Shown here one piece after another: positions 1 to 57,502 of a stretch of DNA of 57,502 nt (positions within the stretch are counted from its first letter, which is position 1; each line of letters begins with the position of its first letter). The stretch covers positions 1 through 57,502 of the forward strand of contig JAZDLR010000025.1 in NCBI GenBank assembly GCA_043801745.1, given 5' to 3'. The translations under genes were made by a program, and so were the position numbers. The notes beneath the pieces were generated by a model that saw nothing but the letters and a program-made list of their open reading frames with translations, ran no database searches and was not told the origin of the DNA. This DNA comes from Candidatus Komeilibacteria bacterium (GTDB taxonomy: Bacteria > Patescibacteriota > Patescibacteriia > UBA1558 > 2-01-FULL-52-15).

Positions 1-714
1 TTGCCAGGGATTAGAAATAAAGTTTGCTCCAATAATTGCACAGCTTTGGGTAATGGTGCTTGTGTTCCTTATGGTGCTTCAGTCCTTTCTTTGGCTGGGG
101 CGGATGTGATGTATGTTAATGGCTCCCCATATTTTTATCCCGCCTGCACTACTCCATTTGCCGATTTACAGAGTGTGCAATATTCGGGAAATGCTTGCTC
201 GGCGACGCCGAACGTGAATATACCCGCACAAAATAATACTAGTGCTATTACGGCCGGACAAATGTTCCGCACTAGCAATTTGGGGCCAGGGCCTAATATT
301 GTTGCCATTAAGTTTCAAACGACAAAAGGACCAACTTGCGGTGGCGCGATTTCAACTGTTGCTTCGCCGACAGATAACATAATTTACTATTTAAGTAATT
401 GGCAGTTTGGCAGGACGTCAGCTTCGCGTTGGGTTTGTACCAGTAATTCCAGCGGTAACGCCAATAATGATATCCATGGTAAAGCCTGGTATGAGTATGA
501 CTTTATTGATAGTTCTTGGTCCTTACCAAATTGGTCGGTTTTTGGCGGAACTTGTGGTTTTCCACTAAATGCCTGTTACTATGTTCAAAATATTAATACT
601 GTCGCTTGTAATACAGTCACGGCTGTCGATGGTGCTCTGCAAAATAGCTGGCTATGGCTTTCAAGTCTTCCAGATAGGACTATTTATTGTCGTCTTAAAT
701 ATTTTGCTACCTAA
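1..714 (+). CDS. Cys/Asn/Trp-rich hypothetical extracellular protein, probably the 3' part of a gene that starts upstream of the window
   Basis: Frame open from base 1 to TAA at 714; many Cys, no recognisable start context. Confidence 0.6.
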   Translation: MPGIRNKVCSNNCTALGNGACVPYGASVLSLAGADVMYVNGSPYFYPACTTPFADLQSVQYSGNACSATPNVNIPAQNNTSAITAGQMFRTSNLGPGPNIVAIKFQTTKGPTCGGAISTVASPTDNIIYYLSNWQFGRTSASRWVCTSNSSGNANNDIHGKAWYEYDFIDSSWSLPNWSVFGGTCGFPLNACYYVQNINTVACNTVTAVDGALQNSWLWLSSLPDRTIYCRLKYFAT

Positions 715-758
715 TTAGGTGTGTATTAAACCATTAATCTCATAATCGATACAAGTGT

Positions 759-1580
759 ATGTTCGACGACGTAAAAAAAGATGACCGCCAAGTAGTTTCC
801 GGTCCCGTACCATCTGGCCCTGGACCGACCGAGGATATGTTTTCTGAAGTTGATCCGACTAAAGATGTTCAGACGCCACCGCGGCCGTCAGCCGTAGCCC
901 AAGGTGTGATGAAACCGGCCGGAGCCAGTCCTGTGGTTCCTGTTGAAGTTGGCCCGACTCAGCCCCTGCGCAACCTCAATGATGTTATGTTAGAGGATTC
1001 ATCCATGGTTAAACCCCCAATTGTTAAGCGTATTCTTATCTGGTTATTGTCGGTCGCGGTGATTGTGGTGGTTGGTTGGGGCGGATTTTACGTTTATGCT
1101 AATTTTATTGCTCCGGCTATGAACCGCCCGGCCACGACTAATACTGATACTACCAACACTAATACCATTAACCAACCGGTTGATAATACCAATCAGCCGG
1201 ATACTAATACCAACACAAATACTGATGTCGCGACTACTACTGCCGTGCCGAATCAGGCCGCTATTGATACTGATGGTGATAGTTTGACTGATGTGGAGGA
1301 GCAGCTGCTGGGTACGGATCTTAATAGCCAGGACAGTGATAAGGATGGTTTGACTGATTATGAAGAGGTTAAAATCTACGGCACTGATCCATTAAATCCT
1401 GATACCGACAATGATGGCCTGACTGACCGCGAGGAAGTGATTACCTGGAAAACCAATCCCAAAAATCCCGATACTGACGGTGATGGTTTTCAGGACGGCA
1501 CGGAAGTGAAAAGTGGTTATAATCCCGCCGGACCGGGTAAATTAACGCCCGATCAATTACCAAGCAATCAACCGCAATAA
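759..1580 (+). CDS. Single-TM surface protein with DxDxDG Ca-binding (thrombospondin type 3-like) repeats
   Basis: One TM helix, Thr/Asn linker, four DTDGDxLxDxEE-type repeats. Confidence 0.8.
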   Translation: MFDDVKKDDRQVVSGPVPSGPGPTEDMFSEVDPTKDVQTPPRPSAVAQGVMKPAGASPVVPVEVGPTQPLRNLNDVMLEDSSMVKPPIVKRILIWLLSVAVIVVVGWGGFYVYANFIAPAMNRPATTNTDTTNTNTINQPVDNTNQPDTNTNTNTDVATTTAVPNQAAIDTDGDSLTDVEEQLLGTDLNSQDSDKDGLTDYEEVKIYGTDPLNPDTDNDGLTDREEVITWKTNPKNPDTDGDGFQDGTEVKSGYNPAGPGKLTPDQLPSNQPQ

Positions 1581-1585
1581 TATTT

Positions 1586-2863
1586 ATGTTTGAACCGTTT
1601 GCTAAAAAGCCCGAAGCGCCGAAACCGGAGACAACAATTCCTGAAGTTATTACTTTTGACATACCCGAGGACGCTTTGCATGTGATGCCTACGCAATATC
1701 ACGGTTCTCAGCCGGCAATCCGTAAGCAAAAGGCAGCTGCTTCAGCTGGACCGGGTAATCCCAACAAGCGGTTCTTGCTTCTGATCGGCGGTTTGGCTTT
1801 GATTCTGGGAGCGATTGTAGCGGGTTTTTATTTTTACGCTCAATATTTTCCCACGACACCGGCTCCGGCTCCGACCAATACTAACACCAATGTTCCGGTG
1901 ACTAACACACCGCCGGCAACTCTTGATACCACACCGGATATTACTACGGCTGAAGGACGCGACGCTCAAAGAATTAAAGATATAACTTTGTTACAGCAAG
2001 CCCTGTCATCCTATCAGTTGGAATTCAAAGTCTATCCTCAGGTTTTGGCTGCCTTGCCGGCCAAATATTTACTACAGGAACCCAGAGATCCTTTAAGCGG
2101 CCAATCTTATGTTTACACGGTTATTACGGGTGGCAGTGATTATTTCCTGCAATTTGTCATTGAAAGTCAGACAATTTTTAACGGACAGGTAATAACAGCC
2201 GGTGTTCACGCTGTTGGTTCAGTTGGTTTATTGCCAGACGGTCAGCCGCCAGCAACAGCCACCTCCACTGCTCCGGTAATTTCTAATCAACCTGATACTG
2301 ATAGTTTGGATACTGATGCTGATGGTCTGACTGCGGCTGAAGAAGTGAATTTCCAGACTGATCCCCAGAATCCGGATACCGATGGTGATGGTTATAAGGA
2401 CGGCGCTGAAGTTCTAAGTCTTTACAACCCCTTGGCCGGCAAAGGAGCCTTTCTGAATGTTTCTGGCTTAGTCAAGATATATAGAAACACCACGTATAAT
2501 TTTAGCTTTTGGGTGCCGGCTAATGATTGGATAACGCGCAGCGTGGATGCTAGTGACCAGGAAATTATCTTGACCGCACCGACTGGCGATACTATCACGG
2601 TTTCCAGCCAGCCCAACGAAGGTAAGAAGTTAATTGACGCCTGGTACCTGGCGCAACATCCGGAAGTCACTAATTCTCAGTTACGTAAGCTTCAGGTCGG
2701 TTCTCTGTCAGCTATTGAGTCAGCCGATGGACTGGCAGTCTATGCTAGCAACAGTGACACCATTTTTTCTATCACTTACCAACCGGCTGGTAGTGCTGTT
2801 GATTATCCGGCGGTGTTTCAATTGTTGCTGAATACTTGGCAGAGCCCGGCGGCAGCTTCCTAA
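1586..2863 (+). CDS. Single-TM surface protein with pseudopilin/GspG-like segment and DxDxDG repeats
   Basis: TM helix; RDAQRIKDI...YP...PRDP motif; DTDADG/DTDGDG repeats. Confidence 0.7.
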   Translation: MFEPFAKKPEAPKPETTIPEVITFDIPEDALHVMPTQYHGSQPAIRKQKAAASAGPGNPNKRFLLLIGGLALILGAIVAGFYFYAQYFPTTPAPAPTNTNTNVPVTNTPPATLDTTPDITTAEGRDAQRIKDITLLQQALSSYQLEFKVYPQVLAALPAKYLLQEPRDPLSGQSYVYTVITGGSDYFLQFVIESQTIFNGQVITAGVHAVGSVGLLPDGQPPATATSTAPVISNQPDTDSLDTDADGLTAAEEVNFQTDPQNPDTDGDGYKDGAEVLSLYNPLAGKGAFLNVSGLVKIYRNTTYNFSFWVPANDWITRSVDASDQEIILTAPTGDTITVSSQPNEGKKLIDAWYLAQHPEVTNSQLRKLQVGSLSAIESADGLAVYASNSDTIFSITYQPAGSAVDYPAVFQLLLNTWQSPAAAS

Positions 2864-2864
2864 T

Positions 2865-3284
2865 ATGTTGAAATTTGTTATGTCCGGCGGTCAGGCCAGT
2901 GACTGGCGCTGGTTACTAGTTTGGGGTAAGGTGGTAGGACAGAAATACCAGCCAAAACAAGAAGTTTCTCTGGCTGTGATTAGTCCACAGCGCATGCGTC
3001 AATTGAACCGTCAATGGCGACACCAGGATAAAGCGACCGATGTTTTGTCCTTTCGCTTGGCTGGATCAGCAGAGGACACCGTTTTAGGGGAAATCTTGAT
3101 TTGTCGCTCAGTAGCTGCCCGTCAGGCCAAGCAGCAGGGTCATTCTTTGCTCCGCGAGCTGCAAATTTTGACCATTCATGGCACCTTACATCTGTTAGGT
3201 TATGATCATGAGCAAGAGCGGGAGGCTCGGGTGATGATGGCTCTAGAAAAAAAGTTGTTACGGCAGTTGCTACTGGTTGCCTAA
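2865..3284 (+). CDS. ybeY: rRNA maturation endoribonuclease YbeY
   Basis: TDVLSF and HGTLHLLGYDH motifs. Confidence 0.95.
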   Translation: MLKFVMSGGQASDWRWLLVWGKVVGQKYQPKQEVSLAVISPQRMRQLNRQWRHQDKATDVLSFRLAGSAEDTVLGEILICRSVAARQAKQQGHSLLRELQILTIHGTLHLLGYDHEQEREARVMMALEKKLLRQLLLVA

Positions 3285-3333
3285 AGTAAGATTTTTTTAT
3301 TATAATAACTAGGATTTTTATCCAACTTGATTC

Positions 3334-4578
3334 ATGGCACGCCCAGAAATTATCACCGGATTAGACATCGGAACTAGCACAGTTCGAGTTGTTGTTGGCA
3401 GTCGTGAATACGACGGCAGCGTGCGTATTTTGGGTGTGGGCGAAGCTCTGTCACAGGGTGTTTCCAAGGGCAACATCGTGGACGTGGAAGAAGTGGTTTC
3501 TGCGGTATCTGAAGCCCTAGAACGGGCCGAGCGGATGTCAGGACAAGCCATTGAACGGGCAGTGATTGGCGTTAATGGCAGCCATATTAAAGTTGTTCAG
3601 AGTCAGGGAGTTGTAGCTGTTTCGCGGGCCAATAATCAGGTGGAACCAGTTGATGTTGAGCGTGCTCTGGATGCGGCTCAGGCAGTAGCTACACCACCCA
3701 ATTATGAAATCCTGCACGTTTTGCCAGTAGCTTATACTCTGGATAATCAGAAGAACATCAAAGATCCGATTGGCATGTCGGGTATTCGGCTGGAAGCGCA
3801 GGCCCAGTTGATTATGGGCCTAAGCAGCCAAATAAAAAATATTTCTAAATGCGTTTACCGCACTGGTATTGAAGTTGAAGGTTTTGTTTTTTCTATTTTG
3901 GCTACGGCTTCGGCTGTTTTAGATAAGCGTCAGAAAGATATTGGTGTAGTGGTAGTGAATATTGGTTCATCGACTACTTCGCTGGTTGTTTATGAAGAGG
4001 GCGAAGTGCTGTATGCCAGTTCTTTGCCGATTGGTTCCGATCACATCACTCAAGATTTGGCCATCGGTTTACGCACCGGATTGGATGTGGCGGAAGCGGT
4101 CAAGATTGATTTCGGAGTAGTGGATCCGGCCAAAGTTTCTAAACGGGAAGAGATTGATCTTAACCGCTACGCTTCTTCCGAACAACCGCGTACCACGGTG
4201 TCCAGCCGACATGTGGCCGAGATTATCAACGCGCGCCTAGATGAAATTTTTGAAATGGTGGATAAAGAATTAAAATTAATTAACCGTAGCGCTGGTTTGC
4301 CAGCTGGCGTGGTACTTACCGGTGGAGGGGCAAAGCTGCAGGGCATTATTGATGTGGCCAAGGATCGTTTACGTCTACCGGCCTTTTTAGGTAAACCGCT
4401 GTTAGTTGGTTCAGCCATAGAAAAAATTAATGACCCGCGTTATACTACGGCATTAGGATTGGTACACTATGCCTTAAATGGCGGCAGCGCAGCGCGGGGT
4501 AGTGGCCAGCCAGTATTATTGTCAGTTAGACAGTCAGCCGAACGTCTAACCGGCTGGTTTAAGAAATTATTACCTTAG
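3334..4578 (+). CDS. ftsA: Cell division protein FtsA
   Basis: GLDIGTS, VLTGGGA motifs; directly upstream of ftsZ. Confidence 0.97.
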   Translation: MARPEIITGLDIGTSTVRVVVGSREYDGSVRILGVGEALSQGVSKGNIVDVEEVVSAVSEALERAERMSGQAIERAVIGVNGSHIKVVQSQGVVAVSRANNQVEPVDVERALDAAQAVATPPNYEILHVLPVAYTLDNQKNIKDPIGMSGIRLEAQAQLIMGLSSQIKNISKCVYRTGIEVEGFVFSILATASAVLDKRQKDIGVVVVNIGSSTTSLVVYEEGEVLYASSLPIGSDHITQDLAIGLRTGLDVAEAVKIDFGVVDPAKVSKREEIDLNRYASSEQPRTTVSSRHVAEIINARLDEIFEMVDKELKLINRSAGLPAGVVLTGGGAKLQGIIDVAKDRLRLPAFLGKPLLVGSAIEKINDPRYTTALGLVHYALNGGSAARGSGQPVLLSVRQSAERLTGWFKKLLP

Positions 4579-4636
4579 AGCCTTTATTTTTTTCGCCATA
4601 TTGGCTATACTAGACCATATCAATTAAGCTTATTAC

Positions 4637-5800
4637 ATGGCAAAACGCACTGCTCAAGAAGTTAAACCTCCGGTAGAAAATATCGCTAAAATTAAAGTTG
4701 TTGGTGTTGGGGGTTCTGGCGGATCGGCTTTGAACCGGATGATGAGTTCTAAAGTCCGCGGCATTGAGTTTATTGCCATTAATACTGATGCTCAGGCGTT
4801 GAATCAATCCCAGGCTCATCGCAAAGTTCAGATTGGCGTTAGCACTACAAAAGGTTTAGGTGCCGGCATGGATCCGGATGTTGGTCAGCGTTCAGCCGAG
4901 GAAAATGAATCAGACATTGCCCGCGCCATTGAAGGAGCTGACATGGTGTTTTTGACCTGTGGTTTGGGTGGCGGCACCGGCACGGGCTCTATTCCCTTTA
5001 TTGCGCAGTTAGCCCGTGAAGCTGGTGCTTTGACAGTAGCGGTCGTGACTAAGCCCTTTTCCTTTGAAGGCGCTAAGCGCCGGGAAATTGCCGAATCAGG
5101 TTATGAGCAATTGTTGGACCGGGTTGATACTATTATCACGATTCCCAATGACCGTTTACTACAGATTATTGATAAGCGCACGCCTCTGCTGGAGGCCTTC
5201 TCTATTGTTGATGAAGTTTTGAAACAGGGAGTCTTGGGTATTTCCGAAATCATCACTATACCCGGATTAATCAATGTTGATTTTGCTGATGTTAAAGCCA
5301 TTATGGGTAATGCCGGTACGGCTTTAATGGGTATTGGTCAGGCTAGCGGTGAGAACCGGGCGATTGAAGCGGCCCGGGCCGCGATTGATAGTCCTTTATT
5401 AGAGTTGTCGATTGAGGGCGCTAAGGGAGTGCTCTTTACTGTCGCCGGTGGACCAGATTTATCTATGCATGAGGTGCAAGAAGCAGCTGAAGTTATCACC
5501 GCCAGCGCTGATCCTGGTGCTAAGATAATCTTTGGAACTATAATCGATGATTCTTTGGGTGATCAGATAAAGATAACAGTTATTGCTACTGGCTTTAAGA
5601 ACCTTCGCGACCGCCGTACTAATGATGACGATGAAGAAGGTCCGTCATATCGGCAGGCCAAGACAGTATTTTCCCCAACTATGGAAGAAAAGAAAATTTT
5701 CACCAAGCCTAAGGTTGAGATAGAAAAGGAAGAGTCAGTTGACGAAGAGTATAAAGAGTTAGATATCCCGCGTTTTATCCGCAATAAAATGAAGAAATAG
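4637..5800 (+). CDS. ftsZ: Cell division protein FtsZ
   Basis: GGGTGTG tubulin signature; C-terminal LDIPRFIR. Confidence 0.99.
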   Translation: MAKRTAQEVKPPVENIAKIKVVGVGGSGGSALNRMMSSKVRGIEFIAINTDAQALNQSQAHRKVQIGVSTTKGLGAGMDPDVGQRSAEENESDIARAIEGADMVFLTCGLGGGTGTGSIPFIAQLAREAGALTVAVVTKPFSFEGAKRREIAESGYEQLLDRVDTIITIPNDRLLQIIDKRTPLLEAFSIVDEVLKQGVLGISEIITIPGLINVDFADVKAIMGNAGTALMGIGQASGENRAIEAARAAIDSPLLELSIEGAKGVLFTVAGGPDLSMHEVQEAAEVITASADPGAKIIFGTIIDDSLGDQIKITVIATGFKNLRDRRTNDDDEEGPSYRQAKTVFSPTMEEKKIFTKPKVEIEKEESVDEEYKELDIPRFIRNKMKK

Positions 5801-5878
5801 GAATTAGCTTGTAGCTGGTAGCTTCGTAGGGACTGGCCAATTAACTACAACCTAACCCCTAATTCCTAATTCCTAACC
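5798..5878. repeat. 7-nt-periodic intergenic repeat (TAGCTTG/TAGCTGG; CCTAATT/CCTAACC)
   Basis: Tandem heptamers; the 20-mer at 5805-5824 is identical to 36964-36983. Confidence 0.75.
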
Positions 5879-5879
5879 A

Positions 5880-6416
5880 ATGAATTGTCCGGTTTGTAAT
5901 CATGCAGATACTAAAGTTGTAGATTCCCGTATTACCACTGATACCACGGGAATCAGGCGTCGCCGTGAATGCGTCAAGTGCGCATTCCGTTTTTCAACTT
6001 TGGAGGAAGTCGAGCTTCTGGATATGATGATTGTTAAACGCGATGGTCGGCGGCAGCCGTACTCACGGGATAAGTTGGCCCAAGGTTTGCGTAAGAGTTT
6101 GGAAAAGCGTTCTTATACGGAAGATCATTTTAATAATTTACTGCACCGGATAGAGCGCGATATTCAGAAAACCCGCAAAAGTGAATTGACCAGCAAGGAA
6201 GTAGGCGAGATTGTGATGAAACGGCTTAAGCGCTTTGATGAAATTGCTTATATCCGTTTTGCCTCGGTTTACCGGTCGTTTACTGACGCCGCCACCTTTA
6301 AGCGCGAGTTGGAAGGTATGCTGCCTGCCCGACTCGGCGCGTCTTCGCGGGCGGGCGGGCCTGCCCGCCAGCAGCTGCGCCGTCAGGCGGTGGCCGGCAG
6401 GCGAAAGAAACGATGA
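5880..6416 (+). CDS. nrdR: Transcriptional repressor NrdR with in-frame palindromic insertions near the C-terminus
   Basis: CPVC...RRRRECVKC Zn ribbon, ATP-cone, AYIRFASVY. Confidence 0.97.
   Translation: MNCPVCNHADTKVVDSRITTDTTGIRRRRECVKCAFRFSTLEEVELLDMMIVKRDGRRQPYSRDKLAQGLRKSLEKRSYTEDHFNNLLHRIERDIQKTRKSELTSKEVGEIVMKRLKRFDEIAYIRFASVYRSFTDAATFKRELEGMLPARLGASSRAGGPARQQLRRQAVAGRRKKR
6324..6401. repeat. Two tandem palindromic modules (36 nt + 42 nt) inside nrdR
   Basis: CCTGCCCG...CGGGCGGG and CCTGCC...GGCAGG; both lengths are multiples of 3. Confidence 0.8.
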
Positions 6417-6470
6417 AAATAATTGTAGTAGCAATTTGTCAGTCCTATAGCTGTCAGGTATAATCTTTTT

Positions 6471-6755
6471 ATGGACGAAGAGATAAAGAAAATATTAGAT
6501 CAACAAAGTCAAGATCTGGCGGACATTAAAGTCCAGCTGGTCAAGATCCGCCGGCATTTTGTCTGGGAACAAGTTTGGTCGGTGGTTAGGATTTTGCTTA
6601 TTGTTGTTCCGCTCATCGTTGCCTATATTGTGTTGATGCCTATGTTACAACAAGCCTTAGCGCAATATCAGGATTTGTCTTCTTCGCTTAAGAATCCCGC
6701 CGGCGGAAATAACCTTAATTTACAAGACTTGATCAATCAATATCAACTCAAATAA
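6471..6755 (+). CDS. Small membrane protein, hypothetical
   Basis: 94 aa, coiled-coil plus one TM helix, TATAAT upstream. Confidence 0.75.
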   Translation: MDEEIKKILDQQSQDLADIKVQLVKIRRHFVWEQVWSVVRILLIVVPLIVAYIVLMPMLQQALAQYQDLSSSLKNPAGGNNLNLQDLINQYQLK

Positions 6756-6762
6756 ATAATCC

Positions 6763-7998
6763 ATGAAACCTGCGGTCAAGATAATTATTTGTTCCCTAAT
6801 AATACCGGTTGCCGCCGGTTTTATCGGCGCTTACCTCTTTATTAATTACGGTCAAAACTGGATCCGCGTCACTGGGATTAATAGTGGTCCGGGTAAAGAT
6901 AATTTAGTCACTGTTTTACAGGATGATAAAAATAAAGTTCTGAAGGTAACGGAAGAATCCAGCACCATTGATATTGCTCAGGCCGTGGCGCCGAGCGTGG
7001 TATCGGTGACTATTAAGAAGGATGTCAGTCAACAACCAGTGGATCCCTTTTTTGATTTTTCTCCTTTTGATCAATTTTTTGGCACTCCGACTCCGCAACC
7101 GACTCCTAAAAGCACCACGCCGAATATTCAGAAAGTGGGTGGCGGTTCGGGTTTTATTATTACGGCTGATGGCTATATCCTAACTAATCGTCATGTGATT
7201 AGTGATACCGAGGCTCAATACACCGTAACTTTAAATGACGGCAAGGAATATCCGGCTAAGGTTATTGGTACCGATTTATTTAATGATGTTGGTGTGTTGA
7301 AAATTGACGCCAAAAATTTGCCGGTTTTGAAACTGGGCAACTCGGATGATCTTAAAGTCGGTCAAACTGTCATTGCTATGGGTAATGCTTTAGCGGAATT
7401 TCCCAACAGTGTGACTAAAGGTGTTATTTCTGGCATGGGGCGCAGTGTAGTGGCTGGCGGTGGCGGCACTTCAGAAAATCTGGAAGACGTGATTCAAACT
7501 GACGCGGCTATTAATCCGGGAAATTCCGGCGGGCCGCTGTTAAACTTGGCCGGTGAAGTGGTGGGTGTTAATACGGCTGTGTCTAATCAGGGTCAGTTAA
7601 TCGGTTTTGCGATTCCTATTAATTCGGTGAAGAAAATTGTTCAGGGTATTGTGACAAAAGGTGAGATTATCCGTCCTTATCTGGGTGTGCGTTATGTTCT
7701 GATCACTGACGCTTTGGTGCAGCAGAATAATTTACCGCTCCAGCAAGGCGCTCTAGTTACCCGAGGTAAGAACGCCGCCGATATTGCCGTAATTCCCGGA
7801 TCACCGGCGGACAAGGCGGGTATTGTTGAAAATGATATTATTGAGTCTGTTAACGGAAAAGTTATTACCGAGCAAGATAATTTGGCTAAATTGATTAGTG
7901 GTTATAATCCAGGTGATCAGATTAAGCTAAAAGTTTATTCTAAAGGTAAAGAGAAAGAAGTGACAGTAACTTTAGAACAATATAAACCCAGTAACTAG
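6763..7998 (+). CDS. htrA: HtrA/DegP-family serine protease with PDZ domain
   Basis: LTNRHV, DAAINPGNSGGPL, C-terminal PDZ. Confidence 0.95.
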   Translation: MKPAVKIIICSLIIPVAAGFIGAYLFINYGQNWIRVTGINSGPGKDNLVTVLQDDKNKVLKVTEESSTIDIAQAVAPSVVSVTIKKDVSQQPVDPFFDFSPFDQFFGTPTPQPTPKSTTPNIQKVGGGSGFIITADGYILTNRHVISDTEAQYTVTLNDGKEYPAKVIGTDLFNDVGVLKIDAKNLPVLKLGNSDDLKVGQTVIAMGNALAEFPNSVTKGVISGMGRSVVAGGGGTSENLEDVIQTDAAINPGNSGGPLLNLAGEVVGVNTAVSNQGQLIGFAIPINSVKKIVQGIVTKGEIIRPYLGVRYVLITDALVQQNNLPLQQGALVTRGKNAADIAVIPGSPADKAGIVENDIIESVNGKVITEQDNLAKLISGYNPGDQIKLKVYSKGKEKEVTVTLEQYKPSN

Positions 7999-9092
7999 TG
8001 TCAGCTATAGATTCACGTTTAGAGCAGTCGCTGGCCCGCGTCAACAGTGCGTGGGCAGCTTTGCGTTTAGACAGTAAACAAGCGCGTTTACAGGAATTAC
8101 AGCAGTTGATGTCGCAGCCCAATTTCTGGTCTGACCGCAAGCAGGCCGAGAAGTTAAGTCAGGAGGCGTCTAGTTTAGAACAGCAAATTACTACCTGGAG
8201 TGAGTTAAGGAATAAATTACAGGATATTGTTACTTTATCGTCCGACCAGTCACAAGGTATGCAATCGGGATTAGACCAAGAATTAGCCGCCATTGAAGAT
8301 AACCTGGAACGTCATCAAGATGAATTGTTATTTACTGGCGAATACGATGACCGGCCGGCGATTCTGACAATTTATTCCGGCGCCGGAGGAGTGGATGCGC
8401 AGGACTGGGCCCAGATGCTGGAGCGGATGTATTTACGTTTGGCTGACCAGCAAAAATGGCCAGTGGAAATTTTGAATCGAACTGTGGGTCAGGAAGCAGG
8501 CATAAAAAATACCACGATAAAAATCAGCGGTCTGCGGGCTTATGGTTATTTAAAAACTGAAGGTGGAGTTCATCGTCTGGTCCGTTTATCGCCGTATGAC
8601 GCCGATCAGTTACGACACACTTCTTTCGCTATGGTGGAAGTTTTACCCGAACTGGATGAATTAGCTGATGTGATAATTGATGACCAGGATTTAAAAATTG
8701 ATGTCTACCGTTCATCTGGGCATGGCGGTCAGTCAGTCAATACCACTGATTCAGCTGTTCGTCTGACGCATCTTCCCACCGGTATTGTTGTTACTTGTCA
8801 GAATGAGCGTTCGCAAATGCAGAATAAAGAACAAGCCAAAAAATATTTACTGGGTAAATTACAGAAATATTACCAAACGGAAAAAGAGGAGGAGCGCCAG
8901 GCTCTGCGCGGCGAATTAACCGAGGCAGCTTGGGGTAATCAGATCCGCTCTTACGTTTTACACCCGTATAAAATGGTGAAAGATCACCGCACTAAATTTG
9001 AGACCAAAGATCCGGACGCTGTGCTGGGCGGCGACTTGATGCCGTTTATGATTGAGCGGTTGAAACAGGAGGCAGGTTTGTTAAAGATTTAA
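7998..9092 (+). CDS. prfB: Peptide chain release factor 2 (continuous ORF)
   Basis: GGVDAQDWA, SPY at the SPF position, GGQ, WGNQIRSYV. Confidence 0.97.
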   Translation: MSAIDSRLEQSLARVNSAWAALRLDSKQARLQELQQLMSQPNFWSDRKQAEKLSQEASSLEQQITTWSELRNKLQDIVTLSSDQSQGMQSGLDQELAAIEDNLERHQDELLFTGEYDDRPAILTIYSGAGGVDAQDWAQMLERMYLRLADQQKWPVEILNRTVGQEAGIKNTTIKISGLRAYGYLKTEGGVHRLVRLSPYDADQLRHTSFAMVEVLPELDELADVIIDDQDLKIDVYRSSGHGGQSVNTTDSAVRLTHLPTGIVVTCQNERSQMQNKEQAKKYLLGKLQKYYQTEKEEERQALRGELTEAAWGNQIRSYVLHPYKMVKDHRTKFETKDPDAVLGGDLMPFMIERLKQEAGLLKI

Positions 9093-9178
9093 TGTCGGAC
9101 AGGGTAATAGCCGTCGGAAATAATTGGGGATAAAAATGCCCTTGTTTTTTTATGACACTGATTTACAATCAAGTAACT

Positions 9179-9532
9179 ATGAAAAGTGATATGCCCGCCA
9201 GAGGCGGGTCGCCCTATGGGCGAAAAAGCGAATATATAACTAAAGATTACTTTGATGCCGCTATGCGTGAGTATACGTGGGATATTATTGGGCATTTTAA
9301 TAAAAGTCAGGCTGAACAGAATAAACGCGTTGATAAATTGGAAATAGAGTTAAAGAAAGATATTAATGGTTTGAAAGAAACTGTTGATAGCCTAAAAACT
9401 GATGTTAGCTGCATTCAGGAGGTTTTAATGGATTATATTAATACTGATAAAACCGTCGTGACTCTGGTTCATGAACTGGAAGATGATCATCATTTAGCTT
9501 TACCAAAGACCGGAGCCTTATTGGCTAGATAG
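9179..9532 (+). CDS. Small coiled-coil hypothetical protein (start uncertain: 9152, 9179 or 9191)
   Basis: ITKDYFD N-terminal motif; similar to the next gene. Confidence 0.65.
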   Translation: MKSDMPARGGSPYGRKSEYITKDYFDAAMREYTWDIIGHFNKSQAEQNKRVDKLEIELKKDINGLKETVDSLKTDVSCIQEVLMDYINTDKTVVTLVHELEDDHHLALPKTGALLAR

Positions 9533-9602
9533 ATTGTCTGAATAATATATCCGGTCATAATATTATAAAATAACAGGGAGTCTAATTATAGTTAAAACTC
9601 CT

Positions 9603-9908
9603 ATGCAACTCACTAAAGAATACTTTGATAAAACTATTGAGCTTTTGAAGCTTAATATCCAAGATCAGTTTGCCAGTCAAAACGCCAAGTTTATTAGTAT
9701 TGATAAGCGTTTTGATCGCGTTGACGGTCGCTTGGAGTCACTTGAGGACGATATGTCTAAAGTCAAGGACGCGGTTTTATCGTTGGAAGATGACATGATT
9801 CAGGTGAGGGCTTCTGTCTCAAGTACTGATAAATCTCTGCATAATTTAGTGGCGGAAATAAGTAATAGGGGTATTAGAGTGGATAGGACCAAGGTTTTTG
9901 CTGCATGA
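9603..9908 (+). CDS. Small coiled-coil hypothetical protein
   Basis: LTKEYFD N-terminus, heptad repeats. Confidence 0.7.
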   Translation: MQLTKEYFDKTIELLKLNIQDQFASQNAKFISIDKRFDRVDGRLESLEDDMSKVKDAVLSLEDDMIQVRASVSSTDKSLHNLVAEISNRGIRVDRTKVFAA

Positions 9909-9971
9909 ATTATTAAAAGCTTTAATTATTGAATAAAAATAGCGATTATTGGCCATTTTTGTTATTTAGGA

Positions 9972-10025
9972 TTGACATAGTTTAATATATATGTTATTTT
10001 TTTACATTCGTCGTTCTCTTACAAC
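9972..10025 (+). promoter_or_regulatory. sigma70-like promoter followed by a boxA-like motif
   Basis: TTGACA(9972)-17-TATTTT with upstream TG; CGTTCTCTTACAAC at 10012. Confidence 0.5.
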
Positions 10026-10157
10026 CTAGGACTTACGCGGTTTAAATACCGCTCAATATAGATAGTGGCAAGCTAATAACCGGTCAAATAGCCGGAGTTT
10101 AGCACGCCAGAAAAAAGTAGCAGGCCTACTCGTGGGCGCGCTACGGAGGAAAATAAC

Positions 10158-10730
10158 ATGGGAAAGTCAGTTGTTGAGATCCGCCAGCTCGACAAGTTTG
10201 ACCGAGCTTTTGAAGCAGTTGGGGGTACACCCGCGGATTTTGACAAGATGTCTCAAGCAGATCTGTTGCGGCAGCTTCTTGGAGTTGTCCGCGGTAAGGC
10301 GGTCGTCGCCAAGATCGTCATTGATCTAGCAAAAGACCCCTTCTGTCCTAATAGCGGTACGGTAGAACCCGGTGATCACCAGAGGGGCGATGCCAACTTC
10401 GAGTGGGATCCCGATATGGTCGCCCTGTACCTGGATGAAGTTCAGATGGGTGGTCGTTTCATTAATGGTTACAAACTCCGTGAAAAGCTGATTGGAAAGC
10501 ACGTCTTTAACGCGAATGCGTTAGACTACCTGCTTGCCAATTCATACCTTATCCCTCGGGAGTGGAAGGGAAGGCGTATCTTCTTCTGGGGTACGATTTA
10601 TCGTAACTCCCGTGGCGTCCAGCATGTTCGTTATCTCTATTGGGGTAGCGATGGGCAGTGGGATTCGGGTTACCAATCGCTCGACATAGATGTGGACCCT
10701 TTCAGTCCCGCGCTTGTTCTGGTGGCTTAG
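10158..10730 (+). CDS. Hypothetical protein with Trp-rich C-terminus (possibly lectin-like)
   Basis: ACGGAGG SD; LDYLL..IP.EWKG..IFFWGTIYR motif. Confidence 0.8.
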   Translation: MGKSVVEIRQLDKFDRAFEAVGGTPADFDKMSQADLLRQLLGVVRGKAVVAKIVIDLAKDPFCPNSGTVEPGDHQRGDANFEWDPDMVALYLDEVQMGGRFINGYKLREKLIGKHVFNANALDYLLANSYLIPREWKGRRIFFWGTIYRNSRGVQHVRYLYWGSDGQWDSGYQSLDIDVDPFSPALVLVA

Positions 10731-10763
10731 TCCAGCGTAAACTTTTCCGGACATCGTGTCCGC

Positions 10764-10795
10764 AGAGCCCTGTGCAGCAATGTGCGGGGCTCTTT
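10764..10795 (+). terminator. Intrinsic terminator
   Basis: AGAGCCC...GGGCTCT followed by TT. Confidence 0.6.
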
Positions 10796-10800
10796 AAATT

Positions 10801-10957
10801 ACCTCACCCCCGCCCGCAACGCCTGAGCGTAGCAATGGCGGGCGGGCCAACCATCTCCTTGAAAAGGAGAGGGAGGAAGTGCTCCTAAATATCGTCCCTC
10901 TCCTTAATAAGGAGAGGACAGCCTGCCCGCCGAAGCTTTAGCGAAGGTGGGTGAGGT
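10801..10957. repeat. REP/MITE-like composite repeat, copy 1
   Basis: Ends ACCTCACCC/GGGTGAGGT, internal CTCTCCTT...AAGGAGAG hairpins, nested palindromes. Confidence 0.85.
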
Positions 10958-11006
10958 TTTTAGTTATTTGATATGGCGTGGTATAATATCAGTGAAATTT
11001 TTCCCC

Positions 11007-12449
11007 ATGTTTGACCATTTAGATCCACGTCCGGTATTGCAGAAGAATTGGCACCATCACATTTCTTTAAGTTTTTTGTTGGCCTCGTGTTTGATGTTAG
11101 TGTTGGCTTTTACGGCGCCGATAATTTCATTTACCCAGACCGAGCGGCCAGCCGGAGATCCGGTGGTCCGCGTTTGGGTTGATACTGACGCTGCTAAACA
11201 GAGCGAGGTTGTTGGTCCGGTAGAGAATTTAGAAGTAGCTCACCTGGTAATGCAATCGGATGATCCGGTGACTTTATACCGTTTGCGCTTGATTATAGAC
11301 GGTTTATATTTACCTACTGATTTAACCCTGCCGCGTCTTTATGTTGACGAAGTCCAGGTTGGCCATGACCGGAAAGTTAACAATGACGGAGTAATAACTT
11401 TTGAAACAAAGACAGCCGTTTTAACAGCCGGAACTCATGATATTGTTGTGCGCGCTAATTGGCTGGTTAATGGTCCGGGACATCTGTTAACGGCCCGTCT
11501 GGAGAGTGCCAAAGATATTATTTTTACCGCGCCGGGCAGCAATCCTACTGTTCAGGCCGTATTTCCTCTAAGTACCGGGGGTATAAGTTTTGTCTCAGCC
11601 GGTTCCTGGGTAATGGTGCAGCCAACTGATTTAGCGCCTCAAGCAGCCAGTGATGATCATGATTTGCAGCGTGTAGCTTTTTCTCTTCCTCTGGCTGCCA
11701 GAGCTGAAGCAATTACAGTTTCTAAAATTGTGCTGGGTTTTGAGACTAAGAAATTTATTCCTGTCAGCGTTTCTATTCTCAAGGACAGTACAGCAGTTAA
11801 AGTCTGGAATAATATTGTTATAGCTAATGATCAATATGTCTGGGATGTTCCCGGGTCTGATTTGGTAATTTCGCCGGATAAGATCAGCCAATTGCAGGTA
11901 ATCGTCCGGGGTAAAGCGGAGAGCGATCAGGCGCAAGTGAGTTTGTCGACCCGGCAAGTAGAGGGTACGGGGTTTAGTTCTGGCAGTAAGATTACTTGGC
12001 AGCCAGTAGATCCTTTAGTGCAAGACCGTCAGCTGGTTCATGATCAGCCAGCTTGGACTCTGGAATCGCCCGATTCTCTAACTGGCTATCGTTTACGCTT
12101 ACAAACCTTATCTCACGCCGGTATTGTTTTGAGTTCCTTAGTTTTACAGCTTACGGCCGAGGTCGCAACCGGATCATTACCGTGGAAAGTTTATCTGCAA
12201 GGAAAAGAAGTACCGGCAGAGTTTACCTGGTCAAAGCCAGACTTGATCCGGGTCAATTTTCAGCCCAAGATCACCGTCCAGAACAAAGATACTTTAGAAT
12301 TTAGAGCGACGGCTGATTCCACCGGAAAGAATCAGGCGGCAGTACGTCTATTACCAACGGAGTTTATTTGGGAAACTAAGTCTACTGACTGGTTTGCTGT
12401 TGCTGGTTTATTGTTACCGACGGCTCCGGCCGGTATGATTAATTTTTAG
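11007..12449 (+). CDS. Hypothetical secreted or membrane-anchored beta-rich protein
   Basis: N-terminal hydrophobic helix; TATAAT at 10982 favours ATG 11007. Confidence 0.7.
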   Translation: MFDHLDPRPVLQKNWHHHISLSFLLASCLMLVLAFTAPIISFTQTERPAGDPVVRVWVDTDAAKQSEVVGPVENLEVAHLVMQSDDPVTLYRLRLIIDGLYLPTDLTLPRLYVDEVQVGHDRKVNNDGVITFETKTAVLTAGTHDIVVRANWLVNGPGHLLTARLESAKDIIFTAPGSNPTVQAVFPLSTGGISFVSAGSWVMVQPTDLAPQAASDDHDLQRVAFSLPLAARAEAITVSKIVLGFETKKFIPVSVSILKDSTAVKVWNNIVIANDQYVWDVPGSDLVISPDKISQLQVIVRGKAESDQAQVSLSTRQVEGTGFSSGSKITWQPVDPLVQDRQLVHDQPAWTLESPDSLTGYRLRLQTLSHAGIVLSSLVLQLTAEVATGSLPWKVYLQGKEVPAEFTWSKPDLIRVNFQPKITVQNKDTLEFRATADSTGKNQAAVRLLPTEFIWETKSTDWFAVAGLLLPTAPAGMINF

Positions 12450-12485
12450 TTACATGCCAAGAGCGCGATTTGTCCCTACAATGGG

Positions 12486-13901
12486 ATGAAAAGCGATTCG
12501 ATGGCTAACAAAGCGATTGTTAGATTGGCAGTGTTGGGATTATTAGCTGGAATCTTGGTTTCCAGTTTTTTTGTTTTGTCCCCGCTATATTTATCGGGAA
12601 TTATTTTTGTGTTAGCGGGTATTTGTTGCTATTGGCGGCGGTTCATTTGGTTATTAATAGTTATTTTTTTTCTAATTGGTAATTGGCGAACACAAATGGT
12701 CATCCGTTATCAGCCGGCTGTCCCGGCGACAATTGATGCTCTGGCTGTTGTGCGTTACCGTGATTATAGTGATGATCAACAGAAGCTGCGGCTTCAGATT
12801 CGAGGTATACCTGGTGCTGTGCAGATCGCCGTTAATAGATTCCCGGTTTATCATTATGGTGACGTACTGCGCGTCCGTTGTCAGCCGCAGCTGACCAGTC
12901 AGGAAACAGAACAATCATGGCAGCGCCGTTTACAACTACAAGGTATTAGTGCCCGCTGTTTTTCTGCTGTTGTTTCTTATGATCATTCTTCAATCGATTG
13001 GCGTTCGCCATTTTTTACTTTTAAAGATTACATTATAAATGTTTACATTAAGACTCTGCCTGGCCCGGTGGCTGGTTTGATGCAAGCTATGATCGTTAAT
13101 GAGCGGGGAGAGGTGGCACGGGACACTACCAGTAATTTTAGCCGCAGCGGTTTAAGTCATATTGTAGCTATTTCCGGTATGAATATGACGTTGCTGATTA
13201 TTGCCGGTCAAACGTTTTTGGTCCGGCTGGGTTTACGGCGCCGGCAAACAGCAATTTTTTTGATTGTTGTCTTGACGGTGTACGTTATGATCATTGGGCT
13301 GCCAGCTTCAGCTGTACGGGCAGCATTGATGTCAAGCGTGGTTTTGTTGGGTTATTTGGTCCGGCGGCCGATTGATATAACTCATACGTTGTTACTGGTC
13401 GCCGGTATTTTGGCACTAGTGAATCCTCTGGCAGTTGTTTATGATATTGGTTGGCAATTATCCTTTTTGGCTTTAGCGGGATTAATTTGGTGGACGCCGT
13501 GGTGGACCAGGACGCTTCACTGGCTACCCGAGCGTTGGGGTTTGCAGGAATTGATCAGCGCCACGTTGGCGGCACAGATGTTAACTTGGCCGTTAATACT
13601 TTATTATTTTCAAATTTGGGCTCTGTGTTTTTTGCCAGCTAATATTTTAACTGTACCTTTGGTCGGACCCATTATGATCAGCGGCTTACTACTGCCGTTA
13701 GTCTGGTGGATTCCTATAGTTGGGGCGGTAATTAGTTTAGTTGTAACTTTGCTGATACGTTGGTTATTACTGGTTGTGACTACAGTGGGATCATCTTCCT
13801 GGGCAGTATTACCAATTCCTTTTTCATCAGTTGCTTTGTTACTGTCGGCCGGATTAATGATTATATTAACAAAATTAGTTAATGAAAAAAGCAGCCATTA
13901 G
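12486..13901 (+). CDS. comEC: ComEC/Rec2 competence membrane domain protein
   Basis: GLSHIVAISGMN, SAVRA, GWQLSF motifs. Confidence 0.92.
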   Translation: MKSDSMANKAIVRLAVLGLLAGILVSSFFVLSPLYLSGIIFVLAGICCYWRRFIWLLIVIFFLIGNWRTQMVIRYQPAVPATIDALAVVRYRDYSDDQQKLRLQIRGIPGAVQIAVNRFPVYHYGDVLRVRCQPQLTSQETEQSWQRRLQLQGISARCFSAVVSYDHSSIDWRSPFFTFKDYIINVYIKTLPGPVAGLMQAMIVNERGEVARDTTSNFSRSGLSHIVAISGMNMTLLIIAGQTFLVRLGLRRRQTAIFLIVVLTVYVMIIGLPASAVRAALMSSVVLLGYLVRRPIDITHTLLLVAGILALVNPLAVVYDIGWQLSFLALAGLIWWTPWWTRTLHWLPERWGLQELISATLAAQMLTWPLILYYFQIWALCFLPANILTVPLVGPIMISGLLLPLVWWIPIVGAVISLVVTLLIRWLLLVVTTVGSSSWAVLPIPFSSVALLLSAGLMIILTKLVNEKSSH

Positions 13902-14799
13902 TTTATTAGTGATCACAATGATCACCCTCTTAGGGCTGACCGTTGGATCTCAATTGATTTCTTCGGATTCAACTTTAGAGATCTCAGTTTTAGACGTTGG
14001 TCAGGGCGATAGCATCGTGGTGCGTACTCCGGATAATGTCAGCTTGGTCATTGACGCCAGCGCCGGTCATCAAGAAGTTGATGCTTTGGCCAAAATTCTA
14101 CCCTGGAATCAGCGGCATTTGGATTATCTGTTAATCACTCATCCGGATCTTGATCATTATGGTGGCGCGCGTTGGCTTTTGGAACGCTATACCATTGGTC
14201 AGGTATTATATAACGGTAACGAAGCTAACGTGTCAGCCGGTTTTAAACAATTTTTGGCTGATATCAGGCAGCGTGGTATTCCCTTACGGCTGGTGCAAGC
14301 AGGCGAGGTTATTCAGTGGCCTTCGGGTGTCCACTGGAAATTTTTATGGCCGCCGGCTGATTATCAAGCCGACAATACTAATGCCAGCTGCGTGGTCAGT
14401 AAAATATCCTGGGGTAGCGAAGATCTGCTACTGCCTGGCGATCTGCCTAGTGAGCAAGAAGCAATTCTGTTGACCCAACAGGATGTCAGTGCCGAAATTG
14501 TCAAAGCCGGTCATCACGGCAGCAAATTTTCTTCATCTTCGGCTTGGCTGCAAGCAGTTAGCCCAGAGTGGTGCCTGATTTCCGCTGGTCGCGACAATAG
14601 CTATGGCCACCCTAATTACGCCGCTCTGCAGCGGCTGCAGCATACAGGTTGCCGTATATTATCAACAATTGATAATGGGACGCTATCCTTCCGTTTTAGC
14701 TCGACCTCTATTGATTATTTGACTGCTCCCGGGTGGGATTTTTTCGGCTTGCCAATGGCGCCTCTTTTGGCTATACTGAACCCGTTACCTAATAAATGA
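13882..14799 (+). CDS. ComEC-type metallo-beta-lactamase domain protein (separate ORF)
   Basis: DVGQGD, THPDLDHYGG, GHHGS, NSYGHP. Confidence 0.9.
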   Translation: MKKAAISLLVITMITLLGLTVGSQLISSDSTLEISVLDVGQGDSIVVRTPDNVSLVIDASAGHQEVDALAKILPWNQRHLDYLLITHPDLDHYGGARWLLERYTIGQVLYNGNEANVSAGFKQFLADIRQRGIPLRLVQAGEVIQWPSGVHWKFLWPPADYQADNTNASCVVSKISWGSEDLLLPGDLPSEQEAILLTQQDVSAEIVKAGHHGSKFSSSSAWLQAVSPEWCLISAGRDNSYGHPNYAALQRLQHTGCRILSTIDNGTLSFRFSSTSIDYLTAPGWDFFGLPMAPLLAILNPLPNK

Positions 14800-14804
14800 A
14801 AACT

Positions 14805-15182
14805 ATGGCCGAAGGCAAAAAAATATTGCTCGTTGAAGACGAGGAGATGCTGGCTAACATGTATCAAGTGAAATTCCAGAATGATGGATTTCAATTGATC
14901 AAGGCTGGTAATGGGGAAGAGGGTTTGGTTTTAGCGGAGAAGGAAAAGCCCGACATGATTTTACTAGATGTTATCATGCCGAAGATGGACGGCTTTACGG
15001 TTCTTAAACGTCTGAAAGACAATCCTAGTACAAAAAATATTCCGGTTTTGCTATTGACCAATTTAGGTCAAGATGAGGACGTGAAAAAGGGCAATGAACT
15101 GGGAGCCGTTGGTTATTTAGTTAAAGCTAATATCACTCCTTCAGAAGTAGTGGCCAAAGTTAAGGAAGTGATGAAATTATAA
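14805..15182 (+). CDS. Single-domain response regulator (receiver)
   Basis: LLVEDE, LLDVIMPKMDG, LTN, LVK. Confidence 0.92.
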   Translation: MAEGKKILLVEDEEMLANMYQVKFQNDGFQLIKAGNGEEGLVLAEKEKPDMILLDVIMPKMDGFTVLKRLKDNPSTKNIPVLLLTNLGQDEDVKKGNELGAVGYLVKANITPSEVVAKVKEVMKL

Positions 15183-15183
15183 T

Positions 15184-15780
15184 ATGGCCCAGGAATTAAT
15201 TCAGAGAAGTTTAGTTTTGATTAAACCTGACGCCGTTAAGCGCGGTTTGATTGGTGAGATACTTTCGCGGTTAGAAAAATCCGGATTGAAAATCATTGGC
15301 CTGAAGATGGTGTGGGTTGATCAGGAGTTGGTGGGCCAGCATTATCCCGATGCCCGGACTGAATTATTAGAAGGCATGGGTAAGAAGACTTTAGAGACCT
15401 ACGAGAAGTACGGTAAAGATGCCAATGAAGAATTGGGTACTATGGATCCGGTAGAGATCGGTAGAATGATAAATCAATGGAATAGAGATTTTTTGTCCAG
15501 CGGTCCTGTAGTAGCTATCGTCTTTGAAGGTTTGCACGCGATTGATAATATCCGGATGATTGCCGGCAATACTTTGCCGGTGATGGCGCAGCCGGGAACG
15601 GTCCGCGGAGATTTTTCTCTTGATTCACCGGCCTTAGCTAATAGCAACAAACGCGCGGTGCGAAATATGATGCACGCTTCCGGCAATGAAGAAGAAGCCA
15701 AGTTCGAAATTCAGTTGTGGTTTCACGAAAACGAATTGCAGAATTATAAGCGAGCAGATGAAGAGGTAATGTTTGGTTAG
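15184..15780 (+). CDS. ndk: Nucleoside diphosphate kinase
   Basis: IKPDAVKRGL, PGTVRGDF, NMMHAS. Confidence 0.95.
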   Translation: MAQELIQRSLVLIKPDAVKRGLIGEILSRLEKSGLKIIGLKMVWVDQELVGQHYPDARTELLEGMGKKTLETYEKYGKDANEELGTMDPVEIGRMINQWNRDFLSSGPVVAIVFEGLHAIDNIRMIAGNTLPVMAQPGTVRGDFSLDSPALANSNKRAVRNMMHASGNEEEAKFEIQLWFHENELQNYKRADEEVMFG

Positions 15781-15908
15781 GAATTAGGCGTTAGCTTGTG
15801 GGTTGTAGTTTAAAGAAGAATCAGCAGAGCTGGCTCTTTTTTTGTCTGGTTGCTACCGAGTAGCGTGAGTGCTATGATAGAAGTAGTTCTCTACAACACT
15901 GGGTACAT

Positions 15909-16013
15909 ATGCTCTACATCCCTTTCTTTGGGAGTCTTATATTGTGGCTGGCCTTGGCCAGTTCACTGCGGACACCCACTTACCATCAAGGGGTAATGTG
16001 CTCTGTGGCCTAG
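15909..16013 (+). CDS. Putative 34-aa hydrophobic peptide (or an ncRNA locus)
   Basis: MLYIPFFGSLILWLALASS..., between a promoter (15850-15878) and a hairpin with T-tract. Confidence 0.3.
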   Translation: MLYIPFFGSLILWLALASSLRTPTYHQGVMCSVA

Positions 16014-16093
16014 AGAACGCAGGGAAAAAATCTCCGCGGTGCGCCATGATTAGCCAGAAGCGACCGGCATGGGGATTTTTTGTTTTGATAAAA

Positions 16094-16226
16094 ACCTCAC
16101 CCCGCCAGAGGCGGGCAGGCTGTCCTCTCCTTCTTAAGGAGAGGAACGTTGTTTATATGGCTCGTCGCTCTACTTAACCTCCGTGCGCTCTCCCTCTCCT
16201 TTTGAAGGAGAGGGTTGGGGTGAGGT
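16094..16226. repeat. REP/MITE-like composite repeat, copy 2
   Basis: ACCTCACCCC...GGGGTGAGGT with CCTCTCCTT...AAGGAGAGG hairpins. Confidence 0.85.
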
Positions 16227-16239
16227 AATGCCAAAAAGC

Positions 16240-16301
16240 TTGACCCCGTTAGAAGCTTCGCTTCTAACGGGGTTGACTTTTTGATTTAGGTGTGCTATAC
16301 T
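16240..16301 (+). promoter_or_regulatory. Promoter TTGACT-17-TATACT preceded by a CCCCGTTAGAAG...CTTCTAACGGGG palindrome
   Basis: Consensus spacing with extended TG; TTGAC on both sides of the palindrome. Confidence 0.7.
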
Positions 16302-16356
16302 GTATTAGTAAGGTAATTTTGTTTTTTGTTCACGTTATAATGCAGACACTTACATT

Positions 16357-18069
16357 ATGACCGGGAACAAATTTTTATTTAGACAGACACTACTTGCGGT
16401 TGCTGTCTTTTTGTTTATCCTAATTTTAGCCACTACTTTGTTCCGGGTCTTTGCCTGGGCCGAGACTGCAGATACTCCGCTGGCTATCAGCGACATTAAA
16501 GCCGAGTTAATTTCTAATGGCTCAATTGTTATCAGTTGGAAGACTAATAAGCCGGCTGATGCCACCGTGACTTACAGCGACGATTTAAGTTTCAGCCAGC
16601 AGAAAACTTTAAGCACGCTTTATTTAGAACGGGCGATTATTTTGGATAATATTAAACCCGACACTTTGTATCATTACCGTGTAATTAGCCGAACGCCCCA
16701 AGGAGAGGAAGCTCGCAGCTTACATTTAATGGTTCAGTCGCACCTTCCGGTTGATATTACTGTTAGTCAGATTATGATTGATCCCGCAGTCAAATTATAT
16801 AGCGGTCAGCCGCCGTTATTGGATAAGGATACTCTCGTAGCCACACTCCGTAATAACGGTAATCTTGATTGGTCCAATGATTTTTTTGTCAGTTTTTTAA
16901 TTGCTACGGATGATAATGATGTCGCTAATGAAGGAAGATTGCCGTACAGTTGCTTTGTCGAAAAAAATATCTCTGCCGGTATTAAAGCGCAAGAAGAAAA
17001 AAATATTTCGCTGGAAGCGAATGATTTAGCCGGGTGCGATCCTTTGTTGCCGGGAAAATATATTTTAACTGTTGCGGCCGATTATGATGAGCGAACGGAT
17101 GATAGTAATCGTGAAAATAATACTGCGACTATTTCTGTGACTAATATTTCATCCACTGGCGCACCGCAGTTTACCGATCTGACAGCAACTGTCGTCACCG
17201 CTAGTTCGGCTACTATGACTGTTTCCCTGGAACCCCAGCAACCTGGAGCCAAGGTAACGGTAGAGTATGCGCCGCAAAATTATTGGGACAATGATACAAC
17301 TCAGGGACAATATCAGTATCAACAAGATGCGGTCATTGATCGGGGTGAATTTTCGACTCAAATTAAAGGCTTAGATGAAGAGACAACTTATCATCTACGG
17401 GTTCGTCTGGTTGGCACCAATGTTGTTTCTGACGATGTCACCTTTATGACCAAAAAAAATCTTCAAGCCGATAGCGACCGTCTATTGGCGCTGAAGCGTT
17501 TAGATCCAACTTGTCGCGTGGTGGACAGTCAGCCGTTAGCGACCAGTTTCTGGCAAGATTTGGGTTTGACTCTGCCGGAGCCGCAACCAATTTTACGCTA
17601 CCGCATTCAGTGGAGTAATGGTGGCTGGTCGCCTTGGTATATACCCGGCAACGGCGATATTGATTGGCAGCAGAATACTGCCGGCCAGGATCGGCGCATC
17701 TGGAGCTATTTTCAGGGCCGGGCTTTTCAATATGAAACCTGCGGCAGTGGTACTTTACCCTCCACTGACAAAGCCAGTAAGGCGGTAGTGCAGGAAAAAT
17801 ACGGCAGCACTATTGATACAAGTTTAGAGGCCAAAAATGAGGTCGTCAAAAGCAAAATTATCGCCTTTGATAGGGCTTTAAAATATTATAAACGCGGTGT
17901 GTCGACCGATAATTGGCAAACTTTGCGCGATGCTTATATTTATGGCGGATACTCTTTGGCGGAAATTACTGATTCTATAGTTTACGGCCCCGGACCGGTT
18001 CATCCGACGATTCCGGCGCAGATTTGGCGCCAGCAGTATCAGGTTCAGCTTAGCTCCAATAATTATTAA
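16357..18069 (+). CDS. Secreted protein with fibronectin type III and CARDB-like domains
   Basis: Signal peptide; ISWKT...PDTLYHYRV and ETTYHLRV Fn3 motifs; DDSNRENN. Confidence 0.75.
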   Translation: MTGNKFLFRQTLLAVAVFLFILILATTLFRVFAWAETADTPLAISDIKAELISNGSIVISWKTNKPADATVTYSDDLSFSQQKTLSTLYLERAIILDNIKPDTLYHYRVISRTPQGEEARSLHLMVQSHLPVDITVSQIMIDPAVKLYSGQPPLLDKDTLVATLRNNGNLDWSNDFFVSFLIATDDNDVANEGRLPYSCFVEKNISAGIKAQEEKNISLEANDLAGCDPLLPGKYILTVAADYDERTDDSNRENNTATISVTNISSTGAPQFTDLTATVVTASSATMTVSLEPQQPGAKVTVEYAPQNYWDNDTTQGQYQYQQDAVIDRGEFSTQIKGLDEETTYHLRVRLVGTNVVSDDVTFMTKKNLQADSDRLLALKRLDPTCRVVDSQPLATSFWQDLGLTLPEPQPILRYRIQWSNGGWSPWYIPGNGDIDWQQNTAGQDRRIWSYFQGRAFQYETCGSGTLPSTDKASKAVVQEKYGSTIDTSLEAKNEVVKSKIIAFDRALKYYKRGVSTDNWQTLRDAYIYGGYSLAEITDSIVYGPGPVHPTIPAQIWRQQYQVQLSSNNY

Positions 18070-18185
18070 ATAATAATCAATAATGTCATGACATAAAAAT
18101 CCCAGATAATAAGAAAATCAAATTGGTGTGGAGTGGCCACGTTACCCAGTGTCGGGCAGCGTGGTTTTTGTGTTACAATAATGGC

Positions 18186-18536
18186 ATGATAATTCTCGGA
18201 CGCTTGATGATTAACGCCATAATAATTGCTGGTCTTTTTAGCTTCGTGCCAGGCGTGGGCACAGCCAGTTTCATCAGTTTAGCTGTAGTGGCTGTAACTT
18301 TATCGCTGATTAATTCCCTGATGCCCTGGTTGTTGCCTCTGGCGGGTATTTCCTTTAATCTGGGAAGTTTTGTCTTAGCTTTGATTGTCGCCGATGGTCT
18401 TCTGGTTTGGTTAGGAGTGACTATTCTGGGTATTATATTTGTTATCAGCTATTCAGCTGTAGTTCTAGTGGTGGTGGTTATGGCAATTTTGAGCTGGTTT
18501 GTACAAAGTTTGGGTTTCAATTATTATCATAAGTAG
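18186..18536 (+). CDS. 4-TM membrane protein, YvlD/phage-holin-family-like
   Basis: Four hydrophobic segments, about 116 aa. Confidence 0.55.
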   Translation: MIILGRLMINAIIIAGLFSFVPGVGTASFISLAVVAVTLSLINSLMPWLLPLAGISFNLGSFVLALIVADGLLVWLGVTILGIIFVISYSAVVLVVVVMAILSWFVQSLGFNYYHK

Positions 18537-18570
18537 ATAAATTTCACTGCGTCCTTTTCAGGAGGGGTTT

Positions 18571-18720
18571 ATGGCGGAATCTCAAGACTCGGCTGTTGAT
18601 GTCGAGCAAGCAAGGATCGAGCTGGAATTATCTCTGCCCGATCTCCGGCTTCAGCTGGAAGCTCTGGAGGCAGCTCAGCGAGTCACTACCGCTACGCTGC
18701 AACTGACATTTGACGTGTAG
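18571..18720 (+). CDS. 49-aa acidic small protein (not in the ORF track)
   Basis: GGAGG SD; MAESQDSAVDVEQARIELELSLPDLRLQLEALEAAQRVTTATLQLTFDV. Confidence 0.6.
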   Translation: MAESQDSAVDVEQARIELELSLPDLRLQLEALEAAQRVTTATLQLTFDV

Positions 18721-18782
18721 CTCAGCGTCAGAGTTCGAAAAAAAAGAACGCCACGGTGACGTGGCGTTCTTCATTATATAAG

Positions 18783-18959
18783 TTAAGCCTTTTGTTTGGC
18801 CTTGGTTTTCCAACAGCGTGTGCACATGGAAATGCGTTTACCGCCGAGCATCTTGGGCTGAATATTTACTTTCTGCCGGCGTTTGGTAGCGATATTGGAT
18901 TTGCTGCGCAGGTTAGACATTTGCGGACCGCGTCCACAGACTTCACAGAATTGAGCCAT
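18783..18959 (-). CDS. rpmB: 50S ribosomal protein bL28 (Zn-binding type)
   Basis: MAQFCEVCGRGP...TKRRQKVN...CTRC. Confidence 0.93.
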   Translation of the reverse strand: MAQFCEVCGRGPQMSNLRSKSNIATKRRQKVNIQPKMLGGKRISMCTRCWKTKAKQKA

Positions 18960-19084
18960 AATAGTTTGGAGTTCGTTGTTATATAAGCTATAATTGATTA
19001 GTAGTTGTTGGATAATACCTTTTTTTATTTTTTTTGTCAATCCCGTTAGAAATATGCAATAGATATTTTTAAGGGGGCAATCAT

Positions 19085-19714
19085 ATGTTACTGAATTTAT
19101 TATTTCAGCAGCCCGGTGTAGCCATATTATTGCTGTTAGCAATTATTGTGGTGATTTCGGTTCATGAGTATTCTCATGCTTTGGCGGGTTATCTATTGGG
19201 AGATAAAACGGCCGAACATGAGGGCCGGCTAACTTTGAATCCTTTGTCTCATCTGGATCTTATGGGTTCATTAATGTTGATCATCGTGGGTTTTGGTTGG
19301 GGACGGCCGGTGCCATTCAATCCTTATAATTTGCGTTGGCCTAAATGGGGCCCGGCAGCAGTCTCTTTAGCCGGTCCGGTGTCTAATTTTATTATGGCGT
19401 TTGTCTTTGCGGGTATATTGGCTTTGATACGTCCGACTTATGGCGTGGATAATTATCTCACCTTATTTTTGATTTTTTTGGTAATGTACAGTGTGGGCCT
19501 GGGTTTATTTAATCTTATTCCCATACCACCACTTGATGGCTCAAGGGTATTATTAACCTTGCTACCGCACCGTTATGATTGGCTGGCGATTTGGCTCCAG
19601 CGTAACGGTTTTTGGCTGCTCATTGGTTTATTAATAGTTCTACAGTTTTCTGACCAAGGTTTCTTTCTTCATGTCGTTAACGCCATTTTAGGTCTTTTTG
19701 GTCTGCAGCTATAG
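19085..19714 (+). CDS. Site-2 protease (peptidase M50)
   Basis: HEYSH and FNLIPIPPLDG. Confidence 0.93.
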   Translation: MLLNLLFQQPGVAILLLLAIIVVISVHEYSHALAGYLLGDKTAEHEGRLTLNPLSHLDLMGSLMLIIVGFGWGRPVPFNPYNLRWPKWGPAAVSLAGPVSNFIMAFVFAGILALIRPTYGVDNYLTLFLIFLVMYSVGLGLFNLIPIPPLDGSRVLLTLLPHRYDWLAIWLQRNGFWLLIGLLIVLQFSDQGFFLHVVNAILGLFGLQL

Positions 19715-19728
19715 CTATGAAGTATGTC

Positions 19729-19757
19729 TTGACGCCCAAATGGCAATGTGCTAACCT
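19729..19757 (+). promoter_or_regulatory. str operon promoter
   Basis: TTGACG-17-TAACCT with extended TG. Confidence 0.6.
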
Positions 19758-19896
19758 AAGCTCTGCGATTTTGTTAAACAGTTAATGCTCATATCCGTGC
19801 GCCTTATGGTGAGTGAGGCCAGCTCAGCTGGTCGAATCGAACCAGGCCGGGTAGCGGTGAACCACCAATGAGGGTTCACATTTGTTTTAAAAAATT

Positions 19897-20322
19897 ATGC
19901 CAACATCAACTCAATTATTACGCGGCGCCCGTAAGCCGTTCAAGAAGAAGTCTAAGACTCCGGCTTTGATGACTACTCTCAATAGCTTGCGCCGCACTAA
20001 ACGTGAATTGCCTGCCGGTAGTCCTTTTAAACGTGGTGTCTGCGTCAAAGTTACAACCACAACTCCCAAGAAACCTAATTCGGCCTTGCGTAAGATCGCC
20101 AGAGTCCGTCTGTCTAATGGTCAGGAAGTCACGGCCTATATTCCGGGCATTGGCCATAATCTACAGGAGCACTCAGTCGTCATGATCCGTGGCGGCAGGG
20201 TAAAAGATTTGCCTGGTGTGCGTTATCATATTGTCCGCGGTGTTTACGATACGCAGGGTGTTCAGGGTAGAAAACAAGGTCGCAGTTTATACGGAGCGAA
20301 GAAAGAGAAAGCAAAGAGTTAA
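19897..20322 (+). CDS. rpsL: 30S ribosomal protein uS12
   Basis: [20 protein letters not shown]. Confidence 0.99.
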
Positions 20323-20361
20323 TAGAATAATTGATTAATTGAATAATAGCGACGATTTTAT

Positions 20362-20826
20362 ATGCGTGGAAAACGAGCACCCAAAAGAATTATCAAAGCC
20401 GACAGTAAGTTTGGCCGTGTTGATATTGCTAAAATGATTAACCGCATTATGGAACGCGGCAAGAAATCTGTAGCGCAACGTATTGTTTACGATGCTTTTA
20501 ATATTATTTCGGCTAAGACCAAGCTGGATCCGCTGGAAGTTTATGATACTGCTTTGCGCAACGTTGGTCCTAGTCTGGAACTCAAAGGACGGCGTATTGG
20601 TGGTGCTAACTACCAGGTGCCGATAGTGGTTATTGGTGACCGGAAAGTAATTTTAGCTCACAAGTGGATTATTAATGCCGCCCGCAGTAAGAAGGGTAAG
20701 CCGATGGCAGTGAAACTGGCGGAAGAAATTATGGCCGCGGCTAATAATGAGGGTGATGCCATTAAGAAACGTGAAGATGTGCATAAGATGGCCGAAGCTA
20801 ACAAGGCCTTTGCTCATTTCGCGTAA
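20362..20826 (+). CDS. rpsG: 30S ribosomal protein uS7
   Basis: GGANYQVP, MAEANKAFAH. Confidence 0.99.
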   Translation: MRGKRAPKRIIKADSKFGRVDIAKMINRIMERGKKSVAQRIVYDAFNIISAKTKLDPLEVYDTALRNVGPSLELKGRRIGGANYQVPIVVIGDRKVILAHKWIINAARSKKGKPMAVKLAEEIMAAANNEGDAIKKREDVHKMAEANKAFAHFA

Positions 20827-20932
20827 ATTTATTCTGTAAGATTATGATTGGAGTTATTAAAATCGTTAATCTAAGTAATAATCTAGAGCTACGGCTTGCA
20901 AGCAAGGCCTTTGCTCATTTCGCGTAAATTTA
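20802..20932. repeat. 30-bp exact direct repeat of the rpsG 3' end
   Basis: CAAGGCCTTTGCTCATTTCGCGTAAATTTA at 20802-20831 and 20903-20932. Confidence 0.95.
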
Positions 20933-20965
20933 CCATAATATTTGTCATTAGGTTAGAAATTAAGT

Positions 20966-23068
20966 ATGGCCGGAGAAAAATTTAATTTAGATCAAGTCCG
21001 CAACATTGGCATTATTGCCCATATCGACGCCGGAAAAACAACTGTGACCGAGCGCGTTCTTTTTTATACCGGCAAAAAGCATAAGATGGGTGAGGTGCAT
21101 GAAGGTGAAGCGGAAATGGATTGGATGGAGCAGGAGAAAGAGCGCGGTATTACGATTACAGCCGCGGCCACTACTTGTTTCTGGCCAATACCTGAATGGT
21201 TGGATGGAGGCATGTCCCGTATTAATATTATTGATACTCCGGGGCATGTGGATTTCACGGTTGAGGTAGAGCGGTCTTTGCGCGTTCTTGACGGCGGCGT
21301 GGTTATTTTTGACGGTGTGGCCGGTGTGGAGCCGCAGTCAGAAACTGTCTGGCGTCAGGCCGATAAATATCACGTGCCGCGTCTGGCTTTTATTAATAAG
21401 ATGGATCGCATGGGTGCGGATTTTTACAAGGATTTAGCCAGTATTCACGAACGGCTGACAAAAAAGGCTTATCCCATTCAGTTACCGATTGGCGCAGCTG
21501 AAACTTTTCAGGGTTTGATTGATTTATTCAGCCGTAAGGCGGTTTATTATTTAGATGAGGACGGTAAGAAATTTGAAGAGCGGGACGTGCCGGAAGATAT
21601 GAAAGTTAAAGTGGAGGAATACCGGGCCAAGTTGGTTGAGTCCCTGGTTGAATATGATGACGCGGCCATGCATAAATATCTGGAAGGTCAGGAAATTACC
21701 GTGGAGGAATTAAAGAAATTAATGCGGCGAGCTGTTATTACTGATCAGTTTGTTCCGGTTTTGTGCGGTTCGGCGCTGAAAAATAAAGGCGTGCAATATA
21801 TGTTAGACGCGGTTACGGCTTATTTACCTTCGCCGCTAGACGTGCCGCCTTTGATCGCTCATGATATTCATGATTTATCTAAGGAAATCGAGCGCAAGCC
21901 CGATGCTAACGAACCTTTTACGGCCCTGGCTTTTAAAATTGCCACCGATCCGTTTGTCGGCCGTATTACTTTTATCCGGGTTTATTCCGGTACTTTACAG
22001 TCCGGTTCTTACGTTTTGAACGCTTCCAATGGCGAGAAAGAGCGCATTGGCCGCTTACTGCGTATGCACGCTAATTCCCGCGAAGAAATTAAAGAAATTT
22101 CTGCTGGTGATATTGCTGCGGTGGTTGGTTTGAAGGCAACAGTGACTGGTAACACATTGACTGATGAAGATAACCCGGCAGTATTAGAGAGCATTGTTTT
22201 CCCCGAGCCAGTTATTGACGTGGCGATTGAGCCGAAGACCAAGCAGGATCAGGAAAAGATGGGCATTGCTATTGGCAAGCTGGCCGAAGAAGATCCGACT
22301 TTCCGCGTGCGTAGCGATGAGGAAACTGGCCAGACCATTATTTCCGGTATGGGTGAATTGCATTTAGAAATCATTGTCGACCGCATGAAGCGCGAGTTTA
22401 ACGTGGAAGCTAATGTGGGTCAGCCGCGGGTTGCCTACAAAGAAACTATTAGCGGTGAAGCTGAAGGCGAGGGTAAATATATTAAACAGTCCGGAGGCCG
22501 CGGTCAATATGGTCATTGCTGGATTAAAGTCAAAGCGCGCGAACGCGGTAAGGGTTATGAATTTGTTGATGAAGTTAAGGGTGGCTCTATTCCCCGCGAA
22601 TATATTACCCCGATTAACCGCGGTATTCAGGAAACTCTGGCGCGCGGAATTTTAGCCGGCTATCCGATTATTGACGTGCAGGCCACGGTTTTCGACGGAT
22701 CGTATCATGAGGTTGACTCATCTGAAGCGGCTTTCAAAATGGCCGGATCTTTTGGTTTCAAAGAGGCCTTTATGAAAGCTAAACCTATTATTCTTGAGCC
22801 AATTATGAAGATCGAAGTGCTGACCCCGGAAAATTACATGGGTGATGTGATCGGCGACATTAATTCCAAGCGCGGACAGGTTAATGAAATGACCGAAAGG
22901 ATGGGTATTAAAGTTATCAAAGCCCAAGTGCCGCTGTCGGAAATGTTTGGCTATGCCACGACTTTACGCAGTATGACGCAGGGTCGGGCTTCTTATTCTA
23001 TGGAGTTCGGTCATTATCAGGAAGTGCCAAAGAATGTTGCCGAGCAGATTAAAGAGGGGAAGAAGTAG
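20966..23068 (+). CDS. fusA: Elongation factor G
   Basis: [21 protein letters not shown]; 700 aa. Confidence 0.99.
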
Positions 23069-23187
23069 GTTTGGGGCTTGGAGCTAGGGACACGGGATTC
23101 GCGGGATTTTAAAAACCGCCGCAGGTTGCGGGGTAAGCAAGGTGCAGTGCCTTGTTTTTTTAGAATACCTCACAAATTATTTATATT

Positions 23188-23333
23188 ACCTCACCCACCT
23201 TCGCTAAAGCTTCGGCGGGCAGGCCTGTCCTCTCCTTCAAAAGGAGAGGAACGATATTTATATAGTTAGTCGCTCCTTTTCCATTTACCGCGCTACCTCC
23301 CTCTCCTTTTCAAGGAGAGGGTTGGGGTGAGGT
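23188..23333. repeat. REP/MITE-like composite repeat, copy 3
   Basis: Same termini; 23194-23223 is the exact reverse complement of 10922-10951. Confidence 0.85.
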
Positions 23334-23406
23334 ATTCAAAACAAAAAAATAAAACGCCGCGGCTACTATGTTTCAGTAGTTTCGCGGCGTCGGCAGTGGC
23401 TGAGTT

Positions 23407-23919
23407 CTATTGGTATAACGGCGTTCGGAACTCTACCAGCAGTGTCGGAATGTCACCGTCGTTGATCAGACCCGTGATCAGTGGTCCGGACAGATCGCGC
23501 GTATCAGGCGGAAGCAGGTAGAGATGGGCGTCCACCAGAACCGGACTCGGCTCGTCTTCGGTGCGGTCAACAATAACTGCCCAGAGACGGTCACATTCTG
23601 TTTCGAGGTGTACGTCAAACTCCTGCAGAATTGCGGACAGATGATTTCGCTCTCTTCTTAATCGGCTACCAGACGGCTGCAGAATCACGACACAGGACGG
23701 GTCGTTGAAAGTCGGATCAGCGGCGTTGATATTGAAAGCTTCGTAGCCGCTGATCAGGGGGATGTCTTGTCCCATGAAAGGCAGTGATTCAACGTCCTTC
23801 TGATCAAAAGAGATATCCTTTAAGACGCCGGCAACCTGCTGCCAAGGTATGGCTATCCGTTGACTGCCGAGCCAGCAGACAACTACTTGTAAAGAACTGG
23901 GTCCTCCAGTTTTTTTCAT
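23407..23919 (-). CDS. CheW-like domain protein
   Basis: VVCWLGSQRIAIP..QV..V, F.GQDIPLI, AVIVD, ITGL pattern; ACGGAGG SD before ATG 23919. Confidence 0.6.
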   Translation of the reverse strand: MKKTGGPSSLQVVVCWLGSQRIAIPWQQVAGVLKDISFDQKDVESLPFMGQDIPLISGYEAFNINAADPTFNDPSCVVILQPSGSRLRRERNHLSAILQEFDVHLETECDRLWAVIVDRTEDEPSPVLVDAHLYLLPPDTRDLSGPLITGLINDGDIPTLLVEFRTPLYQ

Positions 23920-24075
23920 TGTTGCCTCCGTAAAAATTGTTAGGGTTGTTAGCAACAGTACTACATTTCCTGTCATTGTCAATATTCGTTGAATTAACTG
24001 AAAACATTGCGCCCTATTATCTAAATAAGTAACCCCCGAACCGTCGTGGTCCGGGGGCGATAGGGTAGCTGTGTT

Positions 24076-24516
24076 TTAGAGAACGCGTATTTTCCTCTGA
24101 CGCGCCTCCTTGAGAGAAAGGGGGTAGCAGGGTGGCACATAAGGGCGTAACGCGTAGTCAGTGATGAAGATTGTCGTCATCCCTTTTGTGACGCGGAGTG
24201 CCACTTCATTGTGCCTAACCAGCGGCTTGTGGAGAAAGCGGGAACATTCAGGACTGTCATCGTGATTGAACCCGATGTAGACTCCTCGCGGCTCCTGCGC
24301 GTTGACTGTGGCTAAGGGAATAACAATGACTTGCTGGGTTCTGTTGTTGCCTCCAAAATAGAGAGTTGTTCCGACAAGCGGTGCAGCGCCAGGCAGAGGA
24401 TCTTCGCGAACCAGTGTTATTGGCGTCAGACCGTTGGTCCCGAACCGCGCATACCACTTACAAAATGGATTGCGCCGCCACCAGTTTTTTTTCAAAATCC
24501 TTAAAGGATTTGGCAT
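24076..24516 (-). CDS. Orphan hypothetical protein
   Basis: ACGGAGG SD before ATG 24516; own promoter and terminator. Confidence 0.65.
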   Translation of the reverse strand: MPNPLRILKKNWWRRNPFCKWYARFGTNGLTPITLVREDPLPGAAPLVGTTLYFGGNNRTQQVIVIPLATVNAQEPRGVYIGFNHDDSPECSRFLHKPLVRHNEVALRVTKGMTTIFITDYALRPYVPPCYPLSLKEARQRKIRVL

Positions 24517-24664
24517 TCTCCCTCCGTTTACCTCAAGTGGAATACAAAGAGCATTTAACGCTCGGACTTTAACATAAGAAGTCGTTTTTTTCAAGCAAAA
24601 AACCGCCGGGTCCTATCTTCATGTTGACAGATAGAAACTCGGCGGTCGAACTTGGGTTCGGCAA

Positions 24665-24967
24665 TTACGGCCGGCCAAACCACTGAAAGTAAATGGGTCC
24701 GCCGGTGATATGGGTTTCGCCGATGATTACCTTCCAGCCAGTACTCCGTGTAAACACAACCGATCTTGGCGTGAACGATTCGGGGTGGTTGGGAAACAGG
24801 AGTGTGACAGCGTCTTCACCTTGCGTCTCAAAGAACTGTACGCCTTCAACTAGCAGGAAGAACCGGTCATCAATACCGACAACCCCTCCGACGATTTGTG
24901 GGATGTTTATTGGCAGACCAGCGTCTTTCAAAAATGCCATGCGGGCAAATCGTGCTTCATTGTTCAT
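24665..24967 (-). CDS. Orphan hypothetical protein
   Basis: TACGGAGGT SD; hairpin plus T-tract downstream. Confidence 0.7.
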   Translation of the reverse strand: MNNEARFARMAFLKDAGLPINIPQIVGGVVGIDDRFFLLVEGVQFFETQGEDAVTLLFPNHPESFTPRSVVFTRSTGWKVIIGETHITGGPIYFQWFGRP

Positions 24968-25134
24968 TCTTACCTCCGTAAGATGTAACGAACGTGATCA
25001 AGCTCAGATGAGCCTGCAACATTTCTTAAGGTTCAAATTATTATGACTTGAACCCTAGGAAATGGGGGAGTCAGTGTTGCTGACTCCCCGCGGCATCTAG
25101 GACCGAAGTCTTAAATGCCGGCCAAGGATATATG

Positions 25135-26400
25135 TCACTGGGCGTAGGGCTTGCAGACCTTGCCCTTGAGGTCGACGAAACCCAGATGAACAGTTCTCGC
25201 CTTCTTGTCCAGAACCTGGGGTGTGAACGGTTCGGCCTTGAGCCCACCCAGGCAGACGGCCGAGGGCACGCTGACAAAGCGCGGCACCGGCACGGGTATG
25301 ATCCTGGGCTCTGGGGTTTCATGCATCACCTCACGCTCAGCATCTGCCATCTTCTTCTTGATTCCCCTGACCATCTGACGGATCAGGGTGACCACTGCGA
25401 CCAAAGCCGCGGCAATCACGCCGGTGAGTAGGACCAGGCCGAGTAGCGAAAGGCTCGGCTTCAGGTGGACCACTGCACGCCAGAAGCCGTAATACAGCAA
25501 CAGTGCCGCCGGGCTGAAGGGCAACCGGTAGGGACGGAAGAAGAAAGCCACATCTTCCAGGTCCCGGCCGCGGGCATTGTGCCAGACCCAGCCGAAGGGA
25601 TATTTCCACGGCAGGATCAGCGGCCGAACGTCCAGGTCGTATTGCCCGACCAGAATTCCGGCGATAAGGTTCACCCATGCCGTCCACCACTTCAAGATGA
25701 ACTCGAAGGGGAAGATCAGGGTGACGAAGGGCCAACCGATCATTCTCATCTTCCTGAACTTGCACTGGTCAGCCGGCTTGCCGAACCAGTTGTAGCGGTT
25801 GAGCCACTTTTTCTCCCAGGCCGGCGGCTCCGGAGCAAACATCTCCTGCGCCACCTTGACGCTGAAAGAGAAGCTATCGAACCGCAGGTTTTTGACCATG
25901 TCCTGATTCCTGCAGAAATCCGTACGCTGGAATTCTCCGGAATGGTTCACGAGGTCTCCCGATCTGTCAGCCACCATGGAGGTATTGTAAATGCTGTTCC
26001 TCATGATCATGAGTGACTTCCAGATCCGGGGGTAATCGTCTGTGATCCTGCCGTTCTTCAGCGTCTCGCGGCGCCAAAGCAGGACGGCATGAATCTTGAC
26101 TTCGCCGGGCCGGCGCAGCCAGATTCGCTCCATGCACTTTTCCGCTTCCACCAGGAAGCGCTGCTCCAGATAGGGACGGTCAGGATAAGCCACCACGATC
26201 AGGACCAGGGGATTGAGTCCGACTGCCTTAAAGAAGGCTGCCCCGGCTGGCTTCAGACACCAGCGGACCCACATGGTTGAATCAACCCCATTCTGGTCGT
26301 CAATGGCAAATTCCCAGGCATTTTCCGGTGGTGCCGGCGGGGGTGCGGTTGGTGCCGTCACTATCCCTGAGTTTGGCTGTGGAACCCTGTTCTTGGACAT
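25135..26400 (-). CDS. Hypothetical membrane protein, visibly GC-richer than the flanks
   Basis: AAGGAG SD before ATG 26400; C-terminal TM segments. Confidence 0.8.
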   Translation of the reverse strand: MSKNRVPQPNSGIVTAPTAPPPAPPENAWEFAIDDQNGVDSTMWVRWCLKPAGAAFFKAVGLNPLVLIVVAYPDRPYLEQRFLVEAEKCMERIWLRRPGEVKIHAVLLWRRETLKNGRITDDYPRIWKSLMIMRNSIYNTSMVADRSGDLVNHSGEFQRTDFCRNQDMVKNLRFDSFSFSVKVAQEMFAPEPPAWEKKWLNRYNWFGKPADQCKFRKMRMIGWPFVTLIFPFEFILKWWTAWVNLIAGILVGQYDLDVRPLILPWKYPFGWVWHNARGRDLEDVAFFFRPYRLPFSPAALLLYYGFWRAVVHLKPSLSLLGLVLLTGVIAAALVAVVTLIRQMVRGIKKKMADAEREVMHETPEPRIIPVPVPRFVSVPSAVCLGGLKAEPFTPQVLDKKARTVHLGFVDLKGKVCKPYAQ

Positions 26401-26587
26401 ATTCTCCTTTCTTGTAGGCATCTTCCTCTGGAAGCATGCCAGGTGAAATGTACGACTTGGATCTGATCCGAATAGCACATTTAAGCAAATTATTGATAAT
26501 TTGTCAAGTCTTAAGTTATACGGGGTTTTTCACTTTACTTTTCTCTTACTTTGCACTAAGGTAATTTTAATTAAAAGTGCCCTAGAT

Positions 26588-27022
26588 ATGCACAAATTAC
26601 AGGAAATATTGGATTTAGCCCGGGAAACTGGAGACCGCCTGATAGTCGTGGATCAGGTTGGTGAGCCTTATGTAGTAATGAATTTGGCTAGCTATAGGCA
26701 ATTATTGCGCGAGGAATCACATGTTGCCAAGCTGACCGAAGGGGAATTATTGGAGAAAATTAACCGTTTAGTAGCTTCCTGGAAGGCCAATCAGCCCGAT
26801 TTGGCCGACTATGACTTGGCCCAATTTAGAGTAGATACTATCCGTCAGCCCAAAAGCGTCTTTCCAATTAATACTATGGCGACCACCTACGAATCGGTAA
26901 CAGAGCAGCCATTGACCCCCAGAGCTGCCCGACAGGAAGAGCTTTTGTCCCAGGTTATTGATACTCCTGATGACGAGGATGTCTATTATCCTGAGCCCAC
27001 GGCTGAGGAAATGCCCATTTAA
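26588..27022 (+). CDS. Hypothetical protein upstream of tuf
   Basis: MHKLQEILDLARETGDRLIVVD..., acidic tail. Confidence 0.75.
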   Translation: MHKLQEILDLARETGDRLIVVDQVGEPYVVMNLASYRQLLREESHVAKLTEGELLEKINRLVASWKANQPDLADYDLAQFRVDTIRQPKSVFPINTMATTYESVTEQPLTPRAARQEELLSQVIDTPDDEDVYYPEPTAEEMPI

Positions 27023-27140
27023 TTAGGAGATAGGCATTAGGAATTAGGTTGTAGGAGGTTGAAAGATATTGATTACTAGATTGATATTTTGGCTAATTAG
27101 AGCCATTTTTTTTGTATCCTAATTGACCTCCTTTACAAAC

Positions 27141-27169
27141 TTGCAAAATTAAACAACCAGTGCTATAAT
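27141..27169 (+). promoter_or_regulatory. tuf/S10 promoter
   Basis: TTGCAA-17-TATAAT with extended TG. Confidence 0.7.
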
Positions 27170-27349
27170 CTTTCTGCTTTATTAGGTATTTTGTAAGTAC
27201 CTTATTTTGCTGACAATCAATAAATTTTAATAAATTAATTAAGCCCAAGGCGACTGGATAGAAACTTCGATTGAGCCGCTTGCCCGCTCAGCCAATGGCT
27301 GAGGGCGGAAGCTCGACGGAGGTTGCCTCTAAGGAGATATTATAATCAA

Positions 27350-28534
27350 ATGGCACAATTTGATCGCTCTAAAACTCATGTTAACGTCGGCACTATCGGC
27401 CACGTTGACCATGGTAAGACCACTCTTACCGCTGCTATCCTGCAGGTATTATCCTCTAATGGTTTTAACGCTACCATCAAGGGCGTAGACGAAATTGATA
27501 AAGCGCCCGAAGAAAAAGAGCGCGGTATTACTATTGCTACGGCTCACGTTGAATACGAATCAGCTAAACGTCACTATGCGCACGTTGACTGTCCGGGTCA
27601 CGCTGACTATGTGAAGAATATGATTACCGGTGCTGCCCAGATGGACGGCGCTGTTTTGGTGGTTTCCGCTGCTGATGGCCCAATGCCTCAGACCAAGGAA
27701 CATATTTTGTTAGCGTATCAGGTTGGTGTACCTTACATTGTTGTTTTCTTGAATAAAGTTGATCAGGTTGATGATCCCGAGCTAATTGATTTAGTTGAAG
27801 AGGAAATCCGCGATTTACTGAAGAAATACAAGTATCCTGGTGATGAAGTGCCTATTATCCGCGGTTCAGCCTTGAAGGCTTTACAGAATCCGACCGGTGA
27901 AGACGCTAAACCGATTTTACAATTAGTCGAAGCTTTAGACGCTTATATTCCTGATCCGGTAAGACAGACTGACAAGCCTTTCCTCATGCCGATCGAAGAT
28001 ATCTTCTCCATTGAAGGACGCGGTACTGTCGTGACCGGTCGTATTGAACGCGGTCAGATCAAGATTAACGAGGAAGTGGAAATTGTCGGTATTCATCCTA
28101 CTGCCAAGACAGTAGTTACCGGAATTGAAATGTTTAATAAGCAGTTAGAATCCGGTATGGCCGGTGATAACGCCGGTTTACTGCTCCGCGGTACTAAGAA
28201 AGACGATGTTGAACGCGGTCAGGTTTTGGCCAAGCCGGGTTCAGTCACTCCTCATACTGAATTTGAAACGGAAGTTTACATTCTAAGTAAAGAGGAAGGT
28301 GGCCGTCATACACCGTTTTTCAAGGGTTATAAACCACAATTCTATTTCCGTACTACTGACGTTACTGGTGAAGTTATTTTGCCCGAAGGTACAGAAATGG
28401 TTATGCCGGGTGATACTATTAAGTTAAGTGTTAAATTGATTGCTCCGATTGCTATGGAAGAGCAGCTACGTTTCGCTATCCGTGAGGGTGGCCATACGGT
28501 AGGTGCCGGAGTGGTCACGAAGATTATCAAGTAA
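27350..28534 (+). CDS. tuf: Elongation factor Tu
   Basis: [21 protein letters not shown]. Confidence 0.99.
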
Positions 28535-28609
28535 TAATAAACACCCCCGCCCACTCATCCCGCAACGGTTGAGTGGGCGGGGTTCGTTGAAACAATAGTT
28601 CATTACATT

Positions 28610-28954
28610 ATGCCCACACATCCAGCTCATAAGACAGAAGAAACAGTCGTGGAGTCACGCATCCGCATTAAGATCAAAGCTTTTGATCATAAAATTATTG
28701 ATCAATCGACTAAAACAATTATTGACGCTGCTTTACGCAGTGGCGCTAAAGTAGTTGGTCCGATTCCTTTGCCGACGGAGAAACAGAAGTACACCGTGCT
28801 TCGTTCCACTTTCGTGCATAAGAATGCTCGCGACCAATTCGAAATGCGCACGCATAAGCGCTTAATTGATATTGTTGATCCGCAGGCGAAGACAATCGAT
28901 GCTTTGACAAGTTTGAACCTTCCGGCTGGTGTGGACATTGAAATTAAGATGTGA
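28610..28954 (+). CDS. rpsJ: 30S ribosomal protein uS10
   Basis: [17 protein letters not shown]. Confidence 0.99.
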
Positions 28955-29264
28955 CCCGCAGGGTCATCCCGCGAATAGCGGGATCTCCTCTGGGTTCAAG
29001 TTCAGTAGACGTTTGCTGCTTAACCCCTTTCGAGGGAAGTAACAGCAGGGTAGACAGAACTGTTATAAGGAAAATCGTAACGTTATATTGCTAGCCATCA
29101 AATATTTCTCCTGATTTTGGCCGTTGATCTATTTGGTAATCACGATTTTGTCCTTAACTGTATTCGTTAAGAATAAAATCGTGATTTTTCAGTTCATCTC
29201 CTCGGAGGAGTGAACTGACCCGCCTCTGGCGGGGTTAATTACATAATGAATCACACAAATAGAT
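28952..29264 (+). ncRNA. Candidate structured RNA in the rpsJ-rplC spacer
   Basis: Several long stems, including a multibranch domain closed by ATCTATTTG/CAAATAGAT. Confidence 0.45.
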
Positions 29265-29271
29265 AGGTATT

Positions 29272-30066
29272 ATGAAGTTTATCTTAGGTACAAAATTACA
29301 GATGACCCAGAAGTTCCGTGAAGATGGGGCTGTGGTTCCTATGACCGCTATTCAAGCCGGTCCGGTTACTGTTACTCAAGTAAAGGGCGATAAGGATGGT
29401 TATGTGGCCGTTCAGGTGGGTTACGGTGTTAAGAAAAATTTGAGTAAATCAGTGACCGGTCATTTGAAGGATTTAGGTAAATTCCGTTGGCTGAAAGAAT
29501 TTCCGTCACAGGATAAAGTGGAGCGCGGTCAACAGATTGATGTTTCTACTTTTAATGTTGGCGATATTATTGAAGTTACTGCCTGGTCCAAGGGCAAGGG
29601 TTTTCAGGGCGTGGTCAAACGTCATCATTTTCATGGCTCACCTAAGACCCATGGTCATAAAGATCAGGTGCGTATGCCGGGTTCTATTGGCGCCGGTGAA
29701 CCGCAGCACGTTTTCAAAGGCAAGCGCATGGCCGGCCGCATGGGCAATGAACAGGTGACAGTCAAGCATTTAGAAGTCATGGACATTGATACGGCTAAGA
29801 ATATTTTATACGTCAAAGGAGCTGTCCCTGGTGCCCGCAATGGTTTGGTTATGGTTTCCGGCGAAGGTGAATTAAAGATTCGTCAGCCTCAGCCAAAGGC
29901 TGATGTTATTGTTGAAGCCAGCGTTGCGGAAACCGCAGTTGCTCCAGAAGTCGCAGCTGAGACAGTAGCAGAGCAGCCCGCTGCCGCGGTACAGCCTCTG
30001 GCCGTTGAAGTTAAAACCGAGTCTACCAGTGAAGAGCCTATCGAGCTCGGCTCGACTAAATCATAA
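29272..30066 (+). CDS. rplC: 50S ribosomal protein uL3 (acidic C-terminal extension)
   Basis: KGKGFQGVVKRH, MAGRMG. Confidence 0.99.
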   Translation: MKFILGTKLQMTQKFREDGAVVPMTAIQAGPVTVTQVKGDKDGYVAVQVGYGVKKNLSKSVTGHLKDLGKFRWLKEFPSQDKVERGQQIDVSTFNVGDIIEVTAWSKGKGFQGVVKRHHFHGSPKTHGHKDQVRMPGSIGAGEPQHVFKGKRMAGRMGNEQVTVKHLEVMDIDTAKNILYVKGAVPGARNGLVMVSGEGELKIRQPQPKADVIVEASVAETAVAPEVAAETVAEQPAAAVQPLAVEVKTESTSEEPIELGSTKS

Positions 30067-30068
30067 GT

Positions 30069-30713
30069 ATGGCCGATATTACAGCTAAAATTTATAATCT
30101 TTCGGGTAAAGAAGTTGGTGAGCAAATACTGCCAGCTGTCATTTTTGGCGTTAAAGTTAAGCCGGAATTAGTACAGCAAGCGGTAGTGGCACAGCAGGCC
30201 AATTCCCGTTCAGCTATTGCTCATACCAAGGGCCGCGGTGAAGTCCGTGGCGGTGGCCGTAAACCCTGGAAGCAGAAAGGCACCGGCCGGGCCCGTCATG
30301 GTTCTATCCGCTCACCTTTGTGGGTCGGTGGTGGTGTGACTTTTGGTCCGACTAATAAGCGTAATTTTTCATTGGCCCTGAATAAGAAAATGAAGAAGAA
30401 AGCCTTAGCTATGGTTTTAACTGATAAGGCCGCTCATGAGCGTTTAGTCCTGATTGATACCTTGGAAGTTCCGGAAGGCAAGACCAAGAATTTAAAAACC
30501 GGTTTATCGGCGTTGCCGTCTAAGGGCAAGAAAGTTTTGATTGTCACTGACGCTACTCATGATAAAGTTATCCGCGCTGCCCGCAATTTACCGCGCGTCG
30601 AGACCATTGCTGTTAACAGTTTAAATGTTGTTGATTTATTGAAAAACGAATGGTTGCTATTGCCGCAGGTTTTATTGGACCGATTAGTCATCCTTTACAG
30701 TCTCAAGAAATAA
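30069..30713 (+). CDS. rplD: 50S ribosomal protein uL4
   Basis: KPWKQKGTGRAR. Confidence 0.99.
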   Translation: MADITAKIYNLSGKEVGEQILPAVIFGVKVKPELVQQAVVAQQANSRSAIAHTKGRGEVRGGGRKPWKQKGTGRARHGSIRSPLWVGGGVTFGPTNKRNFSLALNKKMKKKALAMVLTDKAAHERLVLIDTLEVPEGKTKNLKTGLSALPSKGKKVLIVTDATHDKVIRAARNLPRVETIAVNSLNVVDLLKNEWLLLPQVLLDRLVILYSLKK

Positions 30714-30714
30714 T

Positions 30715-31119
30715 ATGAGTATTTTTGATAAATTAAAAAAGAAAGAGCCTAAGTCCGAAGTGCTGGCCCAATCGAAAGCTGAAATTAAAGCTGAAGCTCC
30801 TAAGAAGGCAGCTGTGGTTACGGGTCGTAAATTGACTGGTCAGACCGGCATTTTGCTGTCCCCGGTAATTTCGGAAAAAGCCGCTCATTTAGCCTCGGTT
30901 CATCAGTATGTTTTCCATGTTAATCTGCAGGCTAATAAGATTATGGTTAAACAAGCCGTTAAAGCGGTTTATAAGGTTGATCCAATGTCAGTTAATATCG
31001 TTCGGGTGCAAGGTAAGCACGTGCGCCGCGGTAAGACCATTGGTCAGCAGTCAGATTATAAGAAAGCTATTGTAACTTTGAAACCAGGTCAGACCATTGA
31101 GCTTTACGAAGGAGTGTAA
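30715..31119 (+). CDS. rplW: 50S ribosomal protein uL23 (N-terminal extension)
   Basis: PVISEKA, YKKAIVTL. Confidence 0.97.
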   Translation: MSIFDKLKKKEPKSEVLAQSKAEIKAEAPKKAAVVTGRKLTGQTGILLSPVISEKAAHLASVHQYVFHVNLQANKIMVKQAVKAVYKVDPMSVNIVRVQGKHVRRGKTIGQQSDYKKAIVTLKPGQTIELYEGV

Positions 31120-31120
31120 T

Positions 31121-31954
31121 ATGTCAATTAAATTATACCGCCCAACAACTTCAGCCCGCCGACATACTTCAATCATGAAGGATGCTTTGCTGACCAAGAA
31201 GCAACCGGAAAAGAGTTTGCTGATTTCGCGTAAAGAGAAGTCGGGACGTAATTTTAGCGGCAAGATTACCGTCCGTCACCGCGGTGGCGGAGCTAAGCAG
31301 TTTATCCGTATTATTGATTTCTTGCGTGATAAATTTGATATTCCGGCAATAGTTCAGGCTCTAGAGTATGATCCTAACCGCAATGTCCGTATTGCTTTGG
31401 TCAGCTATACTGATGGCACAAAACGTTACATCTTGTCGGGTGAAGATATGCGCGTTGGTGATCAGGTGTTGTCTTCACAGAAGCAGATTCCTATCCGTAA
31501 CGGTAACCGCATGCCTATAAAATTTATTCCGACCGGTACGCAAGTTTATGATATTGAATTAACTGTTGGCGGCGGCGGCAAAATGGCGCGGAGCGCCGGT
31601 AATGCCGCGACTATCATGGCCCTAGATGGTGGTTATGCCCAGCTAAAAATGCCTTCAGGAGAAATTCGTATGATTAGCCAGGATTGCTCGGCAACTTTAG
31701 GAGTTCCCAGTAATGCCGAATTTATCAATGTCCGCTGGGGTAAGGCTGGTCGTATGCGCCACCGTGGCATTAAACCGACTGTCCGTGGTAAGGTAATGAA
31801 CCCGGTTGACCATCCTCACGGCGGCGGCGAGGCCAAGAATTCTATTGGTTTGAAATATCCCAAGACCTATACCGGTAAGCACGCTTTGGGCGTCAGAACA
31901 CGCAAGAATAAAAAGTATTCTAATAGATTAATTGTTAAACGCAGAAGCAAATAA
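31121..31954 (+). CDS. rplB: 50S ribosomal protein uL2
   Basis: EYDPNR, MNPVDHPHGGGE. Confidence 0.99.
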   Translation: MSIKLYRPTTSARRHTSIMKDALLTKKQPEKSLLISRKEKSGRNFSGKITVRHRGGGAKQFIRIIDFLRDKFDIPAIVQALEYDPNRNVRIALVSYTDGTKRYILSGEDMRVGDQVLSSQKQIPIRNGNRMPIKFIPTGTQVYDIELTVGGGGKMARSAGNAATIMALDGGYAQLKMPSGEIRMISQDCSATLGVPSNAEFINVRWGKAGRMRHRGIKPTVRGKVMNPVDHPHGGGEAKNSIGLKYPKTYTGKHALGVRTRKNKKYSNRLIVKRRSK

Positions 31955-32045
31955 AGAAGTATGAAGCAAGAAGAAAGGAGAAAGGGTTAAGATAGATTTG
32001 CAGGCATTCCCCTTACTTCTTTCTCCTCACTCCTTACTCCTAACT
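31955..32045. repeat. Heptamer-periodic purine/pyrimidine inverted repeat
   Basis: AGAAGTA/AGAAGAA arm versus CTTACTT/CTCACTC/CTTACTC arm; related to 33560-33633. Confidence 0.65.
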
Positions 32046-32053
32046 AAAAAAAT

Positions 32054-32374
32054 ATGGCACGAAGTTTAAAAAAAGGACCTTACGTTGACGAGCGGCTGCT
32101 AGCCAAGCTGGCTAAGGTTAAATCTGGGTCCAAAGAAATTATTAATACTTGGGCGCGCAATTGCACCATTACTCCTGAGATGGTAGGGTACACTTTTGGT
32201 GTCCATAATGGTAAGAAGCATTTACCGGTTTTAGTGGTAGAAAATATGGTCGGACACCATTTGGGAGAGTTTTCCCCGACCAGAAAGTTTATCAGTCATG
32301 GCGGTAAAATGGCGAAAGCACAAGCTACTGAAACACCAGCAGCCCCGACTGCAGCGCCGGCTACTAAAAAATAA
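32054..32374 (+). CDS. rpsS: 30S ribosomal protein uS19
   Basis: RSLKKGP, VHNGK, GHHLGEF. Confidence 0.99.
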
Positions 32375-32377
32375 TTT

Positions 32378-32851
32378 ATGATTGAAGTACGAGCACATCT
32401 CAAACACGCCCGCATCTCTTCCCGCAAGATGAGATTAGTGGCGGATATGATTCGTGGCCTACCGGCCGGCGAAGCTGTTCGTCGTTTACAGCTGGTTAAT
32501 AAGCGGGCCGCTCCTTTAGTGTTGACTACTTTGAAATCAGCTATGGCTAATGCCGCTAATAACGCCAATCTTCAGCCGGATACCATGATTATCAAGAAGA
32601 TTGTAGTCAATCAGGGAGTGGCTTTGAAACGTTTCCGTCCAGCTGCCATGGGTGCGGCTCATCAATACAAGAAACACGGATCTCATTTAGAAATTGTTTT
32701 AACCGCTGCAATAGCTCCTCAAGAATCTTCAAAAAAAGTTGCTGAGCCAGCGAAAGAAGCTACAGTTAAGACAAAGCCCGTTGCCAAAAAGGTAGTTAAA
32801 GCTGCCGCCGGCGTTAAGAAAGCCTCCAGCCAGGCTGGACAAGTAAAATAA
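32378..32851 (+). CDS. rplV: 50S ribosomal protein uL22 (Lys/Ala-rich tail)
   Basis: RISSRKMRLVADMIRG, LKSAMANA. Confidence 0.98.
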   Translation: MIEVRAHLKHARISSRKMRLVADMIRGLPAGEAVRRLQLVNKRAAPLVLTTLKSAMANAANNANLQPDTMIIKKIVVNQGVALKRFRPAAMGAAHQYKKHGSHLEIVLTAAIAPQESSKKVAEPAKEATVKTKPVAKKVVKAAAGVKKASSQAGQVK

Positions 32852-32852
32852 T

Positions 32853-33536
32853 ATGGGACAGAAAGTAAATCCAACAGCATTTCGGTTAGGCTTGAGCGAG
32901 AATTGGACTTCGCAATGGTTTAACAAAAAAGATTATGCTCATTTATTAGAGCAGGATATTAGAATCCGCAAGTTTTTAAAAACCAAGGTTAAAGATGCCG
33001 GTATTGACCGCGTTGACATTGAACGTTCCCGTAATGACATTACAATTATTTTGACAGTAGCTAAGCCTGGTTTAGTTATCGGCCGTGGCGGCACCGGTAT
33101 TGAGGAATTGAAAAAAACGCTAGCGGCCAAGTTTATTCCCAGCAAGGGCAATTTAAAAGTGAATATTCAGGAAGTAGAGAAGCCCAATCTATCGGCTGGC
33201 GCCGTTTTACAGCTAATGATTGCTGATATTGAGAAGCGTATTCCTTTCCGCCGTGTTATGAAGCAGACGATTGATAAAGTGATGAAATCCGGAGCTGAAG
33301 GCGTTAAGGTCATGGTCAGTGGCCGTCTCAACGGAGCTGAAATTGCCCGCCGCGAGACCTTGACTCAAGGTAGTATTCCTTTGCACACCTTACGCGCTAA
33401 TATTGCTTATGCCCGCGGTGCTGCTCACACTACTTACGGACAGATTGGCTTGAAGATTTGGATTTTTAAAGGTCTGCAGTTTACGGCCAAAGAACAAGCC
33501 AAGAAGGCCAATAGAAAGCCGGAAGTTAAAAAATAA
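32853..33536 (+). CDS. rpsC: 30S ribosomal protein uS3
   Basis: MGQKVNP, GRLNGAEIAR. Confidence 0.99.
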   Translation: MGQKVNPTAFRLGLSENWTSQWFNKKDYAHLLEQDIRIRKFLKTKVKDAGIDRVDIERSRNDITIILTVAKPGLVIGRGGTGIEELKKTLAAKFIPSKGNLKVNIQEVEKPNLSAGAVLQLMIADIEKRIPFRRVMKQTIDKVMKSGAEGVKVMVSGRLNGAEIARRETLTQGSIPLHTLRANIAYARGAAHTTYGQIGLKIWIFKGLQFTAKEQAKKANRKPEVKK

Positions 33537-33634
33537 TCAATTGAAACTAGAATAATTAACAGAAGTTAGAAGCAAGAAGTAAGAAGAAGGGGAGACCCTT
33601 ACTCCTAACTTCTCCCTCCTAATCCCTAATTCCT

Positions 33635-34042
33635 ATGTTAGCCCCCAAGAAAAGTAAATACCGCAAGTCAATGCGTGGCGACCAGATTAAGGGTCGTGCC
33701 ACTCGTATTACTGCCATTAGTTTTGGTCAGTTTGGCTTAAAGTCTATGGATGCTGCTTGGGTGACTTCCCGTCAGATTGAAGCGGCCCGCCGGGTCATGG
33801 CTAACTATACCAAGCGCGGCGGTAATATCTGGATCCGCGTTTTCCCGGATAAGCCCATTACCATGAAGGGCAATGAAATGCCGATGGGTAAAGGTAAGGG
33901 AGCGGTAGATCATTATGTGGCCATTGTTAAGCCTGGGACTATGTTGTTTGAGATGGCTGGAGTGCCAGAAACTGTCGCTCGTGAAGCTATGATTTTAGCC
34001 GGTCACAAATTGCCGGTCAAAGTTAAGTTTTTAGTAAAATAA
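33635..34042 (+). CDS. rplP: 50S ribosomal protein uL16
   Basis: [21 protein letters not shown]. Confidence 0.99.
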
Positions 34043-34043
34043 T

Positions 34044-34235
34044 ATGAAGTTTTCCGAACTAAAAAGTTTAGAAGTCGCCAAACTGCAGGAGTTGTTGGCT
34101 GAATCGCGGCAGAAGTTGCAGGATTTGCGTTTTGGCGTGGCTAATAATCAGGTCAAACAGGTACGTCAGCTACGTGAGGTCCGTAGTAAAATAGCCCAGA
34201 TATTAACTTTAATCAAGCAACGACAGACGAAATAA
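34044..34235 (+). CDS. rpmC: 50S ribosomal protein uL29
   Basis: 63 aa, synteny, IAQILT. Confidence 0.95.
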   Translation: MKFSELKSLEVAKLQELLAESRQKLQDLRFGVANNQVKQVRQLREVRSKIAQILTLIKQRQTK

Positions 34236-34236
34236 T

Positions 34237-34503
34237 ATGACTAAGTCAACCACATCAGTAGAGAAGGTTATTAACCGCCGCCGGTTCGAAGGAATCGTCA
34301 CTAGTACGGCTATGGCTAAAACTATTGTGGTGGAAGTTTCCCGCGTCACCTGGCATCCGAAGTATAAGAAACAGTATAAGACAGCTAAAAAGTTTAAAGC
34401 CCATGATATTGTCGGTGGTTTCCAGGTTGGTGATAAAGTATTGATTGAAGAGTGCCGTCCGATTTCCAAGGATAAGAAATGGCGAGTAATAAAAAAAGTT
34501 TAA
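34237..34503 (+). CDS. rpsQ: 30S ribosomal protein uS17
   Basis: HPKYKK, ECRPISKDKKW. Confidence 0.98.
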   Translation: MTKSTTSVEKVINRRRFEGIVTSTAMAKTIVVEVSRVTWHPKYKKQYKTAKKFKAHDIVGGFQVGDKVLIEECRPISKDKKWRVIKKV

Positions 34504-34533
34504 AATTTAAAGTTGAAAGTTTAAAATTATAGT

Positions 34534-34905
34534 ATGATCCAACCCCGTAGCATGGTAAAAGTAGCCGATAATTCTGGAGCCAAATTGGTCCAGTGTATTA
34601 AAGTACTCGGAGGTTACAAGAAGCGTTACGCCATTATCGGTGATATTGTTACGGTTGCGGTTAAAGTGGCACAACCTCATGCTCAGGTTAAAAAGGGCGA
34701 AGTTCATTGGGCTGTGGTCGTGCGCCAGCGTAAAGAATTACGCCGCAAGGACGGTACCTACATCCGTTTTGATGAAAATGCCGTTGTCTTGATTGACAAG
34801 AAAAACCGGGAACCGATTGGTAGCCGCATCTTTGGTCCGGTGGCGCGTGAATTACGTGCCCGCGGTTATGTCAAAATTAATTCCTTAGCTCCTGAAGTTC
34901 TATAA
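34534..34905 (+). CDS. rplN: 50S ribosomal protein uL14
   Basis: [15 protein letters not shown]. Confidence 0.99.
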
Positions 34906-34906
34906 T

Positions 34907-35182
34907 ATGTCCAAGATTCGTTTAAAAACTAATGATCAGGTTTTGGTCTTATCCGGTAAAGATAAAGGTAAGAAAGGTAAAATCTTACAGGTCTTGCGCC
35001 AGGATGATTTAGTTGTGGTGGAAGGAGTTAATACTATGTATAAATATATGCGCCGGCAGCGAAAGAATGAAACTGGGCAGCGGATAGAATTTTTTGGTCC
35101 GATTCACGTCAGTAAAGTTAAGAAATTAGCCAGCGAGGCGACGATTAAGCCGGTCACGGAAACTGCGCCTGATAAAAAATAA
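34907..35182 (+). CDS. rplX: 50S ribosomal protein uL24
   Basis: SGKDKGKKG KOW motif, VEGVN. Confidence 0.97.
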   Translation: MSKIRLKTNDQVLVLSGKDKGKKGKILQVLRQDDLVVVEGVNTMYKYMRRQRKNETGQRIEFFGPIHVSKVKKLASEATIKPVTETAPDKK

Positions 35183-35727
35183 TGATTATGAATTTGCGCG
35201 AAAAATACCAGAAACAAGTTATTAAGAGTCTGCAGACCAGCCTCGGTGTTAATAATGTGCACGCCGTACCCAAGGTTGAGAAGGTGGTTTTGAATGTCGG
35301 TTTGAGTAAATCCTTATCGGACCGCACTTTTACTGATATTGCCGTCAGCACGTTACAGCGCATTACTGGTCAGAAGCCGGTGTTAACTAAAGCTAAGAAA
35401 TCGATTTCTAATTTTAAGATCCGTGAAGGCATGGTGGTAGGAGCGATGGTGACTTTGCGCGGTCAGAAGATGTACGATTTTTTGGAAAAAATGATCAATA
35501 TTACCTTTCCCCGAATCCGTGACTTTCATGGTTTGGATCCGAAGAAAGGCTTTGATGGTCATGGCAATTTTGGTATCGGTTTCCGCGAACATATTGTATT
35601 TCCGGAAATTAAATCCGATGAAATCGAAAAATTGCATGGTCTGGAAGTGGCAGTACGCACTACTGCTAAGAATAACAACGAATGCTTAATGCTTTTGCGA
35701 GCTTTGGGCTTTCCTTTTAAGAAATAA
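35182..35727 (+). CDS. rplE: 50S ribosomal protein uL5
   Basis: [14 protein letters not shown]. Confidence 0.99.
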
Positions 35728-35729
35728 AT

Positions 35730-35924
35730 ATGGCAACAGAAGCACAAATCGCCAAATCAACCCGCTCGTTAACTAAGCCGAAATATTCTACTCGTGTGGT
35801 GCGGCGTTGTTGGCGTTGTGGCAAGAAATCGGCTTACATGCGTAAGTTTCGTTTGTGCCGTATTTGTTTCCGCGAATTAGCTAATAAAGGTGATATTCCG
35901 GGCGTACGGAAATCAAGCTGGTAA
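35730..35924 (+). CDS. rpsN: 30S ribosomal protein uS14, type Z (Zn-binding)
   Basis: CWRC...CRICFRE, KSSW. Confidence 0.98.
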
Positions 35925-35980
35925 TGACTAATTAATTGAATAATAGATTAATTGAATAATTGAATTCTCTCCCAACTTCT

Positions 35981-36397
35981 ATGATGACCGATCCTATAGC
36001 AGATTTATTAACACGAATTCGTAACGCTTCTGCCGTTAAAAAGGCTGAGGTGGTGTTGCCGTATTCCCGTTTACGGCATGAAGTGGCCAAAGTATTGGAA
36101 AACGAGAAATATGTTTTGCGTACCGAGAAAATTCCGGCGGTTAAACCCGGCGAAGATGGCCCTCGCTACGATCAGCTGCGGATTGTGATGCGCTACCGTA
36201 GCAATGGCAGTCCGGTTATCCGACACATTAAACGCGTTAGTCGTCCCAGCCGTAAAACGTACGTCACAGTCGATAAGATCCCGACGGTTCTGAATGGTTT
36301 GGGTTTAGCTGTGCTGTCAACTTCTAAGGGTCTATTGACAAATATTGAAGCTCGAAAAGCTAAAATCGGTGGAGAATTAATGTTTGAAATTTGGTAA
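35981..36397 (+). CDS. rpsH: 30S ribosomal protein uS8
   Basis: DPIADLLTRIRNA, STSKG. Confidence 0.99.
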   Translation: MMTDPIADLLTRIRNASAVKKAEVVLPYSRLRHEVAKVLENEKYVLRTEKIPAVKPGEDGPRYDQLRIVMRYRSNGSPVIRHIKRVSRPSRKTYVTVDKIPTVLNGLGLAVLSTSKGLLTNIEARKAKIGGELMFEIW

Positions 36398-36401
36398 TTA
36401 T

Positions 36402-36947
36402 ATGTCACGAATTGGTAAAAAAAATATTACTTTACCGGCTAATGTCCAAGTGGCGATTAATGGTCAGGACGTTACGGTTACAGGTCCCAAAGGAACCTTA
36501 TCTTTAGTTATGCCGCCGATTACCACCTTGGCGCAGAAGGGACAGGAATTAACCGTTGCTATTGCTGATGAAACCAGCAAAGATCAGCGTGCCCTTTGGG
36601 GTTTGGCCCGTTCGCTGGTGAATAATCTGGTGCTGGGAGTAACTGAAGGTTTTAAAATTCAATTAGAAATTAACGGTATTGGTTTCAAGGCTGCTATGCA
36701 GGGCAAGGACTTGCTCTTGAACGTCGGTTTTTCTCATCCGGTTGTCTATAAAGCTAAAGAAGGTATTACTTTCAGCGTCGAGAAAAATGTTATTTCCATT
36801 GAAGGCATTGATAAACAGTTGGTGGGACAAACAGCCGCGGAAATTCGCCGCATCAAGAAACCTGAACCCTACAAAGGAAAGGGTATCAAGTACCTGGATG
36901 AAACCATCCGCCGTAAAGCCGGTAAGGTGGTTAAAGCTGGCGGTTAA
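36402..36947 (+). CDS. rplF: 50S ribosomal protein uL6
   Basis: MSRIGK, PEPYKGKGI. Confidence 0.99.
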   Translation: MSRIGKKNITLPANVQVAINGQDVTVTGPKGTLSLVMPPITTLAQKGQELTVAIADETSKDQRALWGLARSLVNNLVLGVTEGFKIQLEINGIGFKAAMQGKDLLLNVGFSHPVVYKAKEGITFSVEKNVISIEGIDKQLVGQTAAEIRRIKKPEPYKGKGIKYLDETIRRKAGKVVKAGG

Positions 36948-36996
36948 TTAAGCTTGTAGCTAGTAGCTTGTAGCTGGTAGCTTAGAGAATAAATTT

Positions 36997-37350
36997 ATGA
37001 AAGATAAGCAAATTATCAAGAAAACTATTGCCCAGCGCCGGGCTCGCCGCACGCGTGCTAAGGTAGCTGTTAGTGGACGCCCTCGTCTGTCGGTTTTTCG
37101 CAGTCTTAAACATTTATACGCTCAGATTATTGATAAAGATGGTCAGGTGTTGGTTGCTGCCCGTAGTCAGGAGATTAAGGATAAAGTGCTTAAAGGAGTG
37201 GCTCTGGCCGGAGCAGTGGGCGAATTGATTGCTGTCAAAGCTAAGGCTAAGAAGATCGAGATTGTTGTTTTTGATAAAGGTAAATTTAAATATCACGGGC
37301 AAGTAAAAGCCGTAGCTGACGGTGCCCGTAAGGAAGGATTACAATTTTAA
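36997..37350 (+). CDS. rplR: 50S ribosomal protein uL18
   Basis: RPRLSVFRS, YHGQVKA. Confidence 0.98.
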   Translation: MKDKQIIKKTIAQRRARRTRAKVAVSGRPRLSVFRSLKHLYAQIIDKDGQVLVAARSQEIKDKVLKGVALAGAVGELIAVKAKAKKIEIVVFDKGKFKYHGQVKAVADGARKEGLQF

Positions 37351-37351
37351 T

Positions 37352-37963
37352 ATGGAAGCACAAGCACAACAACCAATGAGATCCGGCGGACCGGAGCGTG
37401 GTCAGCGTCCGGGTATGCGCCGTGGCCCGTCGCGTGGCGGCCGTGGTCAGCGTCCGGAGCGTGAACGTGACGAGTTTGATCAGAAAATGATTGACTTGGC
37501 CCGGGTTACCCGTGTCATGGCCGGCGGCAAGCGTATGCGTTTCCGTGCCTGTATTGTGGTTGGTGACCGCAAAGGTAAATTGGGCTGGGCTTTGGCTAAA
37601 GGCAGCGATGTGTCTCTGGCTATTAATAAAGCAGTAACCAAGGCCAAGAAGCATTTAATTACGGTCCGTAGCGTCAAAGGCACTATTCCTCATTCCTTGG
37701 AAGTTAAATATAAGGCTGCCCGGATTCTCTTTAAACCGGCTAAGCTAGGTACCGGTATCAAAGCTGGTGGTGCTGTACGGCAAGTGTTAGAATTATCTGG
37801 TATTGAGAATGTCTCGGCCAAGATCATTGGTTCCAGCAATAAGATCAATAATGTTCACGCCACCTTTAAGGCTTTGAGTAGTTTAAAATATGGTCAGCTG
37901 GATGAAGCGACTGAAAGCGCCAAGCGTGAAGCTAGAGAGCGGACTAAATCAGAAAAGAAATAA
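37352..37963 (+). CDS. rpsE: 30S ribosomal protein uS5
   Basis: RVTRVMAGGKR, GTGIKAGG; RG-rich N-terminus. Confidence 0.99.
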   Translation: MEAQAQQPMRSGGPERGQRPGMRRGPSRGGRGQRPERERDEFDQKMIDLARVTRVMAGGKRMRFRACIVVGDRKGKLGWALAKGSDVSLAINKAVTKAKKHLITVRSVKGTIPHSLEVKYKAARILFKPAKLGTGIKAGGAVRQVLELSGIENVSAKIIGSSNKINNVHATFKALSSLKYGQLDEATESAKREARERTKSEKK

Positions 37964-37965
37964 TT

Positions 37966-38463
37966 ATGTTGGGTTTACACACATTAAAGAAACATCCGCA
38001 TTCAACGCATCGTAAGAAGCGTCTGGGTCGCGGTAATGCTAGTGGTCACGGCAGCTATTCAACCCGCGGTCAGAAAGGACAACGTTCTCGTTCCGGCGGT
38101 AAGGGCGGTCTGAAGTTGAAAGGTATCCGTGGTTATTTATTACGTATTCCGAAAACACGTGGTTTTAAATCTTCAGCCTTGCGTCCAGTAGCGATTTCTT
38201 TGAATCAATTAGTTGCTGCCTTTGAGGCTAAAGAAGTGATTACTATCAAGAAATTAATTGACCGCGGTTTTATTTCTGGCGCTTCCCGCGTTCCGATTAA
38301 GATTATTGGTAATACTCCTATTGTTAAAGTTTTGACCGTTAAAACTCATTTCATTACTCCGGCAGCTAAAGCAGCTATTGAAGCAGCTGGTGGTTCAGTA
38401 GAAATATTAGTCTGGAAGCAGGCTAAGCCAGCCGCTAAAGAAGCGGTTGTTAATCAACAATAA
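37966..38463 (+). CDS. rplO: 50S ribosomal protein uL15
   Basis: RLGRG.SG.G...RGQKGQRSRSG. Confidence 0.98.
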   Translation: MLGLHTLKKHPHSTHRKKRLGRGNASGHGSYSTRGQKGQRSRSGGKGGLKLKGIRGYLLRIPKTRGFKSSALRPVAISLNQLVAAFEAKEVITIKKLIDRGFISGASRVPIKIIGNTPIVKVLTVKTHFITPAAKAAIEAAGGSVEILVWKQAKPAAKEAVVNQQ

Positions 38464-38471
38464 ATCAACCT

Positions 38472-39746
38472 ATGAATCGTCTGCGGCAAATTTGGCAGGC
38501 CAAAGATCTACGCAATAAAATCTTGTTTGTTTTGGCCATGTTGGTAGTTTACCGTATTGCCGCCCATATCCCCATACCCGGTATTGATGCCAGTAATTTG
38601 AAAGATTTTTTTTCAAGTAATCAAATTTTAGGTTTGGTTAATGTTTTTTCCGGCGGTGGTTTAATGAATTTTTCTATTGTTATGTTGGGCGTCGGTCCCT
38701 ATATCACGGCCTCTATTATTTTGCAGTTGCTCGTCATGATCGTTCCTAAGCTGGAAGAGATTCAGAAAGAAGGGGAGTCAGGTCAGCGGCGCATTAATAA
38801 TTACACCCGTTGGCTGACAGTGCCGTTGGCTATGATCAACGCTTATGGCTTTATAGTTTTATTACAACGTCAGGGACGCGGTTTGATTGGTGAATTAAAT
38901 ATTTTTCAGTGGATTACGGCCATTGTAGTGGCAACAGCCGGCACGATGCTGCTGGTTTGGATTGGTGAGTTGATTACGACCAAGAAAGTTGGTAACGGTA
39001 CTTCATTAATAATCTTTGCCGGTATTGTTGCTTCTTTGCCGGGTTCTATTGGTAATACCTTGGCCGTTTTTGATGCTTCCTCGCAGATTTTTAACATAGT
39101 AATGTTTATTGTGATTGCTATAGTAACTATTATTTCCATCGTCATTATCAGTGAGGGTCAGCGAAATATTCCGGTTTCTTACGCCCGGCAAATACGCGGC
39201 GGATCAACTTTTGGCGGTGTCAATACTCATTTACCTTTGCGCGTGAATCAGGCGGGCGTTATTCCGATTATTTTCGCAATTTCTGTCGTGTTGTTCCCGC
39301 CGTTAGTGGCACGTTTTTTCCAGACTTCAACTGTTGCCTGGGTTGCTAGTTTTTCTGCTCAGGTGATCAATTTTTTTGGTAATCAATTATATTACGGTAT
39401 TATGTATTTTGTTCTGGTTTTTGCCTTTACGTATTTTTATACGGCGGTAATTTTTAAGCCTGATCAGATCGCCGAAAATTTACAAAAGCAGGGTGGTTTT
39501 GTCCCCGGTATACGTCCCGGTCAGCAAACAGCCGAATATCTAATGACAGTGATGAACCGTATTATTTTGGCCGGCGCTTTATTTTTAGGCATTATCTCTG
39601 TTTTGCCGATTATTGTTCAGCAAGCAACCGGCATGGCTACTATGACTATTGGTGGTACCAGTATTTTGATTGTCGTGGCTGTAGTCATTGAAACCGTCAA
39701 ACAAATTGACGCCCAGTTGGTGATGAGGGATTACGACGGGCTGTAG
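38472..39746 (+). CDS. secY: Preprotein translocase SecY
   Basis: GVGPYITASII, GVIPIIFA, PGIRPG. Confidence 0.99.
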   Translation: MNRLRQIWQAKDLRNKILFVLAMLVVYRIAAHIPIPGIDASNLKDFFSSNQILGLVNVFSGGGLMNFSIVMLGVGPYITASIILQLLVMIVPKLEEIQKEGESGQRRINNYTRWLTVPLAMINAYGFIVLLQRQGRGLIGELNIFQWITAIVVATAGTMLLVWIGELITTKKVGNGTSLIIFAGIVASLPGSIGNTLAVFDASSQIFNIVMFIVIAIVTIISIVIISEGQRNIPVSYARQIRGGSTFGGVNTHLPLRVNQAGVIPIIFAISVVLFPPLVARFFQTSTVAWVASFSAQVINFFGNQLYYGIMYFVLVFAFTYFYTAVIFKPDQIAENLQKQGGFVPGIRPGQQTAEYLMTVMNRIILAGALFLGIISVLPIIVQQATGMATMTIGGTSILIVVAVVIETVKQIDAQLVMRDYDGL

Positions 39747-39810
39747 GAAAAATTTTGATTCAAAGCGTCTATTTAGGCATAATAATTTAGATATTATTTT
39801 TTGTCGGGGG

Positions 39811-39862
39811 TTGACACAAAAGTCTTGCTGTGTTATAGTCATTTGTCTCTTTGGTTCTTTGA
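39811..39862 (+). promoter_or_regulatory. Promoter plus boxA-like motif of the secY-adk insert
   Basis: TTGACA-17-TATAGT with extended TG; GGTTCTTTGA at 39853. Confidence 0.7.
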
Positions 39863-39892
39863 TTTTAAATCTTCCACCGTAACGGAGGTATC

Positions 39893-40204
39893 ATGGCTCG
39901 CAGGAAAAACCCCATCATTGCCGGCAATTGCGTCGGCATTGAGGATCGGACCGGTCATGTTTTCGTCTATGACCCTTCCAAACCGGAGGAGAAGCTGTTG
40001 TTGCCCGATGGCAGACGCTTTATCCCTACGCACTTAGCCAGAAAGAGGGGTCCTCTGGTCTTTCGTCTAATGGCTGAAGTCATGGCCACTAGCAGAGGCT
40101 TGGCTGTGTCGGGTGTCGGTCTTCGGCAAGATGCTGACGTTTTCTTTTGTCAGCTGATTAAGCTGAAGCGCCGGCTGAGACGAAAAAAGAAGGTAGCAGC
40201 ATAA
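39893..40204 (+). CDS. Orphan basic hypothetical protein
   Basis: ACGGAGGT SD. Confidence 0.7.
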   Translation: MARRKNPIIAGNCVGIEDRTGHVFVYDPSKPEEKLLLPDGRRFIPTHLARKRGPLVFRLMAEVMATSRGLAVSGVGLRQDADVFFCQLIKLKRRLRRKKKVAA

Positions 40205-40225
40205 GATCAGAAAAGGAGGAACAGC

Positions 40226-40393
40226 ATGCCGCTTTTTTTTGTCGAGCCGGTAGTAGCCGGTGCCGAATGGGTTTCGGTGACCAACGTGATTTATGTCGGC
40301 GGGATCGCTGTCATGATTGCTGTGGTCATTGGCTTGTGGCAGTCAGCCATTGACGCCCTAAGAAGCCTGAAAACCCATCAGGTGAAACGCTAG
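40226..40393 (+). CDS. 55-aa single-TM peptide (not in the ORF track)
   Basis: AAGGAGG SD; hydrophobic core; terminator at about 40394-40433. Confidence 0.6.
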   Translation: MPLFFVEPVVAGAEWVSVTNVIYVGGIAVMIAVVIGLWQSAIDALRSLKTHQVKR

Positions 40394-40472
40394 ACAGGGG
40401 GGCCGGTCCGTAAGGACTAGGCCCCTTTTTGTTTGTAATAAAGGTCTAGTTGGGGTAAAATGCCTGCGTTCC

Positions 40473-41129
40473 ATGACTGAAGCGAAAAAAATACGAACTG
40501 ACCTAAAATTGGCCTTCTTAGGGCCTCAAGGTTCGGGTAAGGGTACCCAAGCTCAGATTTTGGCTGACCGTTTTCACTATACTGTTTTAGGCATGGGAGC
40601 AATGCTGCGCGAAGCCGCCAAAGCGCAAACTCCGGAAGCTGAGGAGATTAAGCGTTTAACTACTGCCGGAGTACTAGTACCTACAGAGCTGACGATTACC
40701 ATATTGCTTAATCATTTGAAGCAGTTGACTGCCAGCGGTTTAATTCTTGATGGCTTTCCCCGCAGTTTGGATCAGGCGGAACAACTGGAGCAGATTCGAC
40801 CATTGGATAGCGTTGTGGTTTTTGAAATTAGTGACCAGGAAGCAATCCGGCGTATTGTGACGCGCGTCAGCTGTCCGCAAGAACACGTTTTTAACACTAT
40901 TACTCACCCGCCGAAAGTGTCAGGCATTTGCGATTACGACGGTCAGCCGCTAACTCGCCGTGAAGATGATCAGGAAGAAGCTGTGCGGCAACGGTTAGCA
41001 ATTTATCACGCCGAAACGGCCAAGGTGATTGATTACTATCAATCTTTAAATAAATTACTACGGGTTAATGGTGAGCAGGAGATTGGTCGCATCGCCCATC
41101 ATTTAGAGTTATTATTGCGACAGCTATGA
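40473..41129 (+). CDS. adk: Adenylate kinase
   Basis: GPQGSGKGTQ, LDGFPR, RREDD. Confidence 0.97.
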   Translation: MTEAKKIRTDLKLAFLGPQGSGKGTQAQILADRFHYTVLGMGAMLREAAKAQTPEAEEIKRLTTAGVLVPTELTITILLNHLKQLTASGLILDGFPRSLDQAEQLEQIRPLDSVVVFEISDQEAIRRIVTRVSCPQEHVFNTITHPPKVSGICDYDGQPLTRREDDQEEAVRQRLAIYHAETAKVIDYYQSLNKLLRVNGEQEIGRIAHHLELLLRQL

Positions 41130-41869
41130 AATCTTTTACGCCCGCGGAAATTGAATCTTTAGTTCAAGGTGGCGCTCATTTGCGCCGTATTTTAGCTGCA
41201 GTCGCGCAGATGGTTAAGCCGGGAGTGTCCGGAATTGAATTGAACGCCGCGGCGGAAAAATTAATTGCCGCTGCCGGAGCTAAACCGGCCTTCAAAGGCT
41301 ACGGGCAACCGCCTTATCCTAACGCGCTCTGTGTCTCCATTAATGACTGCGTGGTTCATGGTATTGCTCAGCAACAACCCTTGAAGCAGGGCGACATTGT
41401 TTCTTTAGATTGCGGTATTGAATATCAGGGATTATTTACTGACGCTGCTACGACTATTCCGGTCGGTAAAATTTCTGCGCGGGCCAGCGATTTAATTGCT
41501 ACGGCTAAAAAATCTTTAGATCTGGCCGTAAAAACTTTGCGCGCGGGTATTACTACCGGTGATTTAGGAGCCACGGTGCAAGCTTTTGTTGAGCAGCAGG
41601 GTTTTGCCGTTGTCCGTGAATATACCGGACACGGAGTCGGCCACCTGGTGCACGATGATCCGCCAATTCCCAATTTCGGCCAGCCCGGGCAGGGCGTGCG
41701 TTTGACGCTAGGAATGGTTATAGCTATTGAGCCTATGATTACTGCCGGTGATTGGAAGGTGCGGGTGAGAGATAATCAGTGGGATGTTGTCACGGTTGAT
41801 GGTTCATTAGCGGCTCATTTTGAACATACGGTAGTGATTACTTCGGACGGCTGCCGCGTTTTAACTTAA
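41126..41869 (+). CDS. map: Methionine aminopeptidase type I
   Basis: VVHGI, GHGVG, AIEPM, HFEHTV. Confidence 0.98.
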   Translation: MKSFTPAEIESLVQGGAHLRRILAAVAQMVKPGVSGIELNAAAEKLIAAAGAKPAFKGYGQPPYPNALCVSINDCVVHGIAQQQPLKQGDIVSLDCGIEYQGLFTDAATTIPVGKISARASDLIATAKKSLDLAVKTLRAGITTGDLGATVQAFVEQQGFAVVREYTGHGVGHLVHDDPPIPNFGQPGQGVRLTLGMVIAIEPMITAGDWKVRVRDNQWDVVTVDGSLAAHFEHTVVITSDGCRVLT

Positions 41870-41873
41870 TCTT

Positions 41874-42260
41874 ATGCTGTTAGGAATCGATTATGGCGAT
41901 AAGCGGATCGGTCTGGCTCTGGCTGAAGAGCGGGGACCGGCTTTGCCCTGGAAAATTTTGACTAATAGCTCTTTGCAGCAGGTTTTGGCTGATTTGCAGG
42001 CTATAGTTCTGGCGCAGAATGTAACAACTTTAGTAGTGGGTTGGCCGGTCAATATGTCAGGTCAGATGACTGAACGCACCAAGATTACGGAGGTTTTTGT
42101 GCAGGCAGTCCGGGACGCCATTAATTGTCCGGTAATTTTGGAAGATGAGCGTTGGAGTTCCAAGATTATTGTTAGGGCTGGTATATCTGGGGTTATTGAC
42201 GATAAATCAGCTGCATATATTTTACAAACCTATATTGACCGCAGCCATGTGGTGGATTAA
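41874..42260 (+). CDS. yqgF: RuvX/YqgF pre-16S rRNA nuclease
   Basis: LGIDYGDKRIGLA, DERWSS, SAAYILQ. Confidence 0.93.
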   Translation: MLLGIDYGDKRIGLALAEERGPALPWKILTNSSLQQVLADLQAIVLAQNVTTLVVGWPVNMSGQMTERTKITEVFVQAVRDAINCPVILEDERWSSKIIVRAGISGVIDDKSAAYILQTYIDRSHVVD

Positions 42261-43317
42261 AATTATTGCTTTATTTCTGGCTTCCGGCATTGTCGGCTGG
42301 CTCTGTACCTGGTTGGTGCGCCGGTTGGCAATAGTTGGTAAGGTATTAGATATACCCGACGATTCGCGCAGGATTCATCAACAGCCCATTCCTTTACTTG
42401 GTGGCTGGGCTTTGTATCTGACAACATTAATTATGACTCTCTGGCTCTATGCCATGGGTCAGGTCAACGATCCCAAGGTGAGTTTGAATCTACTGTTGGG
42501 ATTTTTTATCTCTGGAGCTATTTTGATGCTCGGCGGCTGGCTGGATGACAAGTGGCGGCTGAATTCTTATCAATCTTTAGCGTTTCCGCTTACTGCCGTG
42601 ATTATTGTCATTTTCTCCGGTTTAAAAATGCCTTTTATTACTAATCCTTTTGGCGGATTATTATATTTTCAACAGTGGGAGTCGCTGATATTGGGCGGCC
42701 TTATCAGTTTCACGGGATTATTAATGTTTTTATGGTTAATGACAACCATCTATACCGTTAAATTGTTGGATGGATTGGATGGTTTAGCCAGCTCAATTTC
42801 TTTGGTAGCCATGCTGGTGATTTTTGTCGTAAGTTTATTTTGGGATGCGCCGCACTCATTAACTTCCTATTTATCAATCATTATTGCCGGCGCTCTGATT
42901 GGTTTTTTGTTGTGGAATTGGTATCCGGCCAAAATTTTTTTGGGTGAAAGTGGCAGTACTTGGTTGGGATTTGTCCTGGGTTTTTTAGCTATCGTTACCG
43001 GCGGTAAAATTGCTACCGCTCTTTTGGTTATGGGTATTCCTTTACTGGACGTGATTTGGGTCATTGCGCGGCGTTTGATCCAGAGGAAAAATATTATGAT
43101 TGGTGATGCTGGTCATTTGCATTTTCGCCTGTTGGCTTTAGGTTGGAGTCAGCGCCGGGTAGTGATTACTTTAGCCATTGTTTCTTTGCTTTTTGGCAGC
43201 GTTTCTTTCTTTACCACGACCGGAGGTAAGATTACCGCCCTGGCGGTGTTACTATTACTAATGATTGGCTCGGTTATTTATTTACTACGGCATGAAAAAG
43301 AAAAAGAACATTTATAA
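42247..43317 (+). CDS. Undecaprenyl-phosphate GlcNAc-1-P transferase (WecA/TagO, GT4/MraY-like)
   Basis: LDD, DGLDGLA, PAKIFLGESG, HLH. Confidence 0.9.
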   Translation: MWWIKIIALFLASGIVGWLCTWLVRRLAIVGKVLDIPDDSRRIHQQPIPLLGGWALYLTTLIMTLWLYAMGQVNDPKVSLNLLLGFFISGAILMLGGWLDDKWRLNSYQSLAFPLTAVIIVIFSGLKMPFITNPFGGLLYFQQWESLILGGLISFTGLLMFLWLMTTIYTVKLLDGLDGLASSISLVAMLVIFVVSLFWDAPHSLTSYLSIIIAGALIGFLLWNWYPAKIFLGESGSTWLGFVLGFLAIVTGGKIATALLVMGIPLLDVIWVIARRLIQRKNIMIGDAGHLHFRLLALGWSQRRVVITLAIVSLLFGSVSFFTTTGGKITALAVLLLLMIGSVIYLLRHEKEKEHL

Positions 43318-43753
43318 AATCTTTATAGTAATTGTCTTACTGGCTTTGGGAGTATATGGTTATTGGCAGACTCGGGTTAATACGATCAAATCAGTAGTTA
43401 TAGCCGGACAACAAATCGCGGTACAGGCGGTGAGTAGTCCGGATGATCTGGCCAAAGGTTTGGCCGGGGCGGCAGATTTACCCTGGGATAAAGGTATGTT
43501 GTTTCTTTTTCCCCGGCAGGGGAATTATAAATTTTGGATGAAAGATATGCTGATTCCTTTAGATATTATTTGGTTGCGGGGTAATATGGTGGTTGCTATC
43601 AGTCGGGAGGTTTTGCCCCCGGCCGATCTTAATCATCAGACTGATTTACCCCTGTATTCTTCCCGCGAGCCGATTGATTCTGTTTTGGAGCTTAGGAGCG
43701 GATTTGCTGACCGTTATGGAGTGCAGGTGGGAGATAGTGTGGTAATTAAATAG
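43292..43753 (+). CDS. DUF192 family protein
   Basis: GMLF, FWMKDMLIPLDIIW, VLE. Confidence 0.88.
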   Translation: MKKKKNIYKIFIVIVLLALGVYGYWQTRVNTIKSVVIAGQQIAVQAVSSPDDLAKGLAGAADLPWDKGMLFLFPRQGNYKFWMKDMLIPLDIIWLRGNMVVAISREVLPPADLNHQTDLPLYSSREPIDSVLELRSGFADRYGVQVGDSVVIK

Positions 43754-43825
43754 GCTTGACATTCTGCCTATTGACAGGGTGGAATTTTTAACGTAAAGTA
43801 GCGGAGTAATTAAAGCTATTATTAT

Positions 43826-44137
43826 ATGTTTGCAGTCATAAAAACCGGCGGAAAACAGTATGTGGTCCAAGAAGGCCAATCTTTACGCGTTGAAAAATTA
43901 GAGCACGCTGATGGTAAGAAAATTGTCTTTTCCGAAATTTTGCTGGTAGTTGATGGTGAAACTATAACCGTGGGTAATCCCACAGTGAAGGGAGCATCTG
44001 TCGAAGCCCAATTAGTTCGTGACGGCAAGGCCAAGAAGGTGATTGTCGGTAAGTATCATGCTAAGACACGTTACAAGAGAACCCGCGGCCATAGGCAGCA
44101 ATTCACCGAAGTGAAGATTTCCGCGATCAAGAAGTAA
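43826..44137 (+). CDS. rplU: 50S ribosomal protein bL21
   Basis: MFAVIKTGGKQY, GHRQQFT. Confidence 0.99.
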   Translation: MFAVIKTGGKQYVVQEGQSLRVEKLEHADGKKIVFSEILLVVDGETITVGNPTVKGASVEAQLVRDGKAKKVIVGKYHAKTRYKRTRGHRQQFTEVKISAIKK

Positions 44138-44189
44138 TATATCTAAACAAGAGACGCATCCGATGCGTCTCTTTTGGTTTGAGGTGGTC

Positions 44190-44786
44190 TTATACTTCTT
44201 TTCTATTTTCTAAGGCTGAAGATAAAGTTATTTCGTCGGTATATTCAATATTGCTGCCCATAGGCAGTCCGCGGGCTGGTTTGGTAATTTTGATTCCTGC
44301 GGGCTTAATAATTTTGGTTAAATATAGGGCGGTTGATTCGCCTTCAATGGTTGGATCCAACGCCAGAATGATTTCCTGAATCTGGTGGTCCTTGATCCGT
44401 TGCATCAGTTCCTTGACTTTAAGCGCTTCGGGTGTAATTCCTTCTAAGGGATTCAGTAGGCCATGGAGAATATGATAAGTACCACGGTAATTTTGTACCC
44501 GCTCTACTGCTTCTAAATCTTGACTCTGGGCCACGACGCAGATTTGTTGTTGATTGCGGTTGGCATCGCGGCAGATGGAGCAGAGAGTTTGATCCGACAG
44601 ATTCTGACATTGTAAACAGAAAATCGTTTTGCTGCTGGCCTCGGCTAGATCGGCAGCAAACTGCTGGGCTGATGACTGATCTTGTAAGACAAAGAAGGCC
44701 AGGCGGGTGGCGGCTTTTGGACCAATGCCAGGTAGGCGGTCAAAGTGTTCAACTAATTTGCGGACAAAATCGGGTAAGTAGTTCAT
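44190..44786 (-). CDS. recR: Recombination protein RecR
   Basis: LPGIGPK HhH, C4 Zn finger, TOPRIM EGESTA. Confidence 0.98.
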   Translation of the reverse strand: MNYLPDFVRKLVEHFDRLPGIGPKAATRLAFFVLQDQSSAQQFAADLAEASSKTIFCLQCQNLSDQTLCSICRDANRNQQQICVVAQSQDLEAVERVQNYRGTYHILHGLLNPLEGITPEALKVKELMQRIKDHQIQEIILALDPTIEGESTALYLTKIIKPAGIKITKPARGLPMGSNIEYTDEITLSSALENRKEV

Positions 44787-44827
44787 TAGGAGTTGGGAGT
44801 TCGAAGTTAGGAGTAAGGGGTATGGTG

Positions 44828-45142
44828 TTATTGCTTGTCACTACCACCGAAGCCGGGTAGATTCAATCCGCCCATTTCACGGACCTTCTCGGCCATTATC
44901 CGCTGAACCTTTTTTAGGCCCTTGTTCATGGCTTCAAGTAATTCATTTTCTAGGGCTTGTTTTTTTTCCGGCCGTAACCACTCGCTGCTAATATTCAAGC
45001 TCTTAACTTCCTGGTTGCCGTCGATTACCAGTTTAACGGCGCCAGTCTCAATGGTGACTGTTTCAACGGCTAATTTATTTTTTATTGAATTAGCTTGTTT
45101 GCGCAAATCATTGAACTGTTTGAGTTTGTTGAACATGGCCAT
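44828..45142 (-). CDS. ybaB: Nucleoid-associated protein YbaB/EbfC
   Basis: Size, GAVKLVIDGNQEV, adjacency to recR. Confidence 0.88.
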   Translation of the reverse strand: MAMFNKLKQFNDLRKQANSIKNKLAVETVTIETGAVKLVIDGNQEVKSLNISSEWLRPEKKQALENELLEAMNKGLKKVQRIMAEKVREMGGLNLPGFGGSDKQ

Positions 45143-45179
45143 AAGTATAAATTTAAAATTAAGAAATTATAAATAAAAA

Positions 45180-46622
45180 TTAAGAATTAAAATTAGGTTG
45201 CGTAACCGGAGGAGTGAAAGGCAGATCAGTGGGACTTTCAAAGTAGCGCGGAGTGGCTACCGGGGCTTCCTGGCGGGAGTATTTTTCCTGTTCCAGACTG
45301 CGGAAAGAAACGATGTTTTCATCAAAGAAGAGACGAATAAGGCCGGTCGGTCCATTGCGGTGTTTCTCAATGTGGATCTCGGCTAAGTGTTTTTCTTCAT
45401 CCGGACATTCACCACGGCTTTTATCTTTAGCCCGGCGGTAGATAAACATTACCACGTCAGCGTCTTGTTCAATAGAGCCGGATTCGCGCAAGTCGGCTAA
45501 TTTCGGAATAGCCGGTGAGCGCATTTCCACTTGCCGCGATAGCTGGGACAGAGCCAGTACCGGTATTTGCAGTTCGCGGGCAATAGCTTTTAGTCCACGG
45601 GTAATTTCTGCCACTTCCTGAACGCGGCTTTCGGTACTGCGGGCCTCCATTAACTGTAAATAGTCAATAATCAGCAAGTCTAATCCGTGTTCTAGTTTAA
45701 GCCGACGAGCTTTGGTCCGGACTTCCATAACATTAATTGAAGCAGTGTCATCAATATAAATTTTGGCTTCGGATAAAACTCCCATAGCCTGTCCGATACG
45801 GGGAAAATCATCATCACCTTCACGGTCGGATAAGCGTCCGGTTCTCATTTTCCACAGGTCAACTCCGGCCTGGGCGCACAGTAATTTGTCCACTAATTGT
45901 TCCTTGGACATTTCTAAACTAAAGACGCCGACCGAGGATTTACTCTTGACCGCCACGTGCCGCAAAATATCTAAAGCCAGGGTAGTTTTACCGATAGAAG
46001 GACGGGCAGCCAAAATAATTAAGTCGGATTTTTGGAAGCCAGCCAGGATATTGTCCAGGTCGGCATAACCGGTAGGCAGACCGCGGATCTTTCCGGCTTC
46101 TTTGTGTAATTCATCAATGCGGTCAAAGGTTTCGGTTAAAATACTTTTGATGGGGATGAAATTTTGTTTCAAATAGCGCTGGGAGATATGGAAGAGCTTC
46201 TGTTCGGCTTGATCCAGTAGAATATCCACGTCTTCCTGCTCGTTGAAACTGGACTCGGAAATATCTGCTGCGGCGCGTTCCAATTTACGTAAAGTGGCCT
46301 TCTTCTGGATAATGGTAGCATAGTGGACCACGTTAGAGGCCGTAGCCACACTTTCGGCCAGGGTGCTAAGGAAAGTCATGCCACCAATGGTATCCAGCTG
46401 TCCGGAATCTTTCAGGTAACTACTAAGAGACAAAACGTCAATCGGCTCCCGGTGTTCATACAGACCAAGCATGGCAGCGAAAACATCGCCATGGCCGGCT
46501 TTATAGAAATCCTCAGGCGTTATCAGGTCAGCTATCTTGGTAATAGCCTCCTTATCCAGCAGCAAAGCTCCTAATAGGCTGGTTTCGGCGTCAAGATTGT
46601 GGGGTGGTATTCGGGTGGCCAT
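45180..46622 (-). CDS. dnaB: Replicative DNA helicase
   Basis: AARPSIGKT, IDYLQL, LRESGSIEQDAD, KHRNGP. Confidence 0.99.
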   Translation of the reverse strand: MATRIPPHNLDAETSLLGALLLDKEAITKIADLITPEDFYKAGHGDVFAAMLGLYEHREPIDVLSLSSYLKDSGQLDTIGGMTFLSTLAESVATASNVVHYATIIQKKATLRKLERAAADISESSFNEQEDVDILLDQAEQKLFHISQRYLKQNFIPIKSILTETFDRIDELHKEAGKIRGLPTGYADLDNILAGFQKSDLIILAARPSIGKTTLALDILRHVAVKSKSSVGVFSLEMSKEQLVDKLLCAQAGVDLWKMRTGRLSDREGDDDFPRIGQAMGVLSEAKIYIDDTASINVMEVRTKARRLKLEHGLDLLIIDYLQLMEARSTESRVQEVAEITRGLKAIARELQIPVLALSQLSRQVEMRSPAIPKLADLRESGSIEQDADVVMFIYRRAKDKSRGECPDEEKHLAEIHIEKHRNGPTGLIRLFFDENIVSFRSLEQEKYSRQEAPVATPRYFESPTDLPFTPPVTQPNFNS

Positions 46623-46777
46623 AGTAGGCTCATTTTACTCTGTGACGGAGTCTTTTTCAAGTCGGTTTTTGTACCCCACTTATGACCAGTTTTTGAACAA
46701 AAAACCGCTTAGCCGTAGGCCAAGTGGTTGTGTAAAGTAATTAAGATAGTGTGGGTTTTAAAGACTAATCCTTTCTA

Positions 46778-47068
46778 CTACCCATGATGTATGGCGTCTC
46801 TAAGATGCGGAAATCCTAGCTCATTTAAATCAAAACCCCTTGATCCAAATTCTTGCACCAGACGATCAAGGCTGGTATTAGCTTCTTTTTTGTCGTGGGA
46901 GTGAGTATTTATAGTCTCTCTTACAACCGAAATATCATCTCTAAATTCCAGCAAATTACGACCCTCGCTTTCAAGTATATCGTGAAGCTTTTGTGTAATT
47001 TGGTCTAGGGCTCCGTTTGCCTCTAATTTAAGGTCACGGCCTAATTTTGGCCTTTCCATAGTTTCCAT
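46778..47068 (-). CDS. Hypothetical protein
   Basis: 96-aa ORF with AT-rich upstream region. Confidence 0.55.
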   Translation of the reverse strand: METMERPKLGRDLKLEANGALDQITQKLHDILESEGRNLLEFRDDISVVRETINTHSHDKKEANTSLDRLVQEFGSRGFDLNELGFPHLRDAIHHG

Positions 47069-47196
47069 AGATTATGGTTAATAATTATTAGCCCTGTTAT
47101 TATACAAGGATATTCAGAGCGAAGCAATAGAAATTTTTTGTTATTTTTGATTGACAAAATGGAATGTTTTAGGTATTCTTTTAACGTCATTTTATT

Positions 47197-47273
47197 GGGT
47201 CCATAGCTCAGCCTGGTAGAGCAGTTGCCTTTTAAGCAAACGGTCGGAGGTTCGAATCCTCCTGGACCCACCA
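47197..47273 (+). tRNA. tRNA-Lys(TTT)
   Basis: GGGTCCA/TGGACCC acceptor stem, TTCGAAT T-loop, encoded CCA; promoter TTGACA(47151)-17-TATTCT. Confidence 0.97.
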
Positions 47274-47436
47274 TTCTTCGCGAAGCGAAGAATGTCATCC
47301 GTAGCCTTGGCGAAGGATGACAAGAAACAAAAATCAGTGCCAAATCATTGGGCTACGAATGGCACAGCCAATAATATAGTTAAACATCTAAGCAGGTCGG
47401 GCGGGACAGTCCTTTTTATTTGTCCGCCTCTGGCAG

Positions 47437-47477
47437 AAGCAAACGGTCGTCCCGCCGCGGCGGGACTGGACCCACCA
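47437..47477 (+). pseudogene. Degenerate duplicate of the tRNA-Lys 3' half with the T-arm replaced by a palindrome
   Basis: AAGCAAACGGTCG-[TCCCGCCGCGGCGGGA]-CTGGACCCACCA. Confidence 0.8.
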
Positions 47478-47630
47478 TTCTTCGCGCAGTGAAGGATGAC
47501 GAAAAACACCAATCAGTGTCCAATCAATTGGCTACGAATGTCACAGCCACTACACCTTTTAATGTAAATGTATTGGTATAAACGATAGGTTCACTAAACT
47601 GAATCTATTTTTTTATGCTATAATAGCAAT

Positions 47631-48101
47631 ATGAAACGGTTAAATATTTTTACCAAGAAAGTTTTGTTAGCAGCGGGTTTTGTCGTTGTTGCCTTGCTGT
47701 TCCTATTTTATCAATTTCCTCAATGGTTTGTTTCTTTTGATCAGGAAGAACTTCTGAAGCGGGGGATGCTAATAGTGTCTGATCAACAGCCGGGCGCAAC
47801 AATAACTATTGATTACGCTACTTTACCGTTTGGCGGTTTTATTGTTGTGCGTAATGATTTTAATGGTAATTTAGGAGATGTGATTGGAGTTAGTCAGTAT
47901 CTTGAACCTGGACGCTATAAATCTATCCGTATTCCGGCTCTACTGACCACAGCAACTGGTCAGACCGTAGCAGCCGGGATTGTTAAAGATAACGGTAATC
48001 AACATTTGGATTCTGGCGATCAGTTACTTTTTGATGTTAGAAATAATCCTTTTATCAGAGAATTTATTATCGGTACGCCGCCAGTTACGCCAACAAAATA
48101 A
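47631..48101 (+). CDS. Membrane-anchored hypothetical protein
   Basis: N-terminal TM; V.DQ.PG...GFIVV...G.VIG.S motif. Confidence 0.75.
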   Translation: MKRLNIFTKKVLLAAGFVVVALLFLFYQFPQWFVSFDQEELLKRGMLIVSDQQPGATITIDYATLPFGGFIVVRNDFNGNLGDVIGVSQYLEPGRYKSIRIPALLTTATGQTVAAGIVKDNGNQHLDSGDQLLFDVRNNPFIREFIIGTPPVTPTK

Positions 48102-48171
48102 AATCGAGCTCGTCCAGCTGAGCTGGATGAGCTAGTTTTTACAGCCGTTGTTTCCCAACAACGACTTTTTG

Positions 48172-48558
48172 CTAGTCTATTTTCAGAGTCTCTTTGATCT
48201 TTTCCACTACTTTATCCAGGGTCCAGTCGGTTTTTACTAAATAGAAAGCTGGCTGCTGCTCTATTACCTCAGGCATGATATTGTCATTAGCCGTTAGATT
48301 GGTCAGGAGGATGACCGGAGCAGTTTTACCCCAGGCGTCCTGGCGCAGCTGCTTAAGCATGGTTAGTCCATCCATGACCGGCATAATGATGTCCAGCAGG
48401 ATTAGGTCAGGATGCTCGGCTAAAGCCAGCTCTAGGCCTTTTTGCCCGTTTTCTGCTGCTAAAACCTCGAAACCCTCCAGGCGTAGCTTTTCACCCAGGG
48501 CGTTACGTAGCAGGGTCTCGTCCTCGGTAATAAGTATCTTTTTGGTCTTATTTCTCAT
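48172..48558 (-). CDS. Single-domain response regulator
   Basis: ITEDE, LLDIIMPVMDG, LTN. Confidence 0.92.
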   Translation of the reverse strand: MRNKTKKILITEDETLLRNALGEKLRLEGFEVLAAENGQKGLELALAEHPDLILLDIIMPVMDGLTMLKQLRQDAWGKTAPVILLTNLTANDNIMPEVIEQQPAFYLVKTDWTLDKVVEKIKETLKID

Positions 48559-48667
48559 ATAGCTAATTATAGCAGGGGTTAGCCCTGTTTGACAATTTGT
48601 CCGGGTAATCGTTAAAGGGTATAATTATGTCAGCCTAATAACTTATCTAATTCATTAAATATCATTT

Positions 48668-49396
48668 ATGGCAGTTTTTTCTTCAACTGCAGCGATAAGT
48701 ATCGGCTGGCAGACAGCCAAGAAAAATTTTAAGGTTCTGCTGACCGGAACAATTTTATTAATGTTATGTTCCTATTTGCCCAGCTTGTTAGCGCAGTTGA
48801 CCAAGCAGGGCCGCGCTTTGGAAAGTTATGCCGGAGCCGTTGGTCTTTATTCTTTCCTGGGTTCTTTGGCCTCATTATGGATCTCTGTGGGTTATATTAT
48901 GGTAGCTGATAAGCTACTTCAGGGTCAGACGGTGACAACTGGAAATTTTTTCCCCAATATTCAGGCAGTGGTGCGATATTTCGTCTCTGGCTTGGTGGTC
49001 GGGCTATTCATGGTTTTGCTGGTGGCTGTTATTGGTGGTGTGTTGGCTGCTGGTTTTCTGGTTAAAGGACTAACTGCACCAATTATTATTATTTCGTCGG
49101 TAATAGCCCTAGCGGTTTTTATTTTACTTCTGATTCTGTCTATTCGTTGGTCGCAGGTCACATATGCAGCTATATTAGATCAGGACTGGCCGCTTAAAAC
49201 TTTGAAACAAAGTTGGCATTTAACGCGCGGTAATTTCTGGTCGCTTATCGGGTTCGGGATATTGTCCGGCGTGGTCAATCTGCTCGGTTTGATAGTTTTC
49301 TTTGTTGGTCTGCTGTGGACTATTCCGACTACGCTCATTGCTTCTGTTTATGTTTTTCAACAATTAAAGAAAGGACAATTCAATGAAACAAAATAG
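48668..49396 (+). CDS. Integral membrane protein (DUF975/YciC-like)
   Basis: Multiple TMs; LKQSWHLTRGN, GLLWTIP. Confidence 0.7.
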   Translation: MAVFSSTAAISIGWQTAKKNFKVLLTGTILLMLCSYLPSLLAQLTKQGRALESYAGAVGLYSFLGSLASLWISVGYIMVADKLLQGQTVTTGNFFPNIQAVVRYFVSGLVVGLFMVLLVAVIGGVLAAGFLVKGLTAPIIIISSVIALAVFILLLILSIRWSQVTYAAILDQDWPLKTLKQSWHLTRGNFWSLIGFGILSGVVNLLGLIVFFVGLLWTIPTTLIASVYVFQQLKKGQFNETK

Positions 49397-49700
49397 ACCG
49401 TCAATAAGAGGTTTTTTACAAGCACTCGGACTAACTGTTTATGTTGCTTTGTTTGCTTCTATTATTAATCTACTGGAAGCATCTAAATGGCAGCCCAAAT
49501 TTGCCCCGGGATTTAGTATTATGTTTTTTTTGTTGGCGTTTATTTTTTCCGCCGTTGTTTGCGGAGCTTTGATGTTGGGTTATCCGATCACTCTATTTTC
49601 CGCCGGTAAACGCCGCGAAGCTTTTATAGTCATTGCCTGGAGTGCTGGCTGGTTGGTAGTTATGGGTGCGATTTTGCTGCTGTTACTGCTCTTAATATAA
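49383..49700 (+). CDS. 3-TM hypothetical protein
   Basis: Hydrophobic ORF overlapping the upstream stop. Confidence 0.75.
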   Translation: MKQNRPSIRGFLQALGLTVYVALFASIINLLEASKWQPKFAPGFSIMFFLLAFIFSAVVCGALMLGYPITLFSAGKRREAFIVIAWSAGWLVVMGAILLLLLLLI

Positions 49701-49726
49701 AAATTAATAATTAAAACCAAAATATT

Positions 49727-49954
49727 ATGTCATATACCATGTATATGATGACGTCGTATTTTACAATGCAGCCATGGTTGATAGTATTATTTGTCCTTTG
49801 GACTATTCCTTGGAAAGGAGTGGCTCTGTGGAAGGCGGCCCGTAAGAATGATGTGGCCTGGTTTGTGGTTCTGTTAATAGTTAATACTGTCGGCATTTTG
49901 GAGATCTTGTATATCTATCTTTTTTCCCGCTGGACCAGTAAAAAGCGAAAATAA
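49727..49954 (+). CDS. DUF5652-like small membrane protein
   Basis: WKGVALWKAAR...WFVVLLIVNTVGILEILY. Confidence 0.8.
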   Translation: MSYTMYMMTSYFTMQPWLIVLFVLWTIPWKGVALWKAARKNDVAWFVVLLIVNTVGILEILYIYLFSRWTSKKRK

Positions 49955-50000
49955 TTATAAAATTTAAAAAAACGCGCTTCTAATCCATCAGTGCGTTTTT

Positions 50001-50924
50001 TTATTTTGCCACCTGACGTTGTAAGTATAATTTTGATTTATAGAAAAAGAAGCCAATGATAAGGAAAGTAATGAGCGGTGAAAACCAGGAGGGGATTTCT
50101 GCGCCAAAACTATCCAGCAACATAATGATTCCCAGCACCAAGATGGAATACATGGCGCCATTTTTTAAATAAATATACTGTTGTACCCGCTTAATATTGC
50201 CCATGGTCATTTGCCGGACTACCAGAGCTCCCAGACCATTGCCCAGCATTATCAATGGTACTGACAGGGTAAAAGCAAAAGCGCCCAAAACCCCGTCAAT
50301 AGAAAAGGTGGCGTCAATAATTTCCAGGTATAAGATTTTACTAATATCGGATAATGAGCCTTTCTTGAGAGTTCGTTCTTTTTCTTCGGCGTTTTGCTTA
50401 AAGCCGTGTGTAATGAAAAAGGCCGTGGAACCAACTACCGCTCCCAGAGCCATAAAGGGGTTAATTTGTATGGCCTGCCAGACAATGACTACCAATAATA
50501 TTGAAATTACAGCGTAGAACCAGACGCCCTTAGAATGAATATAGCGTTCACCAATTAGACCGTAGCTTTTGGGTTCGCAGAATAACCAGTTGAAGAAAAG
50601 AAAAATAAGGAAAGTGCCGCCGCCGATCAGCAGCATGGGTGCTGAGGAAGCAATAGCTGCGTGTACACTGGGGTTATTGCTAAAAGTTGCCGTCAAAGCC
50701 CCGATGGGACCGAGCGAAGGAGTAACGGCCCAGACAATGATCCAGGGCAACAAGCCCCGGACGCAAACCACGGCAATAAGTAGGCCCCAGACCATAAACC
50801 AGCGCCGGTATTTGGGTTTCATGGTGGTCAAAACCCCGGCGTTAATAATGGCGTTATCTACCGAGCTGACTATTTCAAATAAGCCTAAGCCGGCTACGGT
50901 GATCAAAAGAGAAATCAAATTCAT
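50001..50924 (-). CDS. DUF475 (TerC-like) membrane protein
   Basis: SSVDNAIINA, YLEIIDATFSIDGV. Confidence 0.85.
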   Translation of the reverse strand: MNLISLLITVAGLGLFEIVSSVDNAIINAGVLTTMKPKYRRWFMVWGLLIAVVCVRGLLPWIIVWAVTPSLGPIGALTATFSNNPSVHAAIASSAPMLLIGGGTFLIFLFFNWLFCEPKSYGLIGERYIHSKGVWFYAVISILLVVIVWQAIQINPFMALGAVVGSTAFFITHGFKQNAEEKERTLKKGSLSDISKILYLEIIDATFSIDGVLGAFAFTLSVPLIMLGNGLGALVVRQMTMGNIKRVQQYIYLKNGAMYSILVLGIIMLLDSFGAEIPSWFSPLITFLIIGFFFYKSKLYLQRQVAK

Positions 50925-51003
50925 ATTGGACGCAATAATTATAGCATAACTTATTTAGTAGGTGTATTGCCAACTTAGACTGAAGTGATAAACTGTAGAC
51001 ATT

Positions 51004-51756
51004 ATGTCTCAATATTATAATCCTAATCGCACCAGCAATTTGTTTGATCCGGCGGCCCAGCGCCCCTTCCGTTTGTCACGCAGTAAGATCGATCTTTTCT
51101 TAAATTGTCCGCGCTGCTTCTATCTGGACCGCCGCTTAGGCATTGGTCAACCGCCGGGCTATCCTTTTGCCCTGAATTCGGCCGTGGACACTTTACTGAA
51201 GAAAGAATTTGATATTCACCGGGCTAAGGCGACTAAACATCCTTTGATGAAGCATTATAAGATTGACGCTGTACCCCTGGCTCATCAGATGATTGATGAG
51301 TGGCGGGACGCCCTACGCGGCGGCATTACTTATTTGCATCCGGCCACTAACTTATTAATTACCGGCGGAGTTGATGATATCTGGATTAATAAAAAAGACG
51401 AGCTGATTATTGTTGATTACAAAGCTACCAGTAAAGACGCCGAAGTGACTCTGGACGCGGATTGGCAGATTGGCTACAAGCGGCAGATGGAGATTTATCA
51501 GTGGTTATTCCGCCGCAATAGCTTCCAAGTTTCCACCACTGGTTATTTCGTTTACTGTAACGGTAAGACTGACCGGGAAGCTTTTGACGCTAAACTGGAG
51601 TTTGACATTAAAATAATTCCCTATAAGGGCGATGATGCTTGGGTCGAGGAGGCAGTTGTGGCGGCCCACAAGTGTCTTATGAGTGATAAGCTGCCGCCCA
51701 GTGGTTTGGATTGCGATTATTGTAAATACCGTCAGGCTACCCGTGAGGTTGAATAA
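51004..51756 (+). CDS. PD-(D/E)XK nuclease family protein (RecB/Cas4-like)
   Basis: GGVDD...IVDYK...QMEIY; CPRC and CDYC. Confidence 0.88.
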   Translation: MSQYYNPNRTSNLFDPAAQRPFRLSRSKIDLFLNCPRCFYLDRRLGIGQPPGYPFALNSAVDTLLKKEFDIHRAKATKHPLMKHYKIDAVPLAHQMIDEWRDALRGGITYLHPATNLLITGGVDDIWINKKDELIIVDYKATSKDAEVTLDADWQIGYKRQMEIYQWLFRRNSFQVSTTGYFVYCNGKTDREAFDAKLEFDIKIIPYKGDDAWVEEAVVAAHKCLMSDKLPPSGLDCDYCKYRQATREVE

Positions 51757-51804
51757 CCAAAAACCCCTGAGCAACTAAGCTTAGGGGTTTTATAGTAATA
51801 TCGT

Positions 51805-52338
51805 CTATAAGTCTGAATTTAGAGGTATTGATCCGGTATCAGAAGTGGAGACACCGCCTTTGGGTGCGCATTTTTTCACGTCGATGGCGAATTGTTTATT
51901 GGCCGCCTGCTTGCTGGCTCGCAGGGTCTTGCGGGCATCGTTTAAACTCTTATTATAAGTATTATTGGCTAATCGGGTGGCAGCGCGCAGTTTGGTTCGA
52001 TCGCCTGCCCAGGCAGCCTTGAGACTGTCGGTACGTGTTTGGAAAGCTGCTAAGCCGGCAGTTTGATAGGTAATAATGCTGGCTTTGACAGCGCTGTCAC
52101 GGGTGTCGATAGCAGTTACGACACAAATAGCGTCAATGGGACGGGCTTCTTTGATCGGTGGCGTAATAACCGGTTGGGTATGTATGGGTCCTGGCCGCAG
52201 CGAGTTATCAGTAGTTGTAGCGGTTTGGGCATAAGCAGCTGCTCCTAGCGCGATTGATAATATTAACGTCAGGACAATGGCTGAACTGTGATTGGTTTTG
52301 TCTTGAGGACTGACTGCCATTTTTTTTGTTTTTGGCAT
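51805..52338 (-). CDS. Secreted helical hypothetical protein
   Basis: Signal-like segment; Cys pair flanking a helical domain. Confidence 0.75.
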   Translation of the reverse strand: MPKTKKMAVSPQDKTNHSSAIVLTLILSIALGAAAYAQTATTTDNSLRPGPIHTQPVITPPIKEARPIDAICVVTAIDTRDSAVKASIITYQTAGLAAFQTRTDSLKAAWAGDRTKLRAATRLANNTYNKSLNDARKTLRASKQAANKQFAIDVKKCAPKGGVSTSDTGSIPLNSDL

Positions 52339-52347
52339 TTTTATTAA

Positions 52348-52824
52348 TTATTTTTGTAAAGTAATTTGAGCAACATTATTTTGACTGCCGCAGTTGACAA
52401 TGACCGTATGGGGCAACGTCTTGCTACTTAAGTAAATAAGCCGATAGGTATAGGCGCTAGTAGGATAGGCGACGCCGTCGACATTTAAGACTGTGGGTTT
52501 GGATTCACGGTTATCAAACATAATCTGACTGCCATTTTTTATAGTCATACTGGAGGGCGTAGCCTGGCAGGTTTCATTGAACTGGATACGGCGTCCGGCG
52601 TATTTAGTCATCATCTCCTGATAACTGGTGGTAATGGTATGCGCCGGGTTAGCCGGTTTAACCGCCGGTATATTGGTGTCTGTTTTAGTGGTGTCAGTAG
52701 TGCTGGTAGCATTTTGATCGTTGGGTGCGGTAGGAGCAATTGATTGTTTAGAGTTAAGGAAAACTATGACTCCCACAATAACTACTATTAGTATTACCCA
52801 AAAAATTTTATTACCCCTGCTCAT
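52348..52824 (-). CDS. Membrane-anchored hypothetical protein
   Basis: N-terminal TM, Thr-rich linker, RRIQF..CQATP. Confidence 0.75.
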   Translation of the reverse strand: MSRGNKIFWVILIVVIVGVIVFLNSKQSIAPTAPNDQNATSTTDTTKTDTNIPAVKPANPAHTITTSYQEMMTKYAGRRIQFNETCQATPSSMTIKNGSQIMFDNRESKPTVLNVDGVAYPTSAYTYRLIYLSSKTLPHTVIVNCGSQNNVAQITLQK

Positions 52825-52933
52825 AGGCTTGAAGTTAATAATAATACTGTAATTATACACTATTGGGGGAGTAAATGACCACCCCTGCTGTTAAGTTAGG
52901 CTAGGCCTGGTTTTACCGCTAATATCAGTTATA

Positions 52934-53473
52934 ATGCATTATATGCATCGACACTTCAGCGGTTTCGCTATTTTTATTGTTATTGCCTTATTTTGGGCTG
53001 TGGCTATCCAAGCCGAGACTGTGATTGAGGGCCAAGTTGTGCGTGATCAATTTGCTGTTCAAACAGCATCTTCTGGTCAGGCCGAGATTGGCCTGCCAAT
53101 AGTGCCGGAAAAAGAAGCGGATGTCGTTGAGTTTGCCCGGTTTTTAGCTATTGCTGACCAACAGTTGGAGCGGATTAATTTAGATCAGAAAATTAGCCTG
53201 ACTCATAAAGAGTCGGCTAAGTTATTGGGTCTTCTGCCTATTACCTATACTTTGACCTTGACGGCCGATCCAACTGATTTATCGCTTCAAGTTAGGACTC
53301 CTTGGTGGCTCTGGTTAACCGCTAATCAGGCAGCCGCCATCCGCGCCGGTAGTGAGCAAGCTCTGGGAGTGATAAGAGACGGTCATTTAAGTAATACTAC
53401 CTTAAGTGAGGAATTGATGCTGCGTCAGAAGATATTGTTAGCTCTATTAATGCCTTGGCGTAATAAATTTTAA
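52934..53473 (+). CDS. Secreted hypothetical protein
   Basis: Signal peptide; KLLGLLPI, TPWWLW. Confidence 0.7.
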   Translation: MHYMHRHFSGFAIFIVIALFWAVAIQAETVIEGQVVRDQFAVQTASSGQAEIGLPIVPEKEADVVEFARFLAIADQQLERINLDQKISLTHKESAKLLGLLPITYTLTLTADPTDLSLQVRTPWWLWLTANQAAAIRAGSEQALGVIRDGHLSNTTLSEELMLRQKILLALLMPWRNKF

Positions 53474-54054
53474 TGCCGCCGATTAATGCCCCGATTGAAC
53501 GTTTGTCCGAAGGATCGCGCTACCGCACCTGGTTCGTTTTTCTATTGTTGATAGTGGTCATTGGTTTAGTAGTAATTTATTTTATTTGGTTTGGCTGGGG
53601 TGGGCAGAAACAACAAACCAGGGATCAAAATGTTGTTCCAACAATGACAATTTTTGCTTATGTGCGCGAAGTTCAGCCTAATGATCAGGGGGCTTATATC
53701 GCGGTAGACCCGGCCGAGTGGTTTACGGGACAAGAGGCGGTGGAAGCGGCTCAAGCTGATAATAAATGTCCGGGACAATCAACCTCAACTCCTTGCTCCT
53801 TGACCAACGGCTATTATATCCGTAATAGCGAGACAACTACGCAACCCTTGGTGGTGTCGTCTGTTGCCATGGCAGAAATGCAGACATTAAGCACCGGTTC
53901 GGACGGCAATAATCTCTGGGATCAGCCAATTACCTTGAATCAATGGCTGAATTTGTTCGCCAGCTCAACTAAGCGCGATTGGAAACAAACGCCATTTATT
54001 TTTTCCCTGATTAGGGGTAAAGTTACTGCTATCAGGGAGCAATATATTCCTTAA
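53473..54054 (+). CDS. Membrane-anchored hypothetical protein
   Basis: TM helix; NGYYIRN, IREQYIP. Confidence 0.75.
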   Translation: MPPINAPIERLSEGSRYRTWFVFLLLIVVIGLVVIYFIWFGWGGQKQQTRDQNVVPTMTIFAYVREVQPNDQGAYIAVDPAEWFTGQEAVEAAQADNKCPGQSTSTPCSLTNGYYIRNSETTTQPLVVSSVAMAEMQTLSTGSDGNNLWDQPITLNQWLNLFASSTKRDWKQTPFIFSLIRGKVTAIREQYIP

Positions 54055-54056
54055 TT

Positions 54057-54515
54057 ATGACATCTAAATTAATTGTTTTAGCTATCTGTCTAGTGGCGGT
54101 CGTGGCCGCAGTACTGATTGTGCTGCAATTGCCGCAAATCCGCTCCAGTTTCCGGACCTTGGAGCCGGGCGGCATAAGCAACTTTGAAGAGTGTAAGAAG
54201 GCTGGTTACCCTATTATGGAGACATATCCGGAACAGTGCCGTATTCCGGGGGGTCAGACTTTTGTCGCTGATATCAATATCAATACCGGTGAGCAGGGCT
54301 GTCAGAGTGATTTAAGTTGTCCGGTAGGGCAATCGTGTAATCAGGGAGTTTGTGAGACACGTGTACCCATCACACCAAAGCCCCTACCAATTGAACCGTC
54401 TTTGTGCCGGAATTTGTGTGGCGATAATATTTGTCAGGAAGTAGTCTGTCTGGGAGGAAATTGTCCTTGCGCGGAAACTGCGGCCCTATGTCCACAGGAT
54501 TGTGCCACAAAATAA
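54057..54515 (+). CDS. Cys-rich surface protein
   Basis: SNFEECKKAGYPIMETYPEQC and CGDNICQEVVC...CPQDC modules. Confidence 0.8.
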   Translation: MTSKLIVLAICLVAVVAAVLIVLQLPQIRSSFRTLEPGGISNFEECKKAGYPIMETYPEQCRIPGGQTFVADININTGEQGCQSDLSCPVGQSCNQGVCETRVPITPKPLPIEPSLCRNLCGDNICQEVVCLGGNCPCAETAALCPQDCATK

Positions 54516-54530
54516 TTTAGCCAAAATTTT

Positions 54531-55136
54531 ATGATCTACGAATTACCAAAACTGAAATTTAGTTATGAGGCTTTAGAGCCGTTTATTGACGCTCAAACCA
54601 TGGAAATTCACCATAGTAAACATCATCAGACTTATGTGAATAAGTTGAATGAAGCTTTAGCGAAACATCCGGAGCTGTCGGATAAAACTCTAGAATCAAT
54701 GCTGCGGGATTTAACTATTGTGCCTGAGGATATCCGAACAGCAGTGAAAAATCACGGCGGCGGGCATTGGAATCATTCGTTTTTTTGGCAGGTTATTGGC
54801 CCCAAGTCCCAAGCCCCAAGTTCCGGGGATTTTTATTCGGCCATTGATAGAGATTTTGGCAGTTTAGATAAGTTTAAGGAGCAGTTTACTGCGGCCGCGA
54901 CAGCGCAATTTGGTAGCGGTTGGACGTGGCTAGTGTCAGATTCAAGCGGTAAGTTGTCAGTTGTCAGTTTACCCAATCAAGATAGTCCTTTGGCTCAAGG
55001 ATTAAAACCGCTATTAGTGATAGATATTTGGGAACATGCTTATTATTTGAAGTATCAGAACCGGCGGGCGGAGTATATTTCCGCGTGGTGGAATGTCGTG
55101 GATTGGGTAAAGGTTCAGGAGAATTTTAAAAAATAG
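54531..55136 (+). CDS. sodA: Fe/Mn superoxide dismutase
   Basis: HHSKHH, GGHWNHS, DIWEHAYY; GGG pattern suggests Mn type. Confidence 0.95.
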   Translation: MIYELPKLKFSYEALEPFIDAQTMEIHHSKHHQTYVNKLNEALAKHPELSDKTLESMLRDLTIVPEDIRTAVKNHGGGHWNHSFFWQVIGPKSQAPSSGDFYSAIDRDFGSLDKFKEQFTAAATAQFGSGWTWLVSDSSGKLSVVSLPNQDSPLAQGLKPLLVIDIWEHAYYLKYQNRRAEYISAWWNVVDWVKVQENFKK

Positions 55137-55141
55137 TTATT

Positions 55142-55176
55142 ACCACCCCTTAATCCCCTCCTTGGAAAGGAGGGGA
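55142..55176. repeat. Single REP-like hairpin
   Basis: ACCACCCC..TCCCCTCCTT-GGA-AAGGAGGGGA, related to the composite repeats. Confidence 0.6.
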
Positions 55177-55192
55177 GAACCCATTGAAAAAT

Positions 55193-55306
55193 ATGCGCAA
55201 TTATTCGAGAACACGCGGCAATAGTAAGAGAACCAGTTACCGCACGCCGGCCACTTGGCGGGCGCGGCAAGCAATTAAAATTTCCCGCCGCAAGGTCGGA
55301 CGCTAA
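55193..55306 (+). CDS. 37-aa Arg/Lys-rich peptide (not in the ORF track)
   Basis: MRNYSRTRGNSKRTSYRTPATWRARQAIKISRRKVGR; host-like AAATATG start context. Confidence 0.5.
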   Translation: MRNYSRTRGNSKRTSYRTPATWRARQAIKISRRKVGR

Positions 55307-55381
55307 TTTTTAATCAAAGTAAACTTCGCGAGGTGAAGCGAGGGCGCTGGCTTGGCTGGTAGTTAATTCATCAATAATTAT

Positions 55382-55786
55382 ATGAACACAGAAAATTGGT
55401 ATTCACAACTGATCAAGCCGTCATGGGCTCCGCCCAACTGGCTTTTCGGTCCGGTCTGGACGGCGCTATACGCGATTATTGCAATTTCTTTCGGCACCGT
55501 GTTTTATAAAACCTTTACGGGTAAAATTCCGTGGATTGTCGCCTTGCCTTTTGCGCTTAATCTTGTTTTTAATTTTGCTTTCACCCCTGTGCAATTTGGG
55601 CTAAAAAATAATCTCCTGGCCGCGCTGGATATTTTGCTTGTGTTCAGCACACTTATTTGGGCACTCATTGCTTTGTGGCACGCTTCGTCGGACTTGCGCT
55701 GGGTTGTTTATGCTAATATTCCGTATTTGCTCTGGGTGTCGATTGCGACAGTTTTACAGTTAACCATTACTTATTTAAACAGCTAG
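55382..55786 (+). CDS. tspO: TspO/MBR tryptophan-rich sensory protein
   Basis: WY..L.KPSWAPP.WLFGPVWT.LY, PYLLWV. Confidence 0.92.
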   Translation: MNTENWYSQLIKPSWAPPNWLFGPVWTALYAIIAISFGTVFYKTFTGKIPWIVALPFALNLVFNFAFTPVQFGLKNNLLAALDILLVFSTLIWALIALWHASSDLRWVVYANIPYLLWVSIATVLQLTITYLNS

Positions 55787-55808
55787 ACGCGCCCATTTTG
55801 GGTAAAAA

Positions 55809-56402
55809 ATGAAAAAAATTAACAAAGCATTAATATTTCTGGGGGGATTTATCGCCCTTATTCCTTTTTCCGTTTCCGCCCATCAGCCGAGGATTGTTGG
55901 CAGTAATTTGGTGGAAATTTCTAATCCGGAAGTTTCGCAGGCATTTTATGGCGAGCTTAAGGGTGCACCGGCTCAATTTCGGATTTCCTCCAGTCAGGAT
56001 TTTAAGCTGTATATCGGTTTATTAGTACCCGCTATTCCTAATATTAAGAAAGATATTTCCGCGGAAGTTTATCGCGTAGAGGACGGAAAAAATGTGCCGG
56101 TGGCTGTTTTGGATGGAAGTAATTTTAACTGGACGTTTTTTTATGAAGAATTTGGTCAGGATAATTATTTTTGGGGTCCGGAATATGCCGCAGCTGATTC
56201 AGCCAGGGGAAGAGAACTTAAGGGTCAACCGGTTCCGGCCGGGGACTATCGCATTAAAGTTTCTAATCCGGAAAATTCCGGCAAATACGTTTTAGTTACG
56301 GGATTTTTGGAAACTTTCCCTTTGTCTGAAATATTACACGCGTCTATTATTATGCCGCGCCTGAAAGCGCAATTTTTTGCTTATTCACTGCCGGCGCTGT
56401 AA
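55809..56402 (+). CDS. Secreted hypothetical protein (possibly C-terminally truncated)
   Basis: Signal peptide, AHQPR, EVSQAFYGEL. Confidence 0.75.
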   Translation: MKKINKALIFLGGFIALIPFSVSAHQPRIVGSNLVEISNPEVSQAFYGELKGAPAQFRISSSQDFKLYIGLLVPAIPNIKKDISAEVYRVEDGKNVPVAVLDGSNFNWTFFYEEFGQDNYFWGPEYAAADSARGRELKGQPVPAGDYRIKVSNPENSGKYVLVTGFLETFPLSEILHASIIMPRLKAQFFAYSLPAL

Positions 56403-56847
56403 CGGCCACTGACAATCAGGCTCCGCTTATCCGATTCTGGGTGAGCGGAGCTTTTCGTATTTTTTTGCCCTCGCCGGGCGGGCCCTACTTTTGTAACCAA
56501 AAGTAGGCAAAAGTTTTGGGGTCGCGTAAGTCGCGTGGGTCTTTTCAGCTTTCTTTTCTCTTGCCTTGGCTATCAGTACGCGACCCCAAACCCCTTAAAT
56601 AGTAGAGCGGGCCAGCGCTAAACTGATAGATATTTATTATATTAGCTTTTGGATCAGCTGCAGAAGGGAATTTCGTTTTTATCTGAGAACAATCATTTAT
56701 TGACTTTTTTGACTGTTTGTGTTAAGGTGGATTTATGACAGAAAAAATGTCAAAATTACAGCTGAATAATAACCCGTTTTGATGGGCGGGTTTTTTATTT
56801 TAGATTAAATAGAACAACCCGCTCAAGGCGGGATTTTTGTTTATCTT

Positions 56848-56922
56848 TGCTGGGTAGTTCAACGGTAGAACGCTGCACTGTTAATGCAGATGTTACAGGT
56901 TCGAGTCCTGTCCCAGCAGCCA
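56848..56922 (+). tRNA. tRNA-Asn(GTT)
   Basis: TGCTGGG/CCCAGCA acceptor stem, CTGCA-CT GTT AA-TGCAG anticodon arm, encoded CCA. Confidence 0.96.
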
Positions 56923-57140
56923 AATCATTCTGTTCCCCGCCCACAATAATTGAATCAAATGAGGGCGGGTCTTCACCACAGGCGGACAGGCGCCTCTGGC
57001 GGAGATTCCCCGCCTACACCCTTCGCTGCCGCTTGGGTTTCGGCGGGCAGGCAGGTCTCGGAGCCAACAAAAGAACAGCTTTGATTAGCTGTTCTTTTGT
57101 CTGACCACAAGTGAGAATCCAACTATGATATACTTAGGCT

Positions 57141-57502
57141 ATGAAAAAAATGCAATTAAAAGGATCGTGGATTATTAAGGCACCTCGGGAAAAAGTTTAT
57201 AAGATAATGAGCGATTTTGAGAACATGCCCAGATACTTTCCGGATGTTGCCGAGTCACTTCGTATTGTTAAGCGAGAGGGTAATAATCTTACGATAGAGG
57301 CCAAAGCTAAAAGCTTTGGTCGGGTTATTCTCACTAAGATGCAAACACAGCTCCGTCCGCCAATAGGGTATGTGTCAGATAATAAAAGTGCTATTGGCAC
57401 CGCGGGACACGAAGAGTTTTTGCTGGAGGAAGTGCTAGAAGGCACAAAAATTTATTATACCTATGACCTGGAAATCAATAATGTATTTTTGCGTATTTTT
57501 GG
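57141..57502 (+). CDS. SRPBCC/START-like protein, 3' end beyond the window
   Basis: IKAPREKVYKIMSDFENMPRYFP N-terminal pattern; frame open to the window end. Confidence 0.75.
   Translation, partial: MKKMQLKGSWIIKAPREKVYKIMSDFENMPRYFPDVAESLRIVKREGNNLTIEAKAKSFGRVILTKMQTQLRPPIGYVSDNKSAIGTAGHEEFLLEEVLEGTKIYYTYDLEINNVFLRIF

Follow-up and report, generated by a model that had tools for sequence, protein, structure and literature searches.

Palindromic elements that invade proteins in frame are, to our knowledge, textbook matter only for Rickettsia, where they measure ~150 bp, and for organelles. The yeast gene var1 is an example of the invasion of a gene by mitochondrial GC clusters, and the small dispersed repeats (SDR) of cyanobacteria are very small palindromic mobile repeats, which the elements reported here resemble by description. 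In the summary given in PMC10969869, Rickettsia palindromic elements (RPEs) are ~150 bp long, fall into ten families, and frequently form in-frame fusions with host ORFs. REP and BIME sequences are presented in PMC3116915, which also cites the cyanobacterial SDR, as imperfect GC-rich palindromes of 20–40 nt that are mostly extragenic and often clustered or nested, and that insert into or beside existing copies. Organelle hairpin elements, including the yeast mitochondrial GC clusters, the double-hairpin elements of Allomyces, and those of sponges and placozoans, are 10–100 bp long, GC-rich, and regarded as mobile in the outline of PMC7813641. Finally, the abstract-level account in PMC11893778 describes Ssn as GIY-YIG single-strand nucleases that are tied to dispersed NTS/SRM repeats and modulate transformation. 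A literature search at the abstract level returned no account of comparable repeats for Patescibacteria or for the candidate phyla radiation.

In this study, we analyzed a stretch of 57,502 nt (hereafter the window) on contig JAZDLR010000025.1 from Candidatus Komeilibacteria bacterium (GCA_043801745.1; hereafter G000), a metagenome-assembled genome of 1.09 Mb in 26 contigs with 45% GC and 98.8% completeness. Its nrdR gene contains a block of two complete, small, GC-rich hairpins of dispersed repeat families, which are very probably non-autonomous selfish DNA inserted in frame. Two congeners, G001 and G002, were used for close comparison.

A 78-nt palindromic block in the C-terminal tail of NrdR

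The protein encoded by nrdR has the N-terminal Zn ribbon and ATP-cone of its class. Both domains scored above the Pfam cut-off (Zn_ribbon_NrdR, PF22811, 5.7e-18; ATP-cone, PF03477, 1.3e-20), and PDB NrdR chains matched it at E 1.8e-36. The features of the gene are as follows.

5880–6416, + strand: nrdR, intact ORF of 178 aa (ORF list, Pfam), Zn ribbon at 1–42 and ATP-cone at 49–136
6324–6359, + strand: module 1, full-length copy of the 36-nt family, CCTGCCCG...CGGGCGGGCGGG, encoding PARLGASSRAGG (codons 149–160)
6360–6401, + strand: module 2, full-length copy of the 42-nt family, CCTGCC...GGCAGG, encoding PARQQLRRQAVAGR (codons 161–174)
6402–6416, + strand: original basic C-terminus RKKR and stop codon, pushed 26 residues downstream by the insert

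The translation contains PARLGASSRAGGPARQQLRRQAVAGR followed by RKKR and the stop codon; read from ...RELEGML, it continues with PARLGASSRAGG, PARQQLRRQAVAGR, and RKKR. The initial annotation had described two tandem palindromic modules on codon boundaries in the NrdR C-terminus, and this description was accurate: the 78-nt block at 6324–6401 is composed of a 36-nt and a 42-nt palindrome, placed head to tail between codons 148 and 149, just past the last ATP-cone helix, and adds 26 residues after the ATP-cone. Because the block starts 444 nt (3 × 148) into the gene, both modules begin at codon boundaries. The borders of the block are ambiguous by 1 base on either side (G...C), and the right arm of module 2 has three positions unlike the usual ...TGGCAGGCGGG end. 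The GC content was 0.75 at 6300–6399, compared with 0.45 genome-wide.

Folded as single-stranded DNA, module 1 reached −12.8 kcal/mol (z −2.6), which was equaled by 2 of 200 shuffles, and the whole 84 nt reached −30.9 kcal/mol (z −2.0; 5 of 200 shuffles). Module 2, at −12.3 kcal/mol (z −0.8), was equaled by 42 of 200 shuffles and is unremarkable by energy. The pattern CCTGCC-N15-45-GGCAGG matched once in the window against an expectation of 0.12, and at least one match occurred in 12 of 100 shuffles. In addition, because the termini are common to both modules, the two in tandem can alternatively form a single long hairpin centered on the junction, and the division into two modules therefore required independent support. 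It is membership in repeat families that sets the block above chance.

Homology to solved NrdR structures stops at residue 144–146, and in the AlphaFold model of NrdR the last helix spans 137–147, with pLDDT values of 46–53 over 151–178 compared with 86–92 in the ATP-cone. The end of homology and the low pLDDT values together place the insert in a variable, probably disordered tail. The ORF downstream of nrdR begins at 6471. Just upstream of nrdR, positions 5820–5879 contain short-period CCTAAN-type repeats (...cctaacccctaattcctaattcctaacc), and the 12-mer CCTAATTCCTAA occurs 13 times in G000; many palindrome copies in relatives are flanked by similar 6–7-nt tandem arrays.

Both modules belong to dispersed repeat families

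The 84-nt block was compared by BLAST with 86 genomes of the order, G000 included, and the matches ended exactly at the module borders (query 3–40 and 39/40–81 of 84). The segment corresponding to module 1 (query 3–40) was found at two further places in G000 (87–94% identity) and in the congeners (89–95%), with four copies in G001, two of which form a tandem pair (G001:C2:10911/10953), and two copies in G002. Module 1 shared 31 of 33 bases with an intergenic copy at G000:C3:33065–33097 (E 2e-8) and was 95% identical over 38 nt to the G001 copies (E 4.6e-11). Module 2 (query 39/40–81) matched five genomes of other genera (G039, G006, G031, G010, and G047) at 79–84% over 42–43 nt, and G000:C1:67669–67709 at 80%. 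The aligned copies measured 36 nt in eight of nine cases for the 36-mer family and 42 nt in all nine for the 42-mer family, and nhmmer aligned both profiles to the nrdR block over their entire lengths (36-mer profile 1–36, E 2.9e-9; 42-mer profile 1–42, E 6.4e-9).

Profile searches of G000 found five copies of the 36-mer, of which one is in nrdR, three are intergenic, and one borders the end of a gene call, and two full-length copies of the 42-mer (nrdR and one intergenic); a further match to the 42-mer profile, inside a gene call, was partial and weak (E 0.087). Copy numbers are low, at 1–6 per genome. Among 400 other sampled Patescibacteria genomes, 12 contain the termini pattern of the 42-mer; of its 21 copies there, 13 measure exactly 42 nt. 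The reversed control of this pattern gave no match in these 400 genomes. As far as searched, the 36-mer family is confined to the genus; the 42-mer family is patchy through Patescibacteria.

The two families have the termini CCTGCC(C)G...GGCGGG in common. In the 36-mer, compensatory changes are seen at two inner-stem pairs (3/9 and 1/9 copies), and the alignment of nine 42-mer copies contained no compensatory pairs. At stem position 3, 8/9 copies of the 42-mer and 7/9 copies of the 36-mer retain a T-G wobble. Both modules are members of dispersed families with sharp, conserved ends, patchy spread, and clustering beside or inside other palindromes.

Some copies in other genomes have distinctive surroundings. 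Among the 42-mer copies in L096, L102, L104, and L110, one has 14-nt direct-repeat flanks (AACTTTGAATTTTG), and those at L102, L104, and L110 lie between inverted flanks, as if inserted midway in a larger palindrome. A 36-mer-like core, CCCGACTCGCTGCGCTTCGCAGGCGGGCGGG, has four letter-for-letter matches in L047–L050, in two MAGs labeled Gammaproteobacteria, with ctaagttc-type flanks like those at G000:C4:4956.

An empty site and the history of the nrdR insertion

The NrdR ORFs of 29 relatives are 150–168 aa long, and the block was found in none of them. In a large protein search, the closest NrdR (P0001) is 153 aa long and shares 93.2% identity over its first 147 residues. Its end, ELEGML-RKKRR, is at the protein level exactly the predicted empty site; the other relatives end in K/R-rich tails. 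The expectation that NrdR would have a normal length without the block was thus borne out, and the alignment with close relatives that had been suggested as a check showed that the block is not conserved. A metagenome scan for the DNA of the P0001 and P0002 nrdR genes returned only relatives with at most 65% identity.

Two further NrdR proteins have inserts at the same codon boundary. That of G001 (P0003) has a different 42-nt insert, encoding STRQGLRPKVSASG, and P0002 has a 13-aa insert, SARRRLRPQLATG. The left half of the G001 insert retains a CCCGCCA.GGCTT.CG core, and only 31 of 5000 shuffles aligned as well with the canonical 42-mer. The three insert peptides have x-A/T-R-x-x-L-R-x-Q/K...A/G in common. 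Given this decayed 42-nt copy in G001, the 42-nt module probably already occupied the site in the genus ancestor, and the block would then not represent two fresh tandem hits. The 42-mer would have entered the nrdR site before G000 and G001 split and would later have decayed in G001 and P0002; the neighboring 36-mer would be a later addition in the G000 lineage. In a tree of 148 NrdR core residues, the genus clade was supported at 98/97 and the pair of G000 and P0001 at just 82/68, so that several orders of gain and loss are compatible with it: a precise loss of the insert in P0001, a divergence of P0001 that preceded the gain, or two separate insertions at the site.

In-frame copies and turnover in other genes

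A third palindrome was found in radA of G000.

G000:C21:7200–7238: 39-nt palindrome in radA, in frame, perfect arms, GC-rich

It adds 13 residues right before the conserved (E/D)xGS motif of RadA. This insert was missing from all 10 aligned relatives; 13 relatives had near full-length matches, and L044–L046 were left out of the alignment. The 39-mer represents a third dispersed family: of the 85 other genomes of the order, 13 contain copies of 78–98% identity. The radA copy is its only copy in G000.

Comparison of the congeners showed differences of the same kind. The M23 peptidase of G002 (291/432 residues identical to the G000 ortholog) has 12 extra residues derived from a 36-nt copy of the 36-mer, none of which are present in G000, and a G002 spacer contains a copy where the orthologous spacer of G000 is empty. 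Congeners therefore differ in whether a family copy is present at an orthologous site.

In other Patescibacteria, 5 of 29 examined copies of the 42-mer sit in long open frames, and Pfam confirmed four of the five hosts as radical SAM, MnmA, RNase J, and MsrB proteins. The SelR domain of the MsrB protein spans 129 residues against 115 profile positions, that is, 14 extra residues. Four of the five coding copies are read on the strand opposite to that used in nrdR and in one phase (ARLPxP...GGQ), and the fifth is in another phase; the nrdR copy is read on the sense strand. This variation in strand and phase indicates that there is no single obligatory frame. A bias toward lengths divisible by three in coding copies, for which a test had been suggested, did not emerge: the 42-mer copies had such lengths in all 5 coding cases and in 18 of the 24 others. 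Divisibility by three is a property of the families, whose canonical lengths are 36, 42, and 39 nt, and no extra bias of coding copies is demonstrable.

Other hairpins in the window and the genome

The initial annotation had also claimed that the same termini occur in intergenic repeats elsewhere in the window, and they do. The sequence CTGCCCGCC occurs 23 times in G000 and five times in the window (6361, 10923, 16110, 23214, and 57042), and the four occurrences outside nrdR are all in spacers. The corresponding hairpins are the following.

10922–10956, + strand: spacer hairpin, left terminus CCTGCCCGCC ... GGTGGGTGAGG, adjoining a CTCTCCTT/AAGGAGAG hairpin
16095–16119, − strand: minimal spacer hairpin, CCTGCCCGCC-TCTG-GCGGGGTGAGG
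23189–23223, − strand: spacer hairpin of the type found at 10922
57008–57051, − strand: hairpin in the spacer downstream of a tRNA gene, terminus CCTGCCCGCC

G000 also contains 19 copies of a separate family, a 30-nt double hairpin of the type GCCC-ACA-GGGC-x-GCCC-TGT-GGGC, including those at the following sites.

Window 9190–9222: 30-nt double hairpin
G000:C20:80250–80277: 30-nt double hairpin
G000:C3:45640–45671: 30-nt double hairpin

Some of its copies lie in open frames that we take to resemble TruB (RPEGDRPVAE) and an IscU-like protein (RPQGDPPLAEG). At G000:C6:69233–69314, the second hairpin of a double-hairpin copy is split by another GC palindrome, forming a nested insertion. A GC-rich imperfect direct repeat at 37383–37461, within the ORF at 37322–37963, encodes an Arg/Gly-rich stretch, QRPGMRRGPSRGGRGQRPER. 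Scans of coding regions for hairpins and GC islands were tried as a census of inserts and dropped as too noisy; several of their top matches are presumably ordinary conserved motifs (UvrB, the RsmH C-terminus, and the PRTase motif).

Possible modes of movement

The proposal that a mobile palindrome adds new peptide to proteins is supported by the repeat families, the empty site in P0001, the turnover between congeners, and the in-frame copies in other genes. As non-autonomous selfish elements, they would be copied to new sites either by a factor supplied in trans or through recombination. Within genes, only a stop-free insert with a length divisible by three, in a tolerant loop or tail, would survive; the added Pro/Ala/Arg/Gly-rich peptide would be a by-product, and NrdR would stay functional.

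Profile searches of G000 for four Pfam families, PF01797 (Y1/RAYT), PF07282 (TnpB zinc ribbon), PF01609 (DDE_Tnp_1), and PF00665 (rve), gave no matches; the controls were positive, and PF01797 was found in 6 of 14 reference genomes. A consistent target-site duplication is not evident: the nrdR and radA inserts are without a repeat beyond 1–2 ambiguous bases, and some spacer copies have 6–14-nt direct repeats, but these lie within tandem arrays.

G000 contains two DUF559 genes and nine small stand-alone GIY-YIG ORFs, whose open frames measure 87–134 aa.

GIY-YIG ORFs in G000: C20:110928, C26:7298, C26:1306, C23:17093, C21:1841, C17:8243, C20:29498, C6:117683, and C9:2

Comparison with the lists of GC islands showed that seven of the nine GIY-YIG ORFs have a GC-rich hairpin island within ~180 nt upstream, and the hairpin ~100 nt upstream of one of these genes has a 15-nt core in common with module 1. 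A DUF559 (Vsr-like) nuclease gene (67908–68219) is bracketed by GC hairpins at G000:C1:67669–68388; one of them, ~200 nt from the gene, is the other full-length 42-mer of G000. In other genomes, profiles made from the G000 genes detected no GIY-YIG or DUF559 ORF within 700 nt of 34 copy loci, and 2 of 18 examined DUF559 loci had a 42-mer copy within 1.5 kb, which is suggestive at most. Since the Ssn family of GIY-YIG nucleases is tied to dispersed repeats, an Ssn-like nuclease as the mover may be considered a reasonable lead, and we offer it only as such. Template switching or recombination at the hairpins is an equal candidate.

The latter leads to the alternative that the elements spread by recombination rather than transposition, through template switching at hairpins, gene conversion, or transformation by foreign DNA that contains a copy, with no dedicated enzyme. 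With 1–6 copies per genome, slow turnover or recombination fits as well as active transposition. The negative search for the four transposase families agrees with this alternative, as does the clustering of copies beside or within other palindromes, seen in a tandem pair (G001:C2:10911/10953), a nested copy (C6:69233), and inverted flanks (L102, L104, and L110), and the 39-mer, found only in radA in G000 yet present as 78–98% copies in relatives, suggests import or rapid loss of the donor. The very sharp borders, conserved across families of the order, are more typical of ends defined by an enzyme, and we regard a purely recombinational spread as possible, though on the unlikely side.

A far-reaching reading, which taken as a whole we consider rather doubtful, would make these elements a phylum-wide Patescibacteria superfamily of the smallest known protein-invading mobile elements, moved by a hairpin-specific single-strand nuclease whose gene lies elsewhere in the genome. 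They would be palindromes of 30–42 nt with canonical lengths that are all multiples of three and with CCYGCC...GGCGGG ends, and the mover would be a small Ssn-like GIY-YIG or DUF559 enzyme that acts by insertion or precise excision at preferred sites. Under the same reading, the reuse of the nrdR boundary (empty, 39, 42, and 78 nt in four close lineages) would reflect site-specific targeting or clean excision, and the elements would continually supply the proteins of these reduced genomes with loop and tail peptides.

Alternative explanations for the block

The hairpins might instead be a selected cis-element, kept at the 3′ end of nrdR for an action on the transcript or DNA, with an incidental peptide, and this would be compatible with a mobile origin. 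Candidate roles are protection of the mRNA 3′ end, attenuation before the ORF at 6471, or a protein-binding site, with the spacer copies acting likewise. The block is located 14 nt ahead of the stop codon, several spacer copies closely follow the 3′ ends of genes (that at C3:33065 is ~33 nt past a stop codon), the compensatory changes of the 36-mer preserve its inner stem, and the retained T-G wobble hints at strand-specific use. Against this, no T-run follows the block, coding copies occur in the middle of genes in either orientation, and the nearest NrdR manages without the block. Rfam at the gathering threshold detected nothing in the window beyond two tRNAs, and its E-value mode at 11 loci gave only sub-threshold matches (whalefall-1 at 21 bits, the best, at another locus, with a cut-off of 37; NsiR4 at 20.8 bits with a cut-off of 40). 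We therefore judge selection for a cis-acting role to be improbable.

A repeat-induced misjoin or a collapsed repeat that placed a hairpin in nrdR is conceivable in a metagenome-assembled genome of 26 contigs with dispersed repeats. Such an artifact is, however, very improbable, given that the frame is preserved and the original RKKR and stop codon directly follow the block, that its copies are identical to no other copy in G000 (best, 94%), and that G001 and P0002, which are independent assemblies, have inserts at the same codon boundary. A vertically evolved, low-complexity extension of NrdR that looks palindromic through its GC-richness would suit the variable NrdR lengths of relatives (150–168 aa, and up to 194 aa in a wider search) and the folding of module 2, which is no better than that of GC-matched shuffles, but is hardly tenable beside the near-identity of module 1 to spacer copies on another contig and in G001, the border-to-border match of module 2 with spacer elements of 42 nt from other families within the order, the closest NrdR without the block, and a GC content of 75% in a 45% GC genome.

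Comparison with described elements

Insertion of two dispersed hairpin repeats into nrdR is closest in behavior to the RPEs, and the analysis supports calling the block RPE-like, three to four times shorter. As described in PMC10969869, RPEs are likewise dispersed palindromes in spacers and in frame in unrelated housekeeping genes of a reduced genome, and the protein is not destroyed. The G000 repeats are palindromic, dispersed, and in frame in unrelated protein genes; by description, they are set apart by their size (36, 39, and 42 nt rather than 100–150 bp), by their GC-richness in a 45% GC genome, by far fewer copies, and by their occurrence in Patescibacteria rather than in the Rickettsia lineage with its defined RPE sequence families. 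The comparison made in the initial annotation, RPE-like but much shorter, is thus apt.

In size, shape, mostly extragenic location, and clustering, the elements resemble REP sequences: four of the five 36-mer copies of G000 are outside gene calls, and G001 has a tandem pair. Unlike REP/REPIN systems, G000 has no RAYT detectable with PF01797; there are in-frame copies in genes, and most copies are singlets, not inverted doublets. The resemblance to organelle hairpin elements lies in their size, GC-richness, and proliferation in both spacers and protein genes of small genomes and in a repeated occupation of sites that is likewise debated, according to PMC7813641; those elements, however, are mitochondrial and belong to unrelated sequence families, whereas these are found in free bacterial genomes of a phylum. 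The terminal inverted repeats expected of a MITE are present, with conserved stems CCTGCCCG/CGGGCGGG and CCTGCC.CGCCA/TGGC.GGCGGG, and no related transposase with matching ends was found in G000 among PF01797, PF07282, PF01609, and PF00665. The likeness to the Ssn system consists of the small stand-alone GIY-YIG ORFs near GC-rich islands in G000, one of which shares the 15-nt core with module 1. It is limited by the lack of a nuclease ORF within 700 nt of the 34 copies elsewhere and by the description of Ssn, in the abstract of PMC11893778, as a modulator of transformation and not a mover of repeats.

Implications

What is new, and supported by these data, is the existence of RPE-like in-frame invaders of 36–42 nt, without a recognizable transposase among the four families searched, in free bacterial genomes of Patescibacteria, a large uncultured phylum of ultra-small bacteria. 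Their hosts include core enzymes and a regulator: NrdR, RadA, MnmA, RNase J, and MsrB. For annotation, this means that a GC-rich insertion of unexplained origin in a protein from these organisms is a repeat and not a lineage-specific domain, and for phylogenomics that such inserts should be masked in alignments. Because no transposase of the four classical families searched was found in G000 and small hairpin-associated nucleases are abundant, the system may lead to a new mechanism of mobilization. For protein evolution, the elements offer a path to new surface loops in reduced genomes.

Follow-up and report, generated by a model that had tools for sequence, protein, structure and literature searches.

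The question raised by this locus is what the orphan open reading frames (ORFs) between its core genes are: whether they belong to one class of self-contained units, what the word in their leaders does, and how such units could move without an integron integrase. The window (the whole stretch of 57,502 nucleotides that was analysed) contains fusA, tuf, secY, adk, a release-factor gene and ComEC as flanking genes. The first-pass annotation had described the orphans as cassettes with a common order of promoter, boxA-like leader word, ACGGAGG Shine-Dalgarno (SD) site and terminator. The elements are listed below.

9972..10000, + strand: predicted promoter of the 10158 unit (TTGACA, 17 nt, TATTTT preceded by TG)
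10012..10025, + strand: BoxA-like word CGTTCTCTTACAAC of the 10158 unit, 12 nt 3' of the -10 hexamer
10143..10149, + strand: SD ACGGAGG of the 10158 unit
10158..10730, + strand: 190-aa ORF, GC 0.52, without Pfam, PHROG or PADLOC match; Patescibacteria-wide family
10765..10797, + strand: hairpin and T-run terminator of the 10158 unit, as read from the sequence
15850..16085, + strand: box-promoter unit with no convincing ORF (TTGCTA-17-TATGAT, 7 nt, GTTCTCTACAAC at 15886; hairpin and T-run near 16040-16085); possibly a small RNA
18560..18772, + strand: 49-aa unit, GC 0.55 (SD AGGAGG 18560, ORF 18571-18720, terminator 18743-18772); no promoter of its own seen
23340..23982, - strand: 170-aa unit (TTGACA 23982-23977, SD ACGGAGG 23931-23925, ORF 23919-23407, terminator 23390-23340)
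24032..24594, - strand: 146-aa unit (promoter 24594-24566, TGCTCTTTGTA 24553-24543, SD ACGGAGG 24527-24521, ORF 24516-24076, terminator 24058-24032)
24595..24994, - strand: 100-aa unit (CGTTCGTTACATC 24994-24982, SD ACGGAGG 24979-24973, ORF 24967-24665, terminator 24646-24595)
25065..26507, - strand: 421-aa unit (TTGACA 26507-26502, SD AGAAAGGAG 26412-26404, ORF 26400-25135 with GC 0.58, hairpin 25090-25065)
28583..28594, + strand: box-like GTTCGTTGAAAC, 16 nt 5' of the rpsJ (S10/NusE) start at 28610 and directly 3' of the tuf terminator hairpin
39811..40431, + strand: two-gene unit in the secY-adk gap (TTGACA-17-TATAGT 39811-39839, GGTTCTTTGA 39853-39862, SD ACGGAGG 39882, ORF 39893-40204; second gene with SD AAAGGAGG 40212, ORF 40226-40393, terminator 40397-40431)

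The described SD sites and box words were all recovered at the stated places. ACGGAGG stands 4–8 nt 5' of the ATG of five orphan ORFs, at 10143 (+), 39882 (+), 24979 (-), 24527 (-) and 23931 (-), and the GGAG(G) sites claimed for three more orphans were seen as AGGAGG at 18560, AGAAAGGAG at 26412-26404 (-) and AAAGGAGG at 40212. The five boxA-like words are present at 10012, 15886, 24553 (-), 24994 (-) and 39853, and the promoters attributed to several orphans correspond to promoter-like sites seen for the 10158, 15886, 23919, 24516, 26400 and 39893 units. The claim of separate terminators stood within the window, where every unit ends in a hairpin with a T-run, and was weakened outside it, the genome-wide enrichment being modest (38/131 vs 90/494, p 0.01). 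None of ten window proteins had a PHROG or PADLOC match, and nine of them (the 18571 protein was left out) had no Pfam match, one giving a match below the cut-off only.

Initiation signals of core and accessory genes

SD use differs between gene classes throughout the genome (1.09 Mb, in an assembly that is 98.8% complete), as had been claimed for orphan and core genes. With genes taken from a crude ORF and codon-score caller, classes set by a likewise crude GC cut-off and starts placed at the longest ORF, GGAGG was found at -18 to -3 in 49 of 142 genes with a GC of at least 0.51 vs 5 of 814 with a GC below 0.48. When first-ATG starts were used, a sharp GGAG/GAGG peak appeared 4–9 nt 5' of the start of the high-GC genes, and no such peak was present 5' of the low-GC genes genome-wide. 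The 3' tail of the 16S rRNA is canonical. Core genes do without a Shine-Dalgarno site here, and a part of them appears to be leaderless; the GGAGG-type sites of the high-GC genes stand in A/C-rich leaders. Among intergenic leaders no longer than 200 nt (127 high-GC vs 533 low-GC genes), TTGACA was found 56 and 46 times, respectively (p 3e-19), and ACGGAGG 16 and 3 times.

ACGGAGG itself is not the defining signal that it had been taken for, as it is one of three common variants (GGAGG is preceded by AA in 22, AC in 15 and CA in 14 of 73 cases). It was also rejected as a special word, with 54 copies in the genome vs 44.8 expected from a Markov model, that is, no over-representation. It is non-random only by its position before high-GC ORFs: 19 of the 20 copies that precede an ORF of at least 100 aa have an ORF GC of at least 0.48. 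Its share in the window (5/6, vs 10/67 elsewhere; binomial 4e-4) is that of a window chosen for this feature.

The high-GC genes form about 91 runs (islets) dispersed over the genome, 60 of which are single genes. Their proteins are almost all mutually unrelated, and 100 of 137 had no Pfam match at an E value of 1e-4. Both GC and GC3 are raised in the accessory units. A typical unit consists of a predicted sigma70-type promoter (TTGACA-17-TANNNT), the word G[CT]TC[TG]TT no more than about 15 nt from the predicted 5' end of the transcript, an A/C-rich and G-poor leader, a GGAGG-type SD 4–9 nt 5' of the start codon, an ORF of raised GC, in most cases without a known family, and, often, a hairpin terminator. 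A real class of self-contained accessory units between core genes is supported by this architecture, by the enrichment and positional constraint of the leader word and by the variability of the units between relatives.

The BoxA-like word of the leaders

The available part of Baniulyte et al. 2017 (PMC5725501) gives the BoxA consensus as GYTCTTTAANA, and reports that NusB-NusE binds BoxA elements of mRNA leaders (suhB, rpsJ and further genes of E. coli) and that BoxA stands 5' of Nus-factor genes. The cassette box contains the core GYTCTTT or GTTC[TG]TT and agrees with the consensus at 8–10 of 11 positions. Extended forms are GTTCTTTAC(A/C)A and GTTCTTTGA, and the full GTTCTTTAACA is carried by two relatives (G019 and G022); as RNA, the box reads GUUCUUUAC and its 16S counterpart GCUCUUUGUA.

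The proposed motif upstream of the orphans is both enriched and positionally constrained, the two properties on which it had been staked beforehand: G[CT]TC[TG]TT starts 4–16 nt 3' of the predicted -10 box. In the leaders defined above, GTTCTT was found 18 times in the high-GC and 10 times in the low-GC class (p 1e-7). At 32–50 nt from TTGACA, GTTC[TG] or TTCTT was present in 19/55 high-GC vs 1/29 low-GC leaders (p 8e-4), and a cross-validated box matrix scored at least 8 bits in 26/99 vs 18/335 leaders. The information in the box is weak, about 7 bits, and just one unit in three or four carries it. A strict pattern of promoter plus box matched this genome 11 times, vs once on the reversed sequence; ten of these matches drive SD-led ORFs, one drives the 16S rRNA and none an SD-less core gene. 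The pattern extends to other genomes. In 31 relatives, which are not independent of one another, there were 96 matches vs 5 in the control; none of the 96 boxes started closer than 4 nt to the -10, the mode being 5 nt. Among 301 Patescibacteria genomes, the counts were about 356 vs about 48 (the latter counted by hand), with a match in 145 genomes. The succession GTTCTTTAC...GGAG...ATG was found 20 times beyond this genome, vs 3 in the control, and the fusA-tuf array of the congener G001 bears the same boxes. Rfam, applied to 39 box-promoter loci, gave no match beyond two tRNAs. Since box-promoters elsewhere in the phylum also drive a tRNA and a conserved non-coding RNA, they are not specific to cassettes.

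This last property, together with the box-promoter of the 16S rRNA, also fits an explanation in which the box is an initiation signal only, that is, the purine start and T-rich initially transcribed region of strong promoters, with no role of Nus factors. The box would then be favoured by all non-leaderless transcripts of the phylum, and cassettes would show it because they are leadered. At its commonest position the G of the box lies 5–6 nt 3' of the -10, which is the expected start site, and about half of the matches sit at the predicted start. Bacterial promoters can have a 'start' element and T-rich initial regions that are specific to lineages, according to the available part of PMC12641261. 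However, half or more of the boxes start 7–29 nt 3' of the -10, still far above control (96 vs 5), what precedes the boxes of rpsJ and nusB is a terminator or a stop codon and not a promoter, and the extended word GTTCTTTA(A/C)(A/C)A fits BoxA past a mere T-tract. We consider an initiation signal alone to be an unlikely explanation, albeit one that accounts for several of the observations.

The reading of the word as the lineage's BoxA draws on the genes that it precedes. In the 16S rRNA leader, TGCTCTTTGTA lies 10 nt 3' of the -10; this is the same 11-mer as the cassette box at 24553 (-), and the distance from promoter to box equals that in the cassettes. The 16S box reads GCTCTTTGTA, unlike the cassette form GTTCTTTAC. 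No clear box was seen close to the promoter of the 23S rRNA, whose leader has only GCTCTTCGA near the mature end, and among the 16S leaders of relatives a box was found in G022 and, by regular expression, none in G021 and G017. Upstream of rpsJ the box is present in 10 of 29 relatives vs 0 of 72 other ORFs of the same loci; in G000, G001 and G002 it directly adjoins the hairpin that terminates tuf, and may represent the U-tract of that hairpin. Upstream of nusB it is present in 7 of 30 genomes, by an alignment judged by eye, and in G000 three boxes lie within 45 nt 5' of the gene. A box 5' of rpsJ and nusB is the published signature of Nus autoregulation, binding in this lineage being putative. 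As to the factors themselves, for which a check of nusB and rho had been proposed, NusB is encoded and the S10 gene is also present; Rho was not found in the 98.8% complete assembly, which leaves no place for the anti-Rho function that BoxA classically has. Protection by Nus factors, as suggested in the annotation, is putative too. The possibility that the box masks the ribosome-binding site as an anti-SD was dropped as a general mechanism: in 24 leaders the mean box-SD pairing probability was 0.14 vs 0.09 for a shuffled box, exceeding 0.4 in only about 5 of them.

Variability and origin of the units

The units are variable, as anticipated, and not fixed. The 10158 unit is absent from that site in both congeners; as these are only about 70% identical, its insertion borders could not be placed exactly. 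Each relative has its own SD-led ORFs in the fusA-tuf and secY-adk gaps, and the gap downstream of the release-factor gene also differs in content. At the same locus, G008 encodes a homolog of the 100-aa protein (51% identity) and G007 a homolog of the 421-aa protein (51–53% identity).

The small ORFs of the fusA-tuf gap form an array that points one way and differs from relative to relative, which resembles what an integron-like or other site-specific cassette system would produce. No attC-like repeat is common to the cassettes, however, the hairpins between them are all different, and each cassette is served by a separate promoter. The tyrosine recombinase genes (PF00589) number only two and lie on contigs C5 and C3, outside the window, and the annotation's statement that an integron integrase is missing agrees with this lack of integron features. 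We attach next to no probability to site-specific insertion. A 150-nt BoxC-like repeat (10800-10960, 16090-16240 and 23170-23340) was considered as a cassette border and showed no clear link: a high-GC gene is found no more than 150 nt away for 5 of its 21 genome copies vs 14% of random intergenic sites.

Alternatively, the units could be fresh imports from a GC-rich donor, for example a host bacterium, that still carry the donor's promoter and SD. The raised GC and GC3 and the distinct SD use would be expected from such an origin, and the larger islands whose metabolic roles are known, for example the one for NAD salvage on contig C21, do resemble ordinary transfers. Against it, relatives of the tested proteins were found in Patescibacteria and the box architecture recurs throughout the phylum. 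The 190-aa family is present in 33 of 401 sampled Patescibacteria genomes and falls only into unnamed Patescibacteria clusters of the protein atlas, and all nine inspected homologs are SD-led and GC-richer than their own locus. The 421-aa protein has two homologs among 5.8 billion clusters, and the atlas gave nothing usable for it. An import from a GC-rich donor seems very improbable to us.

The layout of promoter, ORF and terminator and the atypical composition also recall morons, a concept that reportedly goes back to Hendrix and colleagues, and the units might be such phage-derived genes or prophage debris that retained phage-style expression signals. The high-GC genes include matches to the Mu Gam and phage gp30.3 families, and a relative of the 190-aa protein (44% identity) was found on a 41.5-kb viral contig. 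This viral homolog, however, is AT-rich (GC 0.40) and has neither SD nor box; two of three viral scans gave no relative, PHROGs matched 0 of 10 window proteins, and the units are not found within prophages but are dispersed one by one among core genes, at about 91 sites. We regard a phage origin as rather improbable.

Proposed reading and related systems

Our preferred reading, which we hold to be probable though well short of certain, is that the window orphans belong to a genome-wide set of leadered accessory units, drawn from a pool shared across the phylum and swapped by recombination in their flanks, and that their 5' word is BoxA. The link of BoxA to GC-rich, SD-led islets is the new part. 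What we infer is that Nus factors bind the word, how they would regulate the genes, and by which route the units recombine. The units would be drawn from a gene pool common to Patescibacteria and exchanged via recombination in conserved flanks, perhaps following DNA uptake (ComEC lies in the window), a site-specific integrase being unnecessary for their spread. The 5' word would be the lineage's BoxA, an RNA site for NusB-S10, and might link the expression of accessory genes to the state of Nus factors and ribosome synthesis. Where box and SD are near each other, the means could be translational repression, for which suhB of E. coli is a precedent; another possible means is modification of RNA polymerase. 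In a bolder form, possible but doubtful, NusB-S10 would act through a 5'-terminal BoxA as a phylum-wide global regulator of a mobile, SD-led accessory pool; two regimes would then coexist, a leaderless or SD-less core and a BoxA-gated regulon coupled to ribosome synthesis, and the lasting GC-richness of the accessory genes would result incidentally from their recombining often (GC-biased gene conversion).

If the box works as BoxA, a large Nus regulon of accessory genes would exist in a major uncultured bacterial radiation, whereas Nus factors are usually viewed as rRNA helpers with few autoregulatory targets. The succession of promoter, box and SD would then provide a sequence handle by which metagenomes could be searched for the flexible genes of Patescibacteria, and would help to explain how SD-led genes are expressed in a genome that mostly ignores Shine-Dalgarno sites. 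Even without Nus factors, a uniform module and hot spots beside translation genes would represent integrase-free gain and swapping of genes in minimal genomes.

Related systems include flexible genomic islets at recombination hot spots and islets of atypical composition acquired by lateral transfer (on genetic exchange in Patescibacteria, see the available part of PMC12455944). As in those islets, content varies at fixed spots between conserved genes, with patchy distribution, atypical composition and no integrase nearby; the present units differ from such islets in consisting of one gene in most cases, in the uniformity of their expression module, and in a GC-richness that persists in every host examined, so that they do not drift to the base composition of the host. 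With mRNA BoxA of the E. coli type, as far as the available part of PMC5725501 describes it, the word shares the core GYTCTTT, often GYTCTTTA(A/C)NA, a place in the predicted 5' leader within about 10–130 nt of the start codon, and its occurrence before 16S rRNA, rpsJ and nusB. Here, however, dozens of accessory genes with no relation to each other are preceded by the word, which stands right at the 5' end predicted for the transcript; the search for Rho in this genome was negative, and binding of NusB-NusE is putative. Integron cassettes are alike in forming, at one locus, an array of small, variable, one-direction ORFs, and differ by their attC sites, an adjacent integrase and the lack of a promoter for each unit. 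Phage morons are likewise autonomous units of promoter, ORF and terminator with atypical composition, but lie between prophage genes and not, as here, between core chromosomal genes. Finally, leaderless and SD-led initiation are combined within one genome in the GeneMarkS-2 classes. Two initiation regimes are found side by side here as well, with the difference that the split runs along core vs accessory genes and is coupled to GC content and to a BoxA-like leader.

Initiation signals of the accessory units

The contig belongs to a 26-contig assembly (1.087 Mb, GC content ~0.45), and its gene content is what one expects in a small genome of the candidate phyla radiation (FtsA/FtsZ, NrdR, release factor, ComEC, EF-G, EF-Tu, the S10-spc ribosomal cluster, SecY, Adk, DnaB and others). 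Every signal site that the first-pass annotation had listed for its orphan genes was found at its coordinate by reading the sequence: the Shine-Dalgarno (SD) sequence ACGGAGG lies ahead of the ATG codons at 10158, 39893, 24967 (−), 24516 (−) and 23919 (−), a GGAG(G)-type SD precedes 18571, 26400 (−) and 40226, and all five boxA-like leader words read as quoted. The ORFs of these units are GC-elevated (0.51–0.58 vs. ~0.45), and searches with Pfam, PHROG and PADLOC gave no match apart from one sub-threshold Pfam row for 40226 (the Pfam set comprised all of them but 18571).

The contrast in SD usage between orphan and core genes, claimed for the window, extends over the genome. The 16S rRNA carries the canonical 3′ tail GGATCACCTCCTTTCT. 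In our own ORF and codon-score call (1040 genes, 84% of the genome covered), the share of genes with GGAGG at −18 to −3, counted from the start of the longest ORF, was 5/814 below a GC content of 0.48, 6/84 in the intermediate class and 49/142 at a GC content ≥0.51; accepting any early start raised the last figure to 72/142. With first-ATG starts, the high-GC genes showed a sharp GGAG/GAGG peak at 4–9 nt (7, 18, 24, 20, 16 and 9 per 100 genes), against at most 1 per 100 low-GC genes at any distance. For 807 low-GC genes, a −10-like hexamer ending 4–9 nt ahead of the start was counted 160 times, and for 147 high-GC genes once; this spacing, although the peak is modest, fits leaderless transcription of some core genes. 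The high-GC genes fall into 91 runs, of which 60 consist of one gene only, and almost all of these genes are without kinship to one another. Outside the window, 100 of 137 had no Pfam match (E 1e-4); the matches include phage Mu Gam, phage gp30.3, a zeta-like kinase, STAS and HTH proteins, and an NAD-salvage island. The latter is an 11-gene, GC-elevated, SD-led island on contig C21 (29650–42821) for NAD salvage and synthesis (PncA-like, NAPRTase, NAD synthase and others).

The common ACGGAGG of the five window ORFs is real, but as a special word it was ruled out: the genome holds 54 copies vs. 44.8 expected, and AC is only one of several dinucleotides preceding GGAGG in 73 high-GC-gene SDs (AA 22, AC 15, CA 14). 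The eight bases upstream of these SDs are rich in A/C and poor in G/T. AC precedes GGAGG in 5/6 cases in the window, which had been picked for this very feature, vs. 10/67 elsewhere.

Promoter and leader word of the units

Intergenic leaders of ≤200 nt were compared between the high-GC class (127 genes) and the low-GC class (533 genes). Words more frequent in the former were TTGACA (56 vs. 46, p 3e-19), AGGAGG (44 vs. 26), ACGGAGG (16 vs. 3), GTTCTT (18 vs. 10, p 1e-7) and GGTTCTTT (5 vs. 0). When leaders were aligned on TTGACA, a GTTC-type word began 30–37 nt past the hexamer, just beyond the −10; GTTC[TG] or TTCTT lay 32–50 nt from TTGACA in 19/55 high-GC leaders vs. 1/29 low-GC leaders (p 8e-4). 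A five-fold cross-validated matrix scored ≥8 bits in 26/99 held-out high-GC leaders vs. 18/335 (Mann-Whitney p 2e-10); the information content of the motif is only ~7 bits. The boxA-like word (hereafter the box) proposed upstream of orphan genes is therefore both enriched and constrained in position. A strict pattern, TTGAC[AT]-16..18-TANNNT-4..16-box, had 11 matches in the source genome, all intergenic, vs. 1 in the reversed-sequence control: seven have a called high-GC gene within 250 nt downstream, three precede SD-led ORFs absent from the gene call, and the remaining match is the promoter of 16S rRNA. No SD-less core gene follows any of the 11. Pairing of the box with the SD was unsupported (mean probability 0.14 vs. 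0.09 for a shuffled box). At 15850–16085 of the window, promoter, box and terminator enclose ~190 nt without a convincing ORF, which may be a small RNA or a tiny peptide gene.

Across the order (31 genomes), TTGACA-16..18-TANNNT-0..28-GTTCTTT gave 96 matches vs. 5 in the backward control, and GTTCTTTAC-8..38-GGAG-4..12-ATG gave 20 vs. 3. Behind 20 order-wide box-promoters, 18 had an ORF of ≥40 aa within 200 nt, 16 of these 18 ORFs being GC-richer than their own locus; 11 of 15 ORFs searched had no Pfam match, and no rRNA was found downstream of the 20. In a 301-genome phylum sample the box-promoter was matched in 145 genomes (~356 matches vs. ~48 controls, the latter counted by hand). Downstream of the box-promoter, 20 such loci had SD-led ORFs, a single tRNA and, in six members of one Patescibacteria family (L105, L106, L108–L111), a conserved non-coding stretch of ~100 nt (TGTGGATATCTTAGGTTTCTCCCTTTGTCTGGGGTG...), a possible small RNA for which Rfam gave no match at gathering score. 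With the tRNA and this stretch behind it, the module is not exclusive to cassettes across the phylum.

Unit content in relatives and gain of units

Cassette content was found to vary among relatives and is not fixed at the three sites compared. The secY-adk gap holds the two-gene unit (39893 and 40226) in the source genome and a different, AAGGAG-led ORF of 91 aa in both congeners (G001, G002); it measures ~180–190 nt in two relatives (G012, G013) and ~2.9 kb in a third (G007), and in G019 a box-promoter lies immediately 3′ of secY. The fusA-tuf gap contains, in all relatives examined, a run of small, SD-led, GC-elevated ORFs antisense to the flanks and of varying content: in G001 the run consists of five unrelated ORFs that carry the same boxes, G008 has only the 100-aa gene in common with the source genome (51% identity), and G007 only the 421-aa gene (51–53% identity). 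The 10158 unit and the adjacent 126-aa gene are missing from that site in both congeners, where a 92-nt spacer replaces 1038 nt.

For the 421-aa protein, a set of 5.8 billion clusters contained two homologs; within the order it occurs in 3/86 genomes, the source genome included. The family of the 190-aa protein (10158) is present in 33/401 phylum genomes, with only a weak match within the order; 9/9 homologs examined were SD-led and GC-richer than their locus (0.51–0.62 vs. 0.39–0.47), and one relative is found on a viral contig, AT-rich and lacking an SD. Three distant homologs (L094, L095, L101) have upstream a common leader of ~70 nt, AAGGTGG ... CCACC.G.ACCTT, whose inner hairpin varies in sequence with pairing kept and which may be a cis-regulatory RNA.

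As the first-pass annotation proposed, no integron integrase lies near the cassettes: the sole tyrosine recombinase genes are on other contigs, and no repeat common to the cassettes was found. The genes on either side of the hot spots are very conserved, and the window encodes ComEC, from which we infer that units may be exchanged by homologous recombination within the flanks. A BoxC-like repeat was considered as an islet-linked element:

10800–10960, 16090–16240 and 23170–23340: BoxC-like repeat of ~150 nt with CCTCTCCTT...AAGGAGAGG hairpins (21 copies in the genome)

It adjoins three units, yet has no significant genome-wide link to islets. Separately, a small palindrome, CCCGTTAGAAGC..GCTTCTAACGGG (window 16243–16273; contig C20 ~65040–65070), abuts TTGAC −35 boxes, that of the 16S promoter included. 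Directly 3′ of tRNA-Lys (47197–47273), two repeats ~200 nt apart (47262–47552) each open with a copy of the tRNA 3′ end and may be an integration remnant.

Identity of the box

The gamma-proteobacterial BoxA consensus is GYTCTTTAANA (PMC5725501). The cassette forms GTTCTTTAC(A/C)A, GTTCTTTGA and, in G019 and G022, GTTCTTTAACA agree with it at 8–11 of 11 positions. The 16S promoter of the source genome is TTGACA-17-TAAACT, followed 10 nt on by GCTCTTTGTAGCC, and the 11-mer TGCTCTTTGTA has exactly two genome copies, in the 16S leader and the 24516-unit leader. No clear box was seen in the 23S leader, nor in the 16S leaders of two relatives. The 16S and 23S genes are on separate contigs with their own promoters, and contig C20 carries an insertion near the 5′ end of the 16S gene (65600–65760).

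The same paper describes BoxA upstream of suhB, rpsJ or nusB as Nus autoregulation, mainly via a translation block. A BoxA identity predicts the box ahead of Nus-factor genes, and nusB and rpsJ were checked. In the source genome, which encodes both NusB and S10, the 45 nt preceding nusB contain GCTCTTTC, GTTCTTTAC and GTTCTTTCAC, and GTTCGTTGAAAC lies 16 nt ahead of rpsJ. G[CT]TC[TG]TT occurs in the 110 nt ahead of rpsJ at 10/29 relatives' loci (antisense 0, reversed sequence 1; background density 0.028 per 110 nt) vs. 0/72 other ORFs at the same loci (Fisher p 1e-6, relatives not being independent). Ahead of nusB the word is present in 7/30 genomes by eye from the alignment, again of non-independent relatives, with near-variants in others. 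In the source genome and its two congeners the rpsJ box adjoins the tuf terminator, whose U-tract it could be.

In the order-wide set the box never starts <4 nt from the −10; 5 nt is the commonest distance (14 cases), with 29 cases at 7–11 nt, 23 at 13–16 nt and a tail to 29 nt. Alternatively, the box could be an element made up of a start site and a T-rich initial region, as described for other bacteria (PMC12641261). This suits boxes located at the predicted start and so fits some of them, but not those 7–29 nt downstream or those ahead of rpsJ and nusB. For a BoxA-like box, protection from Rho is an unlikely role, because searches of the 98.8% complete assembly with two models gave no Rho.

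Full-text searches joining Patescibacteria, leaderless and Shine-Dalgarno returned no literature, and the matches listed for candidate phyla radiation with Shine-Dalgarno included none relevant by title. Published work covers the loss of the anti-SD by some Parcubacteria (PMC9297842) as well as genetic exchange and islands in Patescibacteria (PMC12455944). What appears to be new, no record of either having been found, is the common promoter and BoxA-like leader of the units, and the BoxA-like word ahead of rpsJ and nusB in this radiation.

Follow-up and report, generated by a model that had tools for sequence, protein, structure and literature searches.

Intergenic repeats of a Komeilibacteria genome as inverted pairs of the BoxC/PIT/TM triplex motif, with hairpins nested in loop 2 and an association with DUF559 genes

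The stretch of DNA analysed here (the window; 57,502 nucleotides of contig JAZDLR010000025.1, assembly GCA_043801745.1, from a Candidatus Komeilibacteria bacterium) contains three copies of a hairpin-rich repeat with different palindromes at one and the same site, which raises the question of what kind of element this is, how the palindromes came to lie there and which protein might act on it. A sequence-only reading had proposed a composite REP/MITE-like element, in which small hairpins insert into one another and are mobilised in trans. The three copies are present where that reading had placed them (Table 1), and a three-way alignment bore out two of its observations, namely that 19-nt and 30-nt alternatives occupy one shared site and that an extra segment of 38 nt is confined to copy 1. 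In a repeat search, copies 1 and 3 gave a complementary match of 37 nt at 100%, and copies 2 and 3 were 86-89% identical across 47-51 nt; copy 1 runs in the opposite direction to copies 2 and 3, and one of its hairpins contains a mismatch.

As judged from its sequence, each copy is an inverted pair of units of BoxC/PIT/TM, the intrastrand triplex motif, i.e. of a known repeat rather than of a new REP/MITE-like element. A unit consists, in this order, of a pyrimidine arm (CCCTCTCCTT), a loop 1 of 3-4 nt, a complementary purine arm (AAGGAGAGGG), a short loop 2 and a third strand; only three units, at C1:68324, C4:71748 and G001:C13, deviate by inserts in loop 1. The third strand is G-rich (GGGTGAGGTW) and mirrors the purine arm, G facing G and T or A facing A, as the rule for a purine-motif intrastrand DNA triplex requires. 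What the sequence-only reading had taken for the ends of the copies are these third strands. A blastn search combined with a hand-read census of units yielded 19 full copies and two solo halves in the genome of 1.09 Mb (98.8% completeness; its relatives have about 1 Mb), and all genomic copies are intergenic on a crude ORF map. Each of the 19 pairs joins one unit with a CA-type loop 2 to one with a TTGG-type loop 2, third strands outward, across a short spacer in 6 pairs and a long one in 13.

The triplet rule extends well beyond the window. Among units with a loop 2 of at most 6 nt, 45 obey it in this genome, and they fall into three stem families, in each of which the third strand matches the stem of that family; when loop 2 is allowed up to 50 nt, the real genome holds 80 such units and a mononucleotide-shuffled genome one. 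At C23:28650 and C1:68256 all three strands are altered together, as triple covariation. Furthermore, a pattern of the hairpin only, which left the third strand out of the query, matched at least 119 loci in many phyla, and the rule was obeyed at the first 8 third-strand positions in 101 of 122 such matches.

Table 1. Positions in the window of the three repeat copies, of the hairpins in their second loops and of one unfilled unit (TM, triplex motif).
Feature	Position	Strand
Copy 1: inverted pair of TM units, short spacer	10801-10957	-
Copy 1, TTGG-type half, loop 2: 38-nt GC hairpin, 9-bp stems	10809-10846	-
Copy 1, CA-type half, loop 2: 31 nt instead of 2, 'type 1' hairpin	10919-10949	+
Copy 2: TM pair, long spacer; CA-type loop 2 filled, TTGG-type empty	16094-16227	+
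Copy 2, CA-type half, loop 2 (21 nt): 'type 2' hairpin	16102-16122	-
Unfilled unit, example: pyrimidine arm, 3-nt loop, purine arm, 3-nt loop 2, mirror third strand	16192-16226	+
Copy 3: TM pair, long spacer; CA-type loop 2 filled	23188-23334	+
Copy 3, CA-type half, loop 2 (32 nt): 'type 1' hairpin	23196-23227	-

With published BoxC/PIT/TM the element shares the succession of arms, loops and mirror G-rich third strand, as well as its multi-copy, intergenic and strand-unbiased occurrence in many phyla, including cyanobacteria. It does not match the TM_ECO consensus letter for letter: unlike the all-G/C 9-mers of E. coli BoxC, the main family has 10-nt stems that end in A/T (TT/AA/TW, as in …CCTT / AAGG… / …GGTW), and E. 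coli-like stem ends occur only in the solo unit at C3:16407-16440. Since the family is defined by a structural rule, the element can be filed under BoxC/PIT/TM despite this mismatch, and it would represent an undescribed variant of a known family. The outward third strands of all pairs differ from the published arrangement, and so does a loop 2 of 21-45 nt in 12 of the 40 half units, beyond the limits that define the family (TM_ECO: 3 nt; ITxF: 1-6 nt; an earlier search: 0-10 nt; Holder 2015, PMC4666352). The published motif is further characterised by triplex formation of its single-stranded DNA in vitro. The portions of Holder 2015 (PMC4666352) on which we draw describe the motif and inverted pairs that join two loop-2 types, cite earlier work by Bergler and by Hoyne & Maher, and report that DMS footprinting gave no evidence of a stable triplex in vivo; they present a repeat known for about three decades, in hundreds of genomes, with its function unexplained and without a partner protein or a spreading mechanism, and loop-2 fills and a link to DUF559 go unmentioned in them.

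All of the "interchangeable palindromes" lie in loop 2, between purine arm and third strand; the loop is short in 28 half units (the unfilled layout shown in Table 1 is repeated at 23299-23332) and self-pairing in the 12 long ones, and filled and empty sites thus both exist genome-wide, as the sequence-only reading had anticipated. Filled units comprise 8 of 19 of the CA type and 4 of 21 of the TTGG type, each filled exactly between the loop-2 letters and the third strand, and 13 of 13 fills, including one in the variant unit C20:44388, have the same polarity. Position and polarity of the nested hairpins are fixed, in loop 2 and sometimes in loop 1. There are about six fill types, and with so few a small number of filled ancestors could account in part for the shared polarity. 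Copy 1 is the only copy in the genome with both halves filled: its 38-nt hairpin has a relative at the same loop-2 site at C1:67669-67707, and its CA-type fill is identical to that of copy 3. The 'type 2' fill of copy 2, a minimal GC hairpin of 6 bp with a 3-nt loop, recurs at C1:68373-68391 and has stand-alone relatives at C3:51870 and C20:70830. In a hand count across the phylum, loop 2 had at least 12 nt in 22 of the 80 units listed, in 7 of 20 genomes.

The inner hairpins belong to families of their own: at least four fill types, namely 1, 2, 3 and 5, have homologues in this genome outside any unit, and type 5 occupies loop 2 of two different stem families in addition to occurring alone. 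Of 401 genomes of the phylum, 72 contain the 17-nt core of type 1, which has no match in a reversed control; this hairpin mostly stands alone, often directly after tRNA 3' ends, and its stems covary, with 85% paired and 40 double-sided cells, a level that none of 500 shuffles reached. Inner hairpins carry a conserved tail, CA(A/G)GC, on one strand. The hierarchical nesting proposed earlier is real, running from the unit pair to a GC hairpin in a fixed loop and from there to a variable inner stem-loop. Loop 2 appears to be a hot spot that accepts foreign hairpins while the three strands keep co-varying, which argues that the folded three-strand form is what selection sees. The contrast between filled and empty sites is in all cases one between paralogous copies, and no orthologous locus was found at which genomes differ in having a fill; short G runs border each filled site, and a deletion between them could turn it into an empty one, which leaves the direction, insertion or loss, undecided. 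Neither the fills nor the 38 ends of the 19 pairs in this genome showed a target duplication, and no enzyme linked to the inner hairpins was found.

The neighbourhood of the window copies bears on how the element moves and at which level it acts. The earlier suggestion that each copy abuts an orphan cassette holds for copy 1, which follows a genome-specific one, but not for the other two: upstream of copy 2 lies ndk plus a conserved 6S-like region, and upstream of copy 3 lies fusA of the rpsL-rpsG-fusA operon, this copy being situated between the terminators of the convergent fusA and a 191-aa ORF. Each of the three has a terminator on one side and the next promoter or terminator on the other. 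Across the 19 pairs the orientation relative to genes is unbiased (7 co-oriented, 7 anti-oriented, 5 convergent). At the orthologous sites of copies 2 and 3, congeners do not have the element, and we infer that it is mobile. Two metagenome scans contained no close relatives of this genome: an anchor at the end of fusA gave no match, and the CA-type hairpin gave 39 matches at 38 loci. Most of these are hairpins of other kinds, tRNA arms for instance; a third strand is present in about 11 of the matches and a long loop 2 in 2.

A linked nuclease gene had been suggested at the outset, and a DUF559 gene was indeed found beside the element. In this genome, where one DUF559 gene lies at C1:67851-68267, the DUF559 genes touch units in 2 of 2 cases, one of the two being bracketed by two full pairs, and DUF559 is the only gene found between such inverted ends; 17 of the 19 pairs do not adjoin one. 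In relatives, a unit lies within 200 bp of DUF559 at 23 of 29 loci, with a density of 3.57 per kb near the gene versus 0.02 per kb farther away (300-1,500 bp), a difference of about 180-fold. The remaining 6 of the 29 have no unit within 200 bp, and 3 of these 6 lie at a contig end. In E. coli, ycjD is located 168 bp from a BoxC. The units are strongly associated with DUF559 genes, the link being one of association, and the DUF559 gene may be the missing partner of the repeat. We take DUF559 to be a Vsr-like PD-(D/E)XK nuclease; to our knowledge it has no known activity and is not a known transposase.

Among known systems, a comparable arrangement is that of the REP/REPIN elements, which Bertels and Rainey are said to have linked, in 2011, to RAYTs (REP-associated tyrosine transposases). 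Like these, the copies are inverted hairpin doublets, intergenic and present in tens of copies, with a candidate single-copy partner gene flanked by units, and the view that they are REPIN-like doublets mobilised by a RAYT draws on this architecture of two inverted hairpin units, on two RAYT-like genes in the genome (Pfam Y1_Tnp, 26.3 bits; NCBIfam REP_Tyr_transpos, 56.8 bits at a cutoff of 80), on a GC hairpin about 30 nt upstream of one of them and on fills that are polar and duplication-free, as HUH enzymes would produce. REPs carry a conserved 5' GTAG next to an imperfect palindrome, and the units do not have this tetranucleotide; they carry a third strand, and in place of a Y1 HUH transposase their candidate partner is a DUF559 nuclease. 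Moreover, none of 11 RAYT-like loci in relatives has a unit within 200 bp, hairpins of the relevant kind are absent from RAYT-like loci outside this genome, and GC hairpins are not clearly enriched beside 20 such loci (1.0 versus 0.53 per kb). The loci without units and the lack of clear enrichment lead us to reject a RAYT as the partner of the outer element, for which the REPIN/RAYT view is close to refuted and hardly credible to us. A GIY-YIG gene, likewise named earlier as a candidate, has 10 matches in the genome, none of them beside a family-1 pair when positions were compared by hand. MITEs have terminal inverted repeats, a target-site duplication and a parent IS that shares their ends; in the copies long inverted ends are present, no duplication is discernible at the 38 ends, and the gene that lies between such ends, at one locus, is that of DUF559. 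BIMEs of E. coli combine REP types into mosaics whose linkers are either short or long, and the pairs resemble them in the alternating orientation of two unit types and in having both linker lengths, the unit family being a different one; we know of no report of nested hairpins in a fixed loop for BIMEs. In 2008 Elhai and colleagues reportedly described small dispersed Nostoc repeats that nest within each other, and these resemble the present case in that very small hairpin repeats lie inside other repeats. Closer at hand, this genome contains a family of tiny palindromes (window 16239-16276) that measure about 28 nt and share conserved GC stems and variable interiors with the fills. These palindromes have a clear orthologous empty site in congeners and a 4-nt duplication in 7 of 10 copies, and the polar loop-2 fills without duplication therefore imply a different process.

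Two further explanations concern what the nested hairpins and the copies are for. The hairpins could be an optional built-in arm of the unit, e.g. for recognition by a partner protein, which diversifies in place and is swapped by recombination. They are invariably self-complementary, at one position and in one polarity, their sequences are genome-specific across the phylum, and they are structurally integrated in that their 3' arm extends over the initial Gs of the third strand. An origin within the unit nevertheless accords poorly with four fill types that have stand-alone homologues far from any unit, with a type-1 core that is a phylum-wide and mostly stand-alone hairpin, with the presence of type 5 in two different unit families and with the 28 of 40 units that do without a fill, and we judge it unlikely. 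Still less probable, and in our estimate very much so, is an action of the copies as RNA, whether by stabilising 3' UTRs, by terminating transcription or as a family of small RNAs whose stems vary. The predicted folds are strong (z -5.0 to -6.4 in ViennaRNA, whose model does not include triplexes), many copies abut terminators, with a T run within 22 nt at 10 of 38 ends versus 4.7% of random genome positions, and the nested stems covary; the window copies nevertheless lie outside terminator-bounded transcripts, their orientation to genes shows no preference, and an RNA hairpin has no use for a mirror third strand. Rfam families were unmatched, its only hits at the gathering threshold being two tRNAs, with chance sub-threshold miRNA-like matches over the copies. 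According to the portions of Holder 2015 (PMC4666352) drawn upon, a purine-motif triplex does not form in RNA, and PIT motifs have neither promoter nor terminator activity in E. coli.

The explanation we prefer combines triplex-motif pairs, their role as ends of a DUF559 cassette and a second tier of hairpins in loop 2, and as a whole we regard it as rather probable. A selfish DUF559 cassette would have the units as its recognition ends or as satellites, and the pairs that lack the gene would be non-autonomous relatives of this cassette whose action is at the level of DNA. In the folded unit loop 2 would remain unpaired, and could for that reason tolerate or attract GC-rich mini-hairpin repeats as a second tier. 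Their entry would be polar and free of target duplication, possibly by single-strand insertion or by short-tract gene conversion between units, and they might be lost again by slippage across the hairpin. The hairpins may insert into one another and be mobilised in trans, as had been supposed. A wider generalisation is offered tentatively, as possible but doubtful: a widespread, undescribed selfish element with a DUF559 enzyme, a nuclease counterpart of REP/RAYT, would have BoxC/triplex-motif repeats as its DNA ends, and loop 2 would be a structure-specific landing pad for repeated, polar and duplication-free insertion of independent GC-rich mini-hairpin elements.

Because loop 2 accepts long fills, searches with a short loop limit undercount BoxC/PIT/TM. 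For those who annotate genomes of candidate phyla, a class of "MITE-like" intergenic repeats is explained. The proximity to DUF559 (about 180-fold) and the loop-2 hot spot make the question of the function, partner protein and spread of BoxC/PIT/TM a testable one. If the wider generalisation is true, ultra-small genomes would harbour a three-tier hierarchy of hairpin DNA parasites.

The three stretches in the window are confirmed by direct readout, and a three-way alignment bears out the internal structure described in the sequence-only reading: after the first eight letters, copy 2 carries a segment of 19 nt, copies 1 and 3 carry an alternative of 30 nt, and a 38-nt segment at 10809-10846 is exclusive to copy 1. 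Copies 2 and 3 are 86-89% identical across their hairpin regions (repeat finder). In the source genome, the Candidatus Komeilibacteria assembly G000 (1,086,886 bases, 26 contigs, completeness 98.8%), of which the window is contig C11, blastn places the three copies at 24 positions. Splitting these places and their flanks into units in a hand-read table yields 19 full copies and two solo half units, besides a few fragments. On our own crude ORF map every copy is intergenic, seven being co-oriented with the flanking genes, seven anti-oriented and five located between convergent genes. In its "empty" form, a copy consists of a short end ACCTCACC, a hairpin of 9-10 bp, a spacer (long, ~45 nt, in 13 copies and short, ~20 nt, in six), a second hairpin and the complementary end GGTGAGGT.

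Coordinates of the window copies and of the DUF559 genes of G000 (plain positions, window; C1 and C20, other contigs of the assembly)
Feature	Position	Orientation or context	Basis
Copy 1	10801-10957	inverted relative to copies 2 and 3	alignment
Copy 2	16094-16227	opposite to copy 1	alignment
Copy 3	23188-23334	opposite to copy 1	alignment
DUF559 gene	C1:67851-68267	bracketed by full pairs at 67661-67839 and 68243-68398	Pfam
DUF559 gene	C20:82606-82971	unit of another stem family ~20 nt upstream	Pfam

The ends recognized earlier are present, and they are the third strands of triplex-motif units, in which a pyrimidine arm, loop 1, a purine arm and loop 2 are followed by a mirror G-rich strand. 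Searched alone in one genome per prokaryotic species, the second hairpin occurs at at least 119 loci, the matches listed including cyanobacteria, Patescibacteria, Bacteroidota, Proteobacteria and others. In 101 of the 122 matches listed, the next eight letters obey a single rule, though they lie outside the search pattern: they face the purine arm read backwards, each G with G and each A with T or A. Our own rule-based finder returns 45 units with a loop 2 of at most 6 nt in G000, which fall into three stem families, and the third strand differs from family to family so as to match the stem. With loop 2 allowed up to 50 nt there are 80 real units, a count inflated by purine arms of neighbouring units that can mimic a third strand, versus one in a shuffled genome. 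At C23:28650 and C1:68256, the same triplet is altered in all three strands, and all 19 pairs combine a unit with a "CA" loop 2 and a unit with a "TTGG" loop 2. Given the triplet rule, the shuffled control and the three-strand changes at these two sites, membership in the BoxC/PIT/TM structural family is well supported at the level of sequence.

In E. coli K-12, 23 copies of this motif are described, all intergenic and without strand bias, including five inverted pairs that each join a type-A and a type-B loop 2 (Holder et al. 2015, PMC4666352). The same source gives the motif no known promoter, terminator or mobility function, and reports that the triplex formed in vitro and that in vivo DMS footprinting gave no sign of it (Holder et al. 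2015, PMC4666352). Unlike the E. coli motif, the G000 units do not follow the consensus letter for letter, and they have stems ending in A/T and outward-facing third strands. The outer element belongs to a known family, in a variant form not previously described. The second and third stem families number ~7 and ~8 units in G000, and one unit of the second lies in the window at 55142-55175 (-), reading ...CCCCTCCT / AGGAGGGG / GGGGTGGT.

All of the "interchangeable" segments occupy loop 2, with the purine arm on one side and the third strand on the other. Filled and empty sites, whose alignment had been proposed as a check, coexist among the G000 copies (unit table, plus hand-read copies for units missed by the pattern): loop 2 measures 2 nt in 11 of 19 CA-type units and 21, 31-32 or 45 nt in the other eight, and it is short in 17 of 21 TTGG-type units and holds an extra 35-40 nt in four. 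Eight pairs are wholly empty, and only in copy 1 of the window do both halves carry a fill. The equivalent place also holds a fill in C20:44388, a unit of another stem family, and three inserts lie in loop 1 (C1:68324, C4:71748 and contig C13 of the congener G001). The loop-2 fills have one polarity in 13 of 13 cases, starting with (G)CCYGCCCGCC on the G-rich strand and finishing in a G run that merges into the third strand, and no flanking target duplication was found at any of these 13. Since the fill edges are short G runs, slippage across the hairpin could also empty a filled site, so that the change may have run either way; no orthologous filled/empty pair was found among the loci compared.

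The fills also exist separately. Their pattern of GC stem and tail occurs at 24 places in G000, 11 of them outside any unit, and the stand-alone places include homologues of fill types 1 (copies 1 and 3), 2 (copy 2), 3 and 5. Type 5 is found in loop 2 of two unit families as well as alone, with 33-34 of 35 letters in common by hand comparison. Types 1 and 3 have the outer stem and the internal loop in common and diverge in the inner stem-loop, which covaries among copies and is a third tier of nesting. The nested anatomy of unit pair, loop-2 hairpin and variable inner stem-loop is real. Copies 1 and 3 match perfectly over 37 nt (repeat finder) despite differing spacer class and hairpin loops, which points to recent transfer of a module. 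Small nested repeats were reportedly described in Nostoc by Elhai in 2008. Elsewhere in the window, a pair of adjoining GC hairpins of the fills' kind (6324-6401) codes for the ~30 C-terminal residues of nrdR (5880-6416), so that repeat DNA is read through as a protein tail.

Phylum-wide, 72 of 401 sampled genomes contain the 17-nt type 1 core, and a reversed-pattern control gave 0. At the 30 fetched loci the core mostly stands alone, sometimes right after a tRNA 3' end, and carries a conserved CA(A/G)GC tail. Its flanking stem covaries (ungapped alignment, n=30), with 85% of cells paired and 40 altered on both sides, and the score was reached in 0 of 500 shuffles; the shuffles ignore relatedness, and slid controls were also far lower. 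Within the window, tRNA 47197-47270 is followed by two repeated segments (47197-47552 overall), each starting like a tRNA 3' end, and a 43-nt GC hairpin lies ~90 nt after tRNA 56848-56919 (56848-57059). Family-1 units, the main stem family, occur in 21 of 401 genomes (exact arms, gap 2-32). Among the 80 matches listed outside G000, beyond which there are 38 more, 22 have a loop 2 of at least 12 nt, nearly all self-complementary by hand count; these come from 7 of 20 genomes and differ in sequence from genome to genome. A mini-hairpin of 10-11 or 24-25 nt occupies the corresponding place in 12 of the 122 listed hairpin matches (cyanobacterial). Units with a long loop 2 would have been missed by the published motif searches described in the source, which allowed loops of 1-6 or 0-10 nt only (Holder et al. 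2015, PMC4666352).

Among the genes proposed as linked partners (RAYT/HUH, DUF559 or GIY-YIG), DUF559 does lie beside units; no such link was found for RAYT-like genes at 11 loci in relatives or for the ten GIY-YIG matches in G000. Two G000 genes exceed the Pfam cutoff for DUF559, and the last codons of the one on C1 come from the second of its flanking pairs. The domain is present in 34 of 86 genomes of the order, and in 23 of 29 fetched loci outside G000 a rule-obeying unit lies within 200 bp, on both sides in eight; three of the six loci lacking one are at a contig end. In these 29 loci, 40 units fall in the 11,217 bp near DUF559 versus one in the 62,611 bp farther off. In E. coli K-12, a BoxC that our finder recovered lies 168 bp from the end of ycjD, which is annotated as DUF559. 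Among solved structures the G000 protein has one match, chain 3hrl_A, an "endonuclease-like protein" (E 2e-21). Literature searches found no joint treatment of DUF559 and triplexes and, among the matches listed for DUF559, no title about repeats.

Two RAYT-like genes, of which one is truncated at a contig end, were considered as partners and set aside, a unit being present at 0 of 11 relatives' loci, as were ten GIY-YIG matches in G000, none of which adjoins a family-1 pair. No enzyme for the inner hairpins was found among the genes considered; at 20 RAYT-like loci, GC hairpins number 1.0/kb near versus 0.53/kb far, with none of the relevant kind outside G000. At C4:5143-7501, a RAYT-like gene and its neighbour lie between two small ORFs that are nearly identical (5143-5376 and 7181-7501), a layout resembling an inserted or duplicated segment of ~2 kb. 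In relatives, RAYT-like genes at loci L041, L042, L043 and L051 have a AAAAACAGGGT...ACCCTGTTTTT-type hairpin right before the start codon.

The window is collinear with two congeners, G001 and G002. Where copy 2 sits, both have ~39 nt and no unit, versus 188 nt in G000; G001 has no element within ~600 nt after fusA, where copy 3 sits, the G002 stretch being partly masked. Both do have a few full or partial copies at other loci. G000 has 15 exact right ends, against one in G001 and 0 across 39 other relatives, and metagenome scans contained no close relatives of G000. These congener differences indicate that pairs come and go between species, their junctions being too unclean to display an insertion footprint. 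Each copy had been said to abut the terminator of an orphan cassette. The terminator part fits the T runs of at least five within 22 nt that occur at 10 of 38 pair ends versus 4.7% of random whole-genome positions (an intergenic background would be higher), and the cassette is confined to copy 1. There, the copy lies at the end of a ~1-kb cassette with its own promoter, ribosome-binding site, terminator and a 190-aa ORF without Pfam match, missing between the same neighbours in G001 and G002. The G000-only stretch (versus the two congeners) spans 9909-10800, with a promoter-like site at 9972-10000 and a strong ribosome-binding site.

Copy 2 comes after ndk and a region (15885-16020) that is conserved in both congeners, scores weakly as 6S RNA (19.2 bits, E 0.12, under the gathering threshold) and finishes in a terminator-like T run. 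Downstream, a 28-nt palindrome (16239-16276; stems CCCCGTTAGA / TCTAACGGGG) lies inside the -35 box of an fn3-domain gene promoter, flanked by duplicated TTGA; the box is uninterrupted in G001 and G002, and seven of the ten copies of this family in G000 have a 4-nt duplication. A coding repeat of 36 nt occurs six times in a large ORF (1266-2410), GAT/GAC-rich and, by eye, Asp-rich and thrombospondin-type-3-like.

A role of the copies at the RNA level is unlikely: those in the window are placed between a terminator and whichever promoter or terminator comes next, the copies show no bias of orientation relative to genes, Rfam gives no match over them, and a mirror third strand is of no use in RNA. 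The mechanism put forward in the sequence-only reading, in which hairpin elements insert into one another and are mobilised in trans, is plausible but unproven. As the three strands co-vary from one stem family to another, recognition would act on the folded three-strand DNA, or failing that on the sequence relation among the strands. Hairpin elements may be tolerated in, or attracted to, loop 2, which the fold leaves unpaired, and the fills would spread by a polar route that creates no duplication, through insertion of a single strand or through conversion of short tracts from unit to unit. DUF559 would be the partner enzyme, and the gene-less pairs may be its satellites.

Follow-up and report, generated by a model that had tools for sequence, protein, structure and literature searches.

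A probable tRNA gene relic with a GC palindrome in place of its T-arm behind the working tRNA-Lys(UUU) gene of a Candidatus Komeilibacteria bacterium

Behind the working tRNA-Lys(UUU) gene of a Candidatus Komeilibacteria bacterium lies a second, decayed copy in which the interior of the T-arm is exchanged for a 16-nt palindrome. We take this copy (47393-47549) to be what is left of an older, now dead tRNA-Lys(UUU) gene and the locus to be a graveyard of tRNA-targeting nuclease and cassette insertions. It would belong to a class of "tRNA graveyards", present in this genome and in many genomes of the CPR/Patescibacteria, in which a working tRNA stands beside or inside displaced pieces of the same isoacceptor. 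This reading, judged as a whole, is one that we hold with moderate confidence. The DNA analyzed (hereafter the window) comprises 57,502 nt of assembly GCA_043801745.1 (contig JAZDLR010000025.1, positions 1-57,502); the host genome (G000) is a 1.09-Mb metagenome-assembled genome (MAG) of 26 contigs that is 98.8% complete with an estimated contamination of 1.57%.

The features of the locus are collected in Table 1. The working gene passes the tRNA test with 71 bits, against a gathering score of 29 for RF00005. Its segment 47234-47246 recurs at 47437-47449 with 13 of 13 positions identical (repeat D6), 47262-47294 matches 47466-47498 with 91% identity over 33 nt, the first 21 nt being identical, and 47312-47373 matches 47491-47552 with 84% identity over 62 nt; BLAST comparison of the working unit with the copy gave E-values of 5e-6 for a 59-nt block and 8e-5 for the 21-mer. 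These blocks bear out the initial annotation of this DNA in its claim that the 3' part of the tRNA-Lys gene is repeated together with its trailer. Equally well founded was the claim of an exact swap, since the 15-nt T-arm interior is replaced by the 16-nt palindrome TCCCGCCGCGGCGGGA between identical flanks on both sides. When folded as single-stranded DNA, the palindrome forms a 7-bp stem with -7.3 kcal/mol, compared to -2.9 kcal/mol for the T-arm. The palindromic module that had been noted where the anticodon loop would join is present as well, as TCCGCCTCTGGCAGA within the 19-nt insertion.

Other parts of that first description need revision. The repeat exists, but the copy is not merely a duplicated 3' half: it reaches in the 5' direction to about 47406 with a possible remnant of positions 24-37, which is preceded by a GC-rich block, and it is better seen as the relic of a displaced tRNA gene in a genome-wide system of tRNA-in-tRNA nests. 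Both units do run on into shared trailer blocks, but the second trailer has suffered a 27-nt deletion that fuses two hairpins, and its distal TGG is mutated to TGT. The copy (47393-47477) failed the tRNA test, as it matched no Rfam family at E<=10 and received no ARAGORN call. It carries three lesions, and the status of a relic also fits the absence of a tRNA call; a generic global alignment of the copy to tRNA is uninformative because of the two foreign modules.

Table 1. Features of the tRNA-Lys(UUU) locus (positions in the window)
Feature	Position	Strand	Basis
Promoter-like site TTGACA-17 nt-TATTCT upstream of the working tRNA-Lys	47151..47179	+	Consensus scan, 10/12 matches; consensus match only
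Working tRNA-Lys(UUU) gene, CCA encoded	47197..47273	+	ARAGORN Lys(ttt); Rfam RF00005, 71 bits, E 2e-15
T-arm interior of the working gene, tRNA nt 50-64; absent from the copy	47247..47261	+	Coordinates from sequence comparison
Structured trailer of the working gene	47274..47370	+	Homology to GIY-YIG leader; fold z-score -5.1; covariation in 10 sequences
GC-rich block, apparently similar to the ..GGCGGG right ends of inverted-repeat cassettes breaking ψLys(CUU) and ψVal(GAC) at D-arm 23|24	47393..47405	+	By-eye comparison with C6:122406-122425 and C6:100709-100727
Possible decayed remnant of tRNA positions ~24-37	47406..47418	+	Weak by-eye alignment to 47220-47234, ~11/15 with a 2-nt gap
19-nt hairpin module in the anticodon loop of the copy, degenerate CCGCC-TCT-GGCGG type	47419..47437	+	16/19 matches with the 19-nt module of ψPro(GGG) at 43|44, C26:14201-14219
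tRNA positions 38-49 of the copy; no difference from the working gene	47438..47449	+	13/13 repeat D6
16-nt GC palindrome in place of T-arm nt 50-64	47450..47465	+	Sequence comparison, fold, family evidence
tRNA positions 65-76 of the copy, comprising the 3' acceptor strand, discriminator, and CCA; no difference from the working gene	47466..47477	+	Repeat D2; 21-nt exact match
Second, decayed trailer/leader copy	47478..47549	+	Alignment; repeats D1 and D2; fold z-score only -1.2

Hairpins at 47272-47294 and 47294-47321 structure the trailer of the working gene, whose distal GAATGG pairs with CCA-TTC. This trailer (47267-47377) shares 73% identity over 123 nt with a leader on contig C6 that separates tRNA-Val(TAC) from a GIY-YIG ORF, and it matches three other GIY-YIG leaders over shorter stretches. 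Judged by this similarity, it is the same element as the conserved structured leader found in front of small GIY-YIG ORFs at other places in the genome; unlike those leaders, it is not followed by an ORF. Within 46900-47700 we found no GIY-YIG ORF, and a flanking 96-aa ORF has no Pfam match. A 156-aa ORF further downstream matched two loci with 34% identity in a search of metagenome contigs. Of the public sequencing runs, the best match to this DNA shared 0.12 of the sampled words. Public reads of relatives (four runs) cover only 47184-47330, that is, the tRNA and the start of the trailer, and none of them lies over the copy.

Further candidates were considered and rejected. An apparent remnant of a GIY-YIG ORF start after 47549, seen by eye, has no significant BLAST similarity beyond the leader. 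The units are not a simple tandem duplication, as what precedes unit 2 does not recur behind it, and a 21-nt similarity between 47178-47198 and 47556-47576 (81%) is within chance. Finally, the palindrome does not qualify as an intrinsic terminator: a scan of 47273-47630 yielded no terminator-like site, and CTGGACCC comes after the palindrome.

Palindromes of this family are numerous. The window contains 6 sites of the form CCGCC-N0-12-GGCGG, compared to 0.79 expected, a number that none of 100 shuffles reached, and 41 of the 55 CCGCC-N2-5-GGCGG sites of the genome lie outside ORFs of at least 120 aa, although these ORFs cover 85% of the DNA. The T-arm swap pattern itself has 10 matches in 5 of the 86 genomes of the order (this genome included), with 0 matches for the reversed control. 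In addition to the window copy, the swap is present in ψVal(GAC) of the same genome and at 8 places in 4 other genomes of the order, each of which follows, at a distance of 19-183 nt, an intact tRNA for the same type of amino acid; the pattern also occurs in many Patescibacteria records. Among GTDB representatives, 28 of 41 matches at loci with a GC content below 0.62 have a tRNA at most 600 nt upstream, compared to 0 of 42 at GC-rich loci. The initial annotation had suggested that palindromes of this kind replace existing hairpins beyond merely inserting, and had recommended looking in CPR genomes for further tRNA fragments with such a palindrome in place of an arm; the replacement is indeed precise in its position, and other fragments were found. 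Since the swap is exact and recurrent, the copy in the window is not a unique case.

The T-arm module has the ends YCCCGC(C)...(G)GCGGGR and, in its empty form of 16-18 nt, replaces exactly nt 50-64 and usually leaves base pair 49:65 in place. Of the 23 distinct swapped copies that have a matching tRNA next to them, 21 retain position 49, 20 retain position 65, and 19 retain both. The first loop base of the palindrome is an A in 15 of the 23 distinct swapped copies, from which it follows that the module has a polarity. Modules found in the D-arm and the anticodon loop are plain insertions by which nothing is replaced. Displaced 3' copies can also start inside the T-loop at 57|58 (3 cases), and the T-arm is intact in 6 of the 9 displaced 3' copies of G000 that reach this region. 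A second hairpin family of the genome, CAGATTGCTTC...TCGCAATGAC, is represented by 9 copies in which the inner hairpins are interchangeable between fixed flanks.

A much larger insert occupies the same position in ψThr(TGT), where a 155-nt cassette (C5:24373-24527) with the ends YCCCGC...GCGGGR of the window palindrome replaces nt 50-64 and contains the working tRNA-Thr. The cassette leaves G49 and T65 in place, the acceptor strands outside it are complementary to each other, and the outer Thr(TGT) gene shares its acceptor stem with intact genes in two other genomes (G013 and G040). Empty and loaded forms thus both have terminal inverted repeats. Because the ψThr(TGT) cassette carries a tRNA between the same ends at nt 50-64, we prefer to read the 16-nt palindrome as the empty state of a cassette that replaces the T-arm and is able to carry a complete tRNA gene. 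A search of the 86 genomes detected no other locus of this loaded kind with a gap of 120-150 nt, and none with a gap of 151-181 nt.

Nesting of tRNA genes is common in this genome. Ten of its 49 tRNA genes lie beside or inside partial copies of the same isoacceptor, within 250 bp, and the breaks in the fragments fall in the D-arm (12|13, 23|24), anticodon loop (~37|38), and T-arm, with GC-rich inverted-repeat modules filling them; D-arm cassettes end in CCYGCCCGCC...GGCRGGCGGG. A 20-nt 3' copy of tRNA-Gln(CTG) lies 3.7 kb away from its gene. Genomes of the same genus carry uninterrupted "empty-site" genes for Lys(CUU) and Val(GAC). When joined, the two outer fragments of ψLys(CUU) match the uninterrupted gene of G002 at 75 of 76 positions; the insert of 174 bp carries a different tRNA-Lys(CUU), and the junction shows no extra bases, and hence no target-site duplication of the MITE type. 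Outer positions 1-24 (23/24) and 25-50 (26/26) of ψVal(GAC) match intact genes of G001 and G002. For the tRNA-Lys(UUU) locus of the window itself, no orthologous empty site was found in relatives. After the palindrome of ψVal(GAC), the sequence agrees with the resident type at 7 of 12 positions, and with the type of another genome (G007) at 11 of 12. The palindrome at this locus thus sits at a junction of resident and foreign DNA, which points to recombination with incoming DNA and not to local editing. To the extent that the literature and main texts available to us cover CPR bacteria, we found no description of tRNA fragments, nested tRNA genes, or T-arm replacement in them, although supplementary tables might hold some.

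The initial annotation had also raised the question of co-occurring nucleases, and a family of small GIY-YIG ORFs was found. The genome has 9 matches, and the two G000 ORFs that were scanned belong to PF01541. Small Slx1/UPF0213-like GIY-YIG ORFs cluster at tRNA and ψ loci: 4 of the 9 lie at most 150 bp from a tRNA, which 3 of 20000 random placements equal, and 5 of the 9 lie at most 600 bp away, which none of 20000 do. The median number of GIY-YIG matches is 10 in genomes that contain swaps and 5 in the others, a comparison among kin that are not independent. A GIY-YIG ORF on the same strand lies within about 500 nt of only 10 of 45 distinct swapped copies; as these ORFs are associated with tRNA genes generally, their link to the swap itself is indirect. 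The proteins, of 81-112 aa, consist of the catalytic domain only, and their nearest solved relatives by sequence are UPF0213 and SLX1; one of the ORFs lies at C6:117623-117892. A family of 230-aa ORFs, represented at C6:100852-101541, is a candidate for a LAGLIDADG-like fold on the strength of one Atlas lead; it has no Pfam match, no meaningful PDB sequence match, and, in NCBIfam, only a sub-threshold IS3 HTH. Searches of the 98.8% complete genome gave 0 hits for the RAYT/Y1 transposase (PF01797; the control search matches 6 of 14 reference genomes) and 0 hits for the tRNA-splicing endonuclease EndA (PF01974). Tyrosine recombinases (PF00589) number two in the genome (C5:99753 and C3:43987), neither of them at a tRNA-nest locus. 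No transposase that matches the inverted-repeat cassettes was identified, and at the T-arm 15 nt are lost.

The anatomy of the copies, the recurrence of the swap with its exact boundaries, the empty-site alleles, the loaded cassette, and the association with nuclease genes are direct observations. We propose that a nuclease recognizing tRNA-gene DNA would break the resident tRNA gene, and we infer who cuts, where the cut falls, how a cassette is joined, and any selective benefit, as well as the enzyme and the chemistry of the swap. As the breaking enzyme, small GIY-YIG proteins of the Slx1/UPF0213-like type are candidates; their ORFs and structured leaders lie at these tRNA loci. By analogy with the motif preference of phage SegB, the T-loop might be the target of the cut; GTTCGAATC in the T-arm interior of the working gene, read directly from the sequence, is the reverse complement of the reported cleavage-preference motif RAWTSGAAC. 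A hairpin-ended cassette would then be joined or copied into the break, and the cassette or a neighboring copy would supply a working tRNA, so that the disruption of an essential gene could be tolerated. Nuclease ORFs and cargo would decay later, and palindromes and fragments would remain. Replacement of the T-arm interior would strip the conserved T-loop motif from the redundant copy, and it would also split the direct repeat with the working gene into pieces of 13 nt and 21 nt, which should stabilize the locus. Working tRNAs keep their T-loops, however, and immunity conferred by the swap therefore cannot be the whole story. The window itself has no nuclease ORF, and the loaded T-arm cassette is a single example; both speak against the nuclease and cassette reading, as do the intact T-arms in 6 of the 9 displaced 3' copies of G000 that reach this region, the small share of swapped copies near a GIY-YIG ORF (10 of 45), and the lack of RAYT hits and of a tyrosine recombinase at these loci. 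The small GIY-YIG proteins, with their catalytic domain only, differ from SegB, and their cleavage specificity is putative. Moreover, the proposed mechanism gives no reason why exactly nt 50-64 are lost at the T-arm, as opposed to the plain insertions in the D-arm and anticodon loop. A bolder version, which we put forward only tentatively, would make these sequences an undescribed kind of mobile DNA: hairpin-ended mini-cassettes, moved by Slx1-like GIY-YIG nucleases that cut at the bases of stem-loops in tRNA genes, might insert into loops or exchange arm interiors, take whole tRNAs as cargo, and continually overwrite essential single-copy tRNA genes across the Candidate Phyla Radiation, with the 16-nt palindrome as the minimal, cargo-free element.

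The arm interior might instead be exchanged in situ, by a structure-specific enzyme acting on stem-loops of single-stranded or cruciform DNA, which would cut at the stem base and put a palindromic module in place of the interior, with neither nuclease homing nor incoming DNA. The boundaries are symmetric about the hairpin axis, as seen from the joint retention of positions 49 and 65 (19/23), and in most nests the outer acceptor strands are still complementary across the palindrome, which would place the swap within one coherent gene. Whole tRNA genes could move in the same way, since their paired ends make them hairpin-shaped. The many isoacceptors affected (Lys, Val, Thr, Ala, Asp, Pro, Met, Ile, and Arg) imply many independent events; the second hairpin family with its interchangeable interiors, the loop polarity of the modules, and the relationship of the GIY-YIG proteins to SLX1, a structure-specific endonuclease, would all suit such an exchange. 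Yet the foreign sequence that follows the ψVal(GAC) palindrome marks a recombination junction, not a local swap, a foreign 3' end is likewise present in ψThr of G016, the D-arm and anticodon-loop modules insert without replacing anything, and the genome has no HUH/RAYT transposase. We know of no enzyme activity or intermediate for an exchange of this type and regard it as unlikely. The hairpin-targeted DNA editing or recombination to which the initial annotation had attributed the swap is upheld in part: the exact and recurrent replacement of one hairpin by another is borne out, editing of DNA is conjectural, and the junction at ψVal(GAC) points to recombination with incoming DNA.

Selection for a functional RNA or DNA element appears improbable to us. 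The copy could serve as a tRNA-like scaffold, a processing signal, or a decoy, with the GC hairpin selected for a stacked acceptor/"T" helix that lacks a T-loop, or the outer gene could encode a split tRNA, or one with an intron, that is restored at the RNA level. Such a role would agree with the tRNA-derived flanks of the palindrome being identical to the working gene at 34 of 34 positions, while the trailers agree at 84-91%, with the frequent complementarity of outer acceptor strands, with the long leader/trailer inverted repeats that flank inner tRNAs, with the canonical intron position being among the insertion sites, and with the stem and acceptor sequence shared by the ψAsp units of two genomes (G082 and G038). 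Repair at the RNA level is hard to reconcile with the lack of PF01974 hits; furthermore, nt 50-64 of the outer gene are absent and nowhere supplied, so that a normal tRNA could not be put together again. At no locus do the three genomes of the genus share their arrangement; here, both positions 24-37 and the second trailer show decay, and the ensemble fold of the unit is ordinary (z -1.2) and matches no Rfam family.

A tyrosine-integrase phage or island may have entered tRNA-Lys, rebuilt the gene with its own 3' part, and displaced the original 3' part (attR), after which the element was almost entirely deleted and REP-like hairpins gathered in the remaining junk. A working tRNA followed by its own 3' fragment is the classic att duplication, and the distant tRNA-Gln(CTG) copy fits this history; the anticodon loop and the T-loop are, as Williams reportedly described in 2002, crossover sublocations of tRNA-integrating elements. 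We nevertheless consider an integrase scar highly improbable. No integrase lies at or near the nests, and the inserts measure only 20-250 bp at 10 loci, with ~160 bp between the units of the window. Elsewhere, 5' and 3' fragments flank a complete foreign tRNA while the sister genome has a clean empty site, an arrangement that one crossover cannot produce. An att scar would keep T-stem and T-loop instead of losing exactly nt 50-64, and the repeat runs ~75 nt past the tRNA into the trailer. Least credible, to the point of being nearly negligible, is ordinary tandem duplication and neutral decay with a chance palindrome, or an artefact of assembling the metagenome bin: a 26-contig MAG with some estimated contamination and the tandem arrays of the unit that exist elsewhere (L062) might suggest it, but point mutation cannot replace a 15-nt block wholesale between flanks of 13 and 21 matching nt, dozens of independent assemblies belonging to different record series carry this replacement with unchanged boundaries, and reversed-pattern controls had 0 matches in 86 genomes.

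If the nuclease and cassette reading holds, the tRNA genes of the smallest bacterial genomes are not static; they would be battlegrounds, repeatedly destroyed and replaced by small nuclease genes and hairpin cassettes. It would account for puzzling tRNA fragments and GC palindromes of CPR genomes, provide a concrete cellular counterpart of the story of phage SegB and tRNAs, and connect with the short, so far unexplained insertions that CPR rRNA genes carry at stem-loops. It would also define a testable system of structure-directed DNA exchange with a 15-nt target, a 16-nt product, and candidate nucleases of 80-110 aa. Annotation of CPR tRNAs and prediction of tRNA-based integration sites should allow for nested and arm-swapped copies.

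Among known systems, SegB, the free-standing GIY-YIG homing endonuclease of the tRNA cluster of T-even phages, shares with the present one a GIY-YIG nuclease gene among tRNA genes; according to the sections devoted to it, SegB cuts inside tRNA genes, prefers RAWTSGAAC, which is the T-loop on the other strand, and drives recombination-dependent amplification of tRNA segments, and segB homologues are enriched near tRNAs (PMC13096335). SegB is a phage protein, whereas the CPR proteins, nearest to UPF0213/SLX1, consist of the catalytic domain only and have a putative activity. SegB also has a DNA-binding part. Those same sections on SegB contain no nested tRNA-in-tRNA arrangements, GC palindromes, or arm replacement (PMC13096335). 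Of a GIY-YIG homing cassette, the window locus has the cassette-like flank, namely the trailer, but not the ORF.

Integrative elements reportedly target tRNA genes and leave a duplicated 3' fragment, another point made by Williams in 2002. The nests resemble them in the order of working tRNA and displaced 3' fragment, in breaks at the anticodon and T loops, and in the restoration of the disrupted gene; they differ in the lack of an integrase, the inserts of 20-250 bp, the supply of a complete tRNA, the presence of 5' fragments, and a T-arm that is lost and not duplicated. The disrupted tRNA genes of archaea and red algae (with introns, split, or permuted) share, in the passages that treat them, interruptions of the D-arm, anticodon loop, and T-arm, as well as GC-rich complementary junction sequences, and one model invokes mobile elements (PMC4390854, PMC4033280, PMC3293823). 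As described there, they are repaired at the RNA level by a splicing endonuclease, whereas here the enzyme is absent, the T-arm is gone, and an intact copy stands inside or beside the broken one.

The small dispersed repeats of cyanobacteria, described by Elhai in 2008, are said to be, like the present modules, very small GC-rich hairpin elements. Fungal mitochondrial GC clusters and double-hairpin elements, as portrayed in parts of the sources, are tiny GC-rich hairpins that spread in non-coding DNA and structured-RNA genes and are sometimes nested in other hairpins, and their enzymology is as obscure as that of the present modules (PMC4478555; Paquin et al., 2000, via PMC3787672). The hosts of these repeats are organelles or cyanobacteria, as opposed to a CPR bacterium. 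To our knowledge, neither exact substitution of a tRNA arm nor a tRNA cargo has been described for GC clusters, double-hairpin elements, or cyanobacterial repeats. Insertions in CPR rRNA genes come from the same group of organisms and, in the main text of the report on them, are located for the most part at stem-loop tops or bases; many are uncharacterized, short, and devoid of ORFs, and GIY-YIG proteins occur in non-intron inserts (PMC11270868). They concern working rRNA genes, and in that main text, in which the word "tRNA" is absent, neither hairpin replacement nor a cargo gene is reported (PMC11270868). Finally, REP/REPIN sequences are likewise short, extragenic, GC-rich palindromes, often in doublets or clusters, that can insert into or next to each other; as outlined in portions of the source, they are mobilized by RAYT transposases and thought to move as single-strand hairpins (PMC3116915). 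The present genome has no RAYT/Y1, and its modules, with conserved stems and free loops, differ from REP/REPIN in their targeting of tRNA arms and in their capacity for exact hairpin replacement and for carrying an entire tRNA gene.

The initial annotation had described a duplicated 3' half of tRNA-Lys in which the T-arm is swapped for a palindrome, and this description proved correct in its repeats and in the exactness of the replacement. The copy is called as a tRNA neither by ARAGORN nor by Rfam (E<=10). The 3' part of the tRNA-Lys(UUU) gene and about 75 nt of its trailer recur from position 47437 on in three blocks: 47234-47246 and 47437-47449 are identical (13/13), a block of 33 nt has 91% identity with an identical opening (21/21), and a block of 62 nt has 84% identity. 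The 15-nt T-arm interior (47247-47261) is replaced by a 16-nt palindrome (47450-47465), and the tRNA-derived flanks are identical on both sides. As single-stranded DNA, the palindrome forms a 7-bp stem (-7.3 kcal/mol; the T-arm, -2.9). Through this replacement of nt 50-64, the T-loop motif is gone from the redundant copy, and its 49-nt direct repeat with the working gene is reduced to pieces of 13 and 21 nt. To the earlier description we can add that the copy reaches further 5' than 47437 and that the second trailer carries a 27-nt deletion. The stretch before the gene (window 45180-47068) contains dnaB, here upstream of tRNA-Lys(UUU) and in the opposite orientation; in the same-genus genome G001 (locus L010), dnaB is found downstream on the same strand, a placement that suggests a rearrangement with its breakpoint at the tRNA-Lys(UUU) locus.

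Features of the tRNA-Lys(UUU) locus in the window and of related sites on contigs of the source genome (C) and in extracted loci (L); (-), minus strand
Feature	Position	Remark
Promoter-like site	47151-47179	upstream of tRNA-Lys(UUU)
tRNA-Lys(UUU), standard gene	47197-47273	ARAGORN; Rfam 71 bits
GC block	47393-47405	5' of the remnant below
Decayed remnant of tRNA positions about 24-37	47406-47418	5' of the 19-nt module
19-nt hairpin module	47419-47437	inserted in the copy's anticodon loop
Nest, tRNA-Lys(CUU)	C6:122229-122478	intact gene within disrupted resident copy, D-arm between 23 and 24
Nest, tRNA-Val(GAC)	C6:100529-100782	intact gene within disrupted resident copy, D-arm between 23 and 24
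Nest, tRNA-Thr(TGT)	C5:24361-24630(-)	intact gene in place of resident copy's T-arm
Fragment starting between 57 and 58	C26:2316-2334	source genome
Fragments starting between 57 and 58	L004 (G040), L013 (G001)	downstream of tRNA-Lys
Structured element, ~100 nt	window 47267-47374; L003:217-333, L004:1442-1554(-), L005:1572-1677, L013:671-776	
Structured element, further copies	L014:533-670, L015:470-577, L125:1716-1834(-), L140:1399-1506(-), L142:1315-1426	
CAGATTGCTTC...TCGCAATGAC repeats	C1:17383, C1:23966, C1:17379(-), C3:1549, C12:4006, C20:29739, C20:29431(-), C20:4135(-), C24:22327	

The T-arm swap is not confined to the window. In the source genome, a 17-nt palindrome of this type also takes the place of the T-arm in the displaced tRNA-Val(GAC) copy (ψVal). 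The search of CPR genomes for palindrome-replaced tRNA arms, proposed in the initial annotation, revealed the swap in five of the order's 86 genomes and in GTDB representatives whose record titles name Patescibacteria lineages. Within the order, the pattern GGTC, CCGCC-loop-GGCGG, 11 nt, CCA gave 10 matches in these five genomes, and the reversed control pattern gave none in the 86. Each of the eight matches outside the source genome follows, at a distance of 19-183 nt, an intact tRNA whose amino-acid type it shares (Val-CAC, Val-GAC, Thr-CGT, Ala-GGC, Ala-TGC, and three Asp). A stricter pattern, run over the GTDB species representatives, returned 94 stretches, 80 of which were given as loci with 83 matches, a few of them places already found in the order-wide search. 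Among these 80, a same-strand tRNA is present within 600 nt upstream for 28/41 matches in low-GC loci (GC <0.62), mostly at 10-80 nt, and for 0/42 in GC-rich loci; the GC-rich matches are therefore due to chance. The Patescibacteria lineages named in record titles are Parcubacteria, Uhrbacteria, Microgenomates, Moranbacteria, Kerfeldbacteria, Saccharibacteria, Doudnabacteria, and Peribacteria; a few matching MAGs are labelled Omnitrophota, Pirellulales, or Zixibacteria, and some labels look doubtful.

The boundaries were assessed in 23 distinct swapped copies that agree with their neighbouring tRNA in at least 6 of 8 acceptor and discriminator bases. Of these copies, 21 preserve position 49, 20 preserve position 65, and 19 preserve both; between the two positions, every copy reads YCCCGCC, 2-4 nt, GGCGGGR. 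AA is the commonest loop (7/23). Since the first loop base is A in 15 copies and T in one, the module is polar relative to the tRNA strand. A second type of T-arm breakpoint was seen in three cases, where a displaced 3' tRNA fragment starts in the T-loop between 57 and 58, directly behind a GC hairpin. At L062:510 onward and L088:16-130, the swapped unit forms tandem arrays (10-nt trailer plus 33-nt unit, repeated). The repeat of L088, a locus labelled Zixibacteria, contains an anticodon-arm-like hairpin with a loop that would read TTA; no intact tRNA was called nearby.

A T-arm replacement that carries cargo is found on the minus strand of contig C5. The acceptor strands of an outer tRNA-Thr(TGT) are fully complementary there and are those of intact tRNA-Thr(TGT) genes in two other genomes of the order (G013, G040). 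In place of nt 50-64 of this outer gene stands a 155-nt segment (24373-24527), which starts with TCCCGC, ends with GCGGGA, and holds a working tRNA-Thr(TGT) at 24410-24485; G49 and T65 are retained, and the anticodon loop has also received a double-hairpin insertion. Boundaries and terminal motifs equal those of the 16-nt palindrome, and we therefore read the palindrome as a T-arm-replacing cassette in its cargo-free state. The loaded cassette is a single example: pattern searches of the 86 genomes found one locus at gaps of 120-150 nt and none at 151-181 nt. Another inverted-repeat type, CCYGCCCGCC...GGCRGGCGGG, is loaded in the source genome, in G016, and in L071, and stands empty in the anticodon loop of a ψVal in G006. 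In L068, L039, L038, and L029, all loci of the scan over GTDB representatives, inner working tRNAs lie between leader/trailer inverted repeats of 11-19 bp that lengthen the acceptor stem; those of L068 and L039 start with TCCCGC and end with GCGGGA.

BLAST searches against the source genome (1.09 Mb, 45% GC, 26 contigs, estimated 98.8% complete), of which the window is contig C11, combined with reading of the loci, showed that 10 of its 49 tRNA genes have partial copies of the same-isoacceptor gene within 250 bp (Phe, Cys, Ser-GGA, Leu-CAG, Pro-GGG, Thr-TGT, Ala-CGC, Val-GAC, Lys-CTT, and the window's Lys-TTT). Several of these loci are nests, in which the intact gene lies between an upstream 5' fragment and a downstream 3' fragment, and empty-site genes for nests were found in sister genomes. 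When the outer Lys(CUU) fragments (C6:122229-122251 and 122426-122478) are joined, they yield a complete tRNA with 75/76 identity to the uninterrupted gene of the same-genus genome G002, at the same place directly after tRNA-Arg(TCG): a clean filled-site/empty-site pair. The 174-bp insert has GC-rich inverted ends, an AT-rich leader, and as cargo a different tRNA-Lys(CUU), with 74/77 identity to the window's Lys(UUU). At the Val(GAC) locus, G001 and G002 have the plain order Leu(TAG)-Val(GAC)-11 nt-Ala(GGC), and the resident gene of the source genome is split by a cassette with another tRNA-Val, at the same D-arm position as Lys(CUU). ARAGORN also calls an odd "tRNA-Lys(ctt)" whose anticodon arm is unusual (C6:53201-53277, minus); its first 12 nt recur 41 nt upstream, with two GC hairpins between.

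The source genome contains 55 CCGCC-N2-5-GGCGG sites, often paired with a TCGCCC-NNN-GGGCGA hairpin; 41 lie outside ORFs of at least 120 aa, which make up 85% of the DNA. Other CCGCC-loop-GGCGG hairpins of the window are at 9194-9208, 16101-16115, 29219-29233, and 43234-43247, three of them intergenic and adjoining more hairpins (TCGCCC-NNN-GGGCGA or TCCTCTCC..GGAGAGGA). A separate repeat family, CAGATTGCTTC-[inner hairpin]-TCGCAATGAC, has nine copies with constant flanks and very different inner hairpins, two of the T-arm palindrome type; interchangeable interiors are therefore not unique to T-arms. On C20, two inverted copies flank a 98-aa GIY-YIG ORF like terminal repeats.

The initial annotation had also called for a check for co-occurring nucleases, and this check brought small GIY-YIG ORFs to light. 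Apart from UvrC, the source genome has nine matches (predicted ORFs of 81-112 aa), four within 150 bp of a tRNA gene and five within 600 bp, counts equalled in 3 and 0, respectively, of 20000 random placements. Six of six representatives (two from the source genome, four from others) match PF01541; nearest by sequence are UPF0213 (1zg2, E 1.4e-4) and SLX1 structure-specific endonucleases (E 5e-3). A GIY-YIG ORF on the same strand lies within about 500 nt of 10 of the 45 distinct swapped copies from low-GC loci; six of these ORFs begin 46-421 nt after the copy start and four stop 4-312 nt before the copy. Counted as matches rather than copy numbers, the GIY-YIG median is 10 in the five swap genomes versus 5 in the other 81 (one-sided Mann-Whitney p 0.0055, with kin not independent). 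The source genome contains no RAYT/Y1 transposase and no tRNA-splicing endonuclease, and its two tyrosine recombinase matches are both away from the nest and ψ loci. Between the swapped ψVal(GAC) and tRNA-Ala(GGC) lies a 230-aa ORF (C6:100852-101541; L135:1825-2514) that G001 and G002 lack. Its large family, which has no Pfam entry, consists of proteins of about 225 aa (685 homologues at E<=0.001; named sources among the matches listed are CPR bacteria). The N-terminal region of the protein is HTH-like, and the Atlas structure cluster closest to it carries the automatic name LAGLIDADG homing endonuclease (TM 0.91), an assignment that we take as a lead only.

The trailer of the window's tRNA-Lys resembles the leader that separates tRNA-Val(TAC) from a GIY-YIG ORF on C6 (73% identity over 123 nt), and its second hairpin is common to three other GIY-YIG leaders. 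In several tRNA genes, the encoded CCA marks the start of this conserved, RNA-like structured element of ~100 nt, which ends immediately 5' of the small GIY-YIG ORF if there is one; it has no Rfam family. In 10 trailers from six genomes, the two hairpins covary, with double-sided changes in 8/21 predicted pairs. A mutually exclusive long-range helix joins CCA and the next three bases to a distal N'N'N'-TGG; 60/60 cells are paired in 10 sequences, two pairs covary, none of 500 shuffles matches its score, and slid controls are 17-50% paired. Its triplet types are TTC, ACC, CCC, and TCC, with ATC in an eleventh, unaligned instance. The element may couple tRNA 3' processing to nuclease expression. 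It is broken in the trailer of the window's second unit.

The window copy is a pseudogene relic with three lesions typical of this system: a GC block resembling a D-arm cassette end, an anticodon-loop hairpin, and the T-arm replacement. Nuclease-type leaders, now without ORFs, stand behind both the working tRNA-Lys gene and the relic. Most likely, the resident tRNA-Lys gene was repeatedly attacked by tRNA-directed nucleases; hairpin-ended cassettes would have been joined or copied into the breaks, with tRNA function preserved by a cassette-borne or neighbouring copy, and cargo and nuclease genes would have decayed afterwards. The data show the anatomy, its recurrence and boundaries, the empty sites, the loaded cassette, and the association with nuclease genes; which enzyme acts, where it cuts, how the cassette is joined, and whether there is a selective benefit are inferred. 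Against it stand the lack of a nuclease ORF in the window, the presence of a GIY-YIG ORF near only 10 of the 45 swapped copies, the T-arm kept in 6/9 source-genome relics reaching that region, the T-loops retained in working tRNAs, and the single loaded T-arm cassette. The 12 nt past the ψVal palindrome match a gene of G007, another genome of the order, in 11/12 positions versus 7/12 for the resident type, so that this palindrome marks a junction with foreign DNA; in most nests, the outer acceptor strands are still complementary across the palindrome. Local exchange and import by recombination may therefore both occur.

Partial precedents exist. SegB, a GIY-YIG homing endonuclease of phage T6, cleaves inside tRNA genes at sites enriched for RAWTSGAAC and leads to recombination-dependent amplification of a tRNA-containing segment; its homologues are enriched near tRNA genes (PMC13096335). 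The reverse complement of this motif, GTTCSAWTY, is the T-loop, and the window's replaced 15-mer includes this form (GTTCGAATC). A paper on CPR rRNA genes, whose main text does not mention tRNA, describes short insertions without ORFs, located mostly at the top or base of stem-loops, as well as non-intron inserts that encode GIY-YIG proteins (PMC11270868). Supplements aside, our literature searches found no report from CPR bacteria of tRNA genes nested in one another, of tRNA fragments, or of a replaced T-arm. The ingredients, nuclease-gene scars, displaced gene fragments, and mobile GC hairpins, are of known kinds; what appears to be new is the exact substitution of a tRNA arm, the tRNA-in-tRNA nests, one of them inside a T-arm, and the spread of both over CPR lineages.
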